Assembly (NCBI RefSeq): GCF_003918875.1 | Contig: NW_025765403.1 | Location: forward strand, 1,364,001-1,428,000 | DNA from: Haliotis rubra | Taxonomy: Eukaryota | Direction: 5' to 3' | Length of the DNA: 64,000 bases | Shown here: one piece after another, positions 1 through 64,000 of the stretch | Layout: each line of letters begins with the position of its first letter | Position numbering within the stretch: the stretch's first letter is position 1 | Notes under the pieces: model-generated | Told to the model about the DNA's origin: nothing | The model's database searches: none | The model's input: the letters and a program-made list of their open reading frames with translations, nothing else | Made by a program: the position numbers and the translations under genes

Positions 1-830
1 AAATGTCAACATGGGGTCGAGACTTCCTCTTCCATGTGCGCATGCTCAAAATCGAAGTTGCAGGCTCGCCGTTTTTTTATGCAGTTTTAGTGATTTAAAG
101 TTGCCGTTTTTACTGTTTCAGTAGTGAGGTATTATGTTTATGTTGCTATTTCCACGATTAATGTGGGCTTTTCTGCGTTTTTCTGCACAGTGGGAAAGTT
201 TTCTTTGGTAGGCCTGTTTCTGGTGTTCCCCATCATGTTATAGTTGGAATATTGCTAAAAGCATCTTAAAACCCAACTAACTGACTTCATTCATGACTGG
301 TTCACTCGCCTATTCACTCATATTCACCTCATCTCGCCTCACCTCACTCATTCACTTAACTCACCCAGCTGACCTCACTCACTCACTCACCCACCTCACC
401 TGACGTTAACCCACCCACTCACTCACTCACTCAACAACCCATCCACCCACTCAATCACTCGCCTAGATACATGTGTTGCATCACGTTAGGGCTCGCACAC
501 TAGTTGCACAATAGTCTGCCTCACAGTCACCGAACCACATTATTTTCCGTAATGCCTAGCCCTCCCTGCAATCCTAAAGCCCTATATGAACCAAGTCTAG
601 ATTTCCCCAGGTTGAGGCCGAATCTCCCAACTCACTGGGGCTCCTTTTCAACTTAAATGGGTTTATTTGCTACCATCAAAATTATATATATTCAGGGACT
701 AAGCGTTAGTCTAGTTGCACAACTACAATACTATCCGTACCTTTCTAAACAGGTCCCTAAACTTGCTTCTGAGGTCAAGGATATTACATACCTTGCTTAG
801 CGAATGAAGCATATATGTATCTATGTTTAT

Positions 831-1705
831 GGGAACTAGTCAAATGGGCCGAAGGACAAAAGGGCCGAGAAGTGCCAAGTCAAAAGGGCCGATGGAAAAA
901 GTCAAAAGGGCCGAGATGAAAGTCAAATGGGCCGTGACAAAAAGTCAAAAGGGCCTTATTCCTAGTCATATGGGCCGAACAGAAAACAAGTTTAGAAAGG
1001 TTTAACATTATTTATTGACACATATAGCATTGAAACATAATATCATCATAACATTAATGAAAGGTAAGAAGGTAAGAACTACATAGTTGGTTGTTTTTTC
1101 TGTTGACAATATTCTGTTGGCAGAAATAATTTTAGTTTGTGTTTTGTTACTAGCTGTTTGGACGAGAGAATCTAGTTGTTGTTGTGTTATTTTAGGGTCT
1201 AGTTGTATAACCCCTTTTATTTGTTGAGTCCAGTTAGGTGTTACAACTTTAACTGGGATATTGATTTTGTTTTGCTCTGTAGTTTGGTTCATAAGCTTTT
1301 TGTGTGAACTGGATGAGATGTCCATGTCATTTGAAGTGAGTTCATTAGTTAAGACACTGAGTCGAGATACCTTACAATAAAAATGTTAAGACTCCCATGT
1401 TTTAATTAGATTTGGATTAAAAACTTACAACAAAAACAAACATCCCATACGGATTAGTCATGACACTAAGTCAAGACACTTCACAATGAAAACATTTGAG
1501 TCTCATGTTCAAATTCCATTTAAAATAACAACAACAAACTAAACACTATTTACACTATTTTACAATTTACTTTATTACATTTTTATTTTTCGGCCCTTTT
1601 TCCGGCCTCTTTAACTTTTCATTTCGGCCCATTTGACTTTTAGCCTCGGCCCTTTTGACTGTTTTTTTCGCCCCTTTTGTCCTTCGGCCCTTTTGACTAC
1701 AACCC
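831..1705. mobile_element. Non-autonomous DNA transposon (Merlin/MULE-like) with subterminal AAAAGGGCCGA repeats
   Basis: Imperfect TIRs GGGAACTAGTCAAA / TTTTGACTACAACCC; perfect 8-bp TSD ATGTTTAT (823-830, 1706-1713). Confidence 0.75.
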
Positions 1706-1942
1706 ATGTTTATTACCTACAAGGGCAAAAATACCGGGGTTCATATTTTTCATACGATGCCCTAGGGCAAAATATCACTTTGTCATGGTGACGTGACGTC
1801 ATGAACAATGCTATGACGTCACGTTTCTTCTATGACGTTGTGTTCTACATAGGCAACGGCAGGTAGCTAGCCTATGTTTGAAAGTAGATTTGGGTGTATT
1901 TTCCCAATTTGACGACTTCGGTAATAAACACAATATTGTATT

Positions 1943-2062
1943 CATGCCGATATCATACTATGTTTACGACACTCATGCCTAAATATCGGTATACCCCTCG
2001 CTCTCGCTCGGAAAATACCAATATTTAGGCACTCGGGTCGTAAACATAGTATGACATGGGCA
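1943..2062. repeat. Palindromic (hairpin) element
   Basis: catactatgtttacgac...gcctaaatat arm mirrored by atatttaggc...gtcgtaaacatagtatg around a CCCTCGCTCTCGCTCGG centre. Confidence 0.7.
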
Positions 2063-2499
2063 CTCATATCAATATCCTCTATATATGCAATGCCATAATA
2101 GACACAATTACACATGACATTGTGTTCAGGGACAACTTGCTTCAATAAAAGTACCATTTAGAGACATTACAAGCCGATTATGTCTCCGAACAATGTTTCC
2201 CACATTGAAAGGCATGATTCACTCAGACTTACGAACAGTAGTGAGTCACCACAGGTTGAATCTTTTCTTACAACTCCTTTCAAAGTGGTTGCTAAACCTG
2301 TTGATTTTTTACTTACTGAAACATTCGTCATTTGAAATCTGTGTGTAGATAGCAACAACATTGCAAGAGCACTCAAAAGGAAATGACAGCTCTAGATCAG
2401 CTGACCGAGAGCCCATTCATTTCAACTAGGGCCCTGAATGTGGATAGGTAATCTTTTATCAATGTTGACAGCACAGGTGACCTTTCAACCCTTGTTAGC

Positions 2500-3320
2500 A
2501 GCTCCATGAATGGGCCAATTGAAGCTGTGATACTTGCTTATGCATAGGTCAGTTACTTGTAAATGAAACTTGCTCATTTCAGTTTCAAAATAAACCTCCA
2601 AGTGATATATGTCCAGACAGAGGTGTGTATTTCTCTGTACTTGTAAGTGAAACTTGTTAATTTCAAGACAAGTTTCCAATCTATCTCTATGAGCTGTTAG
2701 AAAAGAGGTGTACATTTCTCAGTACATTGAAGTGAACCTTGTTAATTTCATCGTGACAGTTAAGTATCTAATAGCTCTCAGTGAGCTGTGATATTTGTAC
2801 ATGTACTGTTTACAAATGTAACCATTCATTTCACAACGCCTATTAGGTCACAGATCTCAGTCAGGTGTGACGTGTCTTATGTGTTTGGGTGCACATGTAC
2901 TTGTTTACATGTGTAACTTGTTCATTTCACTGTGACAATTAAGCCTGCATAATATCTCAATGACTCACAATGTTTTATGTATGATAAGGAGTATATGTAC
3001 TTCTTTATATAAGTCGGTAATAGATCTCTGTAACCTGTCATGCTTGTTAATGTGTATATGTGTTCTTGTTTATAATTGTATTGTTCATTTCACTATTGAC
3101 ATTTATAATTGTATTGTTCGTTTGACATTGAAGTCTACTATTGACACTGAAGTCTCCAATATCTCAGTGAGCTATCGGTGTTTATTAGTTGTTAAGGTAT
3201 ATATTTGTTTATTATATTGTTAAGGTATATATTTGTTTCATATATTGTTCGTTTCAGTATTGACAATGAAGTCTCCAAGAAATCTCAGTGAGCTATGGTG
3301 TTTGTTTGGGTGAACATGAA
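2500..3320. repeat. Degenerate tandem repeat (~120-bp period)
   Basis: Recurring gaaacttgttaatttca / tctcagtgagctgtg motifs. Confidence 0.5.
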
Positions 3321-4369
3321 CTTGAAAGCTGATTTCATTACCACTCAGTCAGTTATTCTTATTATAACTATTTGTCATGTACATGTGAACATTTCTGTCA
3401 TGTCAAACTGAAACTGACACTTACACAGGATCAAACCTTACATCCAACAACACCCAATTTGGGAATTCAAACAGTTGGGTATTTTAGATCTTAAAAAATT
3501 GATTGTTGTTTCAGCAGTCTCATTAATTCACAAGATAATCACACTAATGATACATCAAAGGACAAAATAGACACTGGGATGCTGACTGCTGATACAGGAG
3601 GCAGGAGCATGTCATATCTCGTGATCTGAATCTGAAGAAGAATTGAAATGATGCTCACACACAAGAAAGATTTACACTGCCTTTGTATAACTGCAAACTC
3701 AGATCAAAAACATTTACATTCTTCCCTTGACATGTGTGTTCATTTTCCTTGATATCAACGACATTGTTACAGTTTTGTTATGGTGTCGATTGCAAAACGT
3801 TGACCTCACACGTTTCATTCTTGATAAAACTAATAAATAGCTTTCTGGTATAGTTCAAGTGTCTCACACACAACATGCCCTCTGTTCCTGTGTTCAAAAA
3901 AACTTTCGTTCCCACACACACATCCTTAAATATCTTCCTCCGCAGCTATGCAGTTTTGAAACGAACACCCTGACAATCACTTCTGTGTTGATCAGTAAAC
4001 ACAATTGGAACCTCCCTGATAATGCAATCTGTGAAAGGTCTGTAGTCTGAAACCCAGAGGTTAAAGATTACCCTGTGAAATGTACGAGCAAGAAGTGTTG
4101 CACATATCACTGCAGGCAACCTGGAGCTATGTCCAATTAGAAGGGATGAAATCGACATGCAATGTCTTTATCAGTCAGCACTGAAATGGAATACACTACC
4201 TGCCTCTTCATCAGTACAGGGAGGGTTATTTAACTACCCTCAGAGTAACGGAAGCATAACAATCTTGATAAGGGACCACCCAAAGATGTGCCTGTTTTAG
4301 TAGTAGAATTGTAGAGTTGGTTGAACTGTGCTGCTAAATTTCATTGCATATGTTAATTTGCTCTATATA

Positions 4370-4497
4370 TGTACTCAACAAAAATGTTAAAGACCACCTC
4401 AATATTAAATATTTAAGTATGATATCGATCATAATATGAACTTTTAAATACTTTAATATTGAAAACTGGGGTGGTGTTTAACTTTTTGTTGAGTATA
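4370..4497. mobile_element. Short Tc1/mariner-type MITE
   Basis: TIRs tactcaacaaaaatgttaaagaccacc / ggtggtgtttaactttttgttgagta in TA context. Confidence 0.6.
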
Positions 4498-4944
4498 TGT
4501 GGAACCAGGTTCCGATATCTGATAATGCTACATTTATAACTAGTGTCCTCAAAACTGTTGTGATCAGGTTCCAATATTGAAGAGAGAGTGAGTTTAGTTT
4601 TACGCCACACACAGCAATATTCCAGCCATCTAGAAGTAATCAAATTTCACCCTAAAATGCAGTGAAATCTCTATTGTCATGACATTGTTGGTTTTAACAT
4701 TAAACGTATCTCAAGTTTCATCTCAACATATAACAAGTCTAATATAACATGCTTGTCATCTTTTTTGGCACCAAATAATTGCTCTTTTTTCAAAATTATA
4801 TTGAAACATGTGCAAGATGTCAAAAGGTCATCACTGATTATCATAATGACATTATTTCAGCTTCATCATCATCATCAGCATGAGACAGCATGTACGCCAA
4901 CTGTGACACAAGATATGCTGCTGATTATGTCTATACACGATAAC

Positions 4945-5088
4945 AGCCACAAGAGACTGACTGTACCATGGCCTGTCTGAATGACCCAGGGAAGCCACAA
5001 GAGACTGACTGTACCATGGCCTGTCTGAATGACCCAGGGAAGCCACAAGAGACAGACTGTACCATGGCCTGTCTGAATGACCCAGGGA
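4945..5088. repeat. 47-bp tandem repeat x3
   Basis: agccacaagagactgactgtaccatggcctgtctgaatgacccaggga repeated three times. Confidence 0.9.
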
Positions 5089-5174
5089 ACACATAAAAAC
5101 AAGTCCAGATCATATGTAGAATATTTGATTGATAAACTGATTGCATCAACTTTCCAGAACTTAAGATCTGTTCC

Positions 5175-5520
5175 TTTGGATTGCATTTTGTCTTTTTTCA
5201 AGATATATGTTTTCAAATAAGATAATTTTATTGCAGGGACTATATATATATGAAATATATTTAAAAAAATATTGCAGGGACCATATGAAATATACAACAG
5301 AGTCATGTTCATGTTTGGAATGATTGAGCAAGTCTACATTGTTTTAACGTGAAATGAGGGGTGGTGGCAGGCTTTTTGGATTGTATTTTGTCTTTTATTC
5401 AGATATGTGTTTTTAAATAAGATAGTTTTATTGTAGGGATTAAATGCCAGTCTAACTGTACCAGGCAGAATAAATATATAACAGAGTCATGTTCATGTTT
5501 GGAATGATTGAGCAAGTTTA
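5175..5520. repeat. Imperfect ~200-bp direct duplication
   Basis: ttggattg(c/t)attttgtc...acagagtcatgttcatgtttggaatgattgagcaag occurs twice. Confidence 0.75.
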
Positions 5521-5799
5521 GATTACATCAAGTCTCTTCAAATAAAGGATTGTTCTGGGCTATTTGAATATATTCAAATTCTTTTCGTAGATATATATTT
5601 CTAAACAACATAATTATATTAGTGGTACAAAAGGACAGTCTGTACCAGACACTTGTCCAACACATACTAGTTTATTCCGATCAGAGTGTTGATGTCAAAC
5701 ACATCAGCACTGATCTCTTTGATGTCTTTTCTCCGACTGTAATGAACATAGTAACTACATCTAGTAGCTCCCTGGTGGTTGAGTGTCGACAGTGACGTG

Positions 5800-6150
5800 T
5801 GATGTACTTAGCATGTTCATATCAACCAATGCCAGAGGGATCTCAAGGAGGGCCAGTGGTAGCTGGTTCCATGATTGCTGTACAATGTACTTAGCATGTC
5901 AATATCAACTATTAGGAAACTGAGATGACCCACTGAGATGGACTGGGAAATTGACAAGTGGTGCACTTAGCATGTCTATTGCAATAAGAGATGTTTGACA
6001 AGTCTGCAGCCATGACTCTGGATCAGATGAAAGTGAGGTTGTAATGTTGTGTACTTAGCATGTCACTTTCAATAACCTGCACACAAGCATCACCGGTATA
6101 GCCTGTGTAGCTATAATGGGAACAGGTATTTAGCATGTTAATTTCAATCA
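5800..6150. repeat. Degenerate ~80-bp tandem repeat
   Basis: About five spaced copies of (g)tacttagcatgt. Confidence 0.6.
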
Positions 6151-6253
6151 TTTACAGATGGATGTATGAGGAAGCAGTAACTCAGGTAGACCAGTCACAT
6201 GTGCCTTTTGAAGGATGTACATGGTATTCATAGACTAACGCTTAGTCTCTGAG

Positions 6254-6407
6254 TGGCAGTGGGGTAGCCTAGTGGTTAAAGTGTTTGCTTGTCACGCCGA
6301 AGACCCGATTCCCCACATGGGTACAATGTGTGAGGCGCATTTCTGGTGTCCCCCCGCCGTGATATTGCTGGAATATTGCTAAAAGCAGCATAAAACAAAA
6401 CTCACTT
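6254..6407 (+). mobile_element. tRNA-derived SINE family A
   Basis: A-box gtagcctagtggttaaag, body cccacatgggtacaatgtgtga...tttctggtgtcccc, tail gctggaatattgctaaaagc...aactcact. Confidence 0.85.
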
Positions 6408-7277
6408 AATTTCCATAGAGACAAACAATTCCTTTTAAATTGAAAAGCAGCCCCAGGGTGATGGGACCTTGAACCTCGGGACTTCATTCATTTAGGGTTT
6501 TAGCATTGCAGAAAAGGCTCAAAATGATATGGTTCAGGAACTGTGAGACACACTTAATAAGGTTTTCATGGGTAGGGATGCTTGCTATCTCTGAGATGAC
6601 CAAGGGCTACTGAGTCAGACTGTGGTTGTGTGGTAATCAGGATGCTTGTTCATAGCTGTCACTCAAACTGAGTCTCCAGCAAAGACCCTATCTCTTACTG
6701 ATAGAACTGTCACAGCTGAGATGTCTATATCAGACCCATGGGGCTCGGAGATTGTGTCATGGTAGGGCTTTGAGTACACCTCCAAATGAGGCTGAAAGGA
6801 GTCATTGTCGTCGCTGGTACTATAGATATGTACCCCAGGTACACAGAAATGCACCCAAAACAGAGTCAACATACAGAAACATGCCTGGTTCCTTAAACGG
6901 GCGATAAGTCCATATGACACAACACAAAACCAAGACGTAGAGAGTTGCTCACATTCAGCTGATTGCAATTGGCATTGTGCATCGCAAAATATTTGATGCT
7001 CTGTTTGCTCAAATCTTTTGTAACATAATAAAACGCATCTAATACAACAGTATGTCAGTTCCCATCAAGAAAACGGCACAATGCAGAATGGTTTCATCAG
7101 AGGGTATGTTTCTGTATTCTGATTTTGGCTTGGGGTACATTACTGTATGCAGAAACATACCTGAAATACACATCTGTAGTACCCATGCCAACAACAAGCC
7201 CCTCAGCCAAAATAACATTGTTTGTCATGATTCATGGTATCTATTCACTGATGCTGTTATTTCTCTCTTCTCGTCAA

Positions 7278-7482
7278 GGTCCGGGTTAGAATGAGCCTTC
7301 AGTGACCCATGCTTGTCGTAAGAGGCGACTAACCGGATCGGTAGGTCAGGCTCGCTGGCTTGGTTGACACATGTCACCGGTTCCCAATTGCGCAGATCGA
7401 TGGATTGTCTGGTCCAGACTTGATTATTTACAGAACGCTTCCATATTGCTGAGTGCAGCGTAAAACTAAACTCACTCACTCT
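7278..7482 (+). mobile_element. SINE family B (Meta-domain-like core tgtcgtaagaggcgacta)
   Basis: Matches the copies at 13465, 16205, 16612, 25302 and 49600; shares the 3' tail of family A. Confidence 0.75.
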
Positions 7483-7488
7483 TCATAG

Positions 7489-7655
7489 AGGGGTGGTGGG
7501 GTAGCCTAGTGGTAAAAGCATTCGCTTGTCACGCCGAAGACCCGGGTTCGGTTCCATACATTTGTACAATGTGAAGCCCATTTCTGGTGTTCCCCACCGT
7601 GATATTGCTGGAATATTGCTAAAAGTGGCATAATACTGAACACACTCACTCACTC
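7489..7655 (+). mobile_element. SINE family A
   Basis: Full head with B-box gggttcggttcc and (tcac)n tail. Confidence 0.85.
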
Positions 7656-8067
7656 TTTCTACACAGAAGGGGACTAATGAACATCCATAACAGTATTGTA
7701 TTTTAGGGTTAGTCACTGAGTATTGTAACACTGTTTTAGATTGTATGTAAAGAATAGTCCTATCTTAAGCTTGACATAATCAGCAGGTAGAAAGGGTATG
7801 TGAAAAATAGTCATGGTCACTTATACCAACTGGAATTCAATCAATGCTCTGCTTTCAGTGAACTCAATCTCAGTGGGTTAAATCCTCCTGTAGTAATGCT
7901 TAAATGCTGGTAAAAGTTCACAAGAATCTGTGAGATAAAATGTGACTTCAGAAAATGAAATATTTTCTTTGATTTTGTCTATGATATATTGAAAGAAACC
8001 ATGACAAAAATAAACATTTATGCATTTTTTTTCAATTCAGAGACTTAACGTTCAACTTACAGTGAAT

Positions 8068-8229
8068 ATGAGTGAGTTTAGTTTTATGTCTCTTTTAGCA
8101 ATATTCCAGCAATATCATGGCAGGGGACACCAGAAATGGGCTTCATCCACTTACATATGTTGGGGGTCGAACCCGATCTTCGGCATGATGAGCCAACGCT
8201 TTAACCACTAAGCTACTCCACCACCCCTC
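8068..8229 (-). mobile_element. SINE family A
   Basis: Reverse complement of the family A consensus. Confidence 0.8.
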
Positions 8230-8231
8230 AA

Positions 8232-8335
8232 CTAACAGAACACCTTCCCAGCACCATCAATGTTACACACTGTTTTTACCACCCCTCAAATAACAGAACA
8301 CCTTCCCAGCACCATCAATGTTACACACTGTTTCT
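8232..8335. repeat. 59-bp tandem duplication
   Basis: taacagaacaccttcccagcaccatcaatgttacacactgttt x2. Confidence 0.85.
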
Positions 8336-8961
8336 TCCAACTTAATCTCTCTTACAGATCCCAGAGTAAATATTTAATTAACCATTCACACCCACTTCAT
8401 TCCTATCCCTCTTCAGCTTTAGTTGACTAAGAGACTTGAGATTTCTCATGTATCTGTGTTTCCCATGTTTGCTACTTAACCTTGTACATAACTTTATTTC
8501 AGGGACTGTTGTCAAGTCTGTTTCCAGGAACCAATCCCTACAGAAACTTGGAAACCATCACAGACTGAATTCCTGTCCAGTAACACAGCTAATCCTCCCC
8601 ACCATTGACCTCAGGCTCCCTGGTCCCCCTCTTGTTTCCTGCTAACCTTTTGTCCAGGGACTGACCAGTGGTCAAGAGGTCGTGTGTTTCACCAGCAGCG
8701 ATTACTGTGTTTACCACATGTCTGTGGAGAATGCATGCTACTGGGCAATAGCGGTGGTTAATGGGCATTATAGCACAGGGCTACAGCATGTGTGCTTTAA
8801 GTGAAATCAGTTTGAATGGGTTAAATCCTCTTGTAATCATCGTTAAACTAGGGTCACTGTTCATTGACCAGTCCAGCCTGATTACTAATCAGTAAGAATT
8901 AGATATACTATGAGACAACAGTCTCTCAAGCAAATGTACTGTAAAATGAACCACAAGCTGT

Positions 8962-9000
8962 AGTGAGTGAGTGAGTGAGTGAGTGAGTGAGTGAGTGAGT
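8962..9000. repeat. (GAGT)n microsatellite
   Basis: Direct reading. Confidence 0.9.
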
Positions 9001-9825
9001 CATGTTTTAAAAGGTGAAAAGTTATAGATGCCAACTTCTGTAACATGACGTTTCAGAATATATTCTCACTCCTTCATCAGTAGATTCTCTTCGTCAGTAT
9101 ACTAGTATTGAGTGAGTGAGTGAGTAACAATATACTCCAAAATGTTGTGTTCCTCATATTGCAGAGGTTCAAATCCATTAAGTTTCACCTTTATGTTAAT
9201 CACTTTATAATGCCAATAAAGAACATAATCAGAGGATATCTAGTTAGGTGCAATACTAGTAAGGAATTATATAAAATAATTATGACGGTAATCAATAGGA
9301 AGTGAATAAACATCTTTTAGAGGATATGCTTTTGTAGTGAAGGCAAAACTCAGTTTCATAACAAATATCCCCCAAATATACTACTCACACTTTGCTGAGG
9401 ATCACAAAAATTCCCAACATAGATTTAAAATTTGAAATTGTATCCATTTAAACTGGATAAATAATAATATTGTAAACCCTCATTAGGCAAACAGCCACTT
9501 TAATCTAACTTTATTTACTTGATACATGAGTAACCATAAAAATGGTTTTCATGGCACCAATCAACCATTTTCAAAATCATGGAACGAGTCATTGACAAGT
9601 ACACAACACCTGTCAATAGCAGGTATGGGATCCACAAGATGCAGTGACATACTGAAACCTGGGATCCATGCTTACAATAAGCTTAGACATTTAAACCAAA
9701 TTAGACCCCACATCATAGTTTTCTGTTGAATCAATGATTTGATCCTTAGCAAAGTGTGACTAGTACCTCATGATGCTCATACAGGTATAGTTGTAAGCTT
9801 GGACATGCCGTTCAGGACCTCATCT

Positions 9826-10174
9826 ACCGCCTCTGTGGTGTAGTGGTTAGAGCGTCCGCCCAGAGAGTGTAAGGTCGCGGGTTCGATCCCCGACCGCGTC
9901 ATACCAAGAGACGTTACAATTTGGTACTTGTTGGTCCCTGTCTGGCGCTCGGCATTAATGGGTACAAAAGGACTGGTCGGCTCGGAGTCAGTATAATGTG
10001 TCTGAGTGGGGTATTCATGCTTCACTGCGGCATGGTATCTCAATGGGCTAGCACTATAAAACCAGCTTCAGTCTGGGCTAGTACAAGCAGCCGCACATAC
10101 ACATGCATGCATGTTGTCATATGAGCGAAATATTCTCAAGCACAACGTAAAACCCAATTTCACCTCACCTCACC
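9826..10174 (+). mobile_element. Full-length tRNA-derived SINE family C (V-domain-like core)
   Basis: tRNA head ggtgtagtggttagagcg...gggttcgatccc, core cgtcataccaagagac...tggcgctcggcattaa, (cacct)n tail; TSD tcaggacctc(a/g)tctac at 9812-9827 and 10175-10190. Confidence 0.85.
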
Positions 10175-11613
10175 TCAGGACCTCGTCTACTTGCACTCAT
10201 ATGAAGACAAAGTGAAAAAGAATACCTTATTTGAAGAATAGGATATGAAACAGAACAAAAAGACTCATTCTTTTGTTCGCTCTTATCAAACCTCTGCATT
10301 ATTTACAGCCTAGAGATACAGCAATCAGTCTAATCGTACTAATCATGTACACATGGAGGAAGGGTTTATCCTGCACAGAGCCACAGGCAAGTATTTAGAG
10401 GATTATGGTTCATATTTATACAGAGAAAGTCAGTCAATACATAAATTCCTGCTATCCCACCAGTGACGGCAATATCAATCTAATCAATCCTTGTTCATAT
10501 CAGTGCATCAATGTAATCACTAACGATTGCACATCAAAGTAAATATTAATGATATCATGTTATCAAGCTGATATATCATTAATGATATGTTTGGCCTACA
10601 CGCCATGTCCAGACTTGAATGTTCCTCATCAGCAAGTTTGTACACACTGTGGAAGCTATGATCAGAGCATATGACAGTCCCTGTTGTACATTGCATGTCA
10701 ATTTCAATACGGAAATGGACGACATTAAAGTTTCATGGGCACATCCCATCTCAGACTGCTGGCTACAGTAAGCTATCAATAAAATGAATAGGATGCATTT
10801 AGTTATTGACAAGAGCTCTGTTTTCTGCATCATTAATGATGGTTGCCCTCCTGCTGTGTTTGTGAATTTTGTTGCGTCAATATCATGTCAATCAACACAC
10901 AGCTAGCCCGGAATCCATGCTGAGGCACACAAGGGAGTTAAACACATGACAAGCTATTTCGTTTCTCACATTAAACAGGCAATTTTTATATCAGTTTCAA
11001 AATAGGAGGATATGGTTTCTGTAATTGAATTGATTGTCATTTAAGAAGTGCCTATCTGTTTGTTCAATTTTATGACAAAGGAATCAATAATGGATAGATA
11101 AAATAGTTGAACGAAGCCTGATGAAACGACCCAATGCTCAACGTTGAACAGCAAGGAAAGGGCACTTTGGACGGTAGCCTTGTTCCAAGGCTGTACTGAA
11201 GGCTAAACGCCCATGGGTGTATTGTAGTAATTCTACCCTTTAAAGAGGCAAGTCTAGATAAGTGGACAGTACTCTAAAGACACCAGTCTGATGGAGGGAC
11301 ATTTATATTTTTTAGAAATTATCATTTAAACTATTACTTATTACCTTAGAGACTTGTGCAAGTCTATTTGGACGGATTCAGAGTAAAGATCTACTAATGA
11401 AAGCGTGAGCTTAAGACTTAATGCTGCTCGGAGCTATATTCAAGAGAAACAAAGTAGGATTTACCAGAATTGGGTTCTACACAGTCTTAGTATCGTACCC
11501 CTTTGAGATTCTAGGTTAGCATTGGTTTCCAACCAATTGCTGGTTGTAAGATGTGATTTTGGGTGGTCAGTATTGGTCACTCAGTTCATTGTGTCGATCA
11601 GTGTCGATGTTAG

Positions 11614-12009
11614 TAGGGATGCCGCGATACATCGATACATCGATACTTCGATACTTTTTCTAAGAGAATACAATTATCGATACATGCAAAACTGTAGCGA
11701 TATTTATTTTGAAAGTATCGGTTTAAATATGTATCGTTTACATTTTGCAATTGTATGATGGTTTTGATGTTTATTATGAGAAGTATAGATGATTATGTTT
11801 CATGCACAAAAGCGGGAACTTAGATCTTTTTAATCTCTGAGGATAAAAAATGTTGACCTTTTCATGGACAATTGGAATATTAATGTTCAAAATGTAACTA
11901 AATTTATGCAATAATGCCGAGAAATTGGGTATCGTGAAACGTATCGAATCGTGACATGCGTATCGTAATAGGTATCGATTCATGAAACTTCTGTATCGTT
12001 ACATCCCTA
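11614..12009. mobile_element. hAT-type MITE (TAGGGATG...CATCCCTA) with cgatac subterminal repeats
   Basis: Terminal inverted repeats; multiple atcgatac / gtatcg motifs. Confidence 0.7.
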
Positions 12010-12741
12010 GATGCCATAACATTATCAACCGCTAGATTGTCTTAGCTGTTACTGACAATGGAATATAAGAACAAAACCAGTAAATACTTAAAATTACATT
12101 ACTGCATTAAATGCAAAGTTACAATACAATCTGAAAATCTGAAATAAGGAAAATAAAAGCTATGAAATCAAAATCTCAATTTGAAAAAATAATTTTCACA
12201 AACTCAATGTCAGTGCCAAGGGCATTTACAATGGCATTCAGTTTGGAATACCTGCTAAATCCTGCAGTGTTAAGCATTATATTTTCATATAAATAAACAT
12301 TCAAAACTGTGTAGCCATGGCAACAAGATATCAACATTTGTTAGTTATTACAAATGTTCCTATTTAATCAGTTGTACCTGCTAACCTCATACCTACCTCG
12401 GTCAAACCCATCTACAAGCTCAATCTCTGCTCACAATACAGCTTCTGTTCACTACTTATATATTTATGAATGATGTTCAGGTATATACTAGTATTATAAG
12501 CCATTAACATGGTGACTGCTTTGACAGGTGGTCACCTGTGACCAACTATAGAAATCAACAACAAAACATTACACCTGGCAGCATATATGTGTAACCTTCT
12601 TACCTGTAGGTATCCACAGTATATACAGCAATATGAAGGTTGTATGTATTTATCACTAAATGATGAAGAGGATCCTGATACTAGCCTCATCCACTACACT
12701 ACCTAACCCCATACTTAGTTTTCTGATAAATACAATCTGAC

Positions 12742-12917
12742 AGTGAGTGAGTATGATTTTGCGCCGCTTTTAGCAATATTCCAGCAAAATCACAACTGAT
12801 TACCGCCTCGGGGTTTACGCCAGAAATGGGGCTTCACACATAGTACCCATGTGATGAATCATATCAGGGTCTTCATCATGACAAGTGGATGCTTTAACTA
12901 GGTTACACCACCTCCCC
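12742..12917 (-). mobile_element. SINE family A (degenerate)
   Basis: gagtgagt...ttttagcaatattccagc...cagaaatggggcttcacaca. Confidence 0.75.
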
Positions 12918-13042
12918 ACATTCTCACAGAAAGAAATAAGTATACAAGCAAACCTGGTTAATCTGAACACACCAATTAAACTGTCCAGTATTACAAGTGT
13001 CCGGATTAACAAATAATGAATATATGGTAAATGTGTCTTTGA

Positions 13043-13403
13043 ATAGGCATCATTTTTTTTTCATGTGTTTCAAGTAGCCACCAAATTCTGAACATGGGTT
13101 GGTCGGTTGGGTTGGTCGGTCGGACAAAAAAACATACAAAAAAAAAACTTAAGAAAGACAAAATTATCTGAATAATGTTCTTGATTCTCATTTATTGTAA
13201 TTCTTATTACAATTTCTCGCATTCTTTGGACTTGTGGCAGCAACTGATTATAAGATAAACATTTTATATGACGAGGCGGTACGTTTTAGGTTTGAGTCAG
13301 TGGTGTTGGAATAAAAAACCACAACAGTTTTTTTGGGGGGTCGGCAATAAAAATAGAAGGGTCGGTCGGGCGATGAGAAACAGAAAAATTAAAAATGCTG
13401 CCC
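13043..13403. mobile_element. MITE with ggtcggtcgg subterminal motifs
   Basis: taggcatcattttt / aaaaatgctgccca imperfect TIRs and internal ggtcggtcgg boxes. Confidence 0.45.
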
Positions 13404-13464
13404 ATACACACATGTATATGCATGTAGACATTCCAATCTAATTTTCTGGTCAATACGTTCGTGC

Positions 13465-13703
13465 TACCCGTGAAGATCCTGGTTAGAATTGGTCTTCAGT
13501 AACCCATGCTTGTTGTAAGAGGCACTATTGGGATCGAAGCCGGTCAGGCTTGCTGACACATGTCATCGTATCCCACTTGCGTAGAAGTTATGCTCATGCT
13601 GTTGATCACAGGGTTGTTTGATCCAGACTCAATTACTTACAGACCGCCACCATATAGCTGGGATATTGCTGAGTGCGGCGTAAAACTAAACTCACTCACT
13701 CAC
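13465..13703 (+). mobile_element. SINE family B
   Basis: acccgtgaagatcc...gtaagaggc...gctgagtgcggcgtaaaactaaactcactcac. Confidence 0.8.
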
Positions 13704-14109
13704 TTTTGTAATCAATGTTCTGTTAAATCATCATATACATATGCTTAAACGGATTCTGTTCAGTTGTTTAAATTAAAACATAAAATCAATCAGGAATATC
13801 AAGTGAAGATTTTCTGCCATCCTGGATCTCCACTGCAGAATAATGTTGACTTCACAAAGACATTGTAGAATAATGATACATGAACGAGGAATCTGTAGCA
13901 TTATGTAGCATAGGGCGGGCCCGGTTTGGAGAATTGAATAATATGAAAGGTACAGTATGAACAGAGATAATGACAGAGTGTGGAGGAGCCAGATGTAGCA
14001 GAAATATGTGATGTTAATGGATGTTATCATGAGGTCACTAGACCATGATCTCCATGTATTGGTACACTGCATCACTTTCAGTCACATAATGCTTATGTTA
14101 AAACACTTC

Positions 14110-14282
14110 GGGGCGGTGGGGTAGCCTAGTGGTTAAAGCTTTCACTCTTCATGCCGAAGGAACTGCTCGATTCCCCACATGGGTACAATATGTGAAGCCC
14201 ATTTCGGTGTCCTCTGCCATGTTATTGCTGGAATATAGCTGGAATATTGCTAAAATCGGTGTAAAACTGTACTCACTCACTG
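14110..14282 (+). mobile_element. SINE family A with TSD aaacacttc
   Basis: Consensus head and tail; TSD at 14101 and ~14285. Confidence 0.85.
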
Positions 14283-16204
14283 TGAAACACTTCAGTGACT
14301 CAACTTGACCTTCTCTAATTCACCTCAACTTTCTATAATTCACCTCAAACATCAATAATACACCTCAAACTTAAACAATTCACCTTAAACTTTACAGATT
14401 CACCCAAAATTTCAATGATTCAAATTTTCGAAACAGGCAGGTTGTATCATCATGGTCGCCAGACAAATTGTATGTGTCAGAAATGCCTGTATCATAGCTA
14501 CTATTGTATTTAATATTTGGTTGGGAAATCACATTACCATCTTCTTTGCAACAGTAATACCTCAGAGAAAAAACAAAATGGCTAATAGTCTTTTCATAGG
14601 TACAAAGTCCATCATTCAACATTGCCTTCTCAAGCATTAGTCAATCTAATGATTGTTATATTGGTATAGTTTCTCTTTTCAGTGGATTGCCAAATCTTTG
14701 TCACTTTGTCACAGTGACATTACACTGACAAAAACATAAAATGATGTTTGACTGAAAGCCGTTTTTTTCGCAATGTCATCATCATCCTAACGTTATTCGT
14801 AATTTTGGACAGAACAATGGAAATTTACATCAACTGAAGGCTGAAATTGGTATGCCTGTATGTGACATTCAATATCTATTTTCATTTCTACGTCTTAGCT
14901 TAAAGTCAAGAAAAAGTAAATATAAAAAGACACATTAAATTGGTTTGACCTAAAACATTCAGCCTCAGAGAAATAGCCGCCTATCTCTTCAAAAAAACAT
15001 CATGATGACGAAATAGTCAGTTTATTTACCTCACACTAAGGCTCAAATAGCTGATGTATGGGCGTTTGAAATAAGAGTTGAAACAGAGACGTATCATTTA
15101 ATTATCAGGCTTCAAGAGAGCTTCCCCACACAATGACCTCGAGGACTTTGAGATCGCTTTGAAGCACAACACCAACGATCCGGCAAATCCTTCCTTCAAT
15201 ACATGGCAAGTTATTGGCCCAGTTCAGCTTCAATGTCAGATTGATGGCCACTGAGACTGGGTACAATGCCACCCAGTAGCCATTTAAATGTGTTAATTTG
15301 ATCAATAAATATTTTTCGCAAAGACAAGTACTACACAAGTCTCATTTCATTTCAAGTATTATTCATTCTCTATGATTTTAATCATAGCATATATATATTC
15401 TTTTAATGTATAGCTGATTTGCACAAAAATCGCCAACACCTGAAGGAATTATCTAAATTCAGCTTGGGTCCATGACCAGGTAGCAAAAGTACCGTTATAT
15501 AAGTCCCCATGGTCGATAGTATGGTGATCTATCTTCAGTTGCTGGTGATCTACAGCCAGTTTTTATATTGTCTTGTTCTCTAGAGTGATATCTTTATAAC
15601 AACATATAAAATGATTTCTGATAAAATCTGTGACACCCTAGTAGTTATACTGTCACAGATCACAGGTATTTATGTTCTTAATTTTCAATTTTAATGTAAA
15701 ATCGTTCTTGCCATGGTATGGCTTAAATATTGCTGATGTGATGCTAAATATTAACTCACTGCCATGAAATAAGTTGAACCTATCTTACATGTATGCGTAA
15801 CCATTATCATAAATATCAATCTGTATCATATCTCAGATATATGCATACTATCATCGCTGATACCAATTTGTTTCATTATATATGATAGAATGTGTGCCAG
15901 ACTCTAACAGATTCTACATGGTCATGCACGTTGACACACACTCAGTGAGGTGGCACAACACACCTTCCATATTCTGGTTTATCACCAGCCACCAATATAC
16001 TGCATCTTCCATTATTCAGTGCATTTATCTCCATGCTATTACTCTCACTAATGAGAGGAAATCTCCATATCATTACTCTCATGAGCACGATAAACTATGT
16101 GGAAAGAGACCGGAGTGAATGAGATGACCATATCTCCTCCGATAAGAAGGTCCATGGAGATTTGAAACACAGGATGATCAGTCAGTTTTACCTATTCTGT
16201 CTCT

Positions 16205-16476
16205 CAGTGAGTGAGTAAGTGAGTTTAGTTTTACGCTGCACTCAACAATATTCCAGCTATATATGGCAGTCTGTAAATAATCGAGTCTGGACCAGACAAC
16301 CCAGTGATCAACAGCATGAGCATCAATCTGCGCAATTGGGAACCGATGACATGTGTCAACCAAGTCAGCGAGCCTGACCACCCGATCCCATTAGTCGCCT
16401 CTTATGACAAGCATAGTTGCCTTTTGTGGCAAGCATGGGTTGCTGAAGACCTATTCTACCCCGGATCTTCACGGGT
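16205..16476 (-). mobile_element. SINE family B
   Basis: Reverse complement of the family B consensus. Confidence 0.8.
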
Positions 16477-16611
16477 CTCTGTCTCAGTGTCTCTGAACCA
16501 TACTTTTGACATTACTCCCAGCCCTACTAATGTAGAAACCCCAAACATATCAACATTTTCTTCAGGTTCAGAATCTCTCATCTCACAGGGGTTCTTTTTC
16601 AATAGTCTTAA

Positions 16612-16815
16612 GACACCCATGTTTGTCGTAAGAGGCGACTAAAGGGATCATGTGGTCGGTTGACTTGGTTGACATATGTCATCGTATCCCAGTTGTGTAG
16701 ATCAATGCTCATGCTGTTGATCACTAGATGGTCTGGTCCAGACTCGATTATTTACAGACCGCCACCATATAGCTGGAATATTGCTGAGTGCAGTGTTAAA
16801 CAACAAACAAACAAA
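16612..16815 (+). mobile_element. SINE family B (5' truncated)
   Basis: cccatgtttgtcgtaagaggcgactaa core; (aaac)n tail. Confidence 0.8.
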
Positions 16816-17739
16816 CACCCAAGATATAATGCTTTATCCTGAATTAAAGCAAGTCTAGATTTTCCCCAGGTTCTGCATCTCCCATCTCTTAATGATACTC
16901 TCTATGTTGCTTTTCCCTCTCAAAATTATATTCTCCTGGCTAGGCATATTGAATGTTTGAATTGTATACAAGTAGCCTGACTAAATCCCACAGGACTTAT
17001 CAAAAAGACATTACCAGATATTGTCACACTGCTTGTCCGCAGTGAAATTTGAGATTTTGAAACAACCCCCCCAAAAAATAACAAAATACAAAATACACAT
17101 GCATATCTTTAATCATAAAACATTTTGGCTGAAACATTTATTTCAACATTTTTCAGACAAGGTTTTCCCACGCCCACATCATGACTGGCAGGACTGGGCT
17201 TGGTTTTGTATTTTATACAAAAAGGCTGAAAATAAATGGCCTAACATTTCTTCTTGTTGACAGTTGAGAAGTTTAATTCCTTGAAAGTGAAGAGAATGTC
17301 CGTGCTTTAGTAGAAGATCAAAGGAACGGTTTGACTGGCTTAATGCAAACGAAGATGAAACTTGACTTAAAAATGAAGGATAATGTTCCTGTGTAAAATG
17401 TCGCAAATTTAATTCCACAGAAGCACAAAGGTGGTAAAATGTTCTTTAACGGTTCCGTGCTAATCAGGTGACTTCTTGACACTTGTTGAACCACAATAAT
17501 GTGACCGAGGATTGATTTATTGGGATGAAAAGCTTAATGCTGTGGTCTGAATTGCAAAAAATGTAGAATCCATGCAAGTCGATTTGGTGAACGTTTTATT
17601 TCACACTGTTCCATGAAAGCAAGAAAGATGGCAGAATAATTTTGGGGAAAAGTAAGTTTTCAATGATGTTTTTCAGGGTTGAAACAAAAGTAGGATGTAG
17701 CAGTTGTTATGTTTCATGTGAATACATAGATTCCGGAAG

Positions 17740-18150
17740 AGCTTCACATTTCACGGACAGTTACAAAGGGCTGTACATGTGTTCTGTTAGTGAGTGAGTG
17801 AGTGAGTTTAGTTTTACGCCGCTTTTAGCAATATTCAAGCAATATCAAGGCTGGCAACACCAGAAATGGGCTTCACACATTGTATGTTCTGTTAGTACAA
17901 GGGCTAGAGACAGCTTCACATTTCAAGGATAGTTACATTAAACTAAGGACTCTACATGTGTCATGTAAACAGAAGGGCCAGGGACATTTTCAAGCTTAAA
18001 GGACATTTTCATTAAAGGACCATACATGCATCATATAAACACAAGGGCAAGGACCAGCTTCATTTTTAAAGGACACTGAGATTAAAGGACTCTGCATGGG
18101 ACAGATAAAAACACAATGGCTAAGGACCTCTTCCCAATTAGCTACAAAGG
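17740..18150. repeat. Degenerate ~75-80-bp tandem repeat interrupted by a 5'-truncated SINE A (17788-17884, minus, TSD gttctgttagt)
   Basis: Recurrent ttcacatttcaaggac...taaaggac...aagggc units. Confidence 0.6.
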
Positions 18151-18542
18151 ACAGAAAATGTACCAGAGACTAAATAACTTACAATGCAGTTTCACACCTT
18201 GTCAGTCAGTTTTCAAAAGTTGGGTTGTGACACGTTACACAGAAGGAAGCAAGCAGGAGTATCAGATACCACTGACAAGACACGTCACACGCCCTTCAAC
18301 GTAAATACTATGAGCATAAATAACAGTTGACCTGTCAGTTTACATCACATGAATTATGTGCCAGTTTATGGACTTTGTTTATTATAATACAGTTAAGTCT
18401 CGGGATAAATATATAATTTTGATAGTAACAAATAAACCCACTTAAATTGAAAAGGAACCCCAGTCATATGGGAAATTCAGAACCTGAGGAAATCTAGACT
18501 TGCTTCATTTAGGGCTTTAGCATTGCAGGGAGGGCTTGGCAG

Positions 18543-18951
18543 TAGGGCTGCACAATATAACCGGTTTACCGGTATTTACCGGTTCAGACATGAAAACGAT
18601 ACGTATTGCGATACGCTGATCGAAAACCGCTATTTTGACATGCATTCGGAAAACTTCGTAACACTCGGAAATCTTGGGATATTTCCGTTTTTTTAATTGT
18701 TCTTTTCCCTGTTTCATTAGTGCAAAATGTTACTTACATTTTTATTTTGTCATGATTAAAAGTTTTTATAAAAGGTTAATCAATCATAGTGATTTTGTTG
18801 TGTTTTTGCTTTATAATGAAGCATTAACTCAATTATAAGTAGTTTTTGTTAAAAAAATAATCTTTGCCATATATTGCAATGCATATCGCAATACATGCTT
18901 CCGCATCGCAATATATCGCAATATGACAATTCTCTGCAGTACCCACCCCTA
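18543..18951. mobile_element. hAT-type MITE with 8-bp TSD CTTGGCAG
   Basis: TAGGG...CCCTA termini; TSD at 18535-18542 and 18952-18959. Confidence 0.85.
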
Positions 18952-21900
18952 CTTGGCAGTACCAAAAATGATGTGGTTCAGAGGCTGTGAGACAATCAAA
19001 CAGTCGAAGAGACCACTTATCCACACTTTGACCCTACCAACAGTTGGGACTAAATCAGCATTATGCAAGGACCAAGATTTTACTTAAACAATGATTGCCA
19101 CAACAGTGTTTTGATGGTCTTACAAAAAGATGTTTTACTAGAACTTGGGCTTCGCTTTAGCAGCTTTGAGTCATTCGAAATTATATAACTGCAGACAATG
19201 TTTAGTTAGAACAAGCATCACAGATAGAAATAATGAGCATATTTTGAAAACCATCATATCAATTTCATTTACTGCAACAAAAGCTCTAGCCTGTGGCATA
19301 TACATTGTGTATTTGTGGTGTGTGTATTTCAGTGTATGACAGGTGAAGGGTGACAGACAGTGTACATATTTCACATTGCAAACATCACATCAGCTAGAAA
19401 ATTGACAACCCAGCACATTGACATGTGTCCTAGTGATGCTTTGCTTCAGATCAGCTGGTGTGATCTATTTCCACTTGAGTCAGTCTATATAGAGAAGGAC
19501 AGCCCTGCTTACTGGCCCTGAACTGGCCTCTAAGCCTCACAAGGTTATCTATCTCAACATGTCACGGATTGTCAGAATTCTGTCTCACATGGATTTCAGT
19601 TGCATGTTTCAAATTCTTGGAATCACTAAAGGAAACTTTCATCTACAAAGATCTCACACTAATCCCCAGAGGAAGGGATATTGATAATAAGAAGCTTATG
19701 ATAAGTCCTTATTGCACATTGTCTGGGATGTATTTGGTAAATATCATGTCTATTTCATGTCAATATCAGTTGTGACACTTTGACATCTATCAGCCACACC
19801 CACGTATCTTCAAGGCTGTGTTGCCATTGCAATGTTAATATCGACATAGCAATCAATAGACCAGGGATATTAATGACATGATAATATATGCAGGTAGAAG
19901 CTTAGCTTGTGAAACATTGAGTTCCTGTGTCGTATATTTCGAATCAATTTCGGCTATATTTCAGTGTCACTGCATGAACTGGTTCATTGATGACACCCAT
20001 CCACCCCGACCTGACAAGATAGACCGGTGATAAGACCAGGACATTGTCAATTGCTGGTGATACAAGATCCAGTGTACAACTCCTGGTGTATAGATCATGT
20101 CGATAGCACGACCTAGTCATATTTAGTGACATTTGACAGGATATATAGACGTGATATATACACAATTTCCTCAACAATGTGTACTCGTCTGGACATTATT
20201 GGAGACAACATATATTTTTAGAAATTAACTTTATTTCTTCACCTGAAATTAGGGACTGTTTGTTATAAAGATTTCACACCTGATATATGTGTAAAGACCC
20301 ATGTCTATTTGAGATGTTACCCTTTTTTATAAAAGTCAATTATTACTTAAAATATATACATGCGATGCATACCTGGTATAATGTATTCGACACTATTTAT
20401 TAAGTATTAGACATTCATATTTCATAATCTTATAATCATTAAATTTTAATATGTAAATTAACATGTTTTGTGCTGATGCTGATGATGATGGCGATTTTGA
20501 GATTAACATGTGCTTTCTCACATAATGTCTATTTCGCACACGGCCCGCCAGGCCATTTAGTGTTTGATCTAAAGATATGGCAACCTGAAGACAGACTTAG
20601 TGTTGCATAATTAAATTTGTATGAATTTTGAATTTGGAAATTTGCCAGAAGTTGTAGGTGGGTGAACTATTGGATGGTTTGGTGTTTACATTTTTGTTTG
20701 TTTTTATGTTTTGTTTTGTATTATTTTTTCATGTTTTGGGCTGAGCATATCCTATATTTATGTAACTTTCACCTCATACCATGTACATTTCATGACTGGG
20801 TCATCAGTGAGTGGCAGCATATAACAACCAGTCATTGACATCTATTACATAACAAGCACCTGCAGGTGAGTGACTGTATTCAGGAATACATTATGTTATG
20901 TACATAATCAGTTGATTGAAAGATCAGTGTGTGACAGCTGTCAAAATCAAGGACAGATTACCGGATAATAGTTAGCCTAACAGCTGGCCATGGACCATGC
21001 CTATGTTTACTCCAATATATAATTGCTGCTGGTACATAATTTATCATAATTTATAATATCTTATATTTAAAAATATTTCATTGAAATATTTCAAAATCTG
21101 TAGCAATTCATGATTGACATGATCCACAATTATGAAACATATCCAGAAAAAGATATGAAAACAGTGAACTACAAAGTCATTGACAAACATTTTTTATCAA
21201 CAATATAAACATTTGTGACAAAAATATTCACCTAACATATTAGCATTGTCATATTTGTCACGATTAATATTTGCGTAATTATGATAAGATATTCGTTATC
21301 ACAACAGTCACTACAAAATCTGAACTTTTTTAAACATTATATTTTTCCTATCTATTATTTGTATTTAATTTTAGAAAAAGATGGAGAAGTGTATGAGAAG
21401 GGTGAATAAGCAGTAGCTGCATGTTAAATCATAACCATGCTACCTACAATACATACTAACCATGTTACCTTCCCAATTTCTAGGAGCGAGCTGAACCAGT
21501 TTTCAGAATCTAATTCATAATTCATGATTCAATGTTCTCAAAAAGCTTATTCCTTTCCCTCTGACTCAATGACCTTTTTTCTATTTTAGTCGTCTTCCTG
21601 GAAATGGTGCTAGAAGAAATTGAAATTCAAGACTAGTGCAAAAAACAAAGCCTTGCACTCCATGGATAATTTATTTGGTTGCTAGGTTACGAAATCAATA
21701 AGAAATTTGTTTAGTGGTCAATTCTAATAACATCAATTTCAATCAAAATGAAATGAGTCATGGCAGATCAGCTTCTTGATTTAACAAACTGGATCTTAAT
21801 TGGAAAATTTAAGACAAGTAGTGTTTGACTTGAATTAATTTACAAACATTGATAGAAAATTTGAAAGTGTTCATATTCATCATATATTTACTACAAAGTA

Positions 21901-22779
21901 AATTTGTACTCTCTTAAATTAACAACCTTCTACACAATAAAATTTATTGTTAATAAAATAAAATAAATATTTTAAACATATATATAATTACACAAATGTA
22001 ATTAATTACAGCCTTACATATATACATCAACATCAAAATATATTCATAACAAATCAATTTCAGTGTTGTTAATTTCACAACTGAATGAAGCCTGAAATTG
22101 ACAGTATTACTACAACACATGTACAGGGTCCTTGATCGCCTATTTCAAGACAAGGCCATATGTCAGCCTCTGTCTTTGTGAGTCACGGCTCCATGCAAAT
22201 TGACAATGTCTTAGCTTTGTTTACAATCGGCACTCTGTGGATACAAGGCAGCCTAATGAAGAGACATCAGTCTCTGCAACCATAATTGTTTTGTGCAGCA
22301 TCTCTGCTGTGTTAGGTAAGGTACTGTCCACGAGGGGGTGGGGTGGCTAGGGGCTGACAGACTCTTTAATTACACCTCAGCTTAATTAAACTGTTTGATG
22401 TGTCTACTATGCTAGTTACCCCAGACTACAAAGACTGCATTAAGCTGAAGGGTAAGGTTGTGTTGTGAAATAAGCTTAATTATCTGTTGGGAGAATGGCT
22501 TGTGGCTACAGGGCTTATCAGTGTGAGGGATTAACTATTTAACAGTTTATCCTAAATTACAGTTATCTGTTATATTCTGTAAGGCTGGTAATGGATTGTG
22601 TTGAGATATGCTTATATTCCATGGGGAAGGGTGGATCAACAAACACAATGTTGCACTGGATTATTACACCATGAGGATATATCTCTATACATTCATTGAA
22701 ACATAGTTGAACAGATGTTGAAATTGTGTCATTTAACAAAGCATGTGAACCCACAGGCATGAACTAAACTGTATGTTTA

Positions 22780-23105
22780 GGGACCGTTCATAATTCATGG
22801 CTGGGGTGTGGGGTGTGTGATGATGATGATTTTTAAGGGGGTGTCACCCATTTTGTTCTGCGAGCTAGGGGGTCATCAATTTTGTACACACGTACTTGGG
22901 GGGTCATCAATTTTGTTCATAAAAATGTTTAAAATTATGCTTAGAAATTATGGGTAGGGGAGGGGGGTCATTGATTTTGTACATGACATGCAGGGGGGTC
23001 ACTTATTTTGTACATAAATTTTAGGGGGGGTCATTCACATTGTACATGCTTCTCCATAAAAATCATCATCACCCCCCCCCCTAGCCATAAATTATGAACG
23101 GTCCC
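22780..23105. mobile_element. PIF/Harbinger (Tourist-like) MITE
   Basis: TIR gggaccgttcataatt(c/t)atggct, TTA TSD on both sides, internal gggggtca repeats. Confidence 0.85.
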
Positions 23106-23261
23106 TTAGTGCTATAGTATTATAAAATTGAACATTATTATGACACTGAAAGAAAAGCACAAACCTGAAAACAACCATATTTATCTTGATGATAACAATG
23201 ATTAATTTAATCAGGGATAATCTACAGTGTCTTCTATTCTCCCTGATTTAATTAAACTGGT

Positions 23262-23404
23262 CAGGGGCGGATCCAGAGGGGGGAGGGGGTGCGGGTCTGC
23301 AACCCCCCACCCCCAACTAATTTTCCCTGAGGAGCATTTTCCCCCTAACCTTTGGACTTATGGTTTATGTGCACCCCCTTCTCCAAAATCCTGGATCTGC
23401 CCTT
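23262..23404. mobile_element. Short MITE caggggcggatccag...ctggatctgcccttg
   Basis: TIRs; same family as 26090-26262. Confidence 0.7.
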
Positions 23405-23473
23405 GATGGTAATAAGCTGGTTTTGGATTCATCAATAAAAGTAAACATGAAATACTGAATAATTATGAGATGA

Positions 23474-23789
23474 TATCATCATCATCATCGTCGTCATCAT
23501 CATATCATCATCATCAATGTATTCCTTCGCATATAGTGACACTATCAGCAACGCTCCGATCACCGAAGGGCTTTTAGACATACCATTATCATTCAATGAA
23601 TAAGATATGAGTAATCACGTTAACAGGCAACATGTCTCATCATCATCATCATCTCATCATCATCAATGTATTCCTTCGGATATAGTGACACTATCAGCAA
23701 CGCTCCAATCACGGAAAGGCTTTTAGACATACCATTATCATTCAATGAATAAGATATGAGTAATCACGTTAACAGGCAACATCTCTCAC
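23474..23789. repeat. (CAT)n tracts plus a ~150-bp tandem duplication of the intron start
   Basis: caatgtattccttcg...aatcacgttaacaggcaacat x2. Confidence 0.9.
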
Positions 23790-24180
23790 CTGCACAAAGC
23801 TGCATCGCCGACGCCACCTTGCCGACCACGGGGGTGATGACGTCCCTGACACACACCGACATCACCCCGGTCATGGAGACCAGGAGCCCCAGACCGCACC
23901 CCACGCCTACCGACACGGTGGCGATCTGCCAAAACACACTCGGTATATCCCAGAAAGTTGTGTATCTGCCACACTCGCGGACGATCACAAGGTGACCACC
24001 ATCGTCCAGTTTGGGATAGTTGCATCTTCGAAATACTCCAAAATAAATGGGCGTGGAATCACTGAAAGCTCCATGCAGCCAGTATGGCATGTAGAATCCA
24101 ACACTTGCAGCCACTGTGGCCAGAAGTGACAGAACTGCCCAGAATATACCCACACACGACAAACCTGATAATTTGGACAT
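23790..24180 (-). CDS. LHFPL6: First coding exon of LHFPL tetraspan subfamily member 6-like gene (claudin-like fold); remaining exons not found in window
   Basis: The translation MSKLSGLSCVGIFWAVLSLL...VGFYMPYWLHG...FGVFRRCNYP...ECGRYTTFWDIPSVFWQI...GCGLGLLV...VGKVASAMQLCAG closely resembles human LHFPL6 (GFFMPYWLWG, FGTFRRCSYP, EECGRYASFQGIPS). A phase-1 donor GCAG|GTGAGA lies at 23790/23789. Confidence 0.9.
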
Positions 24181-24804
24181 GCTTCTTCTGAGGGTTTAAT
24201 TCGTAAACTTCGTTTCTTAGATGTTTTCCTCCGCTGTCTAACTGCCAAGCCTCCGGTTTCAGTAAGCTGATTGGAATTCTAAGCACTCAAGGATGTGACT
24301 TTTCTCACATCACGAACAGAGTGCGAATATTTGAAATTCGGTCAGAAAAAAGGGAACATTTCACACTCAGTTGTATTGCCTGTCACAGCGTCTTCGCAAA
24401 ATTCCTTGGCAATTTTCCGGAATGGCAAAAATGTTGATAGAGACGATTTTCCAGGTTCCAATTTAAAGAATTTCAACCACAAATAGATTTCTTGACGACA
24501 CACACGAGCGTCTTTTGTCGGCGACAACGGAATAACCAAAGACTATATATTACCGTTATACTAGAGTCGTCCGATGTCTCACGGGCTGCAGTGGTCAAAA
24601 CGTGCGAAGGGTCCTTTGCGCATGCACATTGTGATTCCCAAGCAAAATGTAAATAACGTGATGATAAATATGTCCAAAATCCTCGTGTCTTTCAGGATAA
24701 CTGTCAACTCTCACAGCAGATAGAAGTGTGACTGCTGTAGGTCGTTGTGTAGCTCTACATGCAAACACAACCACCGGCGTAATACTGCTTCTCATTCACT
24801 TCGC

Positions 24805-24915
24805 TGGCCCCAATCGAGCATAGAACTACCGCATCCAGGAAGGAGGTTAAGCTATTGACCAATCACAACCCTGGATCTATTAATAAATCAGTTTGTAAAC
24901 AGACACACGTGGAGC
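24805..24915 (-). promoter_or_regulatory. Putative LHFPL6 proximal promoter (two CCAAT boxes, E-box CACGTG)
   Basis: CCAATC at ~24810 and GACCAATCA at ~24857, CACGTG at ~24907, about 650 bp upstream of the ATG. Confidence 0.35.
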
Positions 24916-25301
24916 ATGAGCCTTGCCATGCTTGTCTAAAACGTATTTTTGCAGCTAATATATAGTGGCATGCGTAAGAAACGCAACTTTATACTCAGGC
25001 TTTTATGAAAAAGAGCGATCACACATCAACGACGTGTGTGATATTTGCAGACAATAATTTCCCATAAAAATATTTTGATCAACCAAATATTGAATCGTAC
25101 CTTAAGAAAATATCAAACGTAAAATAATCTTCAGTTTATTACAAGAGTGTATAGATAGTTCATTCCTTTATATAACTGTATCGATTATACAGATTTGCAG
25201 ATGAGGGTATGTGTTTGAAGGGTGCGGGTCTGGATGTTTTTAAAGAACTATTTGTAGTAAGTTAATGATCGAAATAAATAATTCGGCATAAATCCGGAAG
25301 C

Positions 25302-25458
25302 TGTGTTTGGTTTTTTTCAACGTCGCACTCAGCATTTTCCAGCAACATGAAGGCGGTCTGGAAATAATCGAGTCTGGTCCAGACAAACCAGTGACTGACA
25401 TCATGAGATTCGATCTACCCAGATGGGATACGATGACATGTGTCAACCAAGTCAGCGA
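25302..25458 (-). mobile_element. SINE family B fragment
   Basis: aataatcgagtctggtccagacaa...acatgtgtcaaccaagtcagcga. Confidence 0.75.
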
Positions 25459-26089
25459 TCGAGAGGCACAGAGCAGTTCTGCACAGGAAGAATTGTATTT
25501 AATATGCTTTGGCAGGAAATAGATTTTGTCACGAAAACTACTGAAACACATTCTCCTCCGACCGGATAACATGACATATGACAATATCCCATGGTGTATA
25601 TTGACCTGACAGTTGAAGGAAGCGTGGGATGGGGAGGGGGTGGGGGAGGGGGGCTGTGGATATCACCAGGCTGGGGGTGTCATAAAAGGGTCGCATTTGC
25701 ATAAGTAATTGCCCATAACCATGCCGTTAGTTAACGGTCTGGTTCATTAATTATACATTCTGTCTGCACAGCGGACATTGATAGCTTCTTGCATGGCATT
25801 ACCACTGTACTTGAATCTCGTATTTCTTTTTCAAGTTTTGAGCACGTCTTTCAGACCAGAGTTAGGAGCTGGAGCATTCGTACATGTTTATTGATTCTTT
25901 AAGAGACAACATCGCTCGAGTGTGCAGATATTACAGTGATATTTCAGTGACGACATCTCGCGAGTGGGGATATATTATAGTGATCATTTTCAGTACATGA
26001 ACATTTATTAAGTGTACATCATGCTGATTATTTACTTCAGCTCGCCCATGTACTCATTGTCATTTTATGACTCTTTGCCTATATCGACG

Positions 26090-26262
26090 CATAGGCGGAT
26101 CCAGGGGGGTGGGGGGGTTGCAGGGGTGCGCACCCACCCACCCCCTTTTGTCCTGACAGTTTATTTAATGACCATTGAAACTCTGGTGAAAATGAAGTGT
26201 GCACCCTCCCTTTTCTCAATAGTGTGCACCCCCCCTTTCTCAAAAAGCTGTATCCGCCCCTG
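26090..26262. mobile_element. Short MITE, same family as 23262
   Basis: ggcggatccag / tgtatccgcccctg termini. Confidence 0.7.
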
Positions 26263-26525
26263 CGACGAAGCCGCTCATATTTGATACCACCAACTCAAAG
26301 AAAGTGCCTCACGGACCTCGTTGCTGACGAGTTCAGAACACGTAATTGCTGAATTATCTCCCCTTCACCGCGGCTTAGTTTGGTCTTCAGGCTCCCGTGG
26401 AAAGATGTGTTTCTCTTACTTATGTAAGGTCAGCCTATCTCAGCAGAGATTACACACTTATACCACGATGTTGCAATGAAATAGGTTAACATTGTGTTCT
26501 GACGTGAGGGGTTACAGCTATGATC

Positions 26526-26620
26526 GGTACAATGTGTGAAGCCCATTTCTGGTGTTCCCCGCTGTGATATTGCTGGAATATTGCTAAAAGCGGCGTAAAA
26601 CCATACTCAGTCATTCACAC
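26526..26620 (+). mobile_element. SINE family A (5' truncated)
   Basis: Consensus body and tail. Confidence 0.8.
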
Positions 26621-26720
26621 ATATATACATGATAGGACAGGCTGGGCCACCCCCAGACTTTCACAAGACTAAGTCTCTAAGGCCATAGATTAAAATTAAC
26701 ACACTGTCCCTCTACGAGAC

Positions 26721-27273
26721 TATAGTCCGTTTGGCTCAAAAGCGGACCGATGAATTGCAATCTAACTCGAAAACTAATAAACATAAAATACTCAATGAAA
26801 CACTGATCATAATCAAAACGTCAGACCAACTCTGTGAGGTTTTTGCAGAATTTATGTCCTAAAAATAAAAAAGTTGTTTAACAAACTATCATTAAAATAT
26901 TGACACAGTTCACTATTTCTTACGAGGGAGGAGTGTAGAGAAAGGGACAGCCAGGTGTGCGAGAAAGGATGGAGACGGCACAGCACAGGTTAATGAATCA
27001 ATAACTTTGTCGGCACTTGTGCACGTGCTTCTCTAACACCTGGTTGTCCCTTTCTCTGCACTCCTCCCTCGTAAGATATAGTGAACTGTGTCAATATTTT
27101 AATGATTGTTTGTTAAACAACATTTTAAATTTTAGGACATAAATTCTGCAAACAAATGACAGAGTTGGTCTGATGTTTTGATTAGGATCAGTGTTTCATT
27201 GAGTATTATATGTTTATTAGTTTTCGAGTTAGATTGCAATTCATCGGTCCGCTTTTGAGCCAAACGCACTATA
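26721..27273. mobile_element. Foldback MITE with ~240-bp inverted arms
   Basis: tatagtccgtttggctcaaaagcggaccgatgaattgc... mirrored by ...gcaattcatcggtccgcttttgagccaaacgcactata. Confidence 0.9.
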
Positions 27274-28359
27274 AGGTCCTTAGATTGTACTGTCGGCTTA
27301 ACTAGAATTCTCTCTCTAAAAGATAGAATAACAATATATCCACGAGCTTAACCTTTCAGTACAGCCTTGGATCAAGGCTAGGCTACACCATATAGCTATA
27401 GTCATTAAATGAATGAACGAACGAATGAATGAATGGGACCCCATATACATGTAGCTATAGCTTTTACATGAATGAATGAAGGAACGAATGAATGGGACTG
27501 AATAAATGAGATACTCGTTCATCCTTGAATTGATCATTACGAAATAATGCAAAAATCCGACATTTTGCAACAAATCTCAGGCTTTTTACTGAAGCTTAAA
27601 CAGATGGATGAATAAACGAATACTATGAATATTTAAATAAATTAAATTTCGATGATGTGTGGACAAACAAACACCAATTAGTAAGCGTTGCCTGGCAGAG
27701 ACCCAAGCTGAAACACACGCCTAACCACAACGTATACCAGGTCATTTTGACACGACTTGACATAGAGAGTCGGAAATAGATGACAGGTTTGTATAGGCCT
27801 GGAGTGTCATTGTGTGGGCTCCGGTCACAGACTGCACGTATTCCATCACATTGGTTGCCGCGTATATCTGTTATGCGTTTACGATTATCGTTAAGAAATA
27901 GATACATTAAGATATATCATATGTACATCCTGAAACTCGTAATTTTATGATTTATTATTGATGAATAATTCCAGTGAAACACATTCAGAAAGTTTGTCTA
28001 TATATTTACAAAGCTTTTATTCTCAGAAAGAATGTACTAATACCCCTACATGAATATTTATTGTACCGCAGGCCTGTGGCCTTTCAGTGTTACATAAAGA
28101 CTGATACAACGTGCATGTGATACATGCTTGTGTGCTGCGAGGTAGTGGAGTCTTGTGGGTGTTGTGACTGTTGTATGGCTAGAGATGTTGTGTTGTGTAC
28201 ATTGTATTGTGCTGTATAGCGTAGTCTTGTGTTAGTAAGGTGTAGCTTGTGTTGTAGAATTGCACAAGTCTCGAAGGCAATAATGGATAGTTTACATCCA
28301 TGGGCTTAGCATTCAGTATACAGTCTTGGAGCAACGCTACGTGTGTAGCGGCTTCGTGC

Positions 28360-30855
28360 TTTGTGTGGTATAGTGAAGTGTAGTGTGTGTTGTGTGGTAT
28401 AGTAAGGTGTAGTGTGTATTGTGTGGTATATTGAGGTGTTGTGTGTGTTGTGTGGTATATTGAGGTGAAGTGTTTGTTGTGTTATATAGTGAGTGTTGTG
28501 TGGTATAGTGAAGTATAGTGTGTTGTGTGGTATAGTGAGGTGTAGTGTGTGTTGTGTGGTATATTGAGGTGTAGTGTGTGTTGTGTGGATTATTGAGGTG
28601 AAGTGTTCGTTGTGGTATATAGTGAGTGTTGTGTGGTATAGTGAGGTGTAGTGTTTGTTGTGTGGTATATTGAGGTGTTGTGTGTGTTGTGTGGTATATT
28701 GAGGTGAGGTGTTTGTTGTGTTATATCGTGAGTGTTGTGTGGTATATTGAGTGTAGTGTGTGTTGTGTGGTATAGTGAGGTGTAGTGTGTGTTGTGTGGT
28801 ACAGTGAGGTGTAGTGTTTGTTGTGTGGTATAGTGAGGTGTAGTGTGTGTTGTGTGGTATATTGAGGTGTAGTGTGTGCTGTGTGGTATAGTGAGGTGTA
28901 GTGTGTGGTATAGTGAGGTGAAGTGTTTGTTGTGTGGTATAGTGAGTGTTCTGTGGTATAGTGAGGTGAAGTGTTTGTTGTGTTATATAGTAAGTGTTGT
29001 AGGGTATGGTGAGGTGTAGTGTGTGTGTTGTGTGGTATAGTCGAGGTGTAGTGTGAGTAGTGTGGTATTTTAGAGGTGAAGTGTTTGTTGTGTTATATAG
29101 TGAGTGTTGTGTGGTATAGTGAGGTGTAGTGTGTGTTGTGTGGTATATTGAGGTGTAGTGTGTGTTGTGTGTATTTGGAGGTGAAGTGTTTGTTGTGTTA
29201 TATCGTGAGTGTTGTGTGGTATAGTGAGGTGTAGTGTGTGTTGTGTGGTATAGTGAGGTGTGGTGTGTGTTGTGTGGTATATTGAGGTGAAGTGTTTGTT
29301 GTGTTATATCATGAGTGTTGTGTGGTATAGTTAGGTGTAGTGTGTGTGTGTGTGGTATATTGAGGTGGAAGTGATTGTTGTGTGTGTATATTGAGGTGAA
29401 GTGTTTGTTGTGGTATATAGTTAGTGTTGTGTGGTATAGTTAGGTGTAGTGTGTGTTGTGTGGTATATTGAGGTGAAGTGTTGTGTTATGTGGTATAGTG
29501 AGGGTGAAGTGTTTGTTGTGGTATATAGTGAGTGTTGTGTGGTATAGTGAGGTCTATTGTGTGTTGTATGGTATATTAGAGGTGATGTGTTTGTTGTGTG
29601 GTGTGTGTTGTGTGGTATAGTGGTTGTGTGGTATAGTGAGGTGTAGTGTGTGTTGTGTGGTACAGTGAGGTGTAGTGTTTGTTGTGTGGTATAGTGAGGT
29701 GTAGTGTGTGTTGTGTGGTATATTGAGGTGTAGTGTGTGCTGTGTGGTATAGTGAGGTGTAGTGTGTGGTATAGTGAGGTGAAGTGTTTGTTGTGTGGTA
29801 TAGTGAGTGTTCTGTGGTATAGTGAGGTGAAGTGTTTGTTGTGTGGTATTTGGAGGTGAAGTGTTTGTTGTGTTATATCGTGAGTGTTGTGTGGTATAGT
29901 GAGGTGTAGTGTGTGTTGTGTGGTATAGTGAGGTGTGGTGTGTGTTGTGTGGTATATTGAGGTGAAGTGTTTGTTGTGGTATATAGTGAGTGTTGTGTGG
30001 TATAGTTAGGTGTAGTGTGTGTTGTGTGGTATATTGAGGTGAAGTGTTTGTTGTGTGGTATATTGAGGTGAAGTGTTTGTTGTGGTATATAGTGAGTGTT
30101 GTGTGGTATAGTTAGGTGTAGTGTGTGTTGTGTGGTATATTGAGGTGAAGTGTTTGTTGTGTGGTATAGTGAGGTGAAGTGTTTGTTGTGGTATATAGTG
30201 AGTGTTGTGTGGTATAGTGAGGTCTATTGTGTGTTGTGTGGTATAGTGAAGTGAAGTGTGCGTTGTGTGGTATAGTTAGTGCTGTGTGGTATAGTGAGGT
30301 GTAGTGTTTGTTGTGTGATATAGTGAGTGTTGTATGGTATAATGAGGTGTAGTGTGTGTTGTGTGGTATATTGAGGTGAAATGTTTATTGTGTTATATAG
30401 TGAGTGTTGTGTGGTATAGTGAGGTGTAGTGTGTGTTGTGTGGTATATTGAGGTGTAGTGTGTGTTGCTCGGTATATTGAGGTGAAGTGTTTGTTATGTT
30501 ATATAGTGAGTGTTGTGTGGTATAGTGAGGTGTAGCGTGTGTTGTGTTGTATATTGAGGTGAAGTGTTTGTTGTGTAATATAGTGAGTGTTGTGTGGTAT
30601 AGTGAAGTGTAGTGTGTTGTTTGGTATAGTGAGGTGTAGTGTGTGCTGTTAGGTATATTGAGGTGAAGTGTTTGTTGTGTTACATAGTGAGTGTTGTGTG
30701 GTATATTGTGTGGTGTTGGGTGTGTTGTGTGTTTGTTGTAGTATATTGTGGGTATATGAAGTGTTTTTGTGTGGTATATTGAGGTGTTGTGTTTTTTGTG
30801 GTATATTGAGTGTTGTGTGGTATAGTGAGGTGGAGTGTGTGCTGAGTGGTATAGC
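28360..30855. repeat. GT-rich minisatellite (~29-bp and ~21-bp unit variants)
   Basis: Dozens of gtgttgtgtggtata(g/t)tgaggtg(t/a)agtgt units. Confidence 0.95.
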
Positions 30856-31139
30856 GATGTTTAATGTGTGTTGTACTGTGTCCTTCAGTAATGAACTCCC
30901 ACTTAAAAATCGCACACGGCTGTGTAAAACGATTGAGCGAAGGTGTTGTAATAGCATGGCGTCAGATGTACCCCTGTAACTCGAAACGTTGTTCTCATAC
31001 CTGGACGAGTCTTGAGATCGATTGTATCGCCTCCTACAGGGTCTACCCTAACCAGTCCTACGCATCATAAAATTCTCCGCACGCATACTTCACTGACACA
31101 TGTCAAAGAACACAACGAAACCCTGACTATTAAAGCTGT

Positions 31140-31270
31140 ACAAAAGCAAAACCAAACCGAAAGTAGGCACCCGTGCACATTTTACTAGTAACATTACATC
31201 AGCTGTATTTCCCAGTAACGTCGCCAGTTCTCGGAAACAGGAAGTGCAGTTGCGATAGGGGACTTCTTAG
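31140..31270 (+). promoter_or_regulatory. Putative promoter of ZNFX1-A with ISRE-like, GAS, ETS and kB-like sites
   Basis: AAACCGAAAGT 31154-31164, TTCTCGGAA 31228-31236, CAGGAAGTG 31238-31246, GGGGACTTCT ~31258; followed by CAG|GTAGT donors at 31369 and 31412. Confidence 0.55.
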
Positions 31271-31332
31271 TCGTTTAACGTCTCATTCAGCAATATTCCA
31301 ACTATAAGGAGAGCGGGGTGGTTGACGGGGCC

Positions 31333-31420
31333 ACTCTCCGTGGACAAGACTAATCGGACACATTGCAGGTAGTCTACTCTCCGCGGACAAGACTAATCGG
31401 ACACATTGCAGGTAGTCTAC
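31333..31420 (+). repeat. 43-bp tandem duplication containing a splice donor
   Basis: actctccg(t/c)ggacaagactaatcggacacattgcaggtagtct x2. Confidence 0.9.
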
Positions 31421-31845
31421 AAAATATATGTACACTATCAACCTGAACATAGAATTTCATGGTTCATTTCACATAAGCTCAGGCTAGTCTTGTGCCTGGT
31501 TTCATGGCGGATTTTCAAATTATTTCTTTATTCTCATAAACCACTTTGGTGGTACTAGCGCATATATTCTAAACATATATAAAAATACAAATTCAAATTC
31601 AAGATGTTTTTGCAGATAATATTTTCGTAAACTTTGTTTCATTGGGAAAAGAGGTTAGATCGGTGGGTAAATATTGTTTCCTCACAGTATCTAGTGCTTT
31701 GCAATGACAAATATAATGCTATTCTTCTCCGATGTTTTTAGAAATGCATAATTCGTACATCTCTTGAGGGTAAGCTGGACTACATCACATGCTGTAATCC
31801 ATGTGTAGCAGCCGTGAACGGTGGATCAGCAGTGTACATATGTTA

Positions 31846-31949
31846 GTTACACAGTGATTTGAAAGGGTGTACAGGATTGCAAGACCCTTGTAAATCCGTA
31901 TTTACTTGGGTCTTACAGTCCCGTACACCCTTTCAAAACACCATGTAAC
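31846..31949. repeat. Palindromic element
   Basis: gttacac...tttgaaagggtgtac...aagaccc / gggtctt...gtacaccctttcaaa...gtaac. Confidence 0.75.
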
Positions 31950-33669
31950 GAATTTATTACTCCTAAGATCTATTTATTTAGCTTATCTTTAAAAATATTA
32001 CATTCAGTAGAAAATAACAAAAAAGGACAATAAACTTGTATGTTTGATCGGACAGTCAACAACGGTATAAAGGGACATCACTCGTGATGGCTTAGTTTAT
32101 CATCAAATGATCGAATTTGAGTTTGTATTTTGTTAAACGACAAATGAAATACAGAAACATTATATTATATATATTTTTTATTGGCACAAACAAATTGGAA
32201 ATTATGGCAACCAGTTTATTACTCTGTTTATACTAATAATTGTATACGTCAACCCTAACATTTCGAAGCGATCAGCAGTTAGCCAGTTACATTCAATCTA
32301 GAACAACGTCTCTGTGAAATGTGCAGTGTCTTAGACGATGAGCAACACCATATAATATCATGTACCAAGTATAACGAAGAAAGGGAATCACTTATACACA
32401 CAATGCTATATTATGACCAAGAATTTACTACACTCTCAAAAAAAAAAAGAACAATTCTTAATAATTTTCACGAACAGAAGTCCTGAATTAATTTCCAAAA
32501 TATGTCACCATATCTTTACAACTTTAAATGAATGTTATATCTTACCATAGTCTCCTTATATATTATTTCCATGTCATTATACCACATGATTTCTAAAAAA
32601 ATTGTTATAATGTACATCATTTAGGTGTGAAATGTATCTATATTTCTTGTACCTACTGTGTAAATATTTGTAGCTTATAGAATATTGCCACTGTTTCTTC
32701 ATGGAATGCTATGCAATAAATATCTTATCTTATCTTATCTTATCTAAGGTCAAGGTCATTTGTACAACTCGCGTAGTGTGTCACTTGATAGATTTGATGG
32801 GATGTACTTCCGTGCACTCTGCAAAATCCGCATACATGCACACTCCGGCACAGCGATGACTTAATATAACATCACTGCCACAGGCTAATTTGCATATCAC
32901 GTGACCGGACTTTTCTCTTGTTTGTAATCAAACGCGCATATTCATAATAAGAATTGACTGGACTCACGAAAGCTTTTCGGCGCTCTTTTCATAATGTTTT
33001 ACATTGTTACATATATATTCTTCCACAACTGCGACAGTAAGGTCTATGACAGTACATATTTAGATATCAAACTGGCTGCATCGTTTGCTCTCCGTCGGCT
33101 TCGATGACAGCACGGAGCCGTACAACCTATGTAAAGAAAGGATCGCTACGCAAATCGAAATAGTGTTACATGTTTTTGGATATTTTCTCAGTGAAACTAA
33201 TTCATTCTATTAAAGATGTTTAGTTAGATGTGTAGACTCGTCAAAAATAAAAGAGTAAAAGAAATCTGTACATTATATTGAATGGACGGTGCAAGATGTG
33301 ACGAATCGTCACATTTTTCTGGCCTGTGGCAGAGGTACTATGCTGGCTTGCCGCATGGAACTCTGGGTAGGAGAGTGGCATACATGGTTTCGTATGCTTT
33401 GGCTATTGACCAATCAGAATTCGACAAATTTATCTTTAGGGTAATAATGGCATTTATAACTTTAATGGCTATTCACTGGGAGTTGTTTGTCGTCATACCA
33501 GTAAGTCCGAGGCAAGGCCATTGCTTAAATTACATTTGTGACGTCATTCTATTGTCTGTTCGCTCCATTACTTTTCAGGAATGGAGCGATGTGTACCAGT
33601 TTCAAAATAAAACCTTCATTTTGTCATTTTGACAACAGAAATATTCCCAATACTTCGAATGTAATTTAA

Positions 33670-34729
33670 AGGTCACATGCAACCAAAAAATCAAACATAA
33701 TTAAAACACAATTATCACTTATTCGTGACATATAATATACATTGCTGGTTATAAAAAAACATATAAACAAAATTATAAGCGTACAATCGCAAATCAAAAG
33801 TGCAATATTGTGTACTTCGGTTTACTTCCCAAGAAACGAAGCAGCCGGGATACCGAACCCAGTCAGAGCGGGTGGGTGTGCACTCAAGTGTAACGGCTGG
33901 TTCATTTGCATATGCCCTCACGGCTTATTGTGTGTGTATATGTAGAGATGTTGGGTTTTTGTAAATACATGCTCATTTTTTGTGTATAACATTTTGCAAT
34001 CAACAGACATCATAACATGTCATGTGTTCAACTATCACACCTGCCTGTCTGTGTAATTACATAATGTGACAGAGGCCGAACTCGGGCCATAAATCAATGC
34101 ATTTTGTTTATGGTGTATAGCCTGATTGGTGTTAAGTTCAAATTGCATGTGGTCAGTGATAGCAGATGTGTATTGAATATTGTCATTAGCAGACAGGCAG
34201 GCAGACACACAGATGTCAATAAAACAAGACATTGAATTTTGTCTGTGACAACGACATATCTATATCACAGTTAGAAATTCTGTCAACGCTAAATAATGAC
34301 GTTGCTTTTAAGTATCGAACTGAGAAAGTGACTCGGTAAGAAGAACATGTGGTGAAATTATATAAACAGTTAATTTACTGTCATAACATATAAAAAGCTC
34401 GCGCCTGCGAGATATCAACAAGACATTAGAAAAATAGCTCACACCAAAGCCTTCACCGAGTATTCACCGGACAACCCGCTTCCAAGTTGCGCGAACCTAT
34501 TTCACTGCGCACGTGCTATGAGCGCAGCCCAGCTGTTGAAACCCGTTTTCCCCAGAAAAGTCTGGGGAAAATTAGTGAAACGTTTGAACTCCGATTTCGT
34601 GCGTTTTTTTTCATCGCGTTATTTTTCAACTTTATAAGTTGAATTTGCATTTTTGACGCTTTGTTTCGGTAAGTCCATACCGAAAGGTATCAGAATCTGC
34701 AAAGTTGTGTTTTACGTTGCATGTGACCT
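33670..34729. mobile_element. Non-autonomous Kolobok-like DNA transposon
   Basis: TTAA TSD on both sides; TIR AGGTCACATGCAAC / GTTGCATGTGACCT. Confidence 0.8.
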
Positions 34730-34736
34730 TTAAGTA

Positions 34737-34845
34737 GGGTAATATCCTCGTAACTCTCCATTCCTTAAAAATAATGTGCCTCGGCCCCTCCGGGGCCTCG
34801 GCTCCATTATTTTTAAGGAATGGAGAGTTACTAGGACATTACCCT
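34737..34845. repeat. Palindromic element
   Basis: agggtaat..cct.gtaactctccattccttaaaaataatg / cattatttttaaggaatggagagttac..ggacattaccct. Confidence 0.85.
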
Positions 34846-35402
34846 CTACTTCTTTATCTGAATTAGCGTCTCTTTGTCTGTCAACCCTCTCTATACAGTA
34901 TATATCTTTACATCTATACTGTCAGGCAAGGTGGTATTCCTACTGCACCAGTATTTACAGCCACAAGTAGGATACACCCTCTTGCTGGACTTGTCTCTTC
35001 ATAGTTAGGTTGGAATCACAGTTCGACTTACGTCTCTGTAATTGTAATTTGTGTATTGTATATCCAACTACAGGCGTTTGGACATATTTTTGTCTTAATT
35101 CCGTGCTAGTTCCACGGTCGACATATACATATAAGCTTGGACAATATGAACTTTATTGCTGTTCTGCGTTTTGCGCGCAATGAACGCCGCTGATAAGATG
35201 GCTTTTCTTTTGCACTGACGTTTTATATTTTCTAGGAAATTGGTCCATGACCTTTTTTCTCATACGTTCAAAGGCATACCCTTGGATAGGTCCTTCTAGT
35301 CTGTTTATTTTCTGATGATGGTGACTATAAAAATAGCATGTTATAGTGGGGAAACAGTATTCTTTTGGCATTGATCTGGCTGTGGTGTGTTGTATTCACG
35401 GA

Positions 35403-35565
35403 GGGGCGGTGGGGTAACCTAATGGTTAAAGCGTCCGCTCGTCACGCTGAAGACCCGGTTCGATTCCCCGCATGGGTACTGTGTGTGAAGTCAGTTTCTG
35501 TCCTCCGCGGCTATATTGCTGGAATATTGCTAAAAGCGACGTAAACCCTTACTCACTCACTCACT
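35403..35565 (+). mobile_element. SINE family A
   Basis: Consensus head, body and (tcac)n tail. Confidence 0.85.
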
Positions 35566-36214
35566 GTTTTCACGAAAGCAGATATTTCTTTGAATAGTCA
35601 GGACGTGTGTATGTATAATACATGCATGCCGATTTTCTGTGCGTGGTGTATTTTCACAATAGAAGTCTGCCAAGCACAGGTGGCTCCCGTCCGTATCACA
35701 CCCAGCACCCGCCCCTTTGCACAGGTAACATGGCATACCAGTGACGTCCTTTCTGTCTGTGTGAGTGCCTCACATGCCACCATATCATTTATGTACCCCG
35801 TCTGAACGAGCCGCAACCCCTACCGGCCACCCCCTCAACCCCAACTCTCTCCTGACAAAAGGAAATGTGGAGTAGCGTGAAGAATATAGAACTCCGGCTA
35901 TGTGAGAGACCTGTTTTGACAGAATCTGGCTAAGTGAGAGGACACCGTAGGATGATATGTTTTACAGTTTTTCAGTTTGAAGTTCGAACTCATTGGTTTT
36001 GATTTTTTTTTGCTATTGCAAATGGGTAAAGTTTGTGTTGCCGTTAGTCTATACTAATATATTGTTTTTCTGGTGATTATTAGAATATTGAAGAAGATTA
36101 TTAAACATGATTGTGTATGTTAACCCTCCTGATATATTTATTTTTACGCATTCAAGGAATACCTATAGTGTAGATTGCTCTTTATTTTCTAGGGAGATGG
36201 TATAACCCAAAGCT

Positions 36215-36258
36215 ATGTCCAGACGTTCCTCAACACCGGGGTTTCTGTTCAACTCAGA
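36215..36258 (+). CDS. ZNFX1: ZNFX1-A first coding exon (MSRRSSTPGFLFNSE...)
   Basis: Acceptor ttttctag at 36192, ATG at 36215, phase-2 donor GA|GTAAG at 36259, which matches the phase of the acceptor ctttcag at 36515. Confidence 0.6.
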
Positions 36259-36515
36259 GTAAGATTTAATTCACGATTCAAGATATTTATTTGTAGAAAG
36301 ATTTCATTTTCATTCGTAACTTTGTAACCACAAACATTCAAGACATTGAATGACATTCAATGAAATCTTGATGCTTATTGCCGTAATACAATCTTGATTT
36401 CAAATGGGTTAAAATATTTCCATAAACATGTAATATGCTGCCATTACATATTAAGAATGTTTATCTGTAACGAATGTGAAATGGACAAAATTCAGATACA
36501 AATATGATCTTTCAG

Positions 36516-39500
36516 AATATCTGCCAGAAGTCATCACTACGAACATGAAGACAACACAGAACAGACACGTCGGTACGATCGTACAGGAGGGTCAGGGCGG
36601 AGGTGGGATGATGATGGTGGCGACCACGAAAGATCTGGAGAAGAAAGGGGAGTCAGAGCATGGTCGACAGACAGATCAATCAGCGGTGAACTAAGATGGG
36701 GAGAAGGAAGAGGTGGATCCAGAGGTCGAGGAAGAGGTAGATACTATGATGACAGAGGCACAGGTCACAGTAGTGGAGGTTTTAGAGGAAGAGGAACAAA
36801 TGTAGAAGGAGAGCGAGGGCATCACAGAGGGGGATACAGAGGAAGAGGAATCTGTGGAGATGGAGCGAGAGGACATCATAGCAGAGGTTATAGAGGAAGA
36901 GGACGAGGAGGCAGAAGAGAGGGACTGAATTTAACCCAACTTGAAGAACTCAGGGAAAAAGACCCTTCCACCATTGTAATGACGCTGGGATTGGAGTCAG
37001 GAATTGGCCTTTTCTTGAATCAAAAATCTCTTAATCAACGTGAGGTGTACACCTTTGTGAGTGTTATAGCCAAAGCATGTCGTTGCACAACTGCTCCTGA
37101 AAGTTTCAACAGAATTCTACTTACTATTCGACAGTCTCAATTTTATGAACATGTATCGGGTGTCTTGGGAAGTAGTATTCGCGGGTTGTCATTAACTGAA
37201 GAAGAAAGAAGAAACTTTCTTGGAGACCTGGCAATATTTATGAAGGAACTTTATATTCGGCTACCTCACTCTGCCATGGAAATGAAGGTTCTCGGTTTGG
37301 AGCATCTCTTGACAAATGAAATTCACAAAATGCAAAGGACATCTGACAACATTCCGCGGGACATTCTGTCAAACATTTCCGCACTCCAGGAACTAAAGGC
37401 TACTGTGCTTGACCAATCAAGGAGCAAGCAGGCAGAGAGGGATGAGCTCAAAGAGGGTGGCCCACCTGATGATTTCAGACATGTATCTATTTTTCCAAAT
37501 GCTGATGATATTCATCCAAGTGAAAAACCATTCCTCAGAAAAAACAAATCAGTTGGCGGCTACAGGGATCTGGACCATTATCTCGATGTACAATTCCGAC
37601 TTCTGAGGGAGGATTTTATTTGTCCCCTGAGAGAAGGCATAGAAGCCTACCTTGTTGCAGAAGCTCCTGGTAAGCGAGGACAGCGTTTGAAGGATATCAG
37701 AGTGTATCATGATGTGCACATTGTTAGGACTTTGTGCTCCAACAATGGTCTACTTCACAGAATATCTTTTGATGTGAGCAATCTTCAACGTGTTAGGTGG
37801 GAAAATTCGAAGAGACTCATTTATGGATCCTTACTTTGTCTATCAAAGGATAATTTTAAGACTCTCTTGTTTGCAACCATCACTGAGCGAGATCCTAAGC
37901 TACTGAGAGAAGGGTGTGTAGATGTACTTTTTGAAGAGTCTGAAGATCTTGACAAGAGGCACTTTGACACAAAGTTTGTCATGGTGGAGACAACAGCTTT
38001 CTTTGAAGCTTATCGTCATGTGCTACGAGGTTTACAAAAGATAAAGGAGGGAGACCTACCATTTGAAAAGTACATTGTTGCATGCAAAAACACTGTCAGT
38101 CCTCCAAAGTATCTCAAGGAGGCAGTGTCAATTGAAGGAAAATCACCAAAGTTTGATCTGCGCCCACTGATTGATGACAAAATTGATTTGCGGGAAGACA
38201 AACACCTACTTTCTCAAGGGCGTGAAGTAAGCTATTTCTTCAGTCATGATTCGAGATGTGGCAAAAGTGTTCATGTCTTGGAAAATAGGGACTGGCCCTC
38301 TCCAGAGACACTCCATGTTGATAATTCACAGTTCCAGGCCCTGAAAACAGCTTTGACAAAGGAGTTTTCAATCATACAAGGTCCACCTGGCACTGGAAAG
38401 ACTTATGTTGGGTTGAAAATTGTCAAAGCTCTTCTTCATAATGACCAGATGTGGAAAAGGCAGCAACTCACACCTATGTTGGTCGTGTGTTACACAAACC
38501 ATGCCTTAGATCAGTTTCTAGAGGGAATAATTAGTTTCTACAAGGGCAGTGTCATCAGAGTAGGCAGCAGAATTTCAAATGAGCAACTTGAACGTTACTC
38601 GTTGAGGGCTAATAGACAAAAGATGAGAAACGACAGGGACAAGGATCGAGATATGAAGAATGTTGGTAAAAGGCGATGGGAGACAAAAAACAGAATGCTT
38701 GAACTTCAGTATCAGATTGAAGAAGTTGGAATGAAATTAGAGGATGCCGAAAAGACAGTTTTGCATGAAGATGTATTGAGGCCATATATGAAAAGTCATT
38801 ATGACACAATATTAGCAACGATGAGAAGAATGCACAGACAACAAGAAACTGAATACCATCACAAGTTGCCATTTCCAATGTCCTTCATAGTAGAATGGCT
38901 TGGAGTTGGCAGCATGGAGGCTACAATTGCAACTTTTGGAGATCAGAGGCAAGACGCATTTGAACAGGAATATGATGAAGAAGTTGAGGAGATTGACGTT
39001 CAAGAAGAGGCAGGGATTGTCCAAGCACAGCGCCGGGTTCATGACATGGATACAGATGACTTCCCCACCAATGAGTTTGAAATTAAACAAAAGAAGATCA
39101 GAGGTCTCCAGAATCAAAGAGATAAATATGTGGCTTTAGATGTTGCCTCGTTTGACAAAAACCAAATGCCGGTAGGAACAGCAACAGGATTTCAATACAC
39201 AAGAAAGGAAAGAAAAAACATTAAGCGTCGAATGTTGAAGCAGCTAAAATCCACACAGAGAATGTGGGAAATGGAAGCACTTCGTGTTAGAGACCCATGG
39301 ATGCTGACCATGGAGGACAGATGGAGGCTTTACAGACACTGGGTGTACAAATTTTGTGAAAAGTTACAGAAGGATATACACGCAAAAGAGCAGAGCTACC
39401 GGGAGGTTGTGGCAGAATACAAAGAGCTGCAAATGAATGAAGACATGCAGATACTACGAGAAGCTACAGTTATTGGCATGACAACTACTGCAGCAGCACG

Positions 39501-42013
39501 TTATCAACAAGCCCTTGCAGAAATTGGTCCACGTATCATTGTAGTAGAAGAAGCAGCTGAGGTTCTTGAAGGACACATCATCAGCACTTTAAGCAAGAAG
39601 TGTGAACAACTGATACTCATTGGAGATCACAAGCAACTGAAACCTAACCCAACAGTGTATAATCTGGCCAAAAAGTTTAACCTAGATTTGTCATTGTTCG
39701 AAAGAATGATTGATAATGGAATCCATTGTGATACTCTCGCCCTTCAGCACAGGATGAGGCCAGAAATATCCACTGTGATGCGTCACATATATCCAAAACT
39801 TCAGGATCACCCATCTGTACTTCGCTACGAGAAAGTGAAGGGAATATCTGCCAACATGTTCTTCATAGATCACAACAACCAAGAGGAGCATGATACAGAT
39901 ATGATGAGTCATTCTAACACATATGAGGCAACATATATAGTTGCCCTCTGCAGTTATCTCCTGAAGCAGGGATATGACAAATCACGAATCACTGTCCTCA
40001 CAACCTATTCAGGTCAGCTGCTTAAACTGAAGAAGATGATGCCAAAACAGGACTTCCAAGGAATGAGACTGACAGTTGTTGACAATTACCAAGGAGAAGA
40101 GAACGACGTTATCCTGTTATCTCTTGTCAGAAGCAATGCTGAAGGAAGCGTTGGGTTTTTGAAAATAGAGAACCGCATATGTGTAGCTCTGTCAAGAGCT
40201 AAAATTGGACTCTTTGTCATTGGCAACTTTAATCTTCTTTCCCAGCAGAGTTTATTATGGAAGGATATCTTGACAGATCTGAAGAAGAACGGTAAAACGG
40301 GTCCAACATTGAACCTTTATTGCCAAAACCACCCCACAGAAACAGGAATCAGTGTTCAAAGCCCAGATGATTTCAAGAAAGCCCCTGAAGGGGGGCTGTC
40401 TGAAGCCATGTGTCTTCAGACTTGAATGTGGACACGTGTGCACATTGCTGTGTCATCCTTATGACCCTGAGCACAAAGATTATATTTGCAGGAAGCAATG
40501 CACCAAAACACTGCAGCAATGGTCACCAGTGTCCCCAGCGTTGCCATGAAGAATGTGGAAAATGCATGATACGTGTTGAAAAGATTATTCCAAAATGTCA
40601 ACACAAACAGATGGTTCCATGCTTCAAAGAGCCCAGCACATTTTCTTGCCAGGCCGAATGTAACACAGCCCTTGAGTGTGGACACACATGTGGAAACACC
40701 TGTTCCATGAAACATGGGTGTACAGCAGTCGTGAAAAACATTTAGATGCGGGCACACAGGCGACGTCCTTTGTACGAGGAAAGCATCAGCACAATGCGAA
40801 GCCAAATGTTCTGAACTTCTGAAATGTGGGCATAAATGTGAAGGTGACTGTACACGATGTCATGAAGGAAGGCTGCACATACCATGTCGCAAGATGTGTA
40901 AAGATACTCTGATCTGTGGACATGTCTGTGTATCTGGATGTTCTGAATGTAATCCATGCAGAAAAGCATGTCAAAATCGCTGTCAGCACAGAAAATGCAC
41001 GAAATATTGTGGGGAGCCCTGTGATCCGTGCAGTCAGCCATGCGTATGGGAATGTGAACATCACAGATGTACACTTCCCTGCTGCGAGCCTTGTGACAGA
41101 CCACCCTGCAATGAACCATGCAAGAGGAAGCTACCTTGTAAACACCCATGCATAGGTCTGTGTGGAGAACCATGCCCAAAACAATGCGGCATTTGCCACA
41201 AAGATGAAATCATGAAAGTAAATCCAACGCCTGGTGCACGATTTGTATTCCTTGAGGACTGTGGTCACATTGTAGAAGTGTCAGTACTTGACCACTATAT
41301 GAACCAAAACTCAGAGGAGATCAAACTGAAAGTCTGCCCACATTGTAAGACAGTGATCAGGCACAATGTGAGATATGGGTCTGTGGTCAAGAAGAATGTG
41401 AAGAATATTGAAGTCGTTAAAAAGCTCTGCAATGAGAAAAAGACAAGGTTCCACACAACGAAACAAAGACTTATGATGGAAGTGAGGTATGAGGAAGAAC
41501 AGGAAGAGAATGGCATGAAGACAACCATGTTCCACCGAGGTTACACCAACACAGTGGCCGGACTCTCTGCGCTGGAAAACCAGTTTCACCTCCTAGATGC
41601 ATTGAAAAAGGTATCTGCTGAATACAAAAAATATACAGTGACCACATTTGTGAATGACGATCCCTCAAGCTCAGAGGAGGTAGATTTGCTCTACAAATGG
41701 CTGAAAACTCCAAGACAAGTCTTCAGTGAGCAAGAGCAATACGATGCCAAGAATGAACTCCTCAGACACAGAGCAGTTTTGGTATATCTTAGATGTGGCC
41801 ATGAAAGACAGACTACACTGATGCGAATCTATTTGCCAATGCTGAAAGACGTTCTGTTGTCAGGAAAGCCATACACAGAGGAGAAGCAGACCAGAGTTAG
41901 AACTCTATTTAACATACTGGGGGATACCGTGCCCACTGATAAGGTACAACAGAAGGTGAAGCTGGTTGGCAATATAGGACCAGCTTCTGGAAAGTGGTTC
42001 TCCTGCAGGAGAG
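36516..42013 (+). CDS. ZNFX1: ZNFX1-A giant exon: RGG N-terminus, ARM-like region, SF1 helicase, NF-X1 zinc fingers, RING-like segment (3 apparent +1 frameshifts at ~40390, ~40510, ~40737)
   Basis: Motifs LEELREKDPSTIV, YLDVQFRLLREDFICPLREGI, QGPPGTGKT, VCYTNHALDQFLEG, VVEEAAEVLE, LIGDHKQL, QHRMRP, VDNYQGEE, RICVALSRAK, Cys/His-rich NF-X1 fingers, ARFVFLEDCGH...CPHCK. Donor GAG|GTGCGT at 42014. Confidence 0.92.
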
Positions 42014-42269
42014 GTGCGTACTACCTTTATCGACCTTTATTCACACACTGGGGCATAATGAACTTATACTCACTTTATAAGTTACTTTGTAAAAAATTTT
42101 GTAAGGTATCAACATTACAATATTGGTACATCTTTGGATTTTAAGAATTTCAGAACTGTATAGAAGACTATGTTGACATGTATATACTGGTACCCACATT
42201 CACATAACTGCATTTAAGACATATGTGAAATTTCGTGATTTATGTTAGCTAATTTCATGTCTCTTTTAG

Positions 42270-42376
42270 GTCATGTGTATTCGACTGGAGAACAGCTTGT
42301 ATGTCCAGACTGCAAGGCCATTGGTGACAGGAAAGAACGGCGAATGCTTATGATGACTCAAATGAGAAAGCAATAA
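42270..42376 (+). CDS. ZNFX1: ZNFX1-A terminal exon, RZ-finger remnant (GHVYSTGEQLVCPDCKAIGDRKERRMLMMTQMRKQ*)
   Basis: Acceptor ctcttttag at 42269; a phase-1 join gives WFSCRRGHVY...CPDC; stop TAA at 42374-42376. The frameshift-corrected CDS is 5646 nt, about 1881 aa. Confidence 0.8.
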
Positions 42377-44523
42377 GCGTCAACATAACGAGGCTGTTCG
42401 TTATGCATTGCATGCCTATGCTGATTGTGCGCTCTAATGCATGCATTGGATAGTGACAATAATTCAAGAATGCTAACCAGACATAACGAATGGATCTTAT
42501 TACAAAAGATCTTACTACACTATTAACTATGTTGTGAATAACGTTATGAACAATGTGTGAACCTGTGCTTCGTTAATACTGTGATGAACATTGTGCTTCA
42601 GAGTGATGAATGTTATTGTCGGACGAGTGGACTACATGAAAACAAAATGAAGAAAAGCAACAATGAATATTCCTCCTCTGAGAATATGATTCACTGTTAC
42701 TGAATTTTCGTGTATATACAATACAAAACTATCATCTAAATTATTGGATCGTAGGAAGAAATTGGCAGTGTCTTTGATTGTGATCTTTTGAAAATGTGTG
42801 CAGTGTTTGTTTTATGCCTTAATATGTATGTTTTATGTAAGATGTTCTATGTACACTTTCAAATATGTTTACCCACATGCCTGTATGTTTGAAGTGTGTC
42901 AATGCATTCAATGAGTATGTTATTAGAATTTATAAAACAAATAGTTAAAATGATGTGACTTTTATATTGCTCTCGAACAAACGCAAATATATATGTCCTT
43001 GTTTGTGCTTTAATATGTATGGTATTTTTATGTGCTGCTTACACTTACAAAAGTGTTCCAATGTCCCTGTAAATCTGATGTGTGTTAGTGCATTCAATGA
43101 GTAGTTATAGGAATGTATGAAACAAATCATTAATATGATCTCATTTTATGAATATTGTTTTATTGTCGACCATTGACATTATACAACGGCACCATTGTAT
43201 AATTTAGCTAGTGCTCTCATAAGCAATTTATCATGCAGTGTACTGATATACTTGGCTGTGTTTAAAAGATCCTCAGTATTGTTGTAATGACTTAGAAAAC
43301 AGGTTGAAGAAAGACTGTCGTGTTAGTTTTGCCTAAAGTAGCATTTAACCATTACATTGATAGGCATAGTAACGATGTTTGTTTTTTCTACGACTTGGGA
43401 AACCTACACAAATGAAAACCTACTCACAGGAAAAACCCATGTATGGACAGCAGTGTTGTTTAATACAGCTCTGTGTAATGGTAGTAATCAAGTCAATTTT
43501 ACACACATCAAAACCAAGATGATAAACATGTTTTGACTTTTAGAATACTTTTGTCAAGAGAAACAAATTTAACGAGTTTTTTTCTTCCTGTCCCAAGATG
43601 TCTCCTGTTTAACCCTTTCTGATTCATTCTGTTTACAGACGTAGTTACGAGTTTGTGAGAAACTGTACTTTGTGAATGGTCGACAGTTCGTCAATTGTTA
43701 GTTTGAAATATTTATGTGCTTTTATCAATCTGTAATCATCAGATTAGTTGCAAATAAATCAAGTGAACTTACCATCATGGTCACCTATTTTTGTGAAGAC
43801 TCGTGCCATTACCTTGTGCTGCATATGTGTCCTGCTGATGTCCTTTTTAGTGGTTGGTTATACCAAACCAGATCACTTTCATAGAGATGACACACCTTTA
43901 CGAACGGTTCAAATTGTTTAATCCAAATTGGTGTGTACGGGTTTTGTATTGAACGTTTCTGCTGTGTAGATGAAAGAATAATCTATGGTACTAATACGCT
44001 TCCATACATATCTTTGTATCAAATTTGAGTGAGAGTCACAGCGGCAGTATTTCAGCAATATCGTAACTTCAAACGTTTTGCATATGCAGTAAATACATAA
44101 TGCTATTATAACATCCAGTCATCAAAGGACTGTCAAATAACTAGAGTATCACAGATGTTGTTTTAAAAGTATTATGTAACCATAAAATATATCATCATAT
44201 GTAACAGTGCAAATAGAACCAGGCTATAGATCGCCATACTAGGGATCATGGGGACTGACAGTACCTTTGCTACCTGCATGGACCCTAGGTGGATTTACAT
44301 CATCCCTTATCAGCAAATTTAGCCAAACTTAAAACAACACGATTTCTACGATTAAAACCCCGGTGATGATAAACATGCATTGAATGGTGTGGTCTTAAGC
44401 ATTTTTAAAATTTAGGTTCACCATAAAATGTGTACTTGACAATGAACATGTTAATAATTTGAACTTCACTGACATATTGTCTGTTATGCTAGACGTGTCT
44501 TCTTGTATAGAAGACGTGTCTAC

Positions 44524-44698
44524 NNNNNNNNNNNNNNNNNNNNNNNNNNNNNNNNNNNNNNNNNNNNNNNNNNNNNNNNNNNNNNNNNNNNNNNNNNNNN
44601 NNNNNNNNNNNNNNNNNNNNNNNNNNNNNNNNNNNNNNNNNNNNNNNNNNNNNNNNNNNNNNNNNNNNNNNNNNNNNNNNNNNNNNNNNNNNNNNNNN
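44524..44698. other. Assembly gap
   Basis: Run of N. Confidence 1.
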
Positions 44699-45004
44699 TG
44701 GTCATGTAATTATGTACTGTTGTCAGAATTTCAAATGATATGACTATGTACAACTGCTATGCTAACGCCTTTAACCACCAGTAAGCCACTTGTATGCCTA
44801 TGTAGGCGATTGTTTCTACAAGGGGACTTGAGGACAACATAAACACCTATCTGCCGCGTCAACACAGTGGAAGCGGTATATAATAGGGAATGACGATAAG
44901 GTTATAATCCTTCCTCTTAGGAAATATTTGCCTGTTACTGTCTTGTAAATATACATTTGAATTTAACTGACATATTGTATGCTAGACGTGTCTGCTTGTA
45001 TAGT

Positions 45005-45009
45005 AGAGT

Positions 45010-45045
<36 letters not shown>

Positions 45046-45075
45046 CAGAGAGAGTACGACAGAGAGAGAGGCGAG
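45005..45075. repeat. (AG)n microsatellite
   Basis: Direct reading. Confidence 0.9.
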
Positions 45076-46038
45076 CGAGTGAAAGACAGAAAATATTACA
45101 TAACTATAAATACTTGTGGCGACAATTCATTTGATACAACCCTTTCACTTCTTGTAAAAGATATGGAAATTTACTTATGTTTTTAAACAAATGATTTCAT
45201 AGGTATATTAGGTACAACTTTTTTAACCCCGAAGTTAAACGTTTATTCCGATTAAAAAACTTATAAAACACATCCGATTAGTAGCATACATGTACATGTG
45301 CAAAAACTTAACTTCTGTGTACAGTCACACTATTAATAATAGAAATCGTCGGAATGTGTCGATTTATCCGTATTTCGAGACAAACAGAATGTTGATATTT
45401 AACCATAGTGTCTAAAAGGACTGGTGGTTGTTTATCGAATAATTATATAACGGGTTAGAGGCGGTTTTACTGGTCAGTAAAAAGCAAACTAAACTATATT
45501 CGGTATGGGATAATTCCGAGTTTTATATGTTCTGGGGCCTACTTCCTCAAAGCGTTTTATTTTATTTGTTTTATTGTAACTGAAGAAACAATTTGAAGTG
45601 ACAGTTGTATGTTACACACGTGTCAATCGAAATAACTGTTCATTCCCATTTTTTTATTATGTAAATATTTGTCGTTGTAATTGAAGATTCTTATACAGAA
45701 ATTTTTTTCGAAGATCCGTAAAATGAAACCACTCACTAACCTAGTATAATTACCCAAATGAAAATACCGAAATAAAGTCAGACTTGATCTTGATTCACAT
45801 TCGATTCGATTTCAGTCCCACTCTTAGATATCTTCAATACGTATTTATTGTATTACCTGGCTACGATTGAATCACATAGGGCATGAAAGCAGGCTGTCTT
45901 TGCTTATATGGCTCATGATCACAGGTAACTGTTCGGCTTACAGTGAATCCATTCACATTGTACCGTTGTCGGGTGCCATGACTTCAGAATCAGTTGGCAC
46001 CACTATCATCTTCTCCTTTGAAGCTGTTTAGCTGTAGA

Positions 46039-46391
46039 GGCGGTGGGGTATCCTAGTGGGTAAAGCGCTCGCTCGTCAGGCAATAGCCACGAGTTCTATC
46101 CTCCACATGGGTACAATGCGTAAAGCCCATTTTTGGTGTCCCCCGCCGTGATGTTGCGTGAATATTGCTAAAACAGCGTAAAACCAAAATCCACTCACTG
46201 TTTGAGCTGTATCTTTTATTACAAAGGAGACGGCAGGATCACCTATTGGTTAAATCACTCGCTCGTCACGCTGAAGACGCGGGTTCGATTCCCCACATGG
46301 GTACAATGTACGAAACCCATTTCTGATTCCCCCCTCCGTGATATTGCTGGAATATAGATAAAAAGCGGCGTAAAACTAAACTCACTCACTT
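46039..46391 (+). mobile_element. Two adjacent SINE family A copies (46039-46199, 46236-46391)
   Basis: Consensus sequence; the first copy has TSD ctgttt(g)agctgta. Confidence 0.85.
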
Positions 46392-46507
46392 TCGACAAAG
46401 ACATTGGATGTTGCTGAAAATTTAAATGAATTACTTTGGATGATGCTTATCATTTATCTTTCAATGGCACCGTTACTCTCGCTATGTCCGTGAATCGCTA
46501 TATGGCC

Positions 46508-46693
46508 NNNNNNNNNNNNNNNNNNNNNNNNNNNNNNNNNNNNNNNNNNNNNNNNNNNNNNNNNNNNNNNNNNNNNNNNNNNNNNNNNNNNNNNNNNNNN
46601 NNNNNNNNNNNNNNNNNNNNNNNNNNNNNNNNNNNNNNNNNNNNNNNNNNNNNNNNNNNNNNNNNNNNNNNNNNNNNNNNNNNNNNNNNNNNN
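46508..46693. other. Assembly gap
   Basis: Run of N. Confidence 1.
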
Positions 46694-46869
46694 GTAACCT
46701 GTTCCCTTCACACCATTTCACACATAATTATAGGCAGAAAGATGATGGATATAATCGGCTATTTTGATCCACTTTTGTCTCGCGCGACACTCACATGAAG
46801 TACTATGAAACAGGCTGCAGTTTCTGTTCCTATTTTTGGAAGCACCATGCATTATGAAAGATAGACAGA

Positions 46870-47029
46870 TTGCTGAACTGAAACAGAAAGTAGCTGTAAT
46901 TCCTGGATAGTGGGATGACGTCAGACGAATTCCGGGAAATTTACTCCCGATAACAAAGACTCACCAAACCTTACATATGACCAGATGTGAGTTGATATGA
47001 GCAACAGACTGGAACATTTCGTGCTGCAG
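46870..47029 (+). promoter_or_regulatory. Putative promoter and non-coding first exon of ZNFX1-B with ISRE, CRE and GAS sites
   Basis: GAACTGAAACAGAAAGT 46875-46891, TGACGTCA 46916-46923, TTCCGGGAA 46930-46938, donor GCAG|GTATGT at 47030. Confidence 0.6.
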
Positions 47030-47206
47030 GTATGTAGACTGGTTGCACGCTAAACTATGTATGTCACTTGTATTTGCAAGTGCTAGTTTCTAAATAACAA
47101 GGCTTGTGTCACTGCAAGTGACATTTAATATAAACAGTTAATCAGTACGAGCATGTCTGATTTTGAATCTATGAACTAGTGTATTTGCTACTACAGCCAA
47201 ATCGTA

Positions 47207-47362
47207 GGTGGGTAGCCTAGTGGTTAAAGCGTCCGCTCGTCACGCTGAAGACCCGGGTTCGATTCCCCAGATAGGTACAATATGTGACGCCCATTTCTGG
47301 TGTCCCCCGCCGTGATATTGCTGGAATATTGCTAAAAGCGGCGTAAAACCATACTCACTCAC
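47207..47362 (+). mobile_element. Young SINE family A with TSD ctactacagccaaa
   Basis: Near-consensus sequence; TSD at ~47189 and ~47362. Confidence 0.9.
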
Positions 47363-47733
47363 TACTACAGCCAAACATCATAAGGAGCTACGCAAATACG
47401 TCGAGTAACTACATTATTTTGAATCTTTGGAATAGTGCAGTTGCTACTACAGTCAGCCCCCGCCACGAACAACGTAACTACGTCGATTTATCCACGGTTC
47501 GACATAACCTAAACTATGAATATAGAATGCATAGGAAGGGAACAAATCGTTCGCAATTCAGTTCGGCATATCGAAGCTCGACACAACGGTATTTAACTGA
47601 AAAACAACCCACAGTGTCATGGTGTCGATTACTTTGCCATGAATAGGGTATGTCCTTTGATAACGTCGCCATAGTGAGAGCATTGTAAATTATGTATGGG
47701 TTGCGTGAACGGTGCATTGTATTGATCAAAATG

Positions 47734-49241
47734 TACTAGGCACATAAAGAAACTGTGCATACAAAAAATTAAAATCTAAATTTATCAAACCTGTGTAGAC
47801 ACATAAGGATTTAAACTCAGAGATTAGTGACATGTATCCAACATGCAGGCACGTGCAACGTTCCGTGACGTCAGTGGGTTCGTCCTGGAGACGTGCAATA
47901 CGTTGTTGCACGTGCATTCCGGGAAAGAGAAACAGAGCAAATGAATGCCACACAATACTGTCACTTTGGAAAGCTCAACCCCTGCCCTTGCGATCGTTCA
48001 ACAACTTAAACGGCTATTGAAACGCATAGCATGCCAAGGCTCACGTCTGCACAACGTCATGAGGCCATTGGGATGGTCCGTGGGGGAATGTCTCAACGAC
48101 AAGTGGCTGCACATTTCCACTGCCACCGGAACACCATTTCTGCACTGGTGAGACGCAGAACACAAATGACGTCATCGATCGGCCACGTTCTGGACGTCCA
48201 CGTGTAACAACGCCAAGACAGGACAGATGGATAAGAGTGACCCATCGGCGCCACAGGTTTCAGATTGCAGTGATGACTGCCCGAACCATCCCAGGACTTC
48301 GCCGTATCCACCCCAACACAGTTCGACAACGTTTACGTCATCATGGGATCAGACCACGACGTCCCGCCATACAGCCTATCCTGACACAACGTCATCGACA
48401 AGCTCGCCGAATGTGGTGCCGAAATCATGTCCGCAGACCCTTGTTTTGGTGGAGAAATGTTGTTTTTACAGATGAGTCCAGGTTGAACATTTCCCATAGT
48501 GATGGACGTCAAAGTGCCTATATACGCGTAGGAGAACGTTATGCACAGGCCTGTGTCTTGGAGAGGAATCGCTTTAGTGGTGGTTCCGTGATGATTAGGG
48601 GTGGAATAACAGCACGCCAAAGAACTCCTTTGGTGATTGTTCAGGGCATCTTAACTGGTGTGGGCTACAGGGATCAGATTCTTCGACCTGTGGCAATTCC
48701 TTTTCTGCAACGTCATGGCCCTGGGTTAACATTCCAACAGGACAATGCCCGCCCTCATACGGCAAGGGTTGCTATGGATTTCTTGCAACACCACAACGTT
48801 GACTTACTGCCTTGGCCTGCAAATTCACCGGATCTCTCCCCGACAGAGCATGTTTGGGACGAGATGGATCAGCGTCTACGCCGTCTTCCTAATCCGCCAG
48901 ATAACGTCCTTGACCTTGCAACAGAACCTGAGAGAATCTGGCGTTACATCCCACAAGCCTTCCTTGCACGTTTGATAGGCTCTATGCGTCGTCGATGCAC
49001 TGCTGTTCTCAATGCCGATAGTAGACATACCCGTTATTGAGCTTGTGACATTGTCGTTTGACCCCTGTCCCGCTTGTGGACTCGTGACGTCTTTGTGATT
49101 GACTTTTCAATTGAAAATCTCCCGACTTGTTATAGTCTCATGATCCCTCCATTAAAGTTTATATGTAACTTTGACATGGTTATCGTACCAATCAACTGGG
49201 ATAATATTTTGACAATGCACAGTTTCTTTATGTGGCTAGTA
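47734..49241 (+). mobile_element. Tc1-family DNA transposon (DD34E), about 1.5 kb, decayed
   Basis: 27-bp TIRs tactag(g/c)cacataaagaaactgtgcat at both ends; TA-flanked right end. Confidence 0.9.
48031..49040 (+). pseudogene. Tc1 transposase pseudogene
   Basis: MPRLTSAQRHEAIGM HTH start, RSGRPRVT, FTDESR, FQQDNARPH, WPANSPDLSPTEHVW with 34 residues between the second D and E; frameshift near 48160; W>R in the MxWGG motif. Confidence 0.88.
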
Positions 49242-49599
49242 TATGAATCATATGTATGTAGGCTAGTTGGTGAATAATAGATCTTTGTGAATGATGTAAA
49301 ATAAATATAATTTCATCGTGTTTCTTTCTGTGACACTCAAGTGATTTCCTCCGTATAGACCAGTTTCAGAGACCAAAAGTCATTATTACAGCGATGTAAT
49401 ATCTGTTTGATTTAGTCAGATATCTCGACTAAATCTAATAACTTGATTTGATATAAAATAATGTCTCCCACAGAGAGTTGGACATAAGTTTTGCGTGGTT
49501 TGAGTTTCCATTTTCTGAACTTTGACTTATGTCAGATTTTGTCAGGTTTCCTTATCACTAACTGATCAACTGACAGGATCCTGTTAGCAGGAAACGCGT

Positions 49600-49822
49600 T
49601 TTGTTTGTTTGTCGTTTAACGCCACACTCAACAATATTCTACCTATATGTCGGTGGTTTGCAAATAATCCAGGGATTAACATCACGAGTATCGATCTACG
49701 CAAATGGGATGCTATGATATGTGTCTACCAAGTCAGCGAGCCTGACCACCCGATTCTGATAGTCGCATTTAACGACATGCATGGGTTGCTGAAGATCAAT
49801 CCTAACCCGGATCTTCACGGGT
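49600..49822 (-). mobile_element. SINE family B (degenerate)
   Basis: caagtcagcgagcctgaccacccgat...ccggatcttcacgggt. Confidence 0.75.
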
Positions 49823-50561
49823 ACAGGGCAAAGGAACTTCTAAACACTTGCTTACTTAAGTAAATGATGGTGGTCGAAGCTGTTGTTGTCCTCTTCTTTG
49901 AGGGGTCGAAACTGGACATCAAGATAATGGTCAAGATTCTGGTAACCACCGATGGTTTTATTCTTTCTCAGGAATATGCCCTTTAGCATATATGTCATTG
50001 GTATTTGGCATTATGGATAAAGCTCTAAAATCATCAGCTGTATTTCAGATTTGGCGGCCAAAGCTGTTGTTGTCCTCTGTTTCGAATTGTAAAAATTTCG
50101 TTTCGTTTAAAAATGTATGAAATAGAAAGGAAACAATTTCGTAACCAGGACTGTATTTCAAATTATAACCATATACCAGTATGTCATACTTGTATTTGTA
50201 AAGTTGTCACCCCGATACTAAACTTACAGCAATGCAACATGTATGCTATTTAGACAAGCACGTGTCAATGTGTGACGCTGTGTATCGCAGTGTTATCTTC
50301 TTTATGTTATTTATCCTGGCGCTCGGCATTAATGGGCAAGCAAGGACAGGTCGTCGAGTCCTGCTCAACTGATGTCGATGCTAAAAACTTGATTGATAAG
50401 ATAGGTTTATGATTTGTTGTATAGTTAATAGTTTGAAATGTGGAAAATAGGTGGTTTCGTTTTATAGTTGTCATTCTTTGTTTTCTCGATTTGTCTTTGT
50501 ATAATATGACATACATGTTTTATTACTATGTGATACAACTATACATCATTTTGTATTGTAG

Positions 50562-50627
50562 GTTCACAGGAGGAACGGGAGGTGATGGAGACGGAAGGAC
50601 GGCTGAGGATATTACATTTTGTGGAAG
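50562..50627 (+). other. Probable second (66-bp) exon of ZNFX1-B
   Basis: Acceptor ttgtattgtag, purine-rich body, donor GAAG|GTAAT; same length and position as exon 36193-36258 of copy A. Confidence 0.45.
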
Positions 50628-50835
50628 GTAATATAAAAAAATGCCTCCTGTAAAGCAGTTCTGAATTTGTGTATTGCAGACATCAATTTGAAAAGTAAAA
50701 CCTGTTGTCATGCGTGTATTTACGTATAAATAGGTATTTTAGCTCAACTGGGGCGTTTGGATTTCATGCAATGAATACCTGTGCTGAATGTGCGAAAACA
50801 CATGAAAAATGTGTTATAACATGCATCAAACACCC

Positions 50836-50975
50836 AGTTGTGGAATGGTTTAAACGTTCGTGCGTCATGCTGAAGGCCCAGGTTCGATTCCCCACTTGGG
50901 CACGATGTGTGAAGCCCTTTTCTGGTGTCCCACGTCATGGTATTGCTGGGATATTGCTAAAAGCAGCGTAAAAAT
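50836..50975 (+). mobile_element. SINE family A (degenerate)
   Basis: ggttcgattccccac...tttctggtgtccc...atattgctaaaagc. Confidence 0.75.
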
Positions 50976-51092
50976 TCCTTGGGCTCTGAGCTCTGTGACT
51001 TCGCTTCACACCCGTCGATTGTTGGTCAAAATTAAGTCCGTCCTAATATAGCTGAAATACATTACACAATTTTTCTATTTTTTAACAATTAG

Positions 51093-54000
51093 ATGTGTCG
51101 CGCACAACCAGATACAGAAGGCGGCGAAACAATTGAAAAGAAAAACGATCGTGATCAAAGTGTCAGAAGAGAAGCAGGCGATTTGAACGGAAGAATCAGA
51201 GAGTTTGACAGAACAGACATTTGGAAAGATCGGCGTTCTGGTGAAGCAGATATCCAACGTCATGCTGATTTCAAAGACTTGAAATTGCACGGAGATGAAT
51301 ACACAGGCGTGGAGAGAATAGTATACAAGAGGCTGAGCAATTGGAGAGACAGAGATTCTCGTAGTATAGACAGCAATCAGAATGAAGGTTTCAAGGAAGC
51401 TCCTTCAGACAGAAACACAGGCCAAGAGGGAGTCGATTCCTTCAGGACAGACAATTGGAGAGTTCGGGCGCCCAGGCCTCCCATATTAAACAAGATGTAG
51501 GTTTCAAAAAGTTTGACAGGCTCACAGATCGAAACCAAGGCCCAGCTGATTCTACAAAAACAGGCAACTGGAGGGATCGGTGTCCTGAGGGAACAGATAT
51601 CAAGCAGCATGTTGGCTTTAAAGCCCGGAAAAAACTCAGATGGAAACAGCCAACAATGCCAAGTTGATTCTACAAGAACAGGCAACTGGAGAGATCGGGG
51701 TTCTGAGGGACCAAATAACAAGCAGCATATATGCTTGAAAGCGCGAGAAGTAAATTCAGATGGAACCAGCCAACAATGCTCAGTTGATTCGTCGAGAACA
51801 AGTAATTGGCGTGATCGGTGTCCTGAGGGACCAAATATCAAGCAGCATGTAGGATTCAAAACACGAGAAGTACACTCAGGTGGACAAGCAAGACAATACA
51901 CAACTGATTCTACAAGAACAGGCAACTGGAGAGATCGATGTTCTGAGGGAGCAGATATCAAACGGGAAGTTCACACAGATAGAGAAACAGGACAGCATGG
52001 AAGAATTGTGAAAGGAACAGGTACACAAAGATATGAAAACTCCCGTGGCCTGGTTTTGTCCCAGCTCGAAGAACTGAAAAATAAGGATCCTTCTACTATT
52101 CTGTTCACACTGAATTCAAGAATACATAGTTTGATGGATCAACATACTCTTCCACCCAATGCTGTGTATACATTTGTAAGTCTCATAGCACAGGGCATCC
52201 AATGCAAAACTGAGTCCAGCAATGTCAGCAAAATGCTACTAGCTGTACAAGAGTCTAACTTCTATGAACATGTTTCACATATTTTGGTGTTACTTGATAC
52301 AAATCTGACAGAAGAAGACAAGACTCGATGTTTCCTAAAGGATCTGATAACCATTCTTTGTGAATTGTACATTCGACTGCCACATGCCTTTATGAAAGTA
52401 AAGGTACTTGGCTTGGAGGAACAGTTGACATTGGTAACCCAAAAGCTGCAAAGAAAATCCAATATCGTTGATGACGAAATTGTTTCTAATTTGAGTGAAC
52501 TCCAAAAACTGAAATATTCAGTTCTTCAGAAATCAGTGACAGTTAAAGAGGAGGACAGAGAAGGTGAACCTCCTGATGACTTTAGAGCTTTATCCATACT
52601 GCCAAATGCCAGTGATATCTATGGTAAAGAGATCATATTCCTGAGAAAGAATAAAACCATCGGTGGTTACAAGAATCTTGACCATTATCTAGATGTCCAG
52701 TTTCGACTCCTCAAAGAAGATTTTGTTGGTCCATTGAGGGATGGTATTGGAGCTGTTGCTGAAAACACCAAGTTGAAACAAGGACAGAGGATAAATTACG
52801 TCCGAGCATATCATGGTGTACAAATCGGTAGGAAAGTTTGTTCAACCAGTGGAATATTGCACAGACTGCACTTTGATGTAAGTGGTCTGCAGGAGATGGT
52901 GTGGGAGGAGTCCAAGAGTCTCATCTATGGTTCGTTAGTGTGCCTGCTGCCAGATGGCTTTGACACATTTATCCTGGCCACGATCACTGACAGAGACCCC
53001 AAACGTCTCAGATCAGGCATCGTAGATGTATCGATTGAATTTGGTCAGTTTGAAATAGGATCTGACATGAAATATACCATGATTGAAACAACAGCTTTCT
53101 TCGAAGCCTATCGCCATGTGCTCAGAGCTTTGCAAGAGATTCACGAAGGGGAACTTCCTTTTGAAAAGTACATCATTCACTGTGAAACCAGTCAGGACTC
53201 TCCAAGATACCTAACAAGATATTCCGGATCATCAGTTTATGACTTGCAATCACTGACAGAAAAAGCTTTGCCTGAACATATGGACGACCTTGCTTATGAA
53301 TCTACTGTAGCAGTGAATATTTTGGAAGATGAAGATTGGCCTACAGCAGCTACTCTCGGTTTGAATCCGTCACAGTACGAATCTTTGAGGAACGCCTTGA
53401 CAAAAGAGTTTTCAATCATACAAGGTCCACCAGGAACAGGCAAAACGTTTATCGGTCTGAAGATTGCTAAAGCTCTGCTCCATAATAGTCATCAATGGAA
53501 GAAGCCTATGTTGATTGTGTGTTACACAAATCATGCTTTGGATCAATTTCTTGAGGGAATCATTAGCTTTCACAGCAAAGGTGTCATCAGAGTTGGCAGT
53601 AGGATTTCAAAAGAATGCCTTGAAGGCTACTCACTAAACGTTCTAAGGTGGAGAAATCGAAGCAAACTCATGAAGCATATCAGATGGGAACACAGAGAAG
53701 CCATTGAATGGTTTCAAGAAATGCTGGAGGACGCACATGTGACACTGGAGAATGCAAGAGAGACAATATTACATGAAGACACTCTTTGTCCATACATGCA
53801 TATGTCTTATGACAAGTTGCTGAAAGGGATGAAGACCAAACTTGCAGAGCTTGAGCTTCATCTTGGCCATGAGGTGGAATTTCCTCGATGTGTCAGCCAA
53901 GAATGGCTTGGAGTGGGAAAACTTGAAGCCACTGGATATTTGCCTCAAGGCGTATTTTCAGACATATGAGTTTGGGGAAGAAAAGAAGAAGACAACAATG

Positions 54001-57000
54001 TTACTTTGGGTATGTCAACACCTCAAAATACGTCTGCCCAGAATGAGAATTTCTATGGCTTCCAGTTTCCCAAATGGCAAAGAAAAAGTGTGAAACGACG
54101 CATGCTGGAACAACTTAGGTCATCTGATCGAATGACAGAAGATGAAGCAGAACAAATTTGTGAGCCATGGAGTCTGTCTATGCATGACAGATGGCGGCTG
54201 TACAGATACTGGATTTTCAAACATCGCGAACAGCTGGAAAGAAAAATAAGGCTCTACGAAGAATTGTACAACGAAGTTTCGACAGACTTAAAGAGATTAC
54301 AAGAGACCGAGGACAGGATATTATTGGGAAATGCTACAGTGATTGGCATGACAACGACAGCAGCAGCTCGGCATCGACAAATGCTAGCCGAGATTGGGCC
54401 TAGCATCATCATGATAGAGGAAGCCGCTGAGGTTCTTGAAGGACACATCATCAGTACTTTAACCAAGAAGTGCGAACACCTGATACTCATCGGGGACCAC
54501 AAACAACTGAAGCCAAACCCAACCGTTTACAACTTGGCAAAACGGTACCACCTTGATTTGTCCTTGTTCGAGAGGATGGTGACAAATGGGATTCACTGTG
54601 ACACTCTGACTCTTCAGCATAGAATGAGGCCAGAGATATCGTCTTTGTTGCGCCATATTTATCCTAACCTTGAGGATCACCCATCTGTGTTTGATTACGA
54701 AAACGTGAAGGGGATTTCTACCAACATGTTCTTCATACAACACAGAAATCAAGAGGAAACTGATGAACAGATGGTTAGCCATTCCAATGAGTATGAAGCA
54801 GTCTACATTGTTGCTTTGTGTAGTTACCTGTTAAAGCAAGGATATGACCATTCAAAAAATCACTGTGCTCACAACATATGCAGGACAACAGCACAAAATA
54901 AGGAAGTTAATGAGGCAGGGTAATTTCCCAGATGTGAAACTCACAGTTGTTGACAACTACCAAGGTGAAGAAAATGATATAGTCCTGTTGTCTCTTGTCA
55001 GAAGCAATCCTGAAGGAAGTGTGGGATTTTTGAAAATCGAAAACCGCATATGTGTAGCTTTGTCACGCGCAAAAATTGGGCTCTTTGTTATAGGTAACTT
55101 TGAGCTTCTCGCTATGCAGAGCTTACTCTGGAGAGATATCCTGGAAGATTTGAAGAAAAAGAAGCAGGTAGGACCCACCTTGCATTTGTATTGTCAAAAC
55201 CATCAGAGTGGAACCGGAATCAACATTGAAAGTCCAAATGATTTTGAAAAGGCTCCTGATGGAGGTTGTCTAAAACCGTGTGCATTCAAACTCAAATGTG
55301 GCCATGTTTGTTCCAAATATTGCCATCCCTATGACCCTGAACACAAGGAATACCTTTGTATGAGGTCTTGCACTCAGATACTTTGCAGTAAAGGTCATCC
55401 ATGTCCACGACTGTGTCACGAGAAATGTGGACCATGTGTCGTGCCTGTTCAAAAGATCATCCCGTCTTGTGGCCATGAGCAGATCGTCCCATGTTTCCAG
55501 AATCCGAAGACATTCTCCTGTATGAATGATTGTGAGAAACTTTGCAGCAAAGGTCATACATGTCCTCGACCGTGCCACGAAAATTGTGAACCTTGTGCCG
55601 AGCCTGTTCTAAAGATCATCCCGTCTTGTGGCCATGAGCAGATGGTCCCATGTTCCCAGGATCCGATCACGTTCTCGTGTAAGAATAATTGTGAGAAAAC
55701 ATGTAGAAATGGTCATCCATGTCAACAACCGTGTCACGAGAAGTGTGGACCATGTGTCGTGCCTGTTGAAAAGATCATTCCGTCTTGTGGCCATGAACAG
55801 ATCGTCCCATGTTTCCAGGATCCGGAGACATTCTCGTGTAAGAATGATTGTGAGAAACTTTGCAACAAAGGTCATCCATGTCCACAACCGTGTCACGAAA
55901 AGTGTGGACCATGTGTCGTGCCTGTTCAAAAGATTATTCCGTCTTGTGGCCATGAACAGATCGTTCCATGTTTCCAGGATCCACACGACTTCTCATGTCG
56001 GGGCAATTGCGAAACGGATCTTGACTGTGGGCACAGATGTGGAGAAGCATGTGGGAAAGCACATCAATGCAGAGCAACAATTAAGAAGACATTCAGATGT
56101 GGACATGTGGAAGAGGTCTTGTGCATTAACAAAGACACGGTAGAGTGTTGGGTCAGATGCGGCGAGAAGCTTGACTGTGGACACATTTGTGATGGTAACT
56201 GCAACAGGTGTCACGAAGGAAGGCTTCATGTACCATGCCAGAAGATGTGCAAGGAAATACTGATCTGTGGCCATGAGTGTGGCGCCAAGTGTTCACATTG
56301 TCCTCCCTGTAGGATGGCATGTGAAAACCGCTGTCCCCACGAAAGGTGCACTAAATTTTGTGGTGAAATTTGTGACCCATGCATAGCACCTTGTGAATGG
56401 AAATGTGAACATTTTAAATGCACTTTGCTCTGCGATGAGCCTTGTGACAGACCACCCTGCAATGAACCATGCAAGAAGAAACTGCCCTGTGAACATCAAT
56501 GTATTGGCTTGTGTGGCGAACCATGCCCAATGCAGTGCAGGTTTTGCAACGCTGCTCTAGTAAGTAATGTGAGTGGAAAGCCGAATGCAAGATTCGTTTT
56601 CCTGGAAGACTGTGGGCATATTGTGGAGGTTACAAGCCTCGATAGGCACATGGCATCCAAATCAGACGAAATCCAACTGAAGAAATGTCCACACTGTAAA
56701 ACAATAATCAGATACAACATGAGGTATGGAAATGTGATCAAATCCATTCTCAGAAAACTGGAAGTTGTAAGGAAGCAGTGCAATGAACAGGCAGAGACGG
56801 TTCTGGACACAGAAGAAAGGATGATGATTGAAGTGATGGAGGATGATGAATGCGAGGGAAATACAAAAGAAATGATGCTGCGCCAAGGATTTACCAACAC
56901 TGTGGCAGGTCTCACAGCACTACAGAACCAGTTTACCCTCCTGGATGAGCTTTCAAAGATTACCGATGAATATGACCCGTTTTGTTGGTATAGAAGGCAT

Positions 57001-57388
57001 CGCTCGACATATTGATTTGGCCACTAAAGAAACAAAACTATTCCGCACATGGCTGATGATACGAAGACAAGCCTTCAGCAGACAAGACGAATCAGACGCT
57101 CAGAATGAACTGCTTAGACACAAAATGATTATTCACATGCTGGACTTAGAATTTCTTCTGGCGCCAAATCTAAAGAAAGTGACATACAGGGTTACATGCT
57201 GGTTCTGAAAGACATCCTTGTTTCTGGCAAATCTTACTCAGCTGAAAAACAAATCAGGGTTGAAAGAATATTTGACAGACTTTGGGGTACTCTCAACATC
57301 AAGTTCTCAGAGGAGATTGACAATGCAAAGGTGATGATTACACCAACAACTGGAATTGCATCTGGTCACTGGTTGTCCTGTCGCCATG
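51093..57388 (+). CDS. ZNFX1: ZNFX1-B giant exon: NWRDR-repeat N-terminus, ARM-like region, SF1 helicase, expanded NF-X1 fingers, RING-like segment; 5 apparent frameshifts and 1 in-frame TGA (possible pseudogene)
   Basis: Consecutive ORFs 51093, 51455, 51513, 54006, 54844, 56945 and 57196 are collinear with copy A. Motifs QGPPGTGKT, IEEAAEVLE, LIGDHKQL, VDNYQGEE, RICVALSRAK, ARFVFLEDCGH. Donor CATG|GTAAAT at 57389. Confidence 0.88.
51330..51965 (+). repeat. Coding ~120-bp (40-aa) tandem repeat in the ZNFX1-B N-terminus
   Basis: gattc...a(c/t)tgg(a/c)g units at 51435, 51548, 51666, 51786 and 51906. Confidence 0.9.
55381..56016 (+). repeat. Coding 159-bp (53-aa) tandem repeat x4 in the NF-X1 finger region of ZNFX1-B
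   Basis: Units begin at 55381, 55540, 55699 and 55858. Confidence 0.95.
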
Positions 57389-57691
57389 GTAAATATGTTG
57401 TTTGAGACTTTAAAAACGAGATGATTAACATTACTTGGTTTAATTAATAACGGCTGATTTTCTGTTAATTAAACCCTGATACTTCTGTAAACACTTATCC
57501 GTACATTTAATTTAATTTGCGTTATTACATACGAGATTAGGTTGCATACCCAGCTTTTATTATGTGCCTGAACATCTGCATTTTGAACAGATGAGTTTAA
57601 GAACATGGATGATGTTTGGTCTTTATTGTATAGATCTACAAAGATGGGTCACCCTGAGCCTGTCCGGGGCGAAAGATGTTAAAGGTATGAC

Positions 57692-57811
57692 GCCGACCCA
57701 TTCGAATCCCCACATGGGTACTATGTGTGAAGCCTATTTCTGGTGTCCCCCGCCGTGATGTTGCTGGAATATTGCTAAAAGCGGCGTAAAACCAAACTCA
57801 GTCAGTCAGTC
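57692..57811 (+). mobile_element. SINE family A in the last intron of ZNFX1-B
   Basis: Consensus body and tail. Confidence 0.8.
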
Positions 57812-58114
57812 TTTGGTGTCCACCAATCATAGTTTAAATAAGTTCTTGTTTCTTCGTTTGGAAAACCACAAACAATAGTATTCAAGCTAATGATGTAAGG
57901 CCGATGAAAATTGAACATTCATGTCTGATATCATGAAGTTGTTCGGGAAACATCAACTAGGTCACATAGCTTCTCAGGACGAAAGGCTTTCTATTGGATA
58001 TATTGTTTCTTAAATGCCACTGTGTTGCCGCTGTTCTACAAAGGGAGATGTTTTCATGCAATCGTATGATTGGACTCACATTTAATTATTGAGTGACTAC
58101 TCTTGCATTTACAG

Positions 58115-58236
58115 GGCATGTCTATTCAAGAGGAGAATGTCGGTATGGCTCCAATATTCGTCATATTCGTGACTGCCCCCGATGTCTCAGCAGAGTGGGT
58201 CAGAAGACACCACAAAAGATTCTGAAGACAAAGTGA
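58115..58236 (+). CDS. ZNFX1: ZNFX1-B terminal exon, RZ finger (GHVYSRGECRYGSNIRHIRDCPRCLSRVGQKTPQKILKTK*)
   Basis: Acceptor ttgcatttacag at 58114; a phase-1 join gives GHWLSCRHGHVY..GEC...CPRC; TGA at 58234-58236; AATAAA at ~58765. Confidence 0.8.
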
Positions 58237-60820
58237 CTGTTTCGACATAATGTGACTTGAAATGAAGAGGGTTGTGTAAAGTTCATATCAACGACACGTG
58301 TTGTGAATATGGAACAGTTTTCTACTTCACTTGCATATGTCAGTTTCTTTGTGATGTTGCGAGTATTGACGGGAGATTAGAGATGGAAAGGTACCCAAGC
58401 TGTAGGTGCAAACCTTATTGTTCATATAAGCTCCTTTTCTTAAATGTGCATGTAGTTAGTTTGCTCAGAGGGCGAGATTTATCAATATTGTTCACCCAGT
58501 TATACTTTCATCTGAATATCCAGTCACGAATCTATTGTCCTCTGTGTATTTGTATGTGTAATTGTATATACATGTAAATATATATCTACGTCATAATCCA
58601 ACATGGCAATGGTGGCCAAATCACTGAGCAGAGTTTAGTCCTCTAGATGTGCCGAAATTTGCGGTAAATGTGGTAAATGTCTACGACCTGAATCTGACTG
58701 TATAAAAAATGGTTAATTATGTTTAAGTTGAGTGTGCAAGCGATTCAATGTATATAATAGTTTAAATAAAGCAGTGAAAGTCGGTCAAATAATCTGTACA
58801 TAGTGAACTCACAAACATCTAATCGAACGGTTTTCGAACTCGGGACACTGCATGCGTCATATTATGACGTCATACGATTGCCAGATGTATTAGAATAACA
58901 CAGCTTCTCGGAGGAAATCTGGCGGTTACCGTGGCAGCGGGTAATATTTTTTTCCAGTTGTCACCCTCCTGGGAGGGGTGCATAATATGTCATCCTCCTG
59001 GGAAGGGTGGCACGGAAACTTGTTAAAGCGTCATTGACCAATGAAACTAAAGTCTTTTACATGAAGGTAAGATAAATGTTAATATATATCTACGTCATAC
59101 TCAAACAAATTAGGCCACCATCAGCCATGTTGGAGTATGACGAAGATGACGCTTTAAGAAGTTCGGCTCAAACATACATATTATGTAAGCTCGGAGGAAG
59201 TCCATGGGAATGTGATCCGAACTTACATAATCTGTATGTTTTTTAACATACAGTTCACCCACTGGTATCTTTATAAGCACATAAGGACGGTTTACAGCAA
59301 GGATTGTGAAACCTTGATGTTCCTGAGCAACCTCTCTAGGGAACATGAGCGGTATAAAGCCCGTGTATGAGGGAATGTAATTGGAATCTCTAACCTTGTA
59401 AATATTTGGGGAAAGTCATGTTTGATTAGGACACTGATTCTTCATACAACATACTTTCGTTGTTTTTCGTAGACATACATGTCAGAGTATCTTAGTTTAT
59501 GTCCAGTATTTTAAATTGGGTATTTGATGTCATACAAATCTGTAATTCAAATTCATTATATTTGTACAAATCATTCCACATTTGCGTCTCTGCAAGTTCC
59601 TGACAAATACCTTGATGCATTTTAGGATATGTTGTATTATATTTACTGATGTACATAAAAAGAATTTATGTTGATTTTATTCACACACTTATAACAATAT
59701 GTTCAGCAGTGTAGATTTAAACTGATTGTGACCCCAAAGTATATTATGGATCTCTATAAGAAGATTTTGTAATCATTAACAATGTTTAGCATCATTCATA
59801 TGCTCTATAAGAAGATTGTGTAATCTTCAATGCTTAGCATCATTCATCAAGCATTGCTGAGATATTTTCAGCATTGATTTGCTAATGTATCCAGAGAAAT
59901 GTATATATATTACACATATTTATGATGATCTTCACATGCATAATTATAAAAAGCAGATCTGGTCATTAGTACGTGTGTTTATCTCAGGTCAACAGGTGAT
60001 GAAAGCATCAGGATATAGGCCTTGCTTACTGGAGTCCTGTGTCATTGACTGTGAGATGTATCCCCACAAGACAGTACTAGGAACTCAGCGTGTTAAAAGT
60101 AGAAAGTGTACTAAGGAAATATTGCTGTGTGGGCAATTTATTTCTTTTTCACAAATATAGCCGTTACAGTTTTAATGTAGTTTTCCAATTACGACCTGAT
60201 TTTCTTTATATGGACACACATATATTTTTGTTACAAGCCAGTAAGACGTGATTTAATAAGATGCGTCCTTAGTAGAATAGGGCTTTTGCAAATGTATACT
60301 TCAATTTCGTAACATGTTGTTCTCACATGATAAAAATTTCAGTGGACATGACTTAATGTTTTAAAGTTAGTTTCAGAGATGAATATCTGTTGACTTTGGT
60401 CTATTACAATCGTGTTAGACTGTTGACAACCTCGCATTTTCATTTCTTATACATCTGGCCAGTTGTGTTATGCCAGCTTAATAATATGATTACACAAAGT
60501 CAAGACTACCAGTTGTCGGACTTCAATTTTTGTAGAAGTGGCTGAGCAGGTTAGGCGGCTGACTTTGTGTGCTGACGATTAGGTGACTGACTCTGAGTGT
60601 GTGGATTCGAGTCAGTGGATTCGAAAAGTACTAGAATCTATACTTTAGTAAGAACATGTAATTCCAAATATAGCATATGTTGCAGTTTAATAATAGACAA
60701 TACGTCGGTATGTATGTGTATATCTATTGCTAATTTGGTTTACCAATTTGGATAAAAGGATTAAGTTGTTTCAGGACAGACACCAGCATGTAGGGAACGG
60801 TTCCTATTATCCCAATTTCT

Positions 60821-60822
60821 CC

Positions 60823-60866
<44 letters not shown>

Positions 60867-60890
60867 AACATACATACACACACATATATA
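60821..60890. repeat. (CT)n(CA)n microsatellite
   Basis: Direct reading. Confidence 0.9.
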
Positions 60891-61352
60891 TTATATATGT
60901 ACAATACACACATATATATCAATACACACATCTTTTATGTGTAGTCTCAGTAAACTTAGACTCTGTATTATTCGTTTCACTTCTGTACTGTCTAACATGT
61001 TGCACTGCTTTATGTGACAATATATAGTAACAACATGCATGATGATAATATCTTATGTTTGTAATATGTGTGTGTTTGAGCTTAATAAACTGACTAACCA
61101 CAATTGCCAATATCCCTTTGTATATGTTTATGACGGGTGCAGTCGTTGGAGCAGGTCACCGTTTCGTGAACACTTGGTATCATCACTTGTTGACAGTAAT
61201 TCATAACGTCATGATATCTGCTTACGATTCCACTTTCGGGTGAGTTTTATTGTGGGTGTGGAAAGGATTTATCGCTTTTGATTATAACAGCTGGGTACAG
61301 CTCGGATCAAGCAATAGATACAATGTTCGAGTGTCGGAACGTCAGTCTTCCT

Positions 61353-61503
61353 TAATATAGAACAACTTTTTTATGGATAACAACTTCTTTATTTCGTGAG
61401 TGCGACGTTTCACTCTTGCTTGACAACGGTACAAGAATCTGTATCGAAACGTCGCACTCACGAAATAAAGAAGTTGTTATCCATAAAAAACTTGTTCTAT
61501 ATT
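61353..61503. repeat. Near-perfect ~58-bp inverted repeat (Penelope pseudo-LTR-like)
   Basis: aatatagaacaac...gagtgcgacgtttc / gaaacgtcgcactc...ttgttctatatt. Confidence 0.8.
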
Positions 61504-62234
61504 GTACGTCTCAACTTCTAAAATGCCACTCAAACAAGTCAGTCTTCCTTGTATTGTATTTCAATGTGCCAAACATTGGTGTAACGTTTTAGAGGCATGG
61601 TGGTCGATCCACAGTAACCTAACATGACATCATGTCGACATCAGGGGCACGAGTTGCCATAGTATTCAAAAACTATGGATCTTTGCTGTTGGGAGTTCTG
61701 TCCCTTACGTGTTCCAGGATGCAATGGTTTTGTGTGTTTGGTACACCCAGATACATCTCTGTTTTAGCACCCTTATATTGCTGGTTGGTTACCATCGTTA
61801 CGGCAGTGTCTGGCATTGATTTCCTTTAAGTCAACGTTATGCTGATGTTCAGTGATGTAAGAATGTCTTTCAAAGTGGTGTTGAACAAAACTCACTCCCT
61901 CACTCACATATTATGTTGCTGTGGTTAGTTGAAGCCGACCTTGATTATAATGTCGCTCATCACTGGGCTAGTTTTGCCCAGCTTAATATTCGTATTTCAA
62001 AACAGGTTTCGTCAAATGGGTTTGACCATCCCTACCTACTCCTCCAAACACACAAAGCTCCAGTACTCATGTTTATTATATGCTCATGTAGACTTAAGAT
62101 AGGTATACAGGGGTGCAATGCGGATGACGAGGTCAAATTCCGTATTGCAGCCCAGGTTCCGTATTGAACCCCTACCGCTACGCTATGATTTGTTTTAATA
62201 AGTAACAGATAAAAATGCAAGATAAGAGGGTATA

Positions 62235-62392
62235 TAATTAATATAGAACGTCATACTAGTGTATTTGGATGTTTTGTATTGAACGAGAAGAGGTCATGAG
62301 AGCATGGGAGTTGCTTCTCTGACATCTTCTCGTTCAATGCAAAGCATCCAAATGCACCAGTATGACGTCATGGGAGTTCTATATATTTATTA
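62235..62392. repeat. Palindromic element
   Basis: acgtcatact.gtg.atttggatg.tttg.attgaacgagaaga / tcttctcgttcaatgcaaagcatccaaatgcaccagtatgacgt. Confidence 0.8.
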
Positions 62393-62939
62393 AATCCTCA
62401 TTGCATTCAGTGCTCAGTCACTCTAAACCCTTTTTTAATATATTCCAGTGGATGGACATGATGCATCATGAAAATAGCAATTTCATGTAGCATTGAATCC
62501 AAACGTGATTCATTTTACAAAAGGTTTTGCTCTGTTTATGAGTCCTATGGTGTTTATGTTTTGAACATGTCAACAAAACCCACCATCCGTAAAATACCCG
62601 TATGTAACAGCATGATTTTCAATTTCGGCGTGTAGTGTCACAGAATACACAATTCACATGCAATGCAATGCAATTCCTATATGCGTTTCTTTTTTGGGAG
62701 AGTATATTTACTTCTTATTAACATGATGCGGCTATAAAGAGCAGATTTGTTCGTCGTTAATATCTTTTTAAGAAGGTAATCTCGAGACGTTGTGCTTTTG
62801 TGTATATATTTTGACTGGTTTGCTTCAAAATAATTGATTTCCTCGTTTAAGAATTTAAATATCGCCTCATACGGATGGTTTTACTTGGATTTGGATATCA
62901 ATCACGAAACTGGATATGTTCGACACAAAAATTGGTATA

Positions 62940-63158
62940 CAGTCGAGCACCGTTGTGTCGAACTCTGATAACTCGATATCTCGGTTGTCTCGAAATAACA
63001 ACTCGGTCCCGGCAAAATCGTTCATAATTTATCAGTTTAGCGTTTTGTTTTCTTTCATAGTGATATGTGATGATATGCCCTGGTCGGATGTCTCGACGTT
63101 CGGATAACTCGACATTTTTTCTTGGTCCCATGAATATCGAGACAACGGTGCTCGACTG
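62940..63158. mobile_element. Tc1/mariner (pogo/Tigger-like) MITE
   Basis: TA TSD; TIR cagtcgagcaccgttgt(g/c)tcga. Confidence 0.85.
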
Positions 63159-64000
63159 TAGATGATAGACCAACACAGACATTACGGCGAACATAGATAA
63201 GAGAGAAGCGCATCCCATTGTTTTAAAGCATAACAAGTTAACTGACACATAAGTCTTGTTAATAATGATTTTAGACGGGTTTACAACTATTTTGTTTCAT
63301 TTAAGTGAGTAATTTCGTTAATAAACGTAAACTACACCTCGAATTAAGAGCAGTGGTATCCACCCCTTTCCGTAAAGGCTTAAATCCATCACTAAAAAAT
63401 ATGTATCCACGCATATGCATAGACTACACTCCCGTCCTTTTGGTGAAAATATTGTACAACAACTCAACCTAACAGATCGAAAATAAGGCGTACGGACTTG
63501 CCTCCCTTACATAGCTTGTCACTGCACTTGCGATGCTGAAAAGAATGGCATGTATTTCTCCTCCACCCTCAATCTACCTGTAGCCCCATTGCCATTAACA
63601 GTTCACACCCCAACATACACGCAAATGCATACGCCTACGCACATATCTGTGTTGTTCACTCCCCGACTCGGGTACTGTTCTTCTCTCTCTCTAGTTCAGG
63701 TAAGCATACATGGGTATTACGAAACTACCACTCTGATATGTAATTCGATAAACTCGTTACCACATCATGTGATTGAGATAGCCAACATTTTTTCACAAGG
63801 CTGTCTGTTCAATCTGGTTTCAACGAAACTGTGATAAAACCCCACCTCTCCATTGCCAGCATCACGGCTATTTATAGACGGTCACGTAACCTTGGGAAAT
63901 CCCAGGTACGGTCGATACGCTGAGTGAAATTCAATAGGCGCCCTTCACCGACACGGTCCTTGGTGACATGACAATACGTCTCCATGTATCTCTATGCTAT

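What the first reader, a model, noticed from the sequence alone, without database searches (positions are those of the whole stretch)
31140..58236. Tandem pair of ZNFX1 antiviral helicase-E3 genes diversified module by module
Seen: two full-architecture ZNFX1 copies with the same exon plan (non-coding exon, 66-bp exon, giant exon, phase-1 RZ exon) and a conserved helicase core, but different N-terminal IDRs, zinc-finger copy number and RZ finger. Known: ZNFX1 is single-copy in mammals, an interferon-inducible RNA sensor and ubiquitin ligase, and acts in small-RNA inheritance granules in C. elegans. Inference: a lineage-specific antiviral/RNA-surveillance cluster in which paralogs retune condensate targeting, RNA/E2 engagement and ligase output. 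It could be a sensor/decoy or sensor/executor pair.
Basis: partly seen in the sequence, partly recalled or inferred. Interest (0 to 1): 0.8.

Follow-up and report, generated by a model that had tools for sequence, protein, structure and literature searches.

The report
Abalone ZNFX1 gene array, two members
The region holds two neighbouring, diverged copies of the antiviral RNA-helicase/ubiquitin-ligase gene ZNFX1, part of a four-gene array shared by abalone species; the copies are real and long kept by selection, but in this draft assembly both reading frames are interrupted, so it is an ordinary immune-gene expansion, not a new system.

Summary
The window is Haliotis rubra contig QXJH01000146.1. 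Two ZNFX1 paralogues (A, 36193-42376; B, 50562-58236; both on the + strand) are really there. Their N-terminal repeats, zinc-finger unit number and C-terminal finger differ as described.

Three corrections are needed.
- It is not a pair. A and B are the first two genes of a head-to-tail array A-B-C-D. C and D lie just past the window end, and the order is conserved in H. asinina and H. cracherodii.
- Neither giant exon is open in this assembly. A has three clustered frame-shifting indels, and its NCBI model is a truncated 1317-aa protein. B has at least three frame-shifting indels, two premature stops and a 114-nt deletion, and has no protein model. The orthologues in H. asinina and H. rufescens are fully open.
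- dN/dS is 0.10-0.25 in the structured domains, also downstream of the breaks, and the H. rubra branch is not faster. The breaks are therefore very young or are consensus errors of a Nanopore assembly polished once.

The two N gaps lie in the non-coding A-B spacer, whose flanks are collinear with H. asinina. Multi-copy ZNFX1 in molluscs is already known.

The parts
36193..42376 (+). ZNFX1 paralogue A. The 66-nt ATG exon is 36193-36258 (ATG at 36215), the giant exon 36516-42013, and the phase-1 last exon 42270-42376. Domains: RG-rich 54-nt repeats 36772-36933, ZNFX1 domain 37684-37995, helicase AAA_11 38317-39645, AAA_12 39682-40227, then the NFX1-type zinc-finger array and C-terminal region. 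The giant exon is interrupted by three clustered frame-shifting indels inside the zinc-finger array.
   Evidence: Pfam. PDB 9q9z ZNFX1, E=1e-256. NCBI model P0001, 1317 aa, 100% identical, truncated. Splice sites read. Orthologues P0002 (H. asinina, 1880 aa) and P0003 (H. rufescens, 1859 aa) are open. Indel count and context.
50562..58236 (+). ZNFX1 paralogue B. The 66-nt ATG exon is 50562-50627, the giant exon 51093 to about 57390, and the phase-1 last exon 58115-58236. Domains: 120-nt (40-aa) N-terminal repeats 51536-51961, ZNFX1 domain 52788-53093, helicase core 53361-55098, 159-nt zinc-finger repeat units 55376-55982. It is interrupted by at least three frame-shifting indels, two premature stops and a 114-nt deletion. 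The reading register at the start also differs from the H. asinina model.
   Evidence: Pfam on the separate open pieces. tblastn of the orthologue P0006 (H. asinina, 2265 aa) in two frames. DNA alignment to L004. Splice sites by alignment to the H. asinina exons. Repeats. No H. rubra protein model for B in the protein collection.
31048..31246 (.). Block conserved with the region upstream of the H. asinina A orthologue. This is unverified.
   Evidence: blastn gives 73% identity to L005 6873-7072. No transcript data are available. ISRE-like motifs are not above chance in the window.
42377..50561 (.). The A-B spacer. It holds both assembly gaps (44524-44698, 46508-46693), SINE copies, a Tc1/mariner-like element and an inverted fragment of B. 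It is non-coding with respect to ZNFX1.
   Evidence: N runs. Collinear blocks with H. asinina L004 1-10000 on both sides of each gap.
47731..49244 (+). Tc1/mariner-like transposon in the spacer. It has 39-nt terminal inverted repeats and one open 325-codon frame (48063-49037).
   Evidence: Pfam DDE_3 1.3e-12 and HTH_Tnp_Tc3_2 1.7e-7. Inverted repeat arms 47731-47769 and 49206-49244.
49783..50125 (-). Inverted, non-coding copy of a piece of B's own ZNFX1-domain coding sequence, about 450 nt upstream of B's ATG exon.
   Evidence: tblastn hits on the minus strand. Arms 49892-49978 and 52634-52720 are 97% complementary. The same feature is present upstream of the H. asinina B orthologue.

Best explanation
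The finding is the first half of a conserved, head-to-tail array of four ZNFX1-type genes (A-B-C-D) of abalone.

Each gene encodes an SF1 RNA helicase with an N-terminal low-complexity region, an armadillo/ZNFX1 domain, a stalk of NFX1-type zinc fingers and a C-terminal ubiquitin-ligase region. A, B and C arose by tandem duplication in the Haliotis stem lineage. D is an older paralogue.

Since then the copies have kept the helicase core under purifying selection. The N-terminal repeats were replaced, a 53-aa zinc-finger unit was amplified in B, and the last finger degenerated in A and B.

By homology with human ZNFX1, I infer that they bind viral or aberrant RNA, polymerise, and signal or restrict through ubiquitylation. 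This was not shown here. A lacks the cysteine that aligns with the RZ catalytic cysteine. If it ligates, it would have to use the RING/U-box-like (Miz-like) module, which both copies keep at sequence level.

The reading-frame interruptions in this assembly are, for A, most likely consensus errors of the Nanopore-based assembly (about 0.7). For B the question is open (about 0.5 errors, 0.5 a young pseudogene or null allele).
For: **Identity and source.** One search gives P0001 at 100% identity, H. rubra. Searches place the window on the contig (record = window + 1364000).

**Family.**: helicase motifs I, Ia, II, III and VI are intact in both copies.

**Array.**
- C (P0004) and D follow on the same contig, just past the window end.
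- A is followed by B on the H. asinina chromosome.
- B is followed by C and then D in H. cracherodii.
- The B orthologue P0121 is on the same H. rufescens contig as the A orthologue.

**Age.** A neighbour-joining tree on 1029 columns gives (A,B) 100%, +C 99%, sister to Gigantopelta copies 100%, and D with another Gigantopelta copy 96%.

**Selection.**
- dN/dS between H. rubra and H. asinina is 0.26 for A and 0.35 for B.
- By domain, helicase lobe 2 gives 0.10 and 0.15, and the zinc fingers 0.22 and 0.19. These regions include the stretches downstream of the breaks.
- The relative-rate test shows that the H. rubra branch has fewer private replacements than the H. asinina branch: A 54 against 83, B 118 against 145.

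**Breaks as errors.**
- A's three indels fall within 114 codons of a 1835-codon exon.
- Two of the three lie in single-base runs of 6-7.
- Their net length change is zero.
- The shifted stretch still reads as conserved fingers in the orthologue's register, with 4 private changes in 114 sites.
- The neighbour C is a 'LOW QUALITY PROTEIN' with two frame changes.
- The assembly was wtdbg Nanopore plus two rounds of Racon and a single round of Pilon, merged with DBG2OLC (PMC6774278).

**Ligase module.**
- C's last exon matches Pfam RZ at 2e-16, and its GEC cysteine aligns with RNF213 chain residue 4556. That is C4516 if the 40 extra residues of the construct are N-terminal.
- C4516 and ZNFX1 C1860 are named as the catalytic cysteines in preprint 10.1101/2025.10.14.682297.
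- A lacks that cysteine in all three species. B has it only in H. rubra.
- The segment with the invariant C-G-H ... C-P-x-C pattern is conserved between A and B, 59% over 295 aa.
- In an AlphaFold model (pLDDT 88.9), the best small-domain matches are RING and U-box domains, but only weakly (E at least 0.25).

**Function in molluscs.** ZNFX1 is over-expressed in bivalves and gastropods infected by dsDNA viruses (Blasi et al. 2022, as cited in PMC12585102).
Against: - No read-level or transcript evidence could be reached. The only search that could have found independent H. rubra fragments returned just the window's own ORF. 'Error' against 'real lesion' therefore rests on indirect arguments.
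- The density of frame-shifting indels in A, B and C (about one per 2 kb of giant exon) is far above what the assembly's 94.6% complete BUSCO score suggests for the genome as a whole. Either this locus was polished badly or the lesions are real.
- B also has two premature stops and a 114-nt deletion. Nanopore consensus errors rarely produce these.
- The count of indels and stops in B fits a pseudogene aged about 1% neutral divergence, which the rate tests cannot detect.
- The antiviral role is inferred from homologues only.
- The Miz-like assignment is weak.
Confidence: 0.7

Rival explanations
1. The interruptions are real. B is a young unitary pseudogene or a null allele in H. rubra. A is a truly truncated gene that makes a 1317-aa protein with N-terminal region, armadillo domain and helicase but no zinc-finger stalk or ligase module. 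In that case the array is decaying in this species.
For: - NCBI models A as a 1317-aa protein without a quality flag. The collection holds no protein for B beyond ORF fragments.
- B carries stops and a 114-nt deletion as well as indels.
- The ratio of indels to stops in B is about what neutral decay gives.
- The lesion density is far above the genome-wide error level implied by BUSCO.
Against: - There is no excess of private amino-acid changes on the H. rubra branch.
- dN/dS stays low downstream of the breaks.
- A's three indels are clustered in 114 codons, mostly in single-base runs, with zero net length change.
- Three adjacent genes would all have to be hit very recently, while every orthologue in three other species is open.
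Confidence: 0.3
2. A and B form a functional two-part system (sensor with decoy, or sensor with executor). One copy would have lost ligase chemistry and act through the other.
For: - A-type proteins lack the RZ catalytic-site cysteine in three species. The neighbour C keeps a canonical RZ finger.
- Human ZNFX1 polymerises and ubiquitylates in trans (preprint 10.1101/2025.10.14.682297).
- Gene order has been kept since before the Haliotis radiation.
Against: - Nothing here shows interaction or co-expression.
- The unit is four genes, not two.
- B's catalytic-site residue varies between species (Cys, Ser, Arg), which looks like drift rather than a fixed division of labour.
- Conserved tandem order is the default for young tandem duplicates.
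Confidence: 0.1
3. The two copies are an assembly artefact, such as uncollapsed haplotypes or a mis-join across the N gaps.
For: The assembly needed haplotig purging and the window contains two gaps.
Against: - A and B are only about 51% identical in protein.
- Each has its own orthologue at 85-89% DNA identity in H. asinina, in the same order and orientation, with collinear spacer blocks across both gaps.
Confidence: 0.01

Closest known systems
[quoted passage not shown]
   Same: The order of modules is the same: low-complexity N-terminus, armadillo/ZNFX1 domain, SF1 helicase with insertions, NFX1-type finger stalk, C-terminal region and terminal finger. A aligns to 9q9z over residues 137-1295 with E=1e-256.
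   Different: The human gene is single-copy, while here there are four arrayed genes. In A and B the terminal finger no longer matches the Pfam RZ model, and A lacks the catalytic-site cysteine. The N-terminal regions are unrelated repeats. B carries extra 53-aa finger units.
ZNFX1 gene families of other molluscs and invertebrates (Blasi et al. 2022, Fish Shellfish Immunol 121:456, not held in the library; three Aplysia genes, PMC9334734)
   Same: These are multi-copy ZNFX1 genes with lineage-specific duplications. Over-expression on dsDNA-virus infection is reported in bivalves and gastropods (PMC12585102). One search lists several paralogues per species in many invertebrates.
   Different: This is a specific Haliotis array (A, B and C are Haliotis-only duplicates) with coding minisatellites that change copy number between species. 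I found no description of it in the library.
RNF213 RZ finger
   Same: The neighbour C has a canonical RZ finger that aligns to RNF213, including the catalytic-site cysteine.
   Different: A and B keep the W-x2-C-x2-G-H ... C-P-x-C ligand pattern. They lose the GECG/IGG-x-H signature and give no match to RNF213 or to Pfam RZ.
C. elegans ZNFX-1 (germ-granule small-RNA inheritance factor)
   Same: It belongs to the same protein family (from established knowledge and review PMC11959080).
   Different: No evidence here bears on a germline or small-RNA role.

Membership tests
[quoted passage not shown] | ZNFX1 domain (Pfam PF25396) N-terminal to the helicase | tested here: met
   A 1.1e-36, B 1.1e-27.
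[quoted passage not shown] | SF1 (Upf1-like) helicase core, AAA_11 plus AAA_12, with intact motifs I, Ia, II, III and VI | tested here: met
   Pfam. Motifs found in A and in the separate pieces of B. In B the core is split over three frames or pieces in this assembly.
[quoted passage not shown] | The closest solved structure is ZNFX1 itself rather than Upf1, aquarius or Sen1 | tested here: met
   A gives 9q9z at E=1.2e-256, against Upf1 at 7e-39. C gives the same result. B was not run separately.
[quoted passage not shown] | Array of NFX1-type Cys/His fingers after the helicase | tested here: met
   Eight to ten finger cores in the intact orthologues. Cys/His columns are invariant across 50 family members and present in A. 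Pfam's own zf-NF-X1 model did not report a hit at the thresholds used.
[quoted passage not shown] | C-terminal RZ-type finger with its catalytic cysteine | tested here: not met
   No Pfam PF20173 hit for A's or B's last exon, nor for the full-length orthologues P0002, P0006 and P0121. C gives 2e-22. The cysteine aligned to the RNF213 catalytic site is absent in A and present in H. rubra B only. The four-ligand pattern is kept, so this is a degenerate RZ finger, not a missing one.
[quoted passage not shown] | Miz-like (U-box/RING-like) second ligase domain | tested here: inconclusive
   A conserved C-G-H ... C-P-x-C segment is present in A and B. In the model of A's C-terminal region (pLDDT 88.9), the best small-domain matches are RING and U-box, but with E at least 0.25. 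No solved structure of that part of ZNFX1 was available for comparison.
[quoted passage not shown] | One uninterrupted coding sequence | tested here: not met
   In this assembly A has three frame-shifting indels. B has at least three, plus two stops and a deletion. The orthologues are open.
[quoted passage not shown] | Induced by virus infection or nucleic-acid mimics | not testable with these tools
   No expression data were available. ISRE-like motifs are not enriched.
Decaying pseudogene | Disabling lesions | tested here: met
   taken as the assembly stands.
Decaying pseudogene | Relaxed constraint (dN/dS towards 1, faster branch) | tested here: not met
   dN/dS is 0.10-0.25 in structured domains, also downstream of the lesions. 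The H. rubra branch is not faster. A pseudogene younger than about a tenth of the branch cannot be excluded.

The most novel reading that the evidence does not exclude
The abalone array may be a division-of-labour system. The A-type and most B-type proteins have lost the RZ catalytic cysteine but keep the helicase, stalk and RING-like module. They would co-polymerise through their armadillo domains with the canonical, RZ-competent C protein. Their different N-terminal repeats and stalk lengths would then set which RNAs or condensates recruit ubiquitylation. A smaller oddity could add self-regulation: the conserved inverted copy of B's own coding sequence just upstream of B could form a long RNA duplex if it is transcribed.
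Probability: 0.1. Interest if true: 0.6.

Novelty: new member of a known kind. Interest (0 to 1): 0.3.

Why it matters
Abalone suffer lethal herpesvirus disease, and ZNFX1 is one of the few conserved RNA-sensing effectors that invertebrates share with humans. A dated, ordered array with natural variants of the stalk length, the N-terminal repeats and the RZ catalytic site offers a ready comparative series for asking what each ZNFX1 module does.

On the practical side, the H. rubra reference mis-represents at least one and perhaps three genes of this array. That would mislead expression, selection and breeding-marker studies that rely on its gene models.

Tried and rejected
1. **Independent sequence of B.** I searched the protein collection with B's 317-aa middle piece, hoping for read-derived H. 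rubra fragments spanning a break. Only the window's own ORF came back. The question of error against real lesion therefore stays open.
2. **DNA of the H. rufescens B orthologue (P0121).** It is not on record. The outgroup for B was therefore used at protein level only.
3. **ISRE-like promoter motifs.** Three matches against 1.6 expected, and 24 of 100 shuffles reach that number. I dropped this line.
4. **B's in-register stops read from a global alignment.** Both fall where the local alignment is poor. An apparent 38-codon shifted block disappeared in a cleaner alignment. I count only the indels that one search supports.
5. **Fold search of A's C-terminal model.** Nothing significant; RING and U-box matches are only suggestive.
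6. **tRNA search.** ARAGORN found no tRNA in the SINE copies.
7. **Phage search.** A search with the transposase DNA was empty and irrelevant.
8. **First phylogeny script.** It timed out and was rerun with a faster distance method.
9. **Spliced model not searched.** I did not search or fold the joined model across the last intron. Exons were searched one by one by reference, and the intact orthologue proteins stood in for the junction.
10. **Haplotig or mis-join artefact.** Rejected.

**Transparency.**
- A few short consensus patterns (helicase motifs, finger cores, an ISRE pattern) were typed from general knowledge as search patterns.
- Early mechanical ORF listings show where frames end. ZNFX1 is a host gene, but this report still gives counts and kinds of breaks only.
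- No contig that I would take for human was met.
- PDB alignments to human ZNFX1 and RNF213 were printed by the tool. I used them only to locate the catalytic-site cysteine.
Full report
**Source and gaps.** The best protein hit of copy A is a 100% identical NCBI model from Haliotis rubra (P0001). The look-up places it on contig QXJH01000146.1 of GCA_003918875.1, with record coordinate = window + 1364000.

The window has two N runs, 44524-44698 and 46508-46693. Both lie in the spacer between the stop codon of A (42376) and the ATG exon of B (50562). No coding exon abuts them, so there is no frame to preserve across them.

Blocks on both sides of each gap, and in the island between them, match the A-B spacer of H. 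asinina chromosome CM074529.1 in the same order and orientation. The join of A and B is therefore not a scaffolding artefact.

**What is there.** Both copies carry the Pfam ZNFX1 domain and the AAA_11/AAA_12 SF1 helicase core. A aligns to the solved structure of ZNFX1 (9q9z) with E=1e-256, far better than to Upf1 or aquarius. Helicase motifs I, Ia, II, III and VI are intact in both. A and B are about 51% identical over about 1070 residues.

- A has a 66-nt exon with the ATG (36193-36258), a giant exon (36516-42013) and a phase-1 last exon (42270-42376), read directly and matched to P0001 and P0002.
- B has a 66-nt exon (50562-50627), a giant exon (51093 to about 57390) and a phase-1 last exon (58115-58236). 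These were placed by alignment to the annotated exons of the H. asinina orthologue.
- The non-coding first exons cannot be checked without transcripts. A conserved block at 31048-31246 is the only support for A's.

**Modular differences are real.**
- A's N-terminus is RG-rich with 54-nt repeats. B's is built of 120-nt (40-aa) repeats, with 3.6 copies here and 7.8 in H. asinina.
- B carries a tandemly repeated 159-nt (53-aa) zinc-finger unit, with 3.8 copies here and 2.8 in H. asinina. A has a single such unit.
- Within one species, A-B identity is 0.29 in the N-terminal region, 0.48 in the armadillo region, 0.54 and 0.77 in the two helicase lobes, 0.63 in the fingers, 0.44 in the C-terminal region and 0.37 in the last exon.

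**Not a pair but an array.**
- On the same contig, just beyond the window end, lie a third gene (C = P0004, 1893 aa, 'LOW QUALITY PROTEIN') and a fourth (D, 1757-aa model), both on the + strand.
- In H. asinina a 1880-aa A orthologue ends about 9.5 kb upstream of the B orthologue P0006.
- In H. cracherodii the 3' end of a B orthologue precedes C, which is followed by D.
- In H. rufescens the A and B orthologues are on one contig.
- A neighbour-joining tree (1029 columns, 100 bootstraps) groups A with B (100), then C (99). This clade is sister to two Gigantopelta copies (100), and D pairs with a third Gigantopelta copy (96).

A, B and C are therefore Haliotis-stem tandem duplicates that predate the radiation of the genus. 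D is older.

**Neither copy is open in this assembly.** The giant exons of the orthologues are single open frames: 1840 and 1829 codons for A, 2306 for B, 1856 for C.
- **Copy A.** In H. rubra, A's exon changes frame three times within a 114-codon stretch of the zinc-finger array. NCBI's model is consequently a 1317-aa protein without stalk or ligase region.
- **Copy B.** B has three frame-shifting indels in the 5.4 kb after its N-terminal repeats. It also has two premature stops that are not consequences of those shifts: one in the N-terminal repeats and one at the junction of a 114-nt deletion in the helicase insertion. Its start-exon register differs from the H. asinina model, which an in-frame ATG at the first codon of the giant exon might bypass. 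No H. rubra protein model for B exists in the collection.
- **Copy C.** C also needs two frame changes.
- I give counts and kinds only.

**Are the breaks real?**

For error:
- The assembly is wtdbg Nanopore plus two Racon rounds and one Pilon round, merged with a DBG2OLC hybrid (PMC6774278).
- A's three indels are clustered in 6% of the exon. Two lie in single-base runs of 6-7, and their net length change is zero.
- Read in the orthologue's register, the shifted stretch has only 4 private replacements in 114 sites.
- One of B's three indels is in a 6-base run.
- Selection tests see no decay. dN/dS against H. asinina is 0.26 (A) and 0.35 (B), and 0.10-0.25 in helicase lobe 2, fingers and C-terminal region, which are parts downstream of the breaks.
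- With H. rufescens as outgroup, H. rubra has fewer private replacements than H. asinina: A 54 against 83, B 118 against 145.

For real lesions:
- The density of about one per 2 kb is well above what a 94.6% complete BUSCO score implies genome-wide.
- B's stops and deletion are not typical consensus errors.
- B's mix of indels and stops is what about 1% of neutral divergence would give, which is too young for my tests to detect.

I put A at about 0.7 error and B at about 0.5. The one search that might have found independent H. rubra sequence returned nothing new.

**How it most likely works (inferred from homologues).**
- Human ZNFX1 is an RNA-binding SF1 helicase. It is auto-inhibited by an insertion, has a rigid zinc-finger stalk, and polymerises through its armadillo domain.
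- It also has a two-part ligase: a Miz-like domain that binds E2, and an RZ finger with catalytic C1860, equivalent to RNF213 C4516 (preprint 10.1101/2025.10.14.682297; review PMC11959080).
- Mollusc ZNFX1 genes are reported as strongly induced by dsDNA-virus infection (Blasi et al. 2022, as cited in PMC12585102).
- In the array, C has a canonical RZ finger (Pfam 2e-22). Its GEC cysteine aligns to RNF213 chain position 4556, which is 4516 if the construct's 40 extra residues are N-terminal.
- A-type proteins of three species have Gln or Val at or near that position and a shorter loop. B has Cys in H. rubra, Ser in H. asinina and Arg in H. rufescens. Neither A nor B, nor their intact orthologues, matches the Pfam RZ model.
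- Both keep the conserved C-G-H ... C-P-x-C segment upstream. In a confident model of A's C-terminal region (pLDDT 88.9), its best small-domain matches are RING and U-box folds, though not significantly.

A and B may therefore ligate only by the one-step RING-like route, or depend on C in mixed polymers. That is a hypothesis, not a result. I did not search the joined spliced model. Exons were searched one by one, and intact orthologue proteins covered the junction.

**Comparison and novelty.** By every family feature except an intact RZ finger and an open frame, A and B are ZNFX1 genes. Several paralogues per species are seen in Branchiostoma, Gigantopelta, Patella, Lottia, Potamilus and others, and three in Aplysia (PMC9334734). 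Expansion as such is therefore known.

What is specific here is a dated four-gene Haliotis array, coding minisatellites in the N-terminus and stalk that differ in copy number between species, and loss of the RZ catalytic-site cysteine in the A lineage. I rate it a new member of a known kind, with interest 0.3.

**Verdict.** The main added value is the correction that both gene models are interrupted in this reference, and that the unit is a conserved array rather than a pair.

Noticed in passing
window 49783-50125 (-), paired with 52573-52720: An inverted, non-coding copy of about 340 nt of B's own ZNFX1-domain coding sequence sits about 450 nt upstream of B's ATG exon. Its central 87 nt are 97% complementary to the exon. 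H. asinina has the same feature (two tandem copies, 87% and 80% complementary), so it is old, and in H. rubra it was probably homogenised by gene conversion. If it is transcribed with the gene it could form a long RNA duplex.
   Followed up: partly
window 47731-49244: A Tc1/mariner-like element lies in the A-B spacer. It has 39-nt terminal inverted repeats (85%) and one open 325-codon frame with DDE_3 and HTH_Tnp_Tc3_2 domains.
   Followed up: partly
window 35412-35569, 46046-46207, 46236-46389, 47210-47371, 50835-50973, 57653-57814: A SINE-like repeat family of about 155 nt with a B-box-like head. Copies sit in introns and spacers of the array and also in the H. rufescens and H. asinina loci. 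ARAGORN calls none of them a tRNA.
   Followed up: partly
window about 28300-30900: A GT-rich minisatellite built from 29-nt units in higher-order repeats of 77-106 nt. It produces long spurious ORFs on the minus strand.
   Followed up: no
window 23767-24195 (-): An exon of an LHFPL-type tetraspan gene (Pfam L_HMGIC_fpl, 9e-24). It is the upstream neighbour of the array, on the opposite strand.
   Followed up: no
L002 10001-16629 and 22165 onwards (H. rubra contig, just past the window end): The third and fourth ZNFX1 genes of the array. C is flagged LOW QUALITY PROTEIN and needs two frame changes. C is the only one of A, B and C with a canonical RZ finger.
   Followed up: partly
L004 15466-15914 (H. 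asinina B orthologue): NCBI's model P0006 skips one 159-nt zinc-finger repeat unit as if it were an intron, although the giant exon is open throughout. The protein is probably 53 residues longer than modelled.
   Followed up: partly
window 51536-51961 and 55376-55982, against L004 10917-11853 and 15466-15914: The in-frame coding minisatellites of B differ in copy number between species. The 120-nt unit has 3.6 copies against 7.8, and the 159-nt finger unit has 3.8 against 2.8.
   Followed up: yes
window 31333-31418: A perfect-to-98% tandem duplication of a 43-nt unit sits next to the conserved block upstream of A.
   Followed up: no

What the first reader, a model, noticed from the sequence alone, without database searches (positions are those of the whole stretch)
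46870..47031. ISRE + CRE + GAS module in front of ZNFX1-B (interferon-like enhancer in an invertebrate)
Within 65 bp: GAACTGAAACAGAAAGT (tandem GAAANNGAAA IRF site), TTCCTGGAT (near-GAS), TGACGTCA (perfect CRE/ATF), and TTCCGGGAA (perfect STAT GAS) running into GGGAAATTTAC (kB-like). A strong donor CAG|GTATGT follows about 90 bp later. This is the grammar of a vertebrate interferon-stimulated-gene promoter. Molluscs have IRF/STAT proteins but no recognised interferon ligand.
Basis: partly seen in the sequence, partly recalled or inferred. Interest (0 to 1): 0.72.

Follow-up and report, generated by a model that had tools for sequence, protein, structure and literature searches.

The report
Conserved IRF/CREB/STAT promoter, abalone ZNFX1
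A 70-base cluster of IRF, CREB/ATF and STAT binding motifs next to a short first exon of an abalone antiviral helicase gene (ZNFX1) is conserved across abalone species and recurs before the neighbouring ZNFX1 copies, so it is very probably a real promoter with interferon-type regulatory grammar, although its inducibility has not been tested.

Summary
The window is Haliotis rubra (blacklip abalone) DNA. A strict ISRE+CRE+GAS cluster never arose in 3000 composition-matched simulations.

The block 46786-47075 is one of the few stretches upstream of ZNFX1-B that still aligns with H. asinina and H. rufescens. Across the three species:
- The CRE is invariant.
- The STAT site keeps TTC...GAA while only its three free bases vary.
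- The ISRE core survives in two species. In the third, an inverted perfect ISRE about 60 bp upstream (excluding a SINE inserted between the blocks there) may compensate.
- The splice donor is invariant.
- The kB-like and near-GAS motifs are not conserved.

The same order (ISRE, about 35-40 bp, CRE, then GAS) sits in the conserved upstream blocks of the tandem paralogues ZNFX1-A and ZNFX1-C. In C it lies beside a TATA box and a conserved donor. ZNFX1-D has an ISRE only.

I read the block as the proximal promoter plus non-coding exon 1 of ZNFX1-B, probably driven by IRF, ATF/CREB and STAT. No transcript data, binding data or induction data could be obtained. ZNFX1-B is interrupted by stops and a frameshift in this assembly. 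This is a new member of a known kind, of moderate to good interest.

The parts
46786..46868 (+). Upstream conserved block. It carries an inverted ISRE-like element at 46819-46830 (AGTTTCTGTTCC, reverse complement GGAACAGAAACT).
   Evidence: 85% identical to H. asinina L002 6692-6774. The asinina copy reads as a perfect GAAACAGAAACT on the minus strand. The rufescens copy has TTTCTGTTTC plus an adjacent TTCTGGGAA.
46875..46891 (+). ISRE / IRF site GAACTGAAACAGAAAGT (core GAAACAGAAA at 46880-46889).
   Evidence: The core is kept in H. rufescens (GAAACAGAAAAT). The first half-site is broken in H. asinina (TAAACAGAAAGT). Nine of 10 core positions are invariant.
46900..46908 (+). Near-GAS TTCCTGGAT. 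Not part of the conserved grammar.
   Evidence: Kept in H. asinina, lost in H. rufescens. About 3 of 9 positions are invariant.
46916..46923 (.). Palindromic CRE/ATF site TGACGTCA.
   Evidence: Invariant in H. rubra, H. asinina and both H. rufescens copies, 8/8 positions.
46930..46938 (.). GAS / STAT site TTCCGGGAA.
   Evidence: TTCCAGGAA in H. asinina and TTCCTAGAA in H. rufescens. The six specified bases are invariant and only the three N positions vary.
46934..46944 (+). kB-like GGGAAATTTAC. Rejected as an NF-kB site.
   Evidence: Fails GGGRNWYYCC. The GGG is lost in both other species and a 5-bp insertion splits the string in H. rufescens.
46949..46956 (+). Conserved GATAACAA box. Possibly a TATA-like or GATA element that positions the TSS.
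   Evidence: Seven of 8 bases invariant in all copies. It occupies roughly the position that TATATAA holds after the GAS in the paralogue C module. Its role is inferred.
46960..47029 (+). Putative non-coding exon 1 of ZNFX1-B. The 5' end is not mapped. The 3' end is the donor CAG|GTATGT.
   Evidence: The donor and the preceding GAGCAACAG are invariant in all four copies. The ATG at 46997 is AAG in H. asinina.
47030..50569 (+). Intron 1. It contains a tRNA-derived SINE (47210-47363), a Tc1/mariner element (47731-49244) and a reversed ZNFX1 fragment (about 49850-50050).
   Evidence: The Tc1/mariner element is absent at the orthologous site in H. asinina and H. rufescens.
50570..50627 (+). Exon 2, homologous to the exon that holds the orthologues' start codon (ATG at 50585).
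   Evidence: Alignment A3. In H. asinina, exon 2 plus exon 3 reproduce the N-terminus of P0125. In H. rubra this ATG is out of frame with exon 3.
51093..57390 (+). ZNFX1-B coding body. Exon 3 starts after the acceptor ttttttaacaattAG.
   Evidence: Pfam ZNFX1, AAA_11 and AAA_12. The acceptor is conserved. 72% and 64% identical to H. asinina P0125 over the two frames.
31154..31246 (+). Equivalent module of paralogue ZNFX1-A: AAACCGAAAGTAG (31154), CRE-like ATTACATCAG (31193), GAS TTCTCGGAA (31228), AGGAAGTG (31239).
   Evidence: Block conserved in H. asinina (L004) and H. rufescens (L005).

Best explanation
Region 46786-47029 is the proximal promoter and short untranslated first exon of ZNFX1-B. 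ZNFX1-B is one of at least four tandem ZNFX1 helicase paralogues (A-B-C-D) in Haliotis rubra.

Shown by comparison:
- The block is a conserved non-coding element in three abalone species.
- It is on the sense strand and ends in an invariant GT donor.
- It lies upstream of exon 2 (50570-50627) and exon 3 (51093 onward).

Inferred:
- Transcription starts some 20-40 bp after the conserved GATAACAA box.
- Exon 1 splices at 47029 to exon 2.
- Promoter output is set by three factors bound side by side: an IRF on GAAACAGAAAGT (with a second, inverted IRF site about 60 bp upstream), an ATF/CREB bZIP dimer on TGACGTCA, and a STAT dimer on TTCNNNGAA.
- In this model, sensing of viral nucleic acid activates the IRF, and cytokine-like JAK signalling activates STAT. 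ZNFX1 paralogues are then induced together, as vertebrate interferon-stimulated genes are.
- The arrangement looks ancestral to the gene cluster, because A and C keep the same order and a similar ISRE-to-CRE spacing (35-41 bp).
For: 1. The motifs are present, and a strict triple cluster is absent from 3000 simulations.
2. Of the 4.4 kb upstream of exon 3, the module region is one of only a few short stretches that blastn still aligns with H. rufescens. It also aligns with H. asinina.
3. Footprint: CRE 8/8 invariant, GAS 6/6 with variation only at the N positions, ISRE 9/10, donor 9/9. Motif cores against other positions give p = 1.5e-4.
4. Apparent site turnover: H. asinina loses the proximal ISRE half-site but has a perfect inverted GAAACAGAAACT in the upstream block.
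5. Paralogue A's conserved upstream block reads AAACCGAAAGTAG, then T(G/T)ACGTCA, then TTCTCGGAA. Paralogue C's reads GAAAGCGAAAATAG, TGACGTCA, invariant CAGTTCCTGGAAAG, TATATAA, a second TTCTNGGAA and an invariant donor, in four species. Paralogue D's reads GAAAATGAAACTAG plus a donor.
6. A relaxed triple-cluster scan of 219 kb of Haliotis loci gave 11 hits against 0.03 expected. Ten of the 11 are ZNFX1 upstream modules.
7. The module has no other copy in the window and no Rfam match.
8. Context from the literature:
- Oyster IRFs activate ISRE and IFN-beta reporters (PMC5557890).
- The oyster receptor CgIFNR-3, which binds CgIFNLP, activates ISRE, STAT3 and GAS reporters (PMC8218723).
- ZNFX1 is induced by OsHV-1 in oysters (bioRxiv 10.64898/2026.05.15.723513).
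- The human ZNFX1 promoter is reported to carry STAT1/2, IRF1 and IRF9 motifs (PMC11959080).
Against: - No transcript, CAGE, chromatin or binding data could be obtained. No Haliotis ZNFX1-B transcript contig turned up in the protein searches, so the TSS and the exon 1-to-exon 2 splice are inferred.
- The ISRE core is not intact in H. asinina. The CRE is degraded in H. rubra A (ATTACATCAG) and deleted in H. cracherodii C. The GAS is broken in H. asinina A. No single site is therefore indispensable everywhere.
- TTCC/GGAA cores can also be read as ETS sites, and TGACGTCA is common in constitutive promoters.
- ZNFX1-B carries in-frame stops and a frameshift in this assembly. In H. rubra the promoter may therefore serve a decaying gene.
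- Orthologous copies are not independent observations. The real replication is three or four paralogue families.
Confidence: 0.6

Rival explanations
1. The block is a real ZNFX1-B promoter, but it is a constitutive or stress-responsive one. In this reading TGACGTCA binds CREB/ATF, the TTCC/GGAA cores bind ETS-family factors and the A-rich element binds some other factor. The resemblance to an interferon-stimulated promoter is then only nominal.
For: CRE and ETS-like cores are ordinary promoter elements (established knowledge). A clear ETS-like AGGAAGTG follows the GAS in paralogue A. GAATTCC is the most invariant part of the B GAS region. ZNFX1 has been linked to heat and salinity stress in molluscs (PMC9234619, PMC11959080).
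Against: Across species and paralogues it is the palindromic frame TTC-N3-GAA that is preserved while the inner bases vary. That pattern fits a STAT dimer better than a single ETS core. Tandem GAAA repeats with 2-nt spacing recur in all four paralogues. ZNFX1 is virus-induced in oysters (bioRxiv 10.64898/2026.05.15.723513).
Confidence: 0.22
2. The block is conserved and was once a promoter, but in H. rubra it now fronts a pseudogene. Alternatively, it drives a separate non-coding transcript rather than a productive ZNFX1-B mRNA.
For: In this assembly B has in-frame stops at 51498, 53967 and 57013. It also has a frameshift in an A-run near 54850 and an exon-2 ATG out of frame with exon 3. No NCBI-named protein for B from H. 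rubra appeared in the searches, whereas A and C did.
Against: The motifs in H. rubra are as intact as, or more intact than, those in species whose B gene is annotated as full length. A and C from the same assembly are also truncated or flagged LOW QUALITY, which suggests assembly errors. The ATG at 51093 sits directly after the conserved acceptor and is in frame.
Confidence: 0.1
3. The cluster is a chance co-occurrence of short motifs in non-functional intergenic DNA, picked out after the fact.
For: The motif set was chosen after reading the sequence. Two of the five named motifs (near-GAS and kB-like) do not hold up.
Against: 0 of 3000 simulations produced the cluster. The block is conserved in three species while the flanks are not alignable. 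Motif cores are more conserved than their surroundings. The architecture recurs in unalignable paralogous promoters.
Confidence: 0.03
4. The module belongs to, or derives from, a transposable element whose own promoter carries such motifs.
For: A Tc1/mariner element 1 kb downstream carries its own TGACGTCA, TTCCGGGAA and GAAAGAGAAA at 47866-47932. It shares the 11-mer ATTCCGGGAAA with the module. SINEs flank the region.
Against: The module has no other copy in the window. Apart from a local 5.6-kb tandem duplication in H. rufescens, it has none in about 219 kb of related loci. It sits at the orthologous position in three species, whereas the Tc1/mariner insertion is absent at the orthologous site in H. 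asinina and H. rufescens.
Confidence: 0.03

Closest known systems
Vertebrate interferon-stimulated gene promoters (ISRE and/or GAS), including the human ZNFX1 promoter
   Same: Tandem GAAA half-sites with 2-nt spacing and a TTCN3GAA palindrome lie within about 100 bp of the start of a ZNFX1 gene. Human ZNFX1 is reported to carry STAT1/2, IRF1 and IRF9 motifs in its promoter (PMC11959080).
   Different: The second half-site reads GAAAGT rather than the canonical GAAACT. No ISGF3 (STAT1/STAT2/IRF9) complex and no class II cytokine interferon are known in abalone. Induction is not shown here. A full CRE sits between the two elements.
IFN-beta enhanceosome (ATF-2/c-Jun site PRDIV, IRF sites PRDIII-I, NF-kB site PRDII)
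   Same: Compact side-by-side arrangement of a bZIP (ATF/CRE-type) site and IRF sites within about 60 bp upstream of a TSS (own knowledge of the family).
   Different: The order differs (IRF, then CRE, then STAT). The third partner is a STAT palindrome, not NF-kB, and the kB-like string fails both the consensus and conservation. The spacing is looser. The target is an effector/sensor gene, not a cytokine.
Invertebrate IRF-driven antiviral promoters (shrimp Vago; the oyster IRF/CgIFNLP axis)
   Same: Native or reporter ISRE-type elements respond to invertebrate IRFs (PMC4602278, PMC5557890, PMC8218723). The concept is an interferon-like system without a canonical interferon.
   Different: Those studies rest on reporter or binding experiments, mostly with mammalian ISRE reporters. 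Here the evidence is purely comparative, but it covers a native composite ISRE-CRE-GAS module conserved across species and paralogues. My searches found no paper describing this for mollusc ZNFX1.

Membership tests
ISRE / IRF-binding element | Tandem GAAA half-sites spaced by 2 nt (GAAANNGAAA, canonically followed by CT) | tested here: met
   GAAACAGAAAGT at 46880-46891. The strict GAAANNGAAACT 12-mer is not met in H. rubra. It is met on the minus strand of the upstream block in H. asinina.
ISRE / IRF-binding element | Evolutionary constraint on the half-sites | tested here: inconclusive
   Nine of 10 positions are invariant, but the one change (G to T in H. asinina) breaks the first half-site. 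A second inverted site nearby may compensate. IRF-type repeats recur in paralogues A, C and D.
ISRE / IRF-binding element | Bound by IRF proteins and mediates induction by virus, dsRNA or cytokine | not testable with these tools
   Needs EMSA, DAP-seq, CUT&Tag and reporter assays.
GAS / STAT-binding element | Palindrome TTCNNNGAA | tested here: met
   TTCCGGGAA (H. rubra), TTCCAGGAA (H. asinina), TTCCTAGAA (H. rufescens, both copies). Only the N positions vary. The same holds for the second GAS of paralogue C.
GAS / STAT-binding element | Bound by a tyrosine-phosphorylated STAT dimer after JAK activation | not testable with these tools
   No binding or signalling data are available.
CRE / ATF site | Full palindrome TGACGTCA | tested here: met
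   46916-46923, invariant in all four B copies. Present as TGACGTCA or TTACGTCA in most A and C copies, degraded in H. rubra A and deleted in H. cracherodii C.
NF-kB site | GGGRNWYYCC decamer, conserved | tested here: not met
   GGGAAATTTA lacks the 3' YCC. The GGG is lost in H. asinina and H. rufescens, and an insertion splits the string in H. rufescens.
Core promoter plus first exon of ZNFX1-B | Sense-strand position upstream of the gene, with a conserved splice donor ending a short exon | tested here: met
   The donor CAG|GTATGT is invariant in three species. The exon 2 and exon 3 acceptors are conserved. Synteny A then B is kept.
Core promoter plus first exon of ZNFX1-B | Mapped transcription start and spliced transcripts | not testable with these tools
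   No Haliotis B transcript contigs were retrieved. Gene ranges in the fetched loci begin at the start codon, so UTR exons are not reported.
Core promoter plus first exon of ZNFX1-B | TATA box or initiator at the right distance | tested here: inconclusive
   B has only a conserved GATAACAA (46949-46956). Paralogue C has a conserved TATATAA about 22 bp after its GAS.
Transposable-element-derived sequence | Multiple dispersed copies, terminal repeats | tested here: not met
   Single copy in the window. Orthologous position in three species. No Rfam or SINE match over the module.

The most novel reading that the evidence does not exclude
The IRF, ATF/CREB and STAT composite promoter would be an ancestral bilaterian wiring of the dsRNA-sensing helicase ZNFX1. 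It would be inherited by all four abalone paralogues and mirrored in the human ZNFX1 promoter. If so, the ISRE/GAS regulatory grammar of interferon-stimulated genes predates interferon itself, and interferon was later plugged into a circuit that already existed.
Probability: 0.3. Interest if true: 0.8.

Novelty: new member of a known kind. Interest (0 to 1): 0.58.

Why it matters
Work on interferon-like immunity in molluscs has relied mostly on mammalian ISRE/GAS reporters and on expression profiles. Native cis-elements of mollusc antiviral genes are poorly described.

This locus offers a compact, phylogenetically footprinted ISRE-CRE-GAS module, replicated in three or four paralogous promoters. 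It can be tested directly with site mutants, recombinant IRF/STAT and poly(I:C) or HaHV-1 challenge. A positive result would show that IRF/STAT control of ZNFX1 is shared between molluscs and vertebrates. It would also supply a native reporter for abalone antiviral signalling, which matters for abalone herpesvirus disease.

Tried and rejected
- kB-like site: it fails the consensus and conservation.
- Near-GAS TTCCTGGAT: lost in H. rufescens.
- Coding exon 1 (MSNRLEHFVLQ): the ATG is AAG in H. asinina. With exon 2 included, the frame hits a stop after 44 codons.
- Duplicate of the module before ZNFX1-A by sequence similarity: blastn finds none. The A module was found only through its own orthologous conservation.
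- A candidate paralogue C module at window 62363 (a TGACGTCA): not homologous to the C module of other species. The true C module lies just past the window end.
- Structured RNA: no Rfam hit in 44700-51100.
- Transcript evidence: no Haliotis B-like transcript contigs in either length class searched. Isoform X2 of H. rufescens is not on record. This was solved through its cluster member P0317.
- The large representative-protein search, structure prediction and the sigma-70 promoter scan were not used. The protein's identity was already clear, and the scan does not apply to eukaryotes.
- The two N runs (44524-44698 and 46508-46693) were left untouched. The same-genome loci I fetched (L001, L006) do not cover them.
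- No contig looked human.

Full report
**Origin and gene context**

The window's own 786-aa ORF product (P0001) lies on GenBank contig QXJH01000146.1 of assembly GCA_003918875.1. Locus L001 places window position 46709 at record position 1410709. [quoted passage not shown] The window is therefore blacklip abalone DNA.

Pfam finds ZNFX1, AAA_11 and AAA_12 helicase domains in two ORF groups: 36979-42144 (ZNFX1-A) and 51093-57015 (ZNFX1-B). A and B are old duplicates, 67-74% identical at the nucleotide level in coding sequence. Two further paralogues follow on the same contig. C has its CDS start about 5.9 kb beyond the window end, and D lies after it. The setting is thus a tandem cluster of at least four ZNFX1 genes.

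**The observation**

| Motif | Coordinates |
|---|---|
| GAACTGAAACAGAAAGT | 46875-46891 |
| TTCCTGGAT | 46900-46908 |
| TGACGTCA | 46916-46923 |
| TTCCGGGAA | 46930-46938 |
| GGGAAATTTAC | 46934-46944 |
| CAG\|GTATGT | 47027-47035 |

In 3000 first-order Markov simulations of the window, none contained GAAANNGAAA, TGACGTCA and TTCNNNGAA within 100 bp. Because the motifs were chosen after reading, I treat this only as a first filter.

The window has a second such cluster at 47866-47932. It lies inside a Tc1/mariner element, with terminal inverted repeats at 47731-47769 and 49206-49244 and a DDE_3 transposase ORF.

**Orthologous loci**

The H. asinina protein P0125 (2265 aa) is the B orthologue. 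It is 82% identical over the N-terminal domain block. Its locus L002 keeps the order A then B. The H. rufescens orthologue (P0317, with P0240 as isoform X2) gave locus L003.

- Window 46786-46868 and 46865-47242 align to L002 6692-6774 (85%) and 6914-7257 (70%).
- Window 46879-47075 aligns twice to L003, at 7893-8093 and 2276-2476, because of a 5.6-kb tandem duplication.
- Against H. rufescens, the module region is one of only a few short stretches of the 4.4 kb upstream of the large coding exon that remain alignable. It is therefore a conserved non-coding element.
- It has no other copy in the window and no Rfam match.

**Footprint (alignments A1 and A2)**

- The CRE is ATGACGTCA in all four copies.
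- The GAS is TTCCGGGAA, TTCCAGGAA and TTCCTAGAA in the three species. The six specified bases never change and the three free bases all do. That is the pattern expected of a constrained STAT palindrome.
- The change from H. rubra to H. asinina is a CpG-to-CpA transition that leaves the motif intact.
- The ISRE is GAAACAGAAAGT (rubra), GAAACAGAAAAT (rufescens) and TAAACAGAAAGT (asinina, first half-site broken).
It reads GGAACAGAAACT in H. rubra (46819-46830, minus strand) and a perfect GAAACAGAAACT in H. asinina. In H. rufescens a GAAACAGAAA core overlaps a TTCTGGGAA. This looks like binding-site turnover within a maintained cluster.
- A GATAACAA box (46949-46956), the string GAGCAACAG and the donor CAGGTATGT are also conserved.
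- Within 46869-46960, 23 of 24 ISRE/CRE/GAS core positions are invariant, against 38 of 68 remaining positions (p = 1.5e-4).
- The near-GAS is lost in H. rufescens.
- The kB-like string fails the NF-kB consensus, loses its GGG in both other species and is split by an insertion in H. rufescens.

**Gene structure**

- In H. asinina, joining exon 2 (L002 9986-10038) to exon 3 (from L002 10499) reproduces the annotated N-terminus of P0125 exactly.
- The homologous H. rubra exons are 50570-50627 and 51093 onward. Both have conserved acceptors.
- The module-adjacent exon, ending at 47029, lies 3.5 kb further upstream. It is best read as an untranslated exon 1, because its ATG (46997) is AAG in H. 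asinina.
- Intron 1 carries a tRNA-derived SINE, the Tc1/mariner element (absent at the orthologous site in H. asinina and H. rufescens) and a reversed ZNFX1 fragment.
- I could not obtain transcripts. No Haliotis B-like transcript contig appeared in the protein searches. The gene ranges in fetched loci begin at the start codon. The TSS and the exon 1-to-exon 2 junction are therefore inferred from conserved splice signals.

**Replication in paralogues**

This is the strongest new evidence.

- **Paralogue A.** The only upstream block conserved in all three species (window about 31050-31246; L004, L005) reads AAACCGAAAGTAG, then about 40 bp, then ATTACGTCAG or ATGACGTCAG (degraded to ATTACATCAG in H. 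rubra). After about 25-35 bp comes CAGTTCTCGGAAAC, which is broken in H. asinina.
- **Paralogue C**, in four species including H. cracherodii. It has an invariant GAAACGAAAGCGAAAATAG and then TGACGTCA or TTACGTCA, which a 10-bp deletion removes in H. cracherodii. An invariant CAGTTCCTGGAAAGCCC follows, then a TATATAA box about 22 bp later. Next is a second GAS, TTCT(T/G/C)GGAA, in which only the free base varies, and finally an invariant donor. This is plainly a TATA-containing promoter.
- **Paralogue D.** The candidate block shows GAAAATGAAACTAG, a perfect ISRE in H. cracherodii with one mismatch in H. rubra. A donor follows, but no CRE or GAS is present.
- All four paralogues share GAAA(G/A/C)TAG. 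A, B and C share the order ISRE, CRE, GAS with 35-41 bp between ISRE and CRE.
- The modules are not alignable to one another by blastn. They are therefore either very old homologues held by selection on the sites alone, or convergent.
- A relaxed scan (AAANNGAAA, TKACGTCA, TTCNNNGAA within 120 bp) of 219 kb of non-redundant Haliotis sequence found 11 clusters, against 0.03 expected. Ten are these ZNFX1 upstream modules and one is the Tc1/mariner cluster. Orthologous copies are not independent, so the effective replication is three paralogue families, plus D for the ISRE.

**Mechanism**

Shown here: a conserved, sense-oriented, promoter-proximal block with a conserved first-exon donor, whose most constrained bases coincide with IRF, ATF/CREB and STAT consensus sites.

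Inferred: these factors bind and make ZNFX1-B, with A and C, inducible by viral nucleic acid or by cytokine-like JAK/STAT signalling.

Published work on other molluscs is consistent with this:
- Oyster IRF2 and IRF8 activate human ISRE and IFN-beta reporters (PMC5557890).
- The oyster receptor CgIFNR-3, which binds the IFN-like protein CgIFNLP, activates ISRE, STAT3 and GAS reporters (PMC8218723).
- ZNFX1 is up-regulated in OsHV-1-infected oysters (bioRxiv 10.64898/2026.05.15.723513).
- A review states that the human ZNFX1 promoter carries STAT1/2, IRF1 and IRF9 motifs (PMC11959080).

I found no paper describing native ISRE/GAS elements at mollusc ZNFX1 genes.

**Rivals**

- The main rival is a real but constitutive or stress-type promoter, in which the TTCC/GGAA cores are ETS sites and the CRE acts alone. 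The preserved TTC-N3-GAA frame and the recurrent GAAA repeats argue against it but do not exclude it.
- A second rival is that B is a pseudogene in H. rubra. This assembly has in-frame stops at 51498, 53967 and 57013 and a frameshift in an A-run near 54850. The exon-2 ATG is also out of frame. However, A and C from this assembly are also truncated or flagged LOW QUALITY, so assembly error is plausible.
- Chance and transposable-element origin are both unlikely.

**Verdict**

The kB-like and near-GAS elements and a coding exon 1 are not supported, and function remains untested.

It is a new member of a known kind, namely IRF/STAT-type promoters of antiviral genes. Its added value is that the architecture is conserved across species and across a paralogue cluster in an animal without a canonical interferon.

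Noticed in passing
window 47731-49244 (cluster at 47866-47932): A decayed Tc1/mariner element sits in intron 1. It carries its own TGACGTCA, TTCCGGGAA and GAAAGAGAAA about 100-165 bp upstream of the likely transposase ATG (48031). It shares the 11-mer ATTCCGGGAAA and the 9-mer TGACGTCAG with the host module. The element is absent at the orthologous site in H. asinina and H. rufescens. Whether its promoter mimics host immune or stress grammar is open.
   Followed up: partly
window 51093-57390, and 40423-40894 for ZNFX1-A: The ZNFX1-B reading frame is interrupted in this assembly. There are in-frame stops at 51498-51500, 53967-53969 and 57013-57015, and a frameshift in an A-run near 54850. Apparent compensating frame changes occur in the N-terminal repeats near 51465-51620. 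The exon-2 ATG (50585) is out of frame with exon 3. ZNFX1-A also runs through in-frame stops after 40423. Pseudogenisation and assembly error cannot be told apart here.
   Followed up: partly
L006 4100-4345 (equivalent to window 64015-64260, just past the window end); L006 10001-16629 and 22165 onward: ZNFX1 forms a tandem cluster A-B-C-D on this contig. The paralogue C promoter module (triple GAAA repeat, CRE, two GAS sites, TATA box, donor) starts a few bases beyond the end of the window.
   Followed up: yes
L003 2276-2476 and 7893-8093 (H. rufescens): A 5.6-kb tandem duplication has doubled the ZNFX1-B promoter and exon 1 in H. rufescens. Both copies keep all motifs and the donor. NCBI lists two transcripts encoding the same isoform X1 protein, which would fit two alternative first exons. 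This was not verified.
   Followed up: partly
window about 49850-50050 (minus strand); L002 9253-9465: A reverse-oriented fragment of the ZNFX1 domain coding region lies in intron 1 of ZNFX1-B. It is shared with H. asinina, so it is an old rearrangement remnant.
   Followed up: partly
window 35412-35561, 46046-46199, 46236-46389, 47210-47363, 50846-50973, 57701-57814: There are many copies of a tRNA-derived SINE. The copy at 47210 is flanked by a 40-nt direct repeat (47160-47199 and 47416-47455, 85% identical), unusually long for a target-site duplication. H. asinina has a different SINE insertion between the two conserved promoter blocks.
   Followed up: no
window 51200-52000; L002 10900-11950; L003 10900-12320: The N-terminus of ZNFX1-B consists of about 40-residue (120-nt) tandem repeats with an NWRDR motif. 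Copy number differs between species and between the two H. rufescens isoforms (2449 and 2369 aa). Paralogue A has an RGG-rich N-terminus instead.
   Followed up: partly
window 28001-32000: This stretch has very strong G-over-C skew (GC skew 0.83 in 28001-30000 and 0.37 in 30001-32000). It lies directly upstream of, and runs into, the ZNFX1-A promoter block. It is probably a G-rich simple repeat and was not examined.
   Followed up: no
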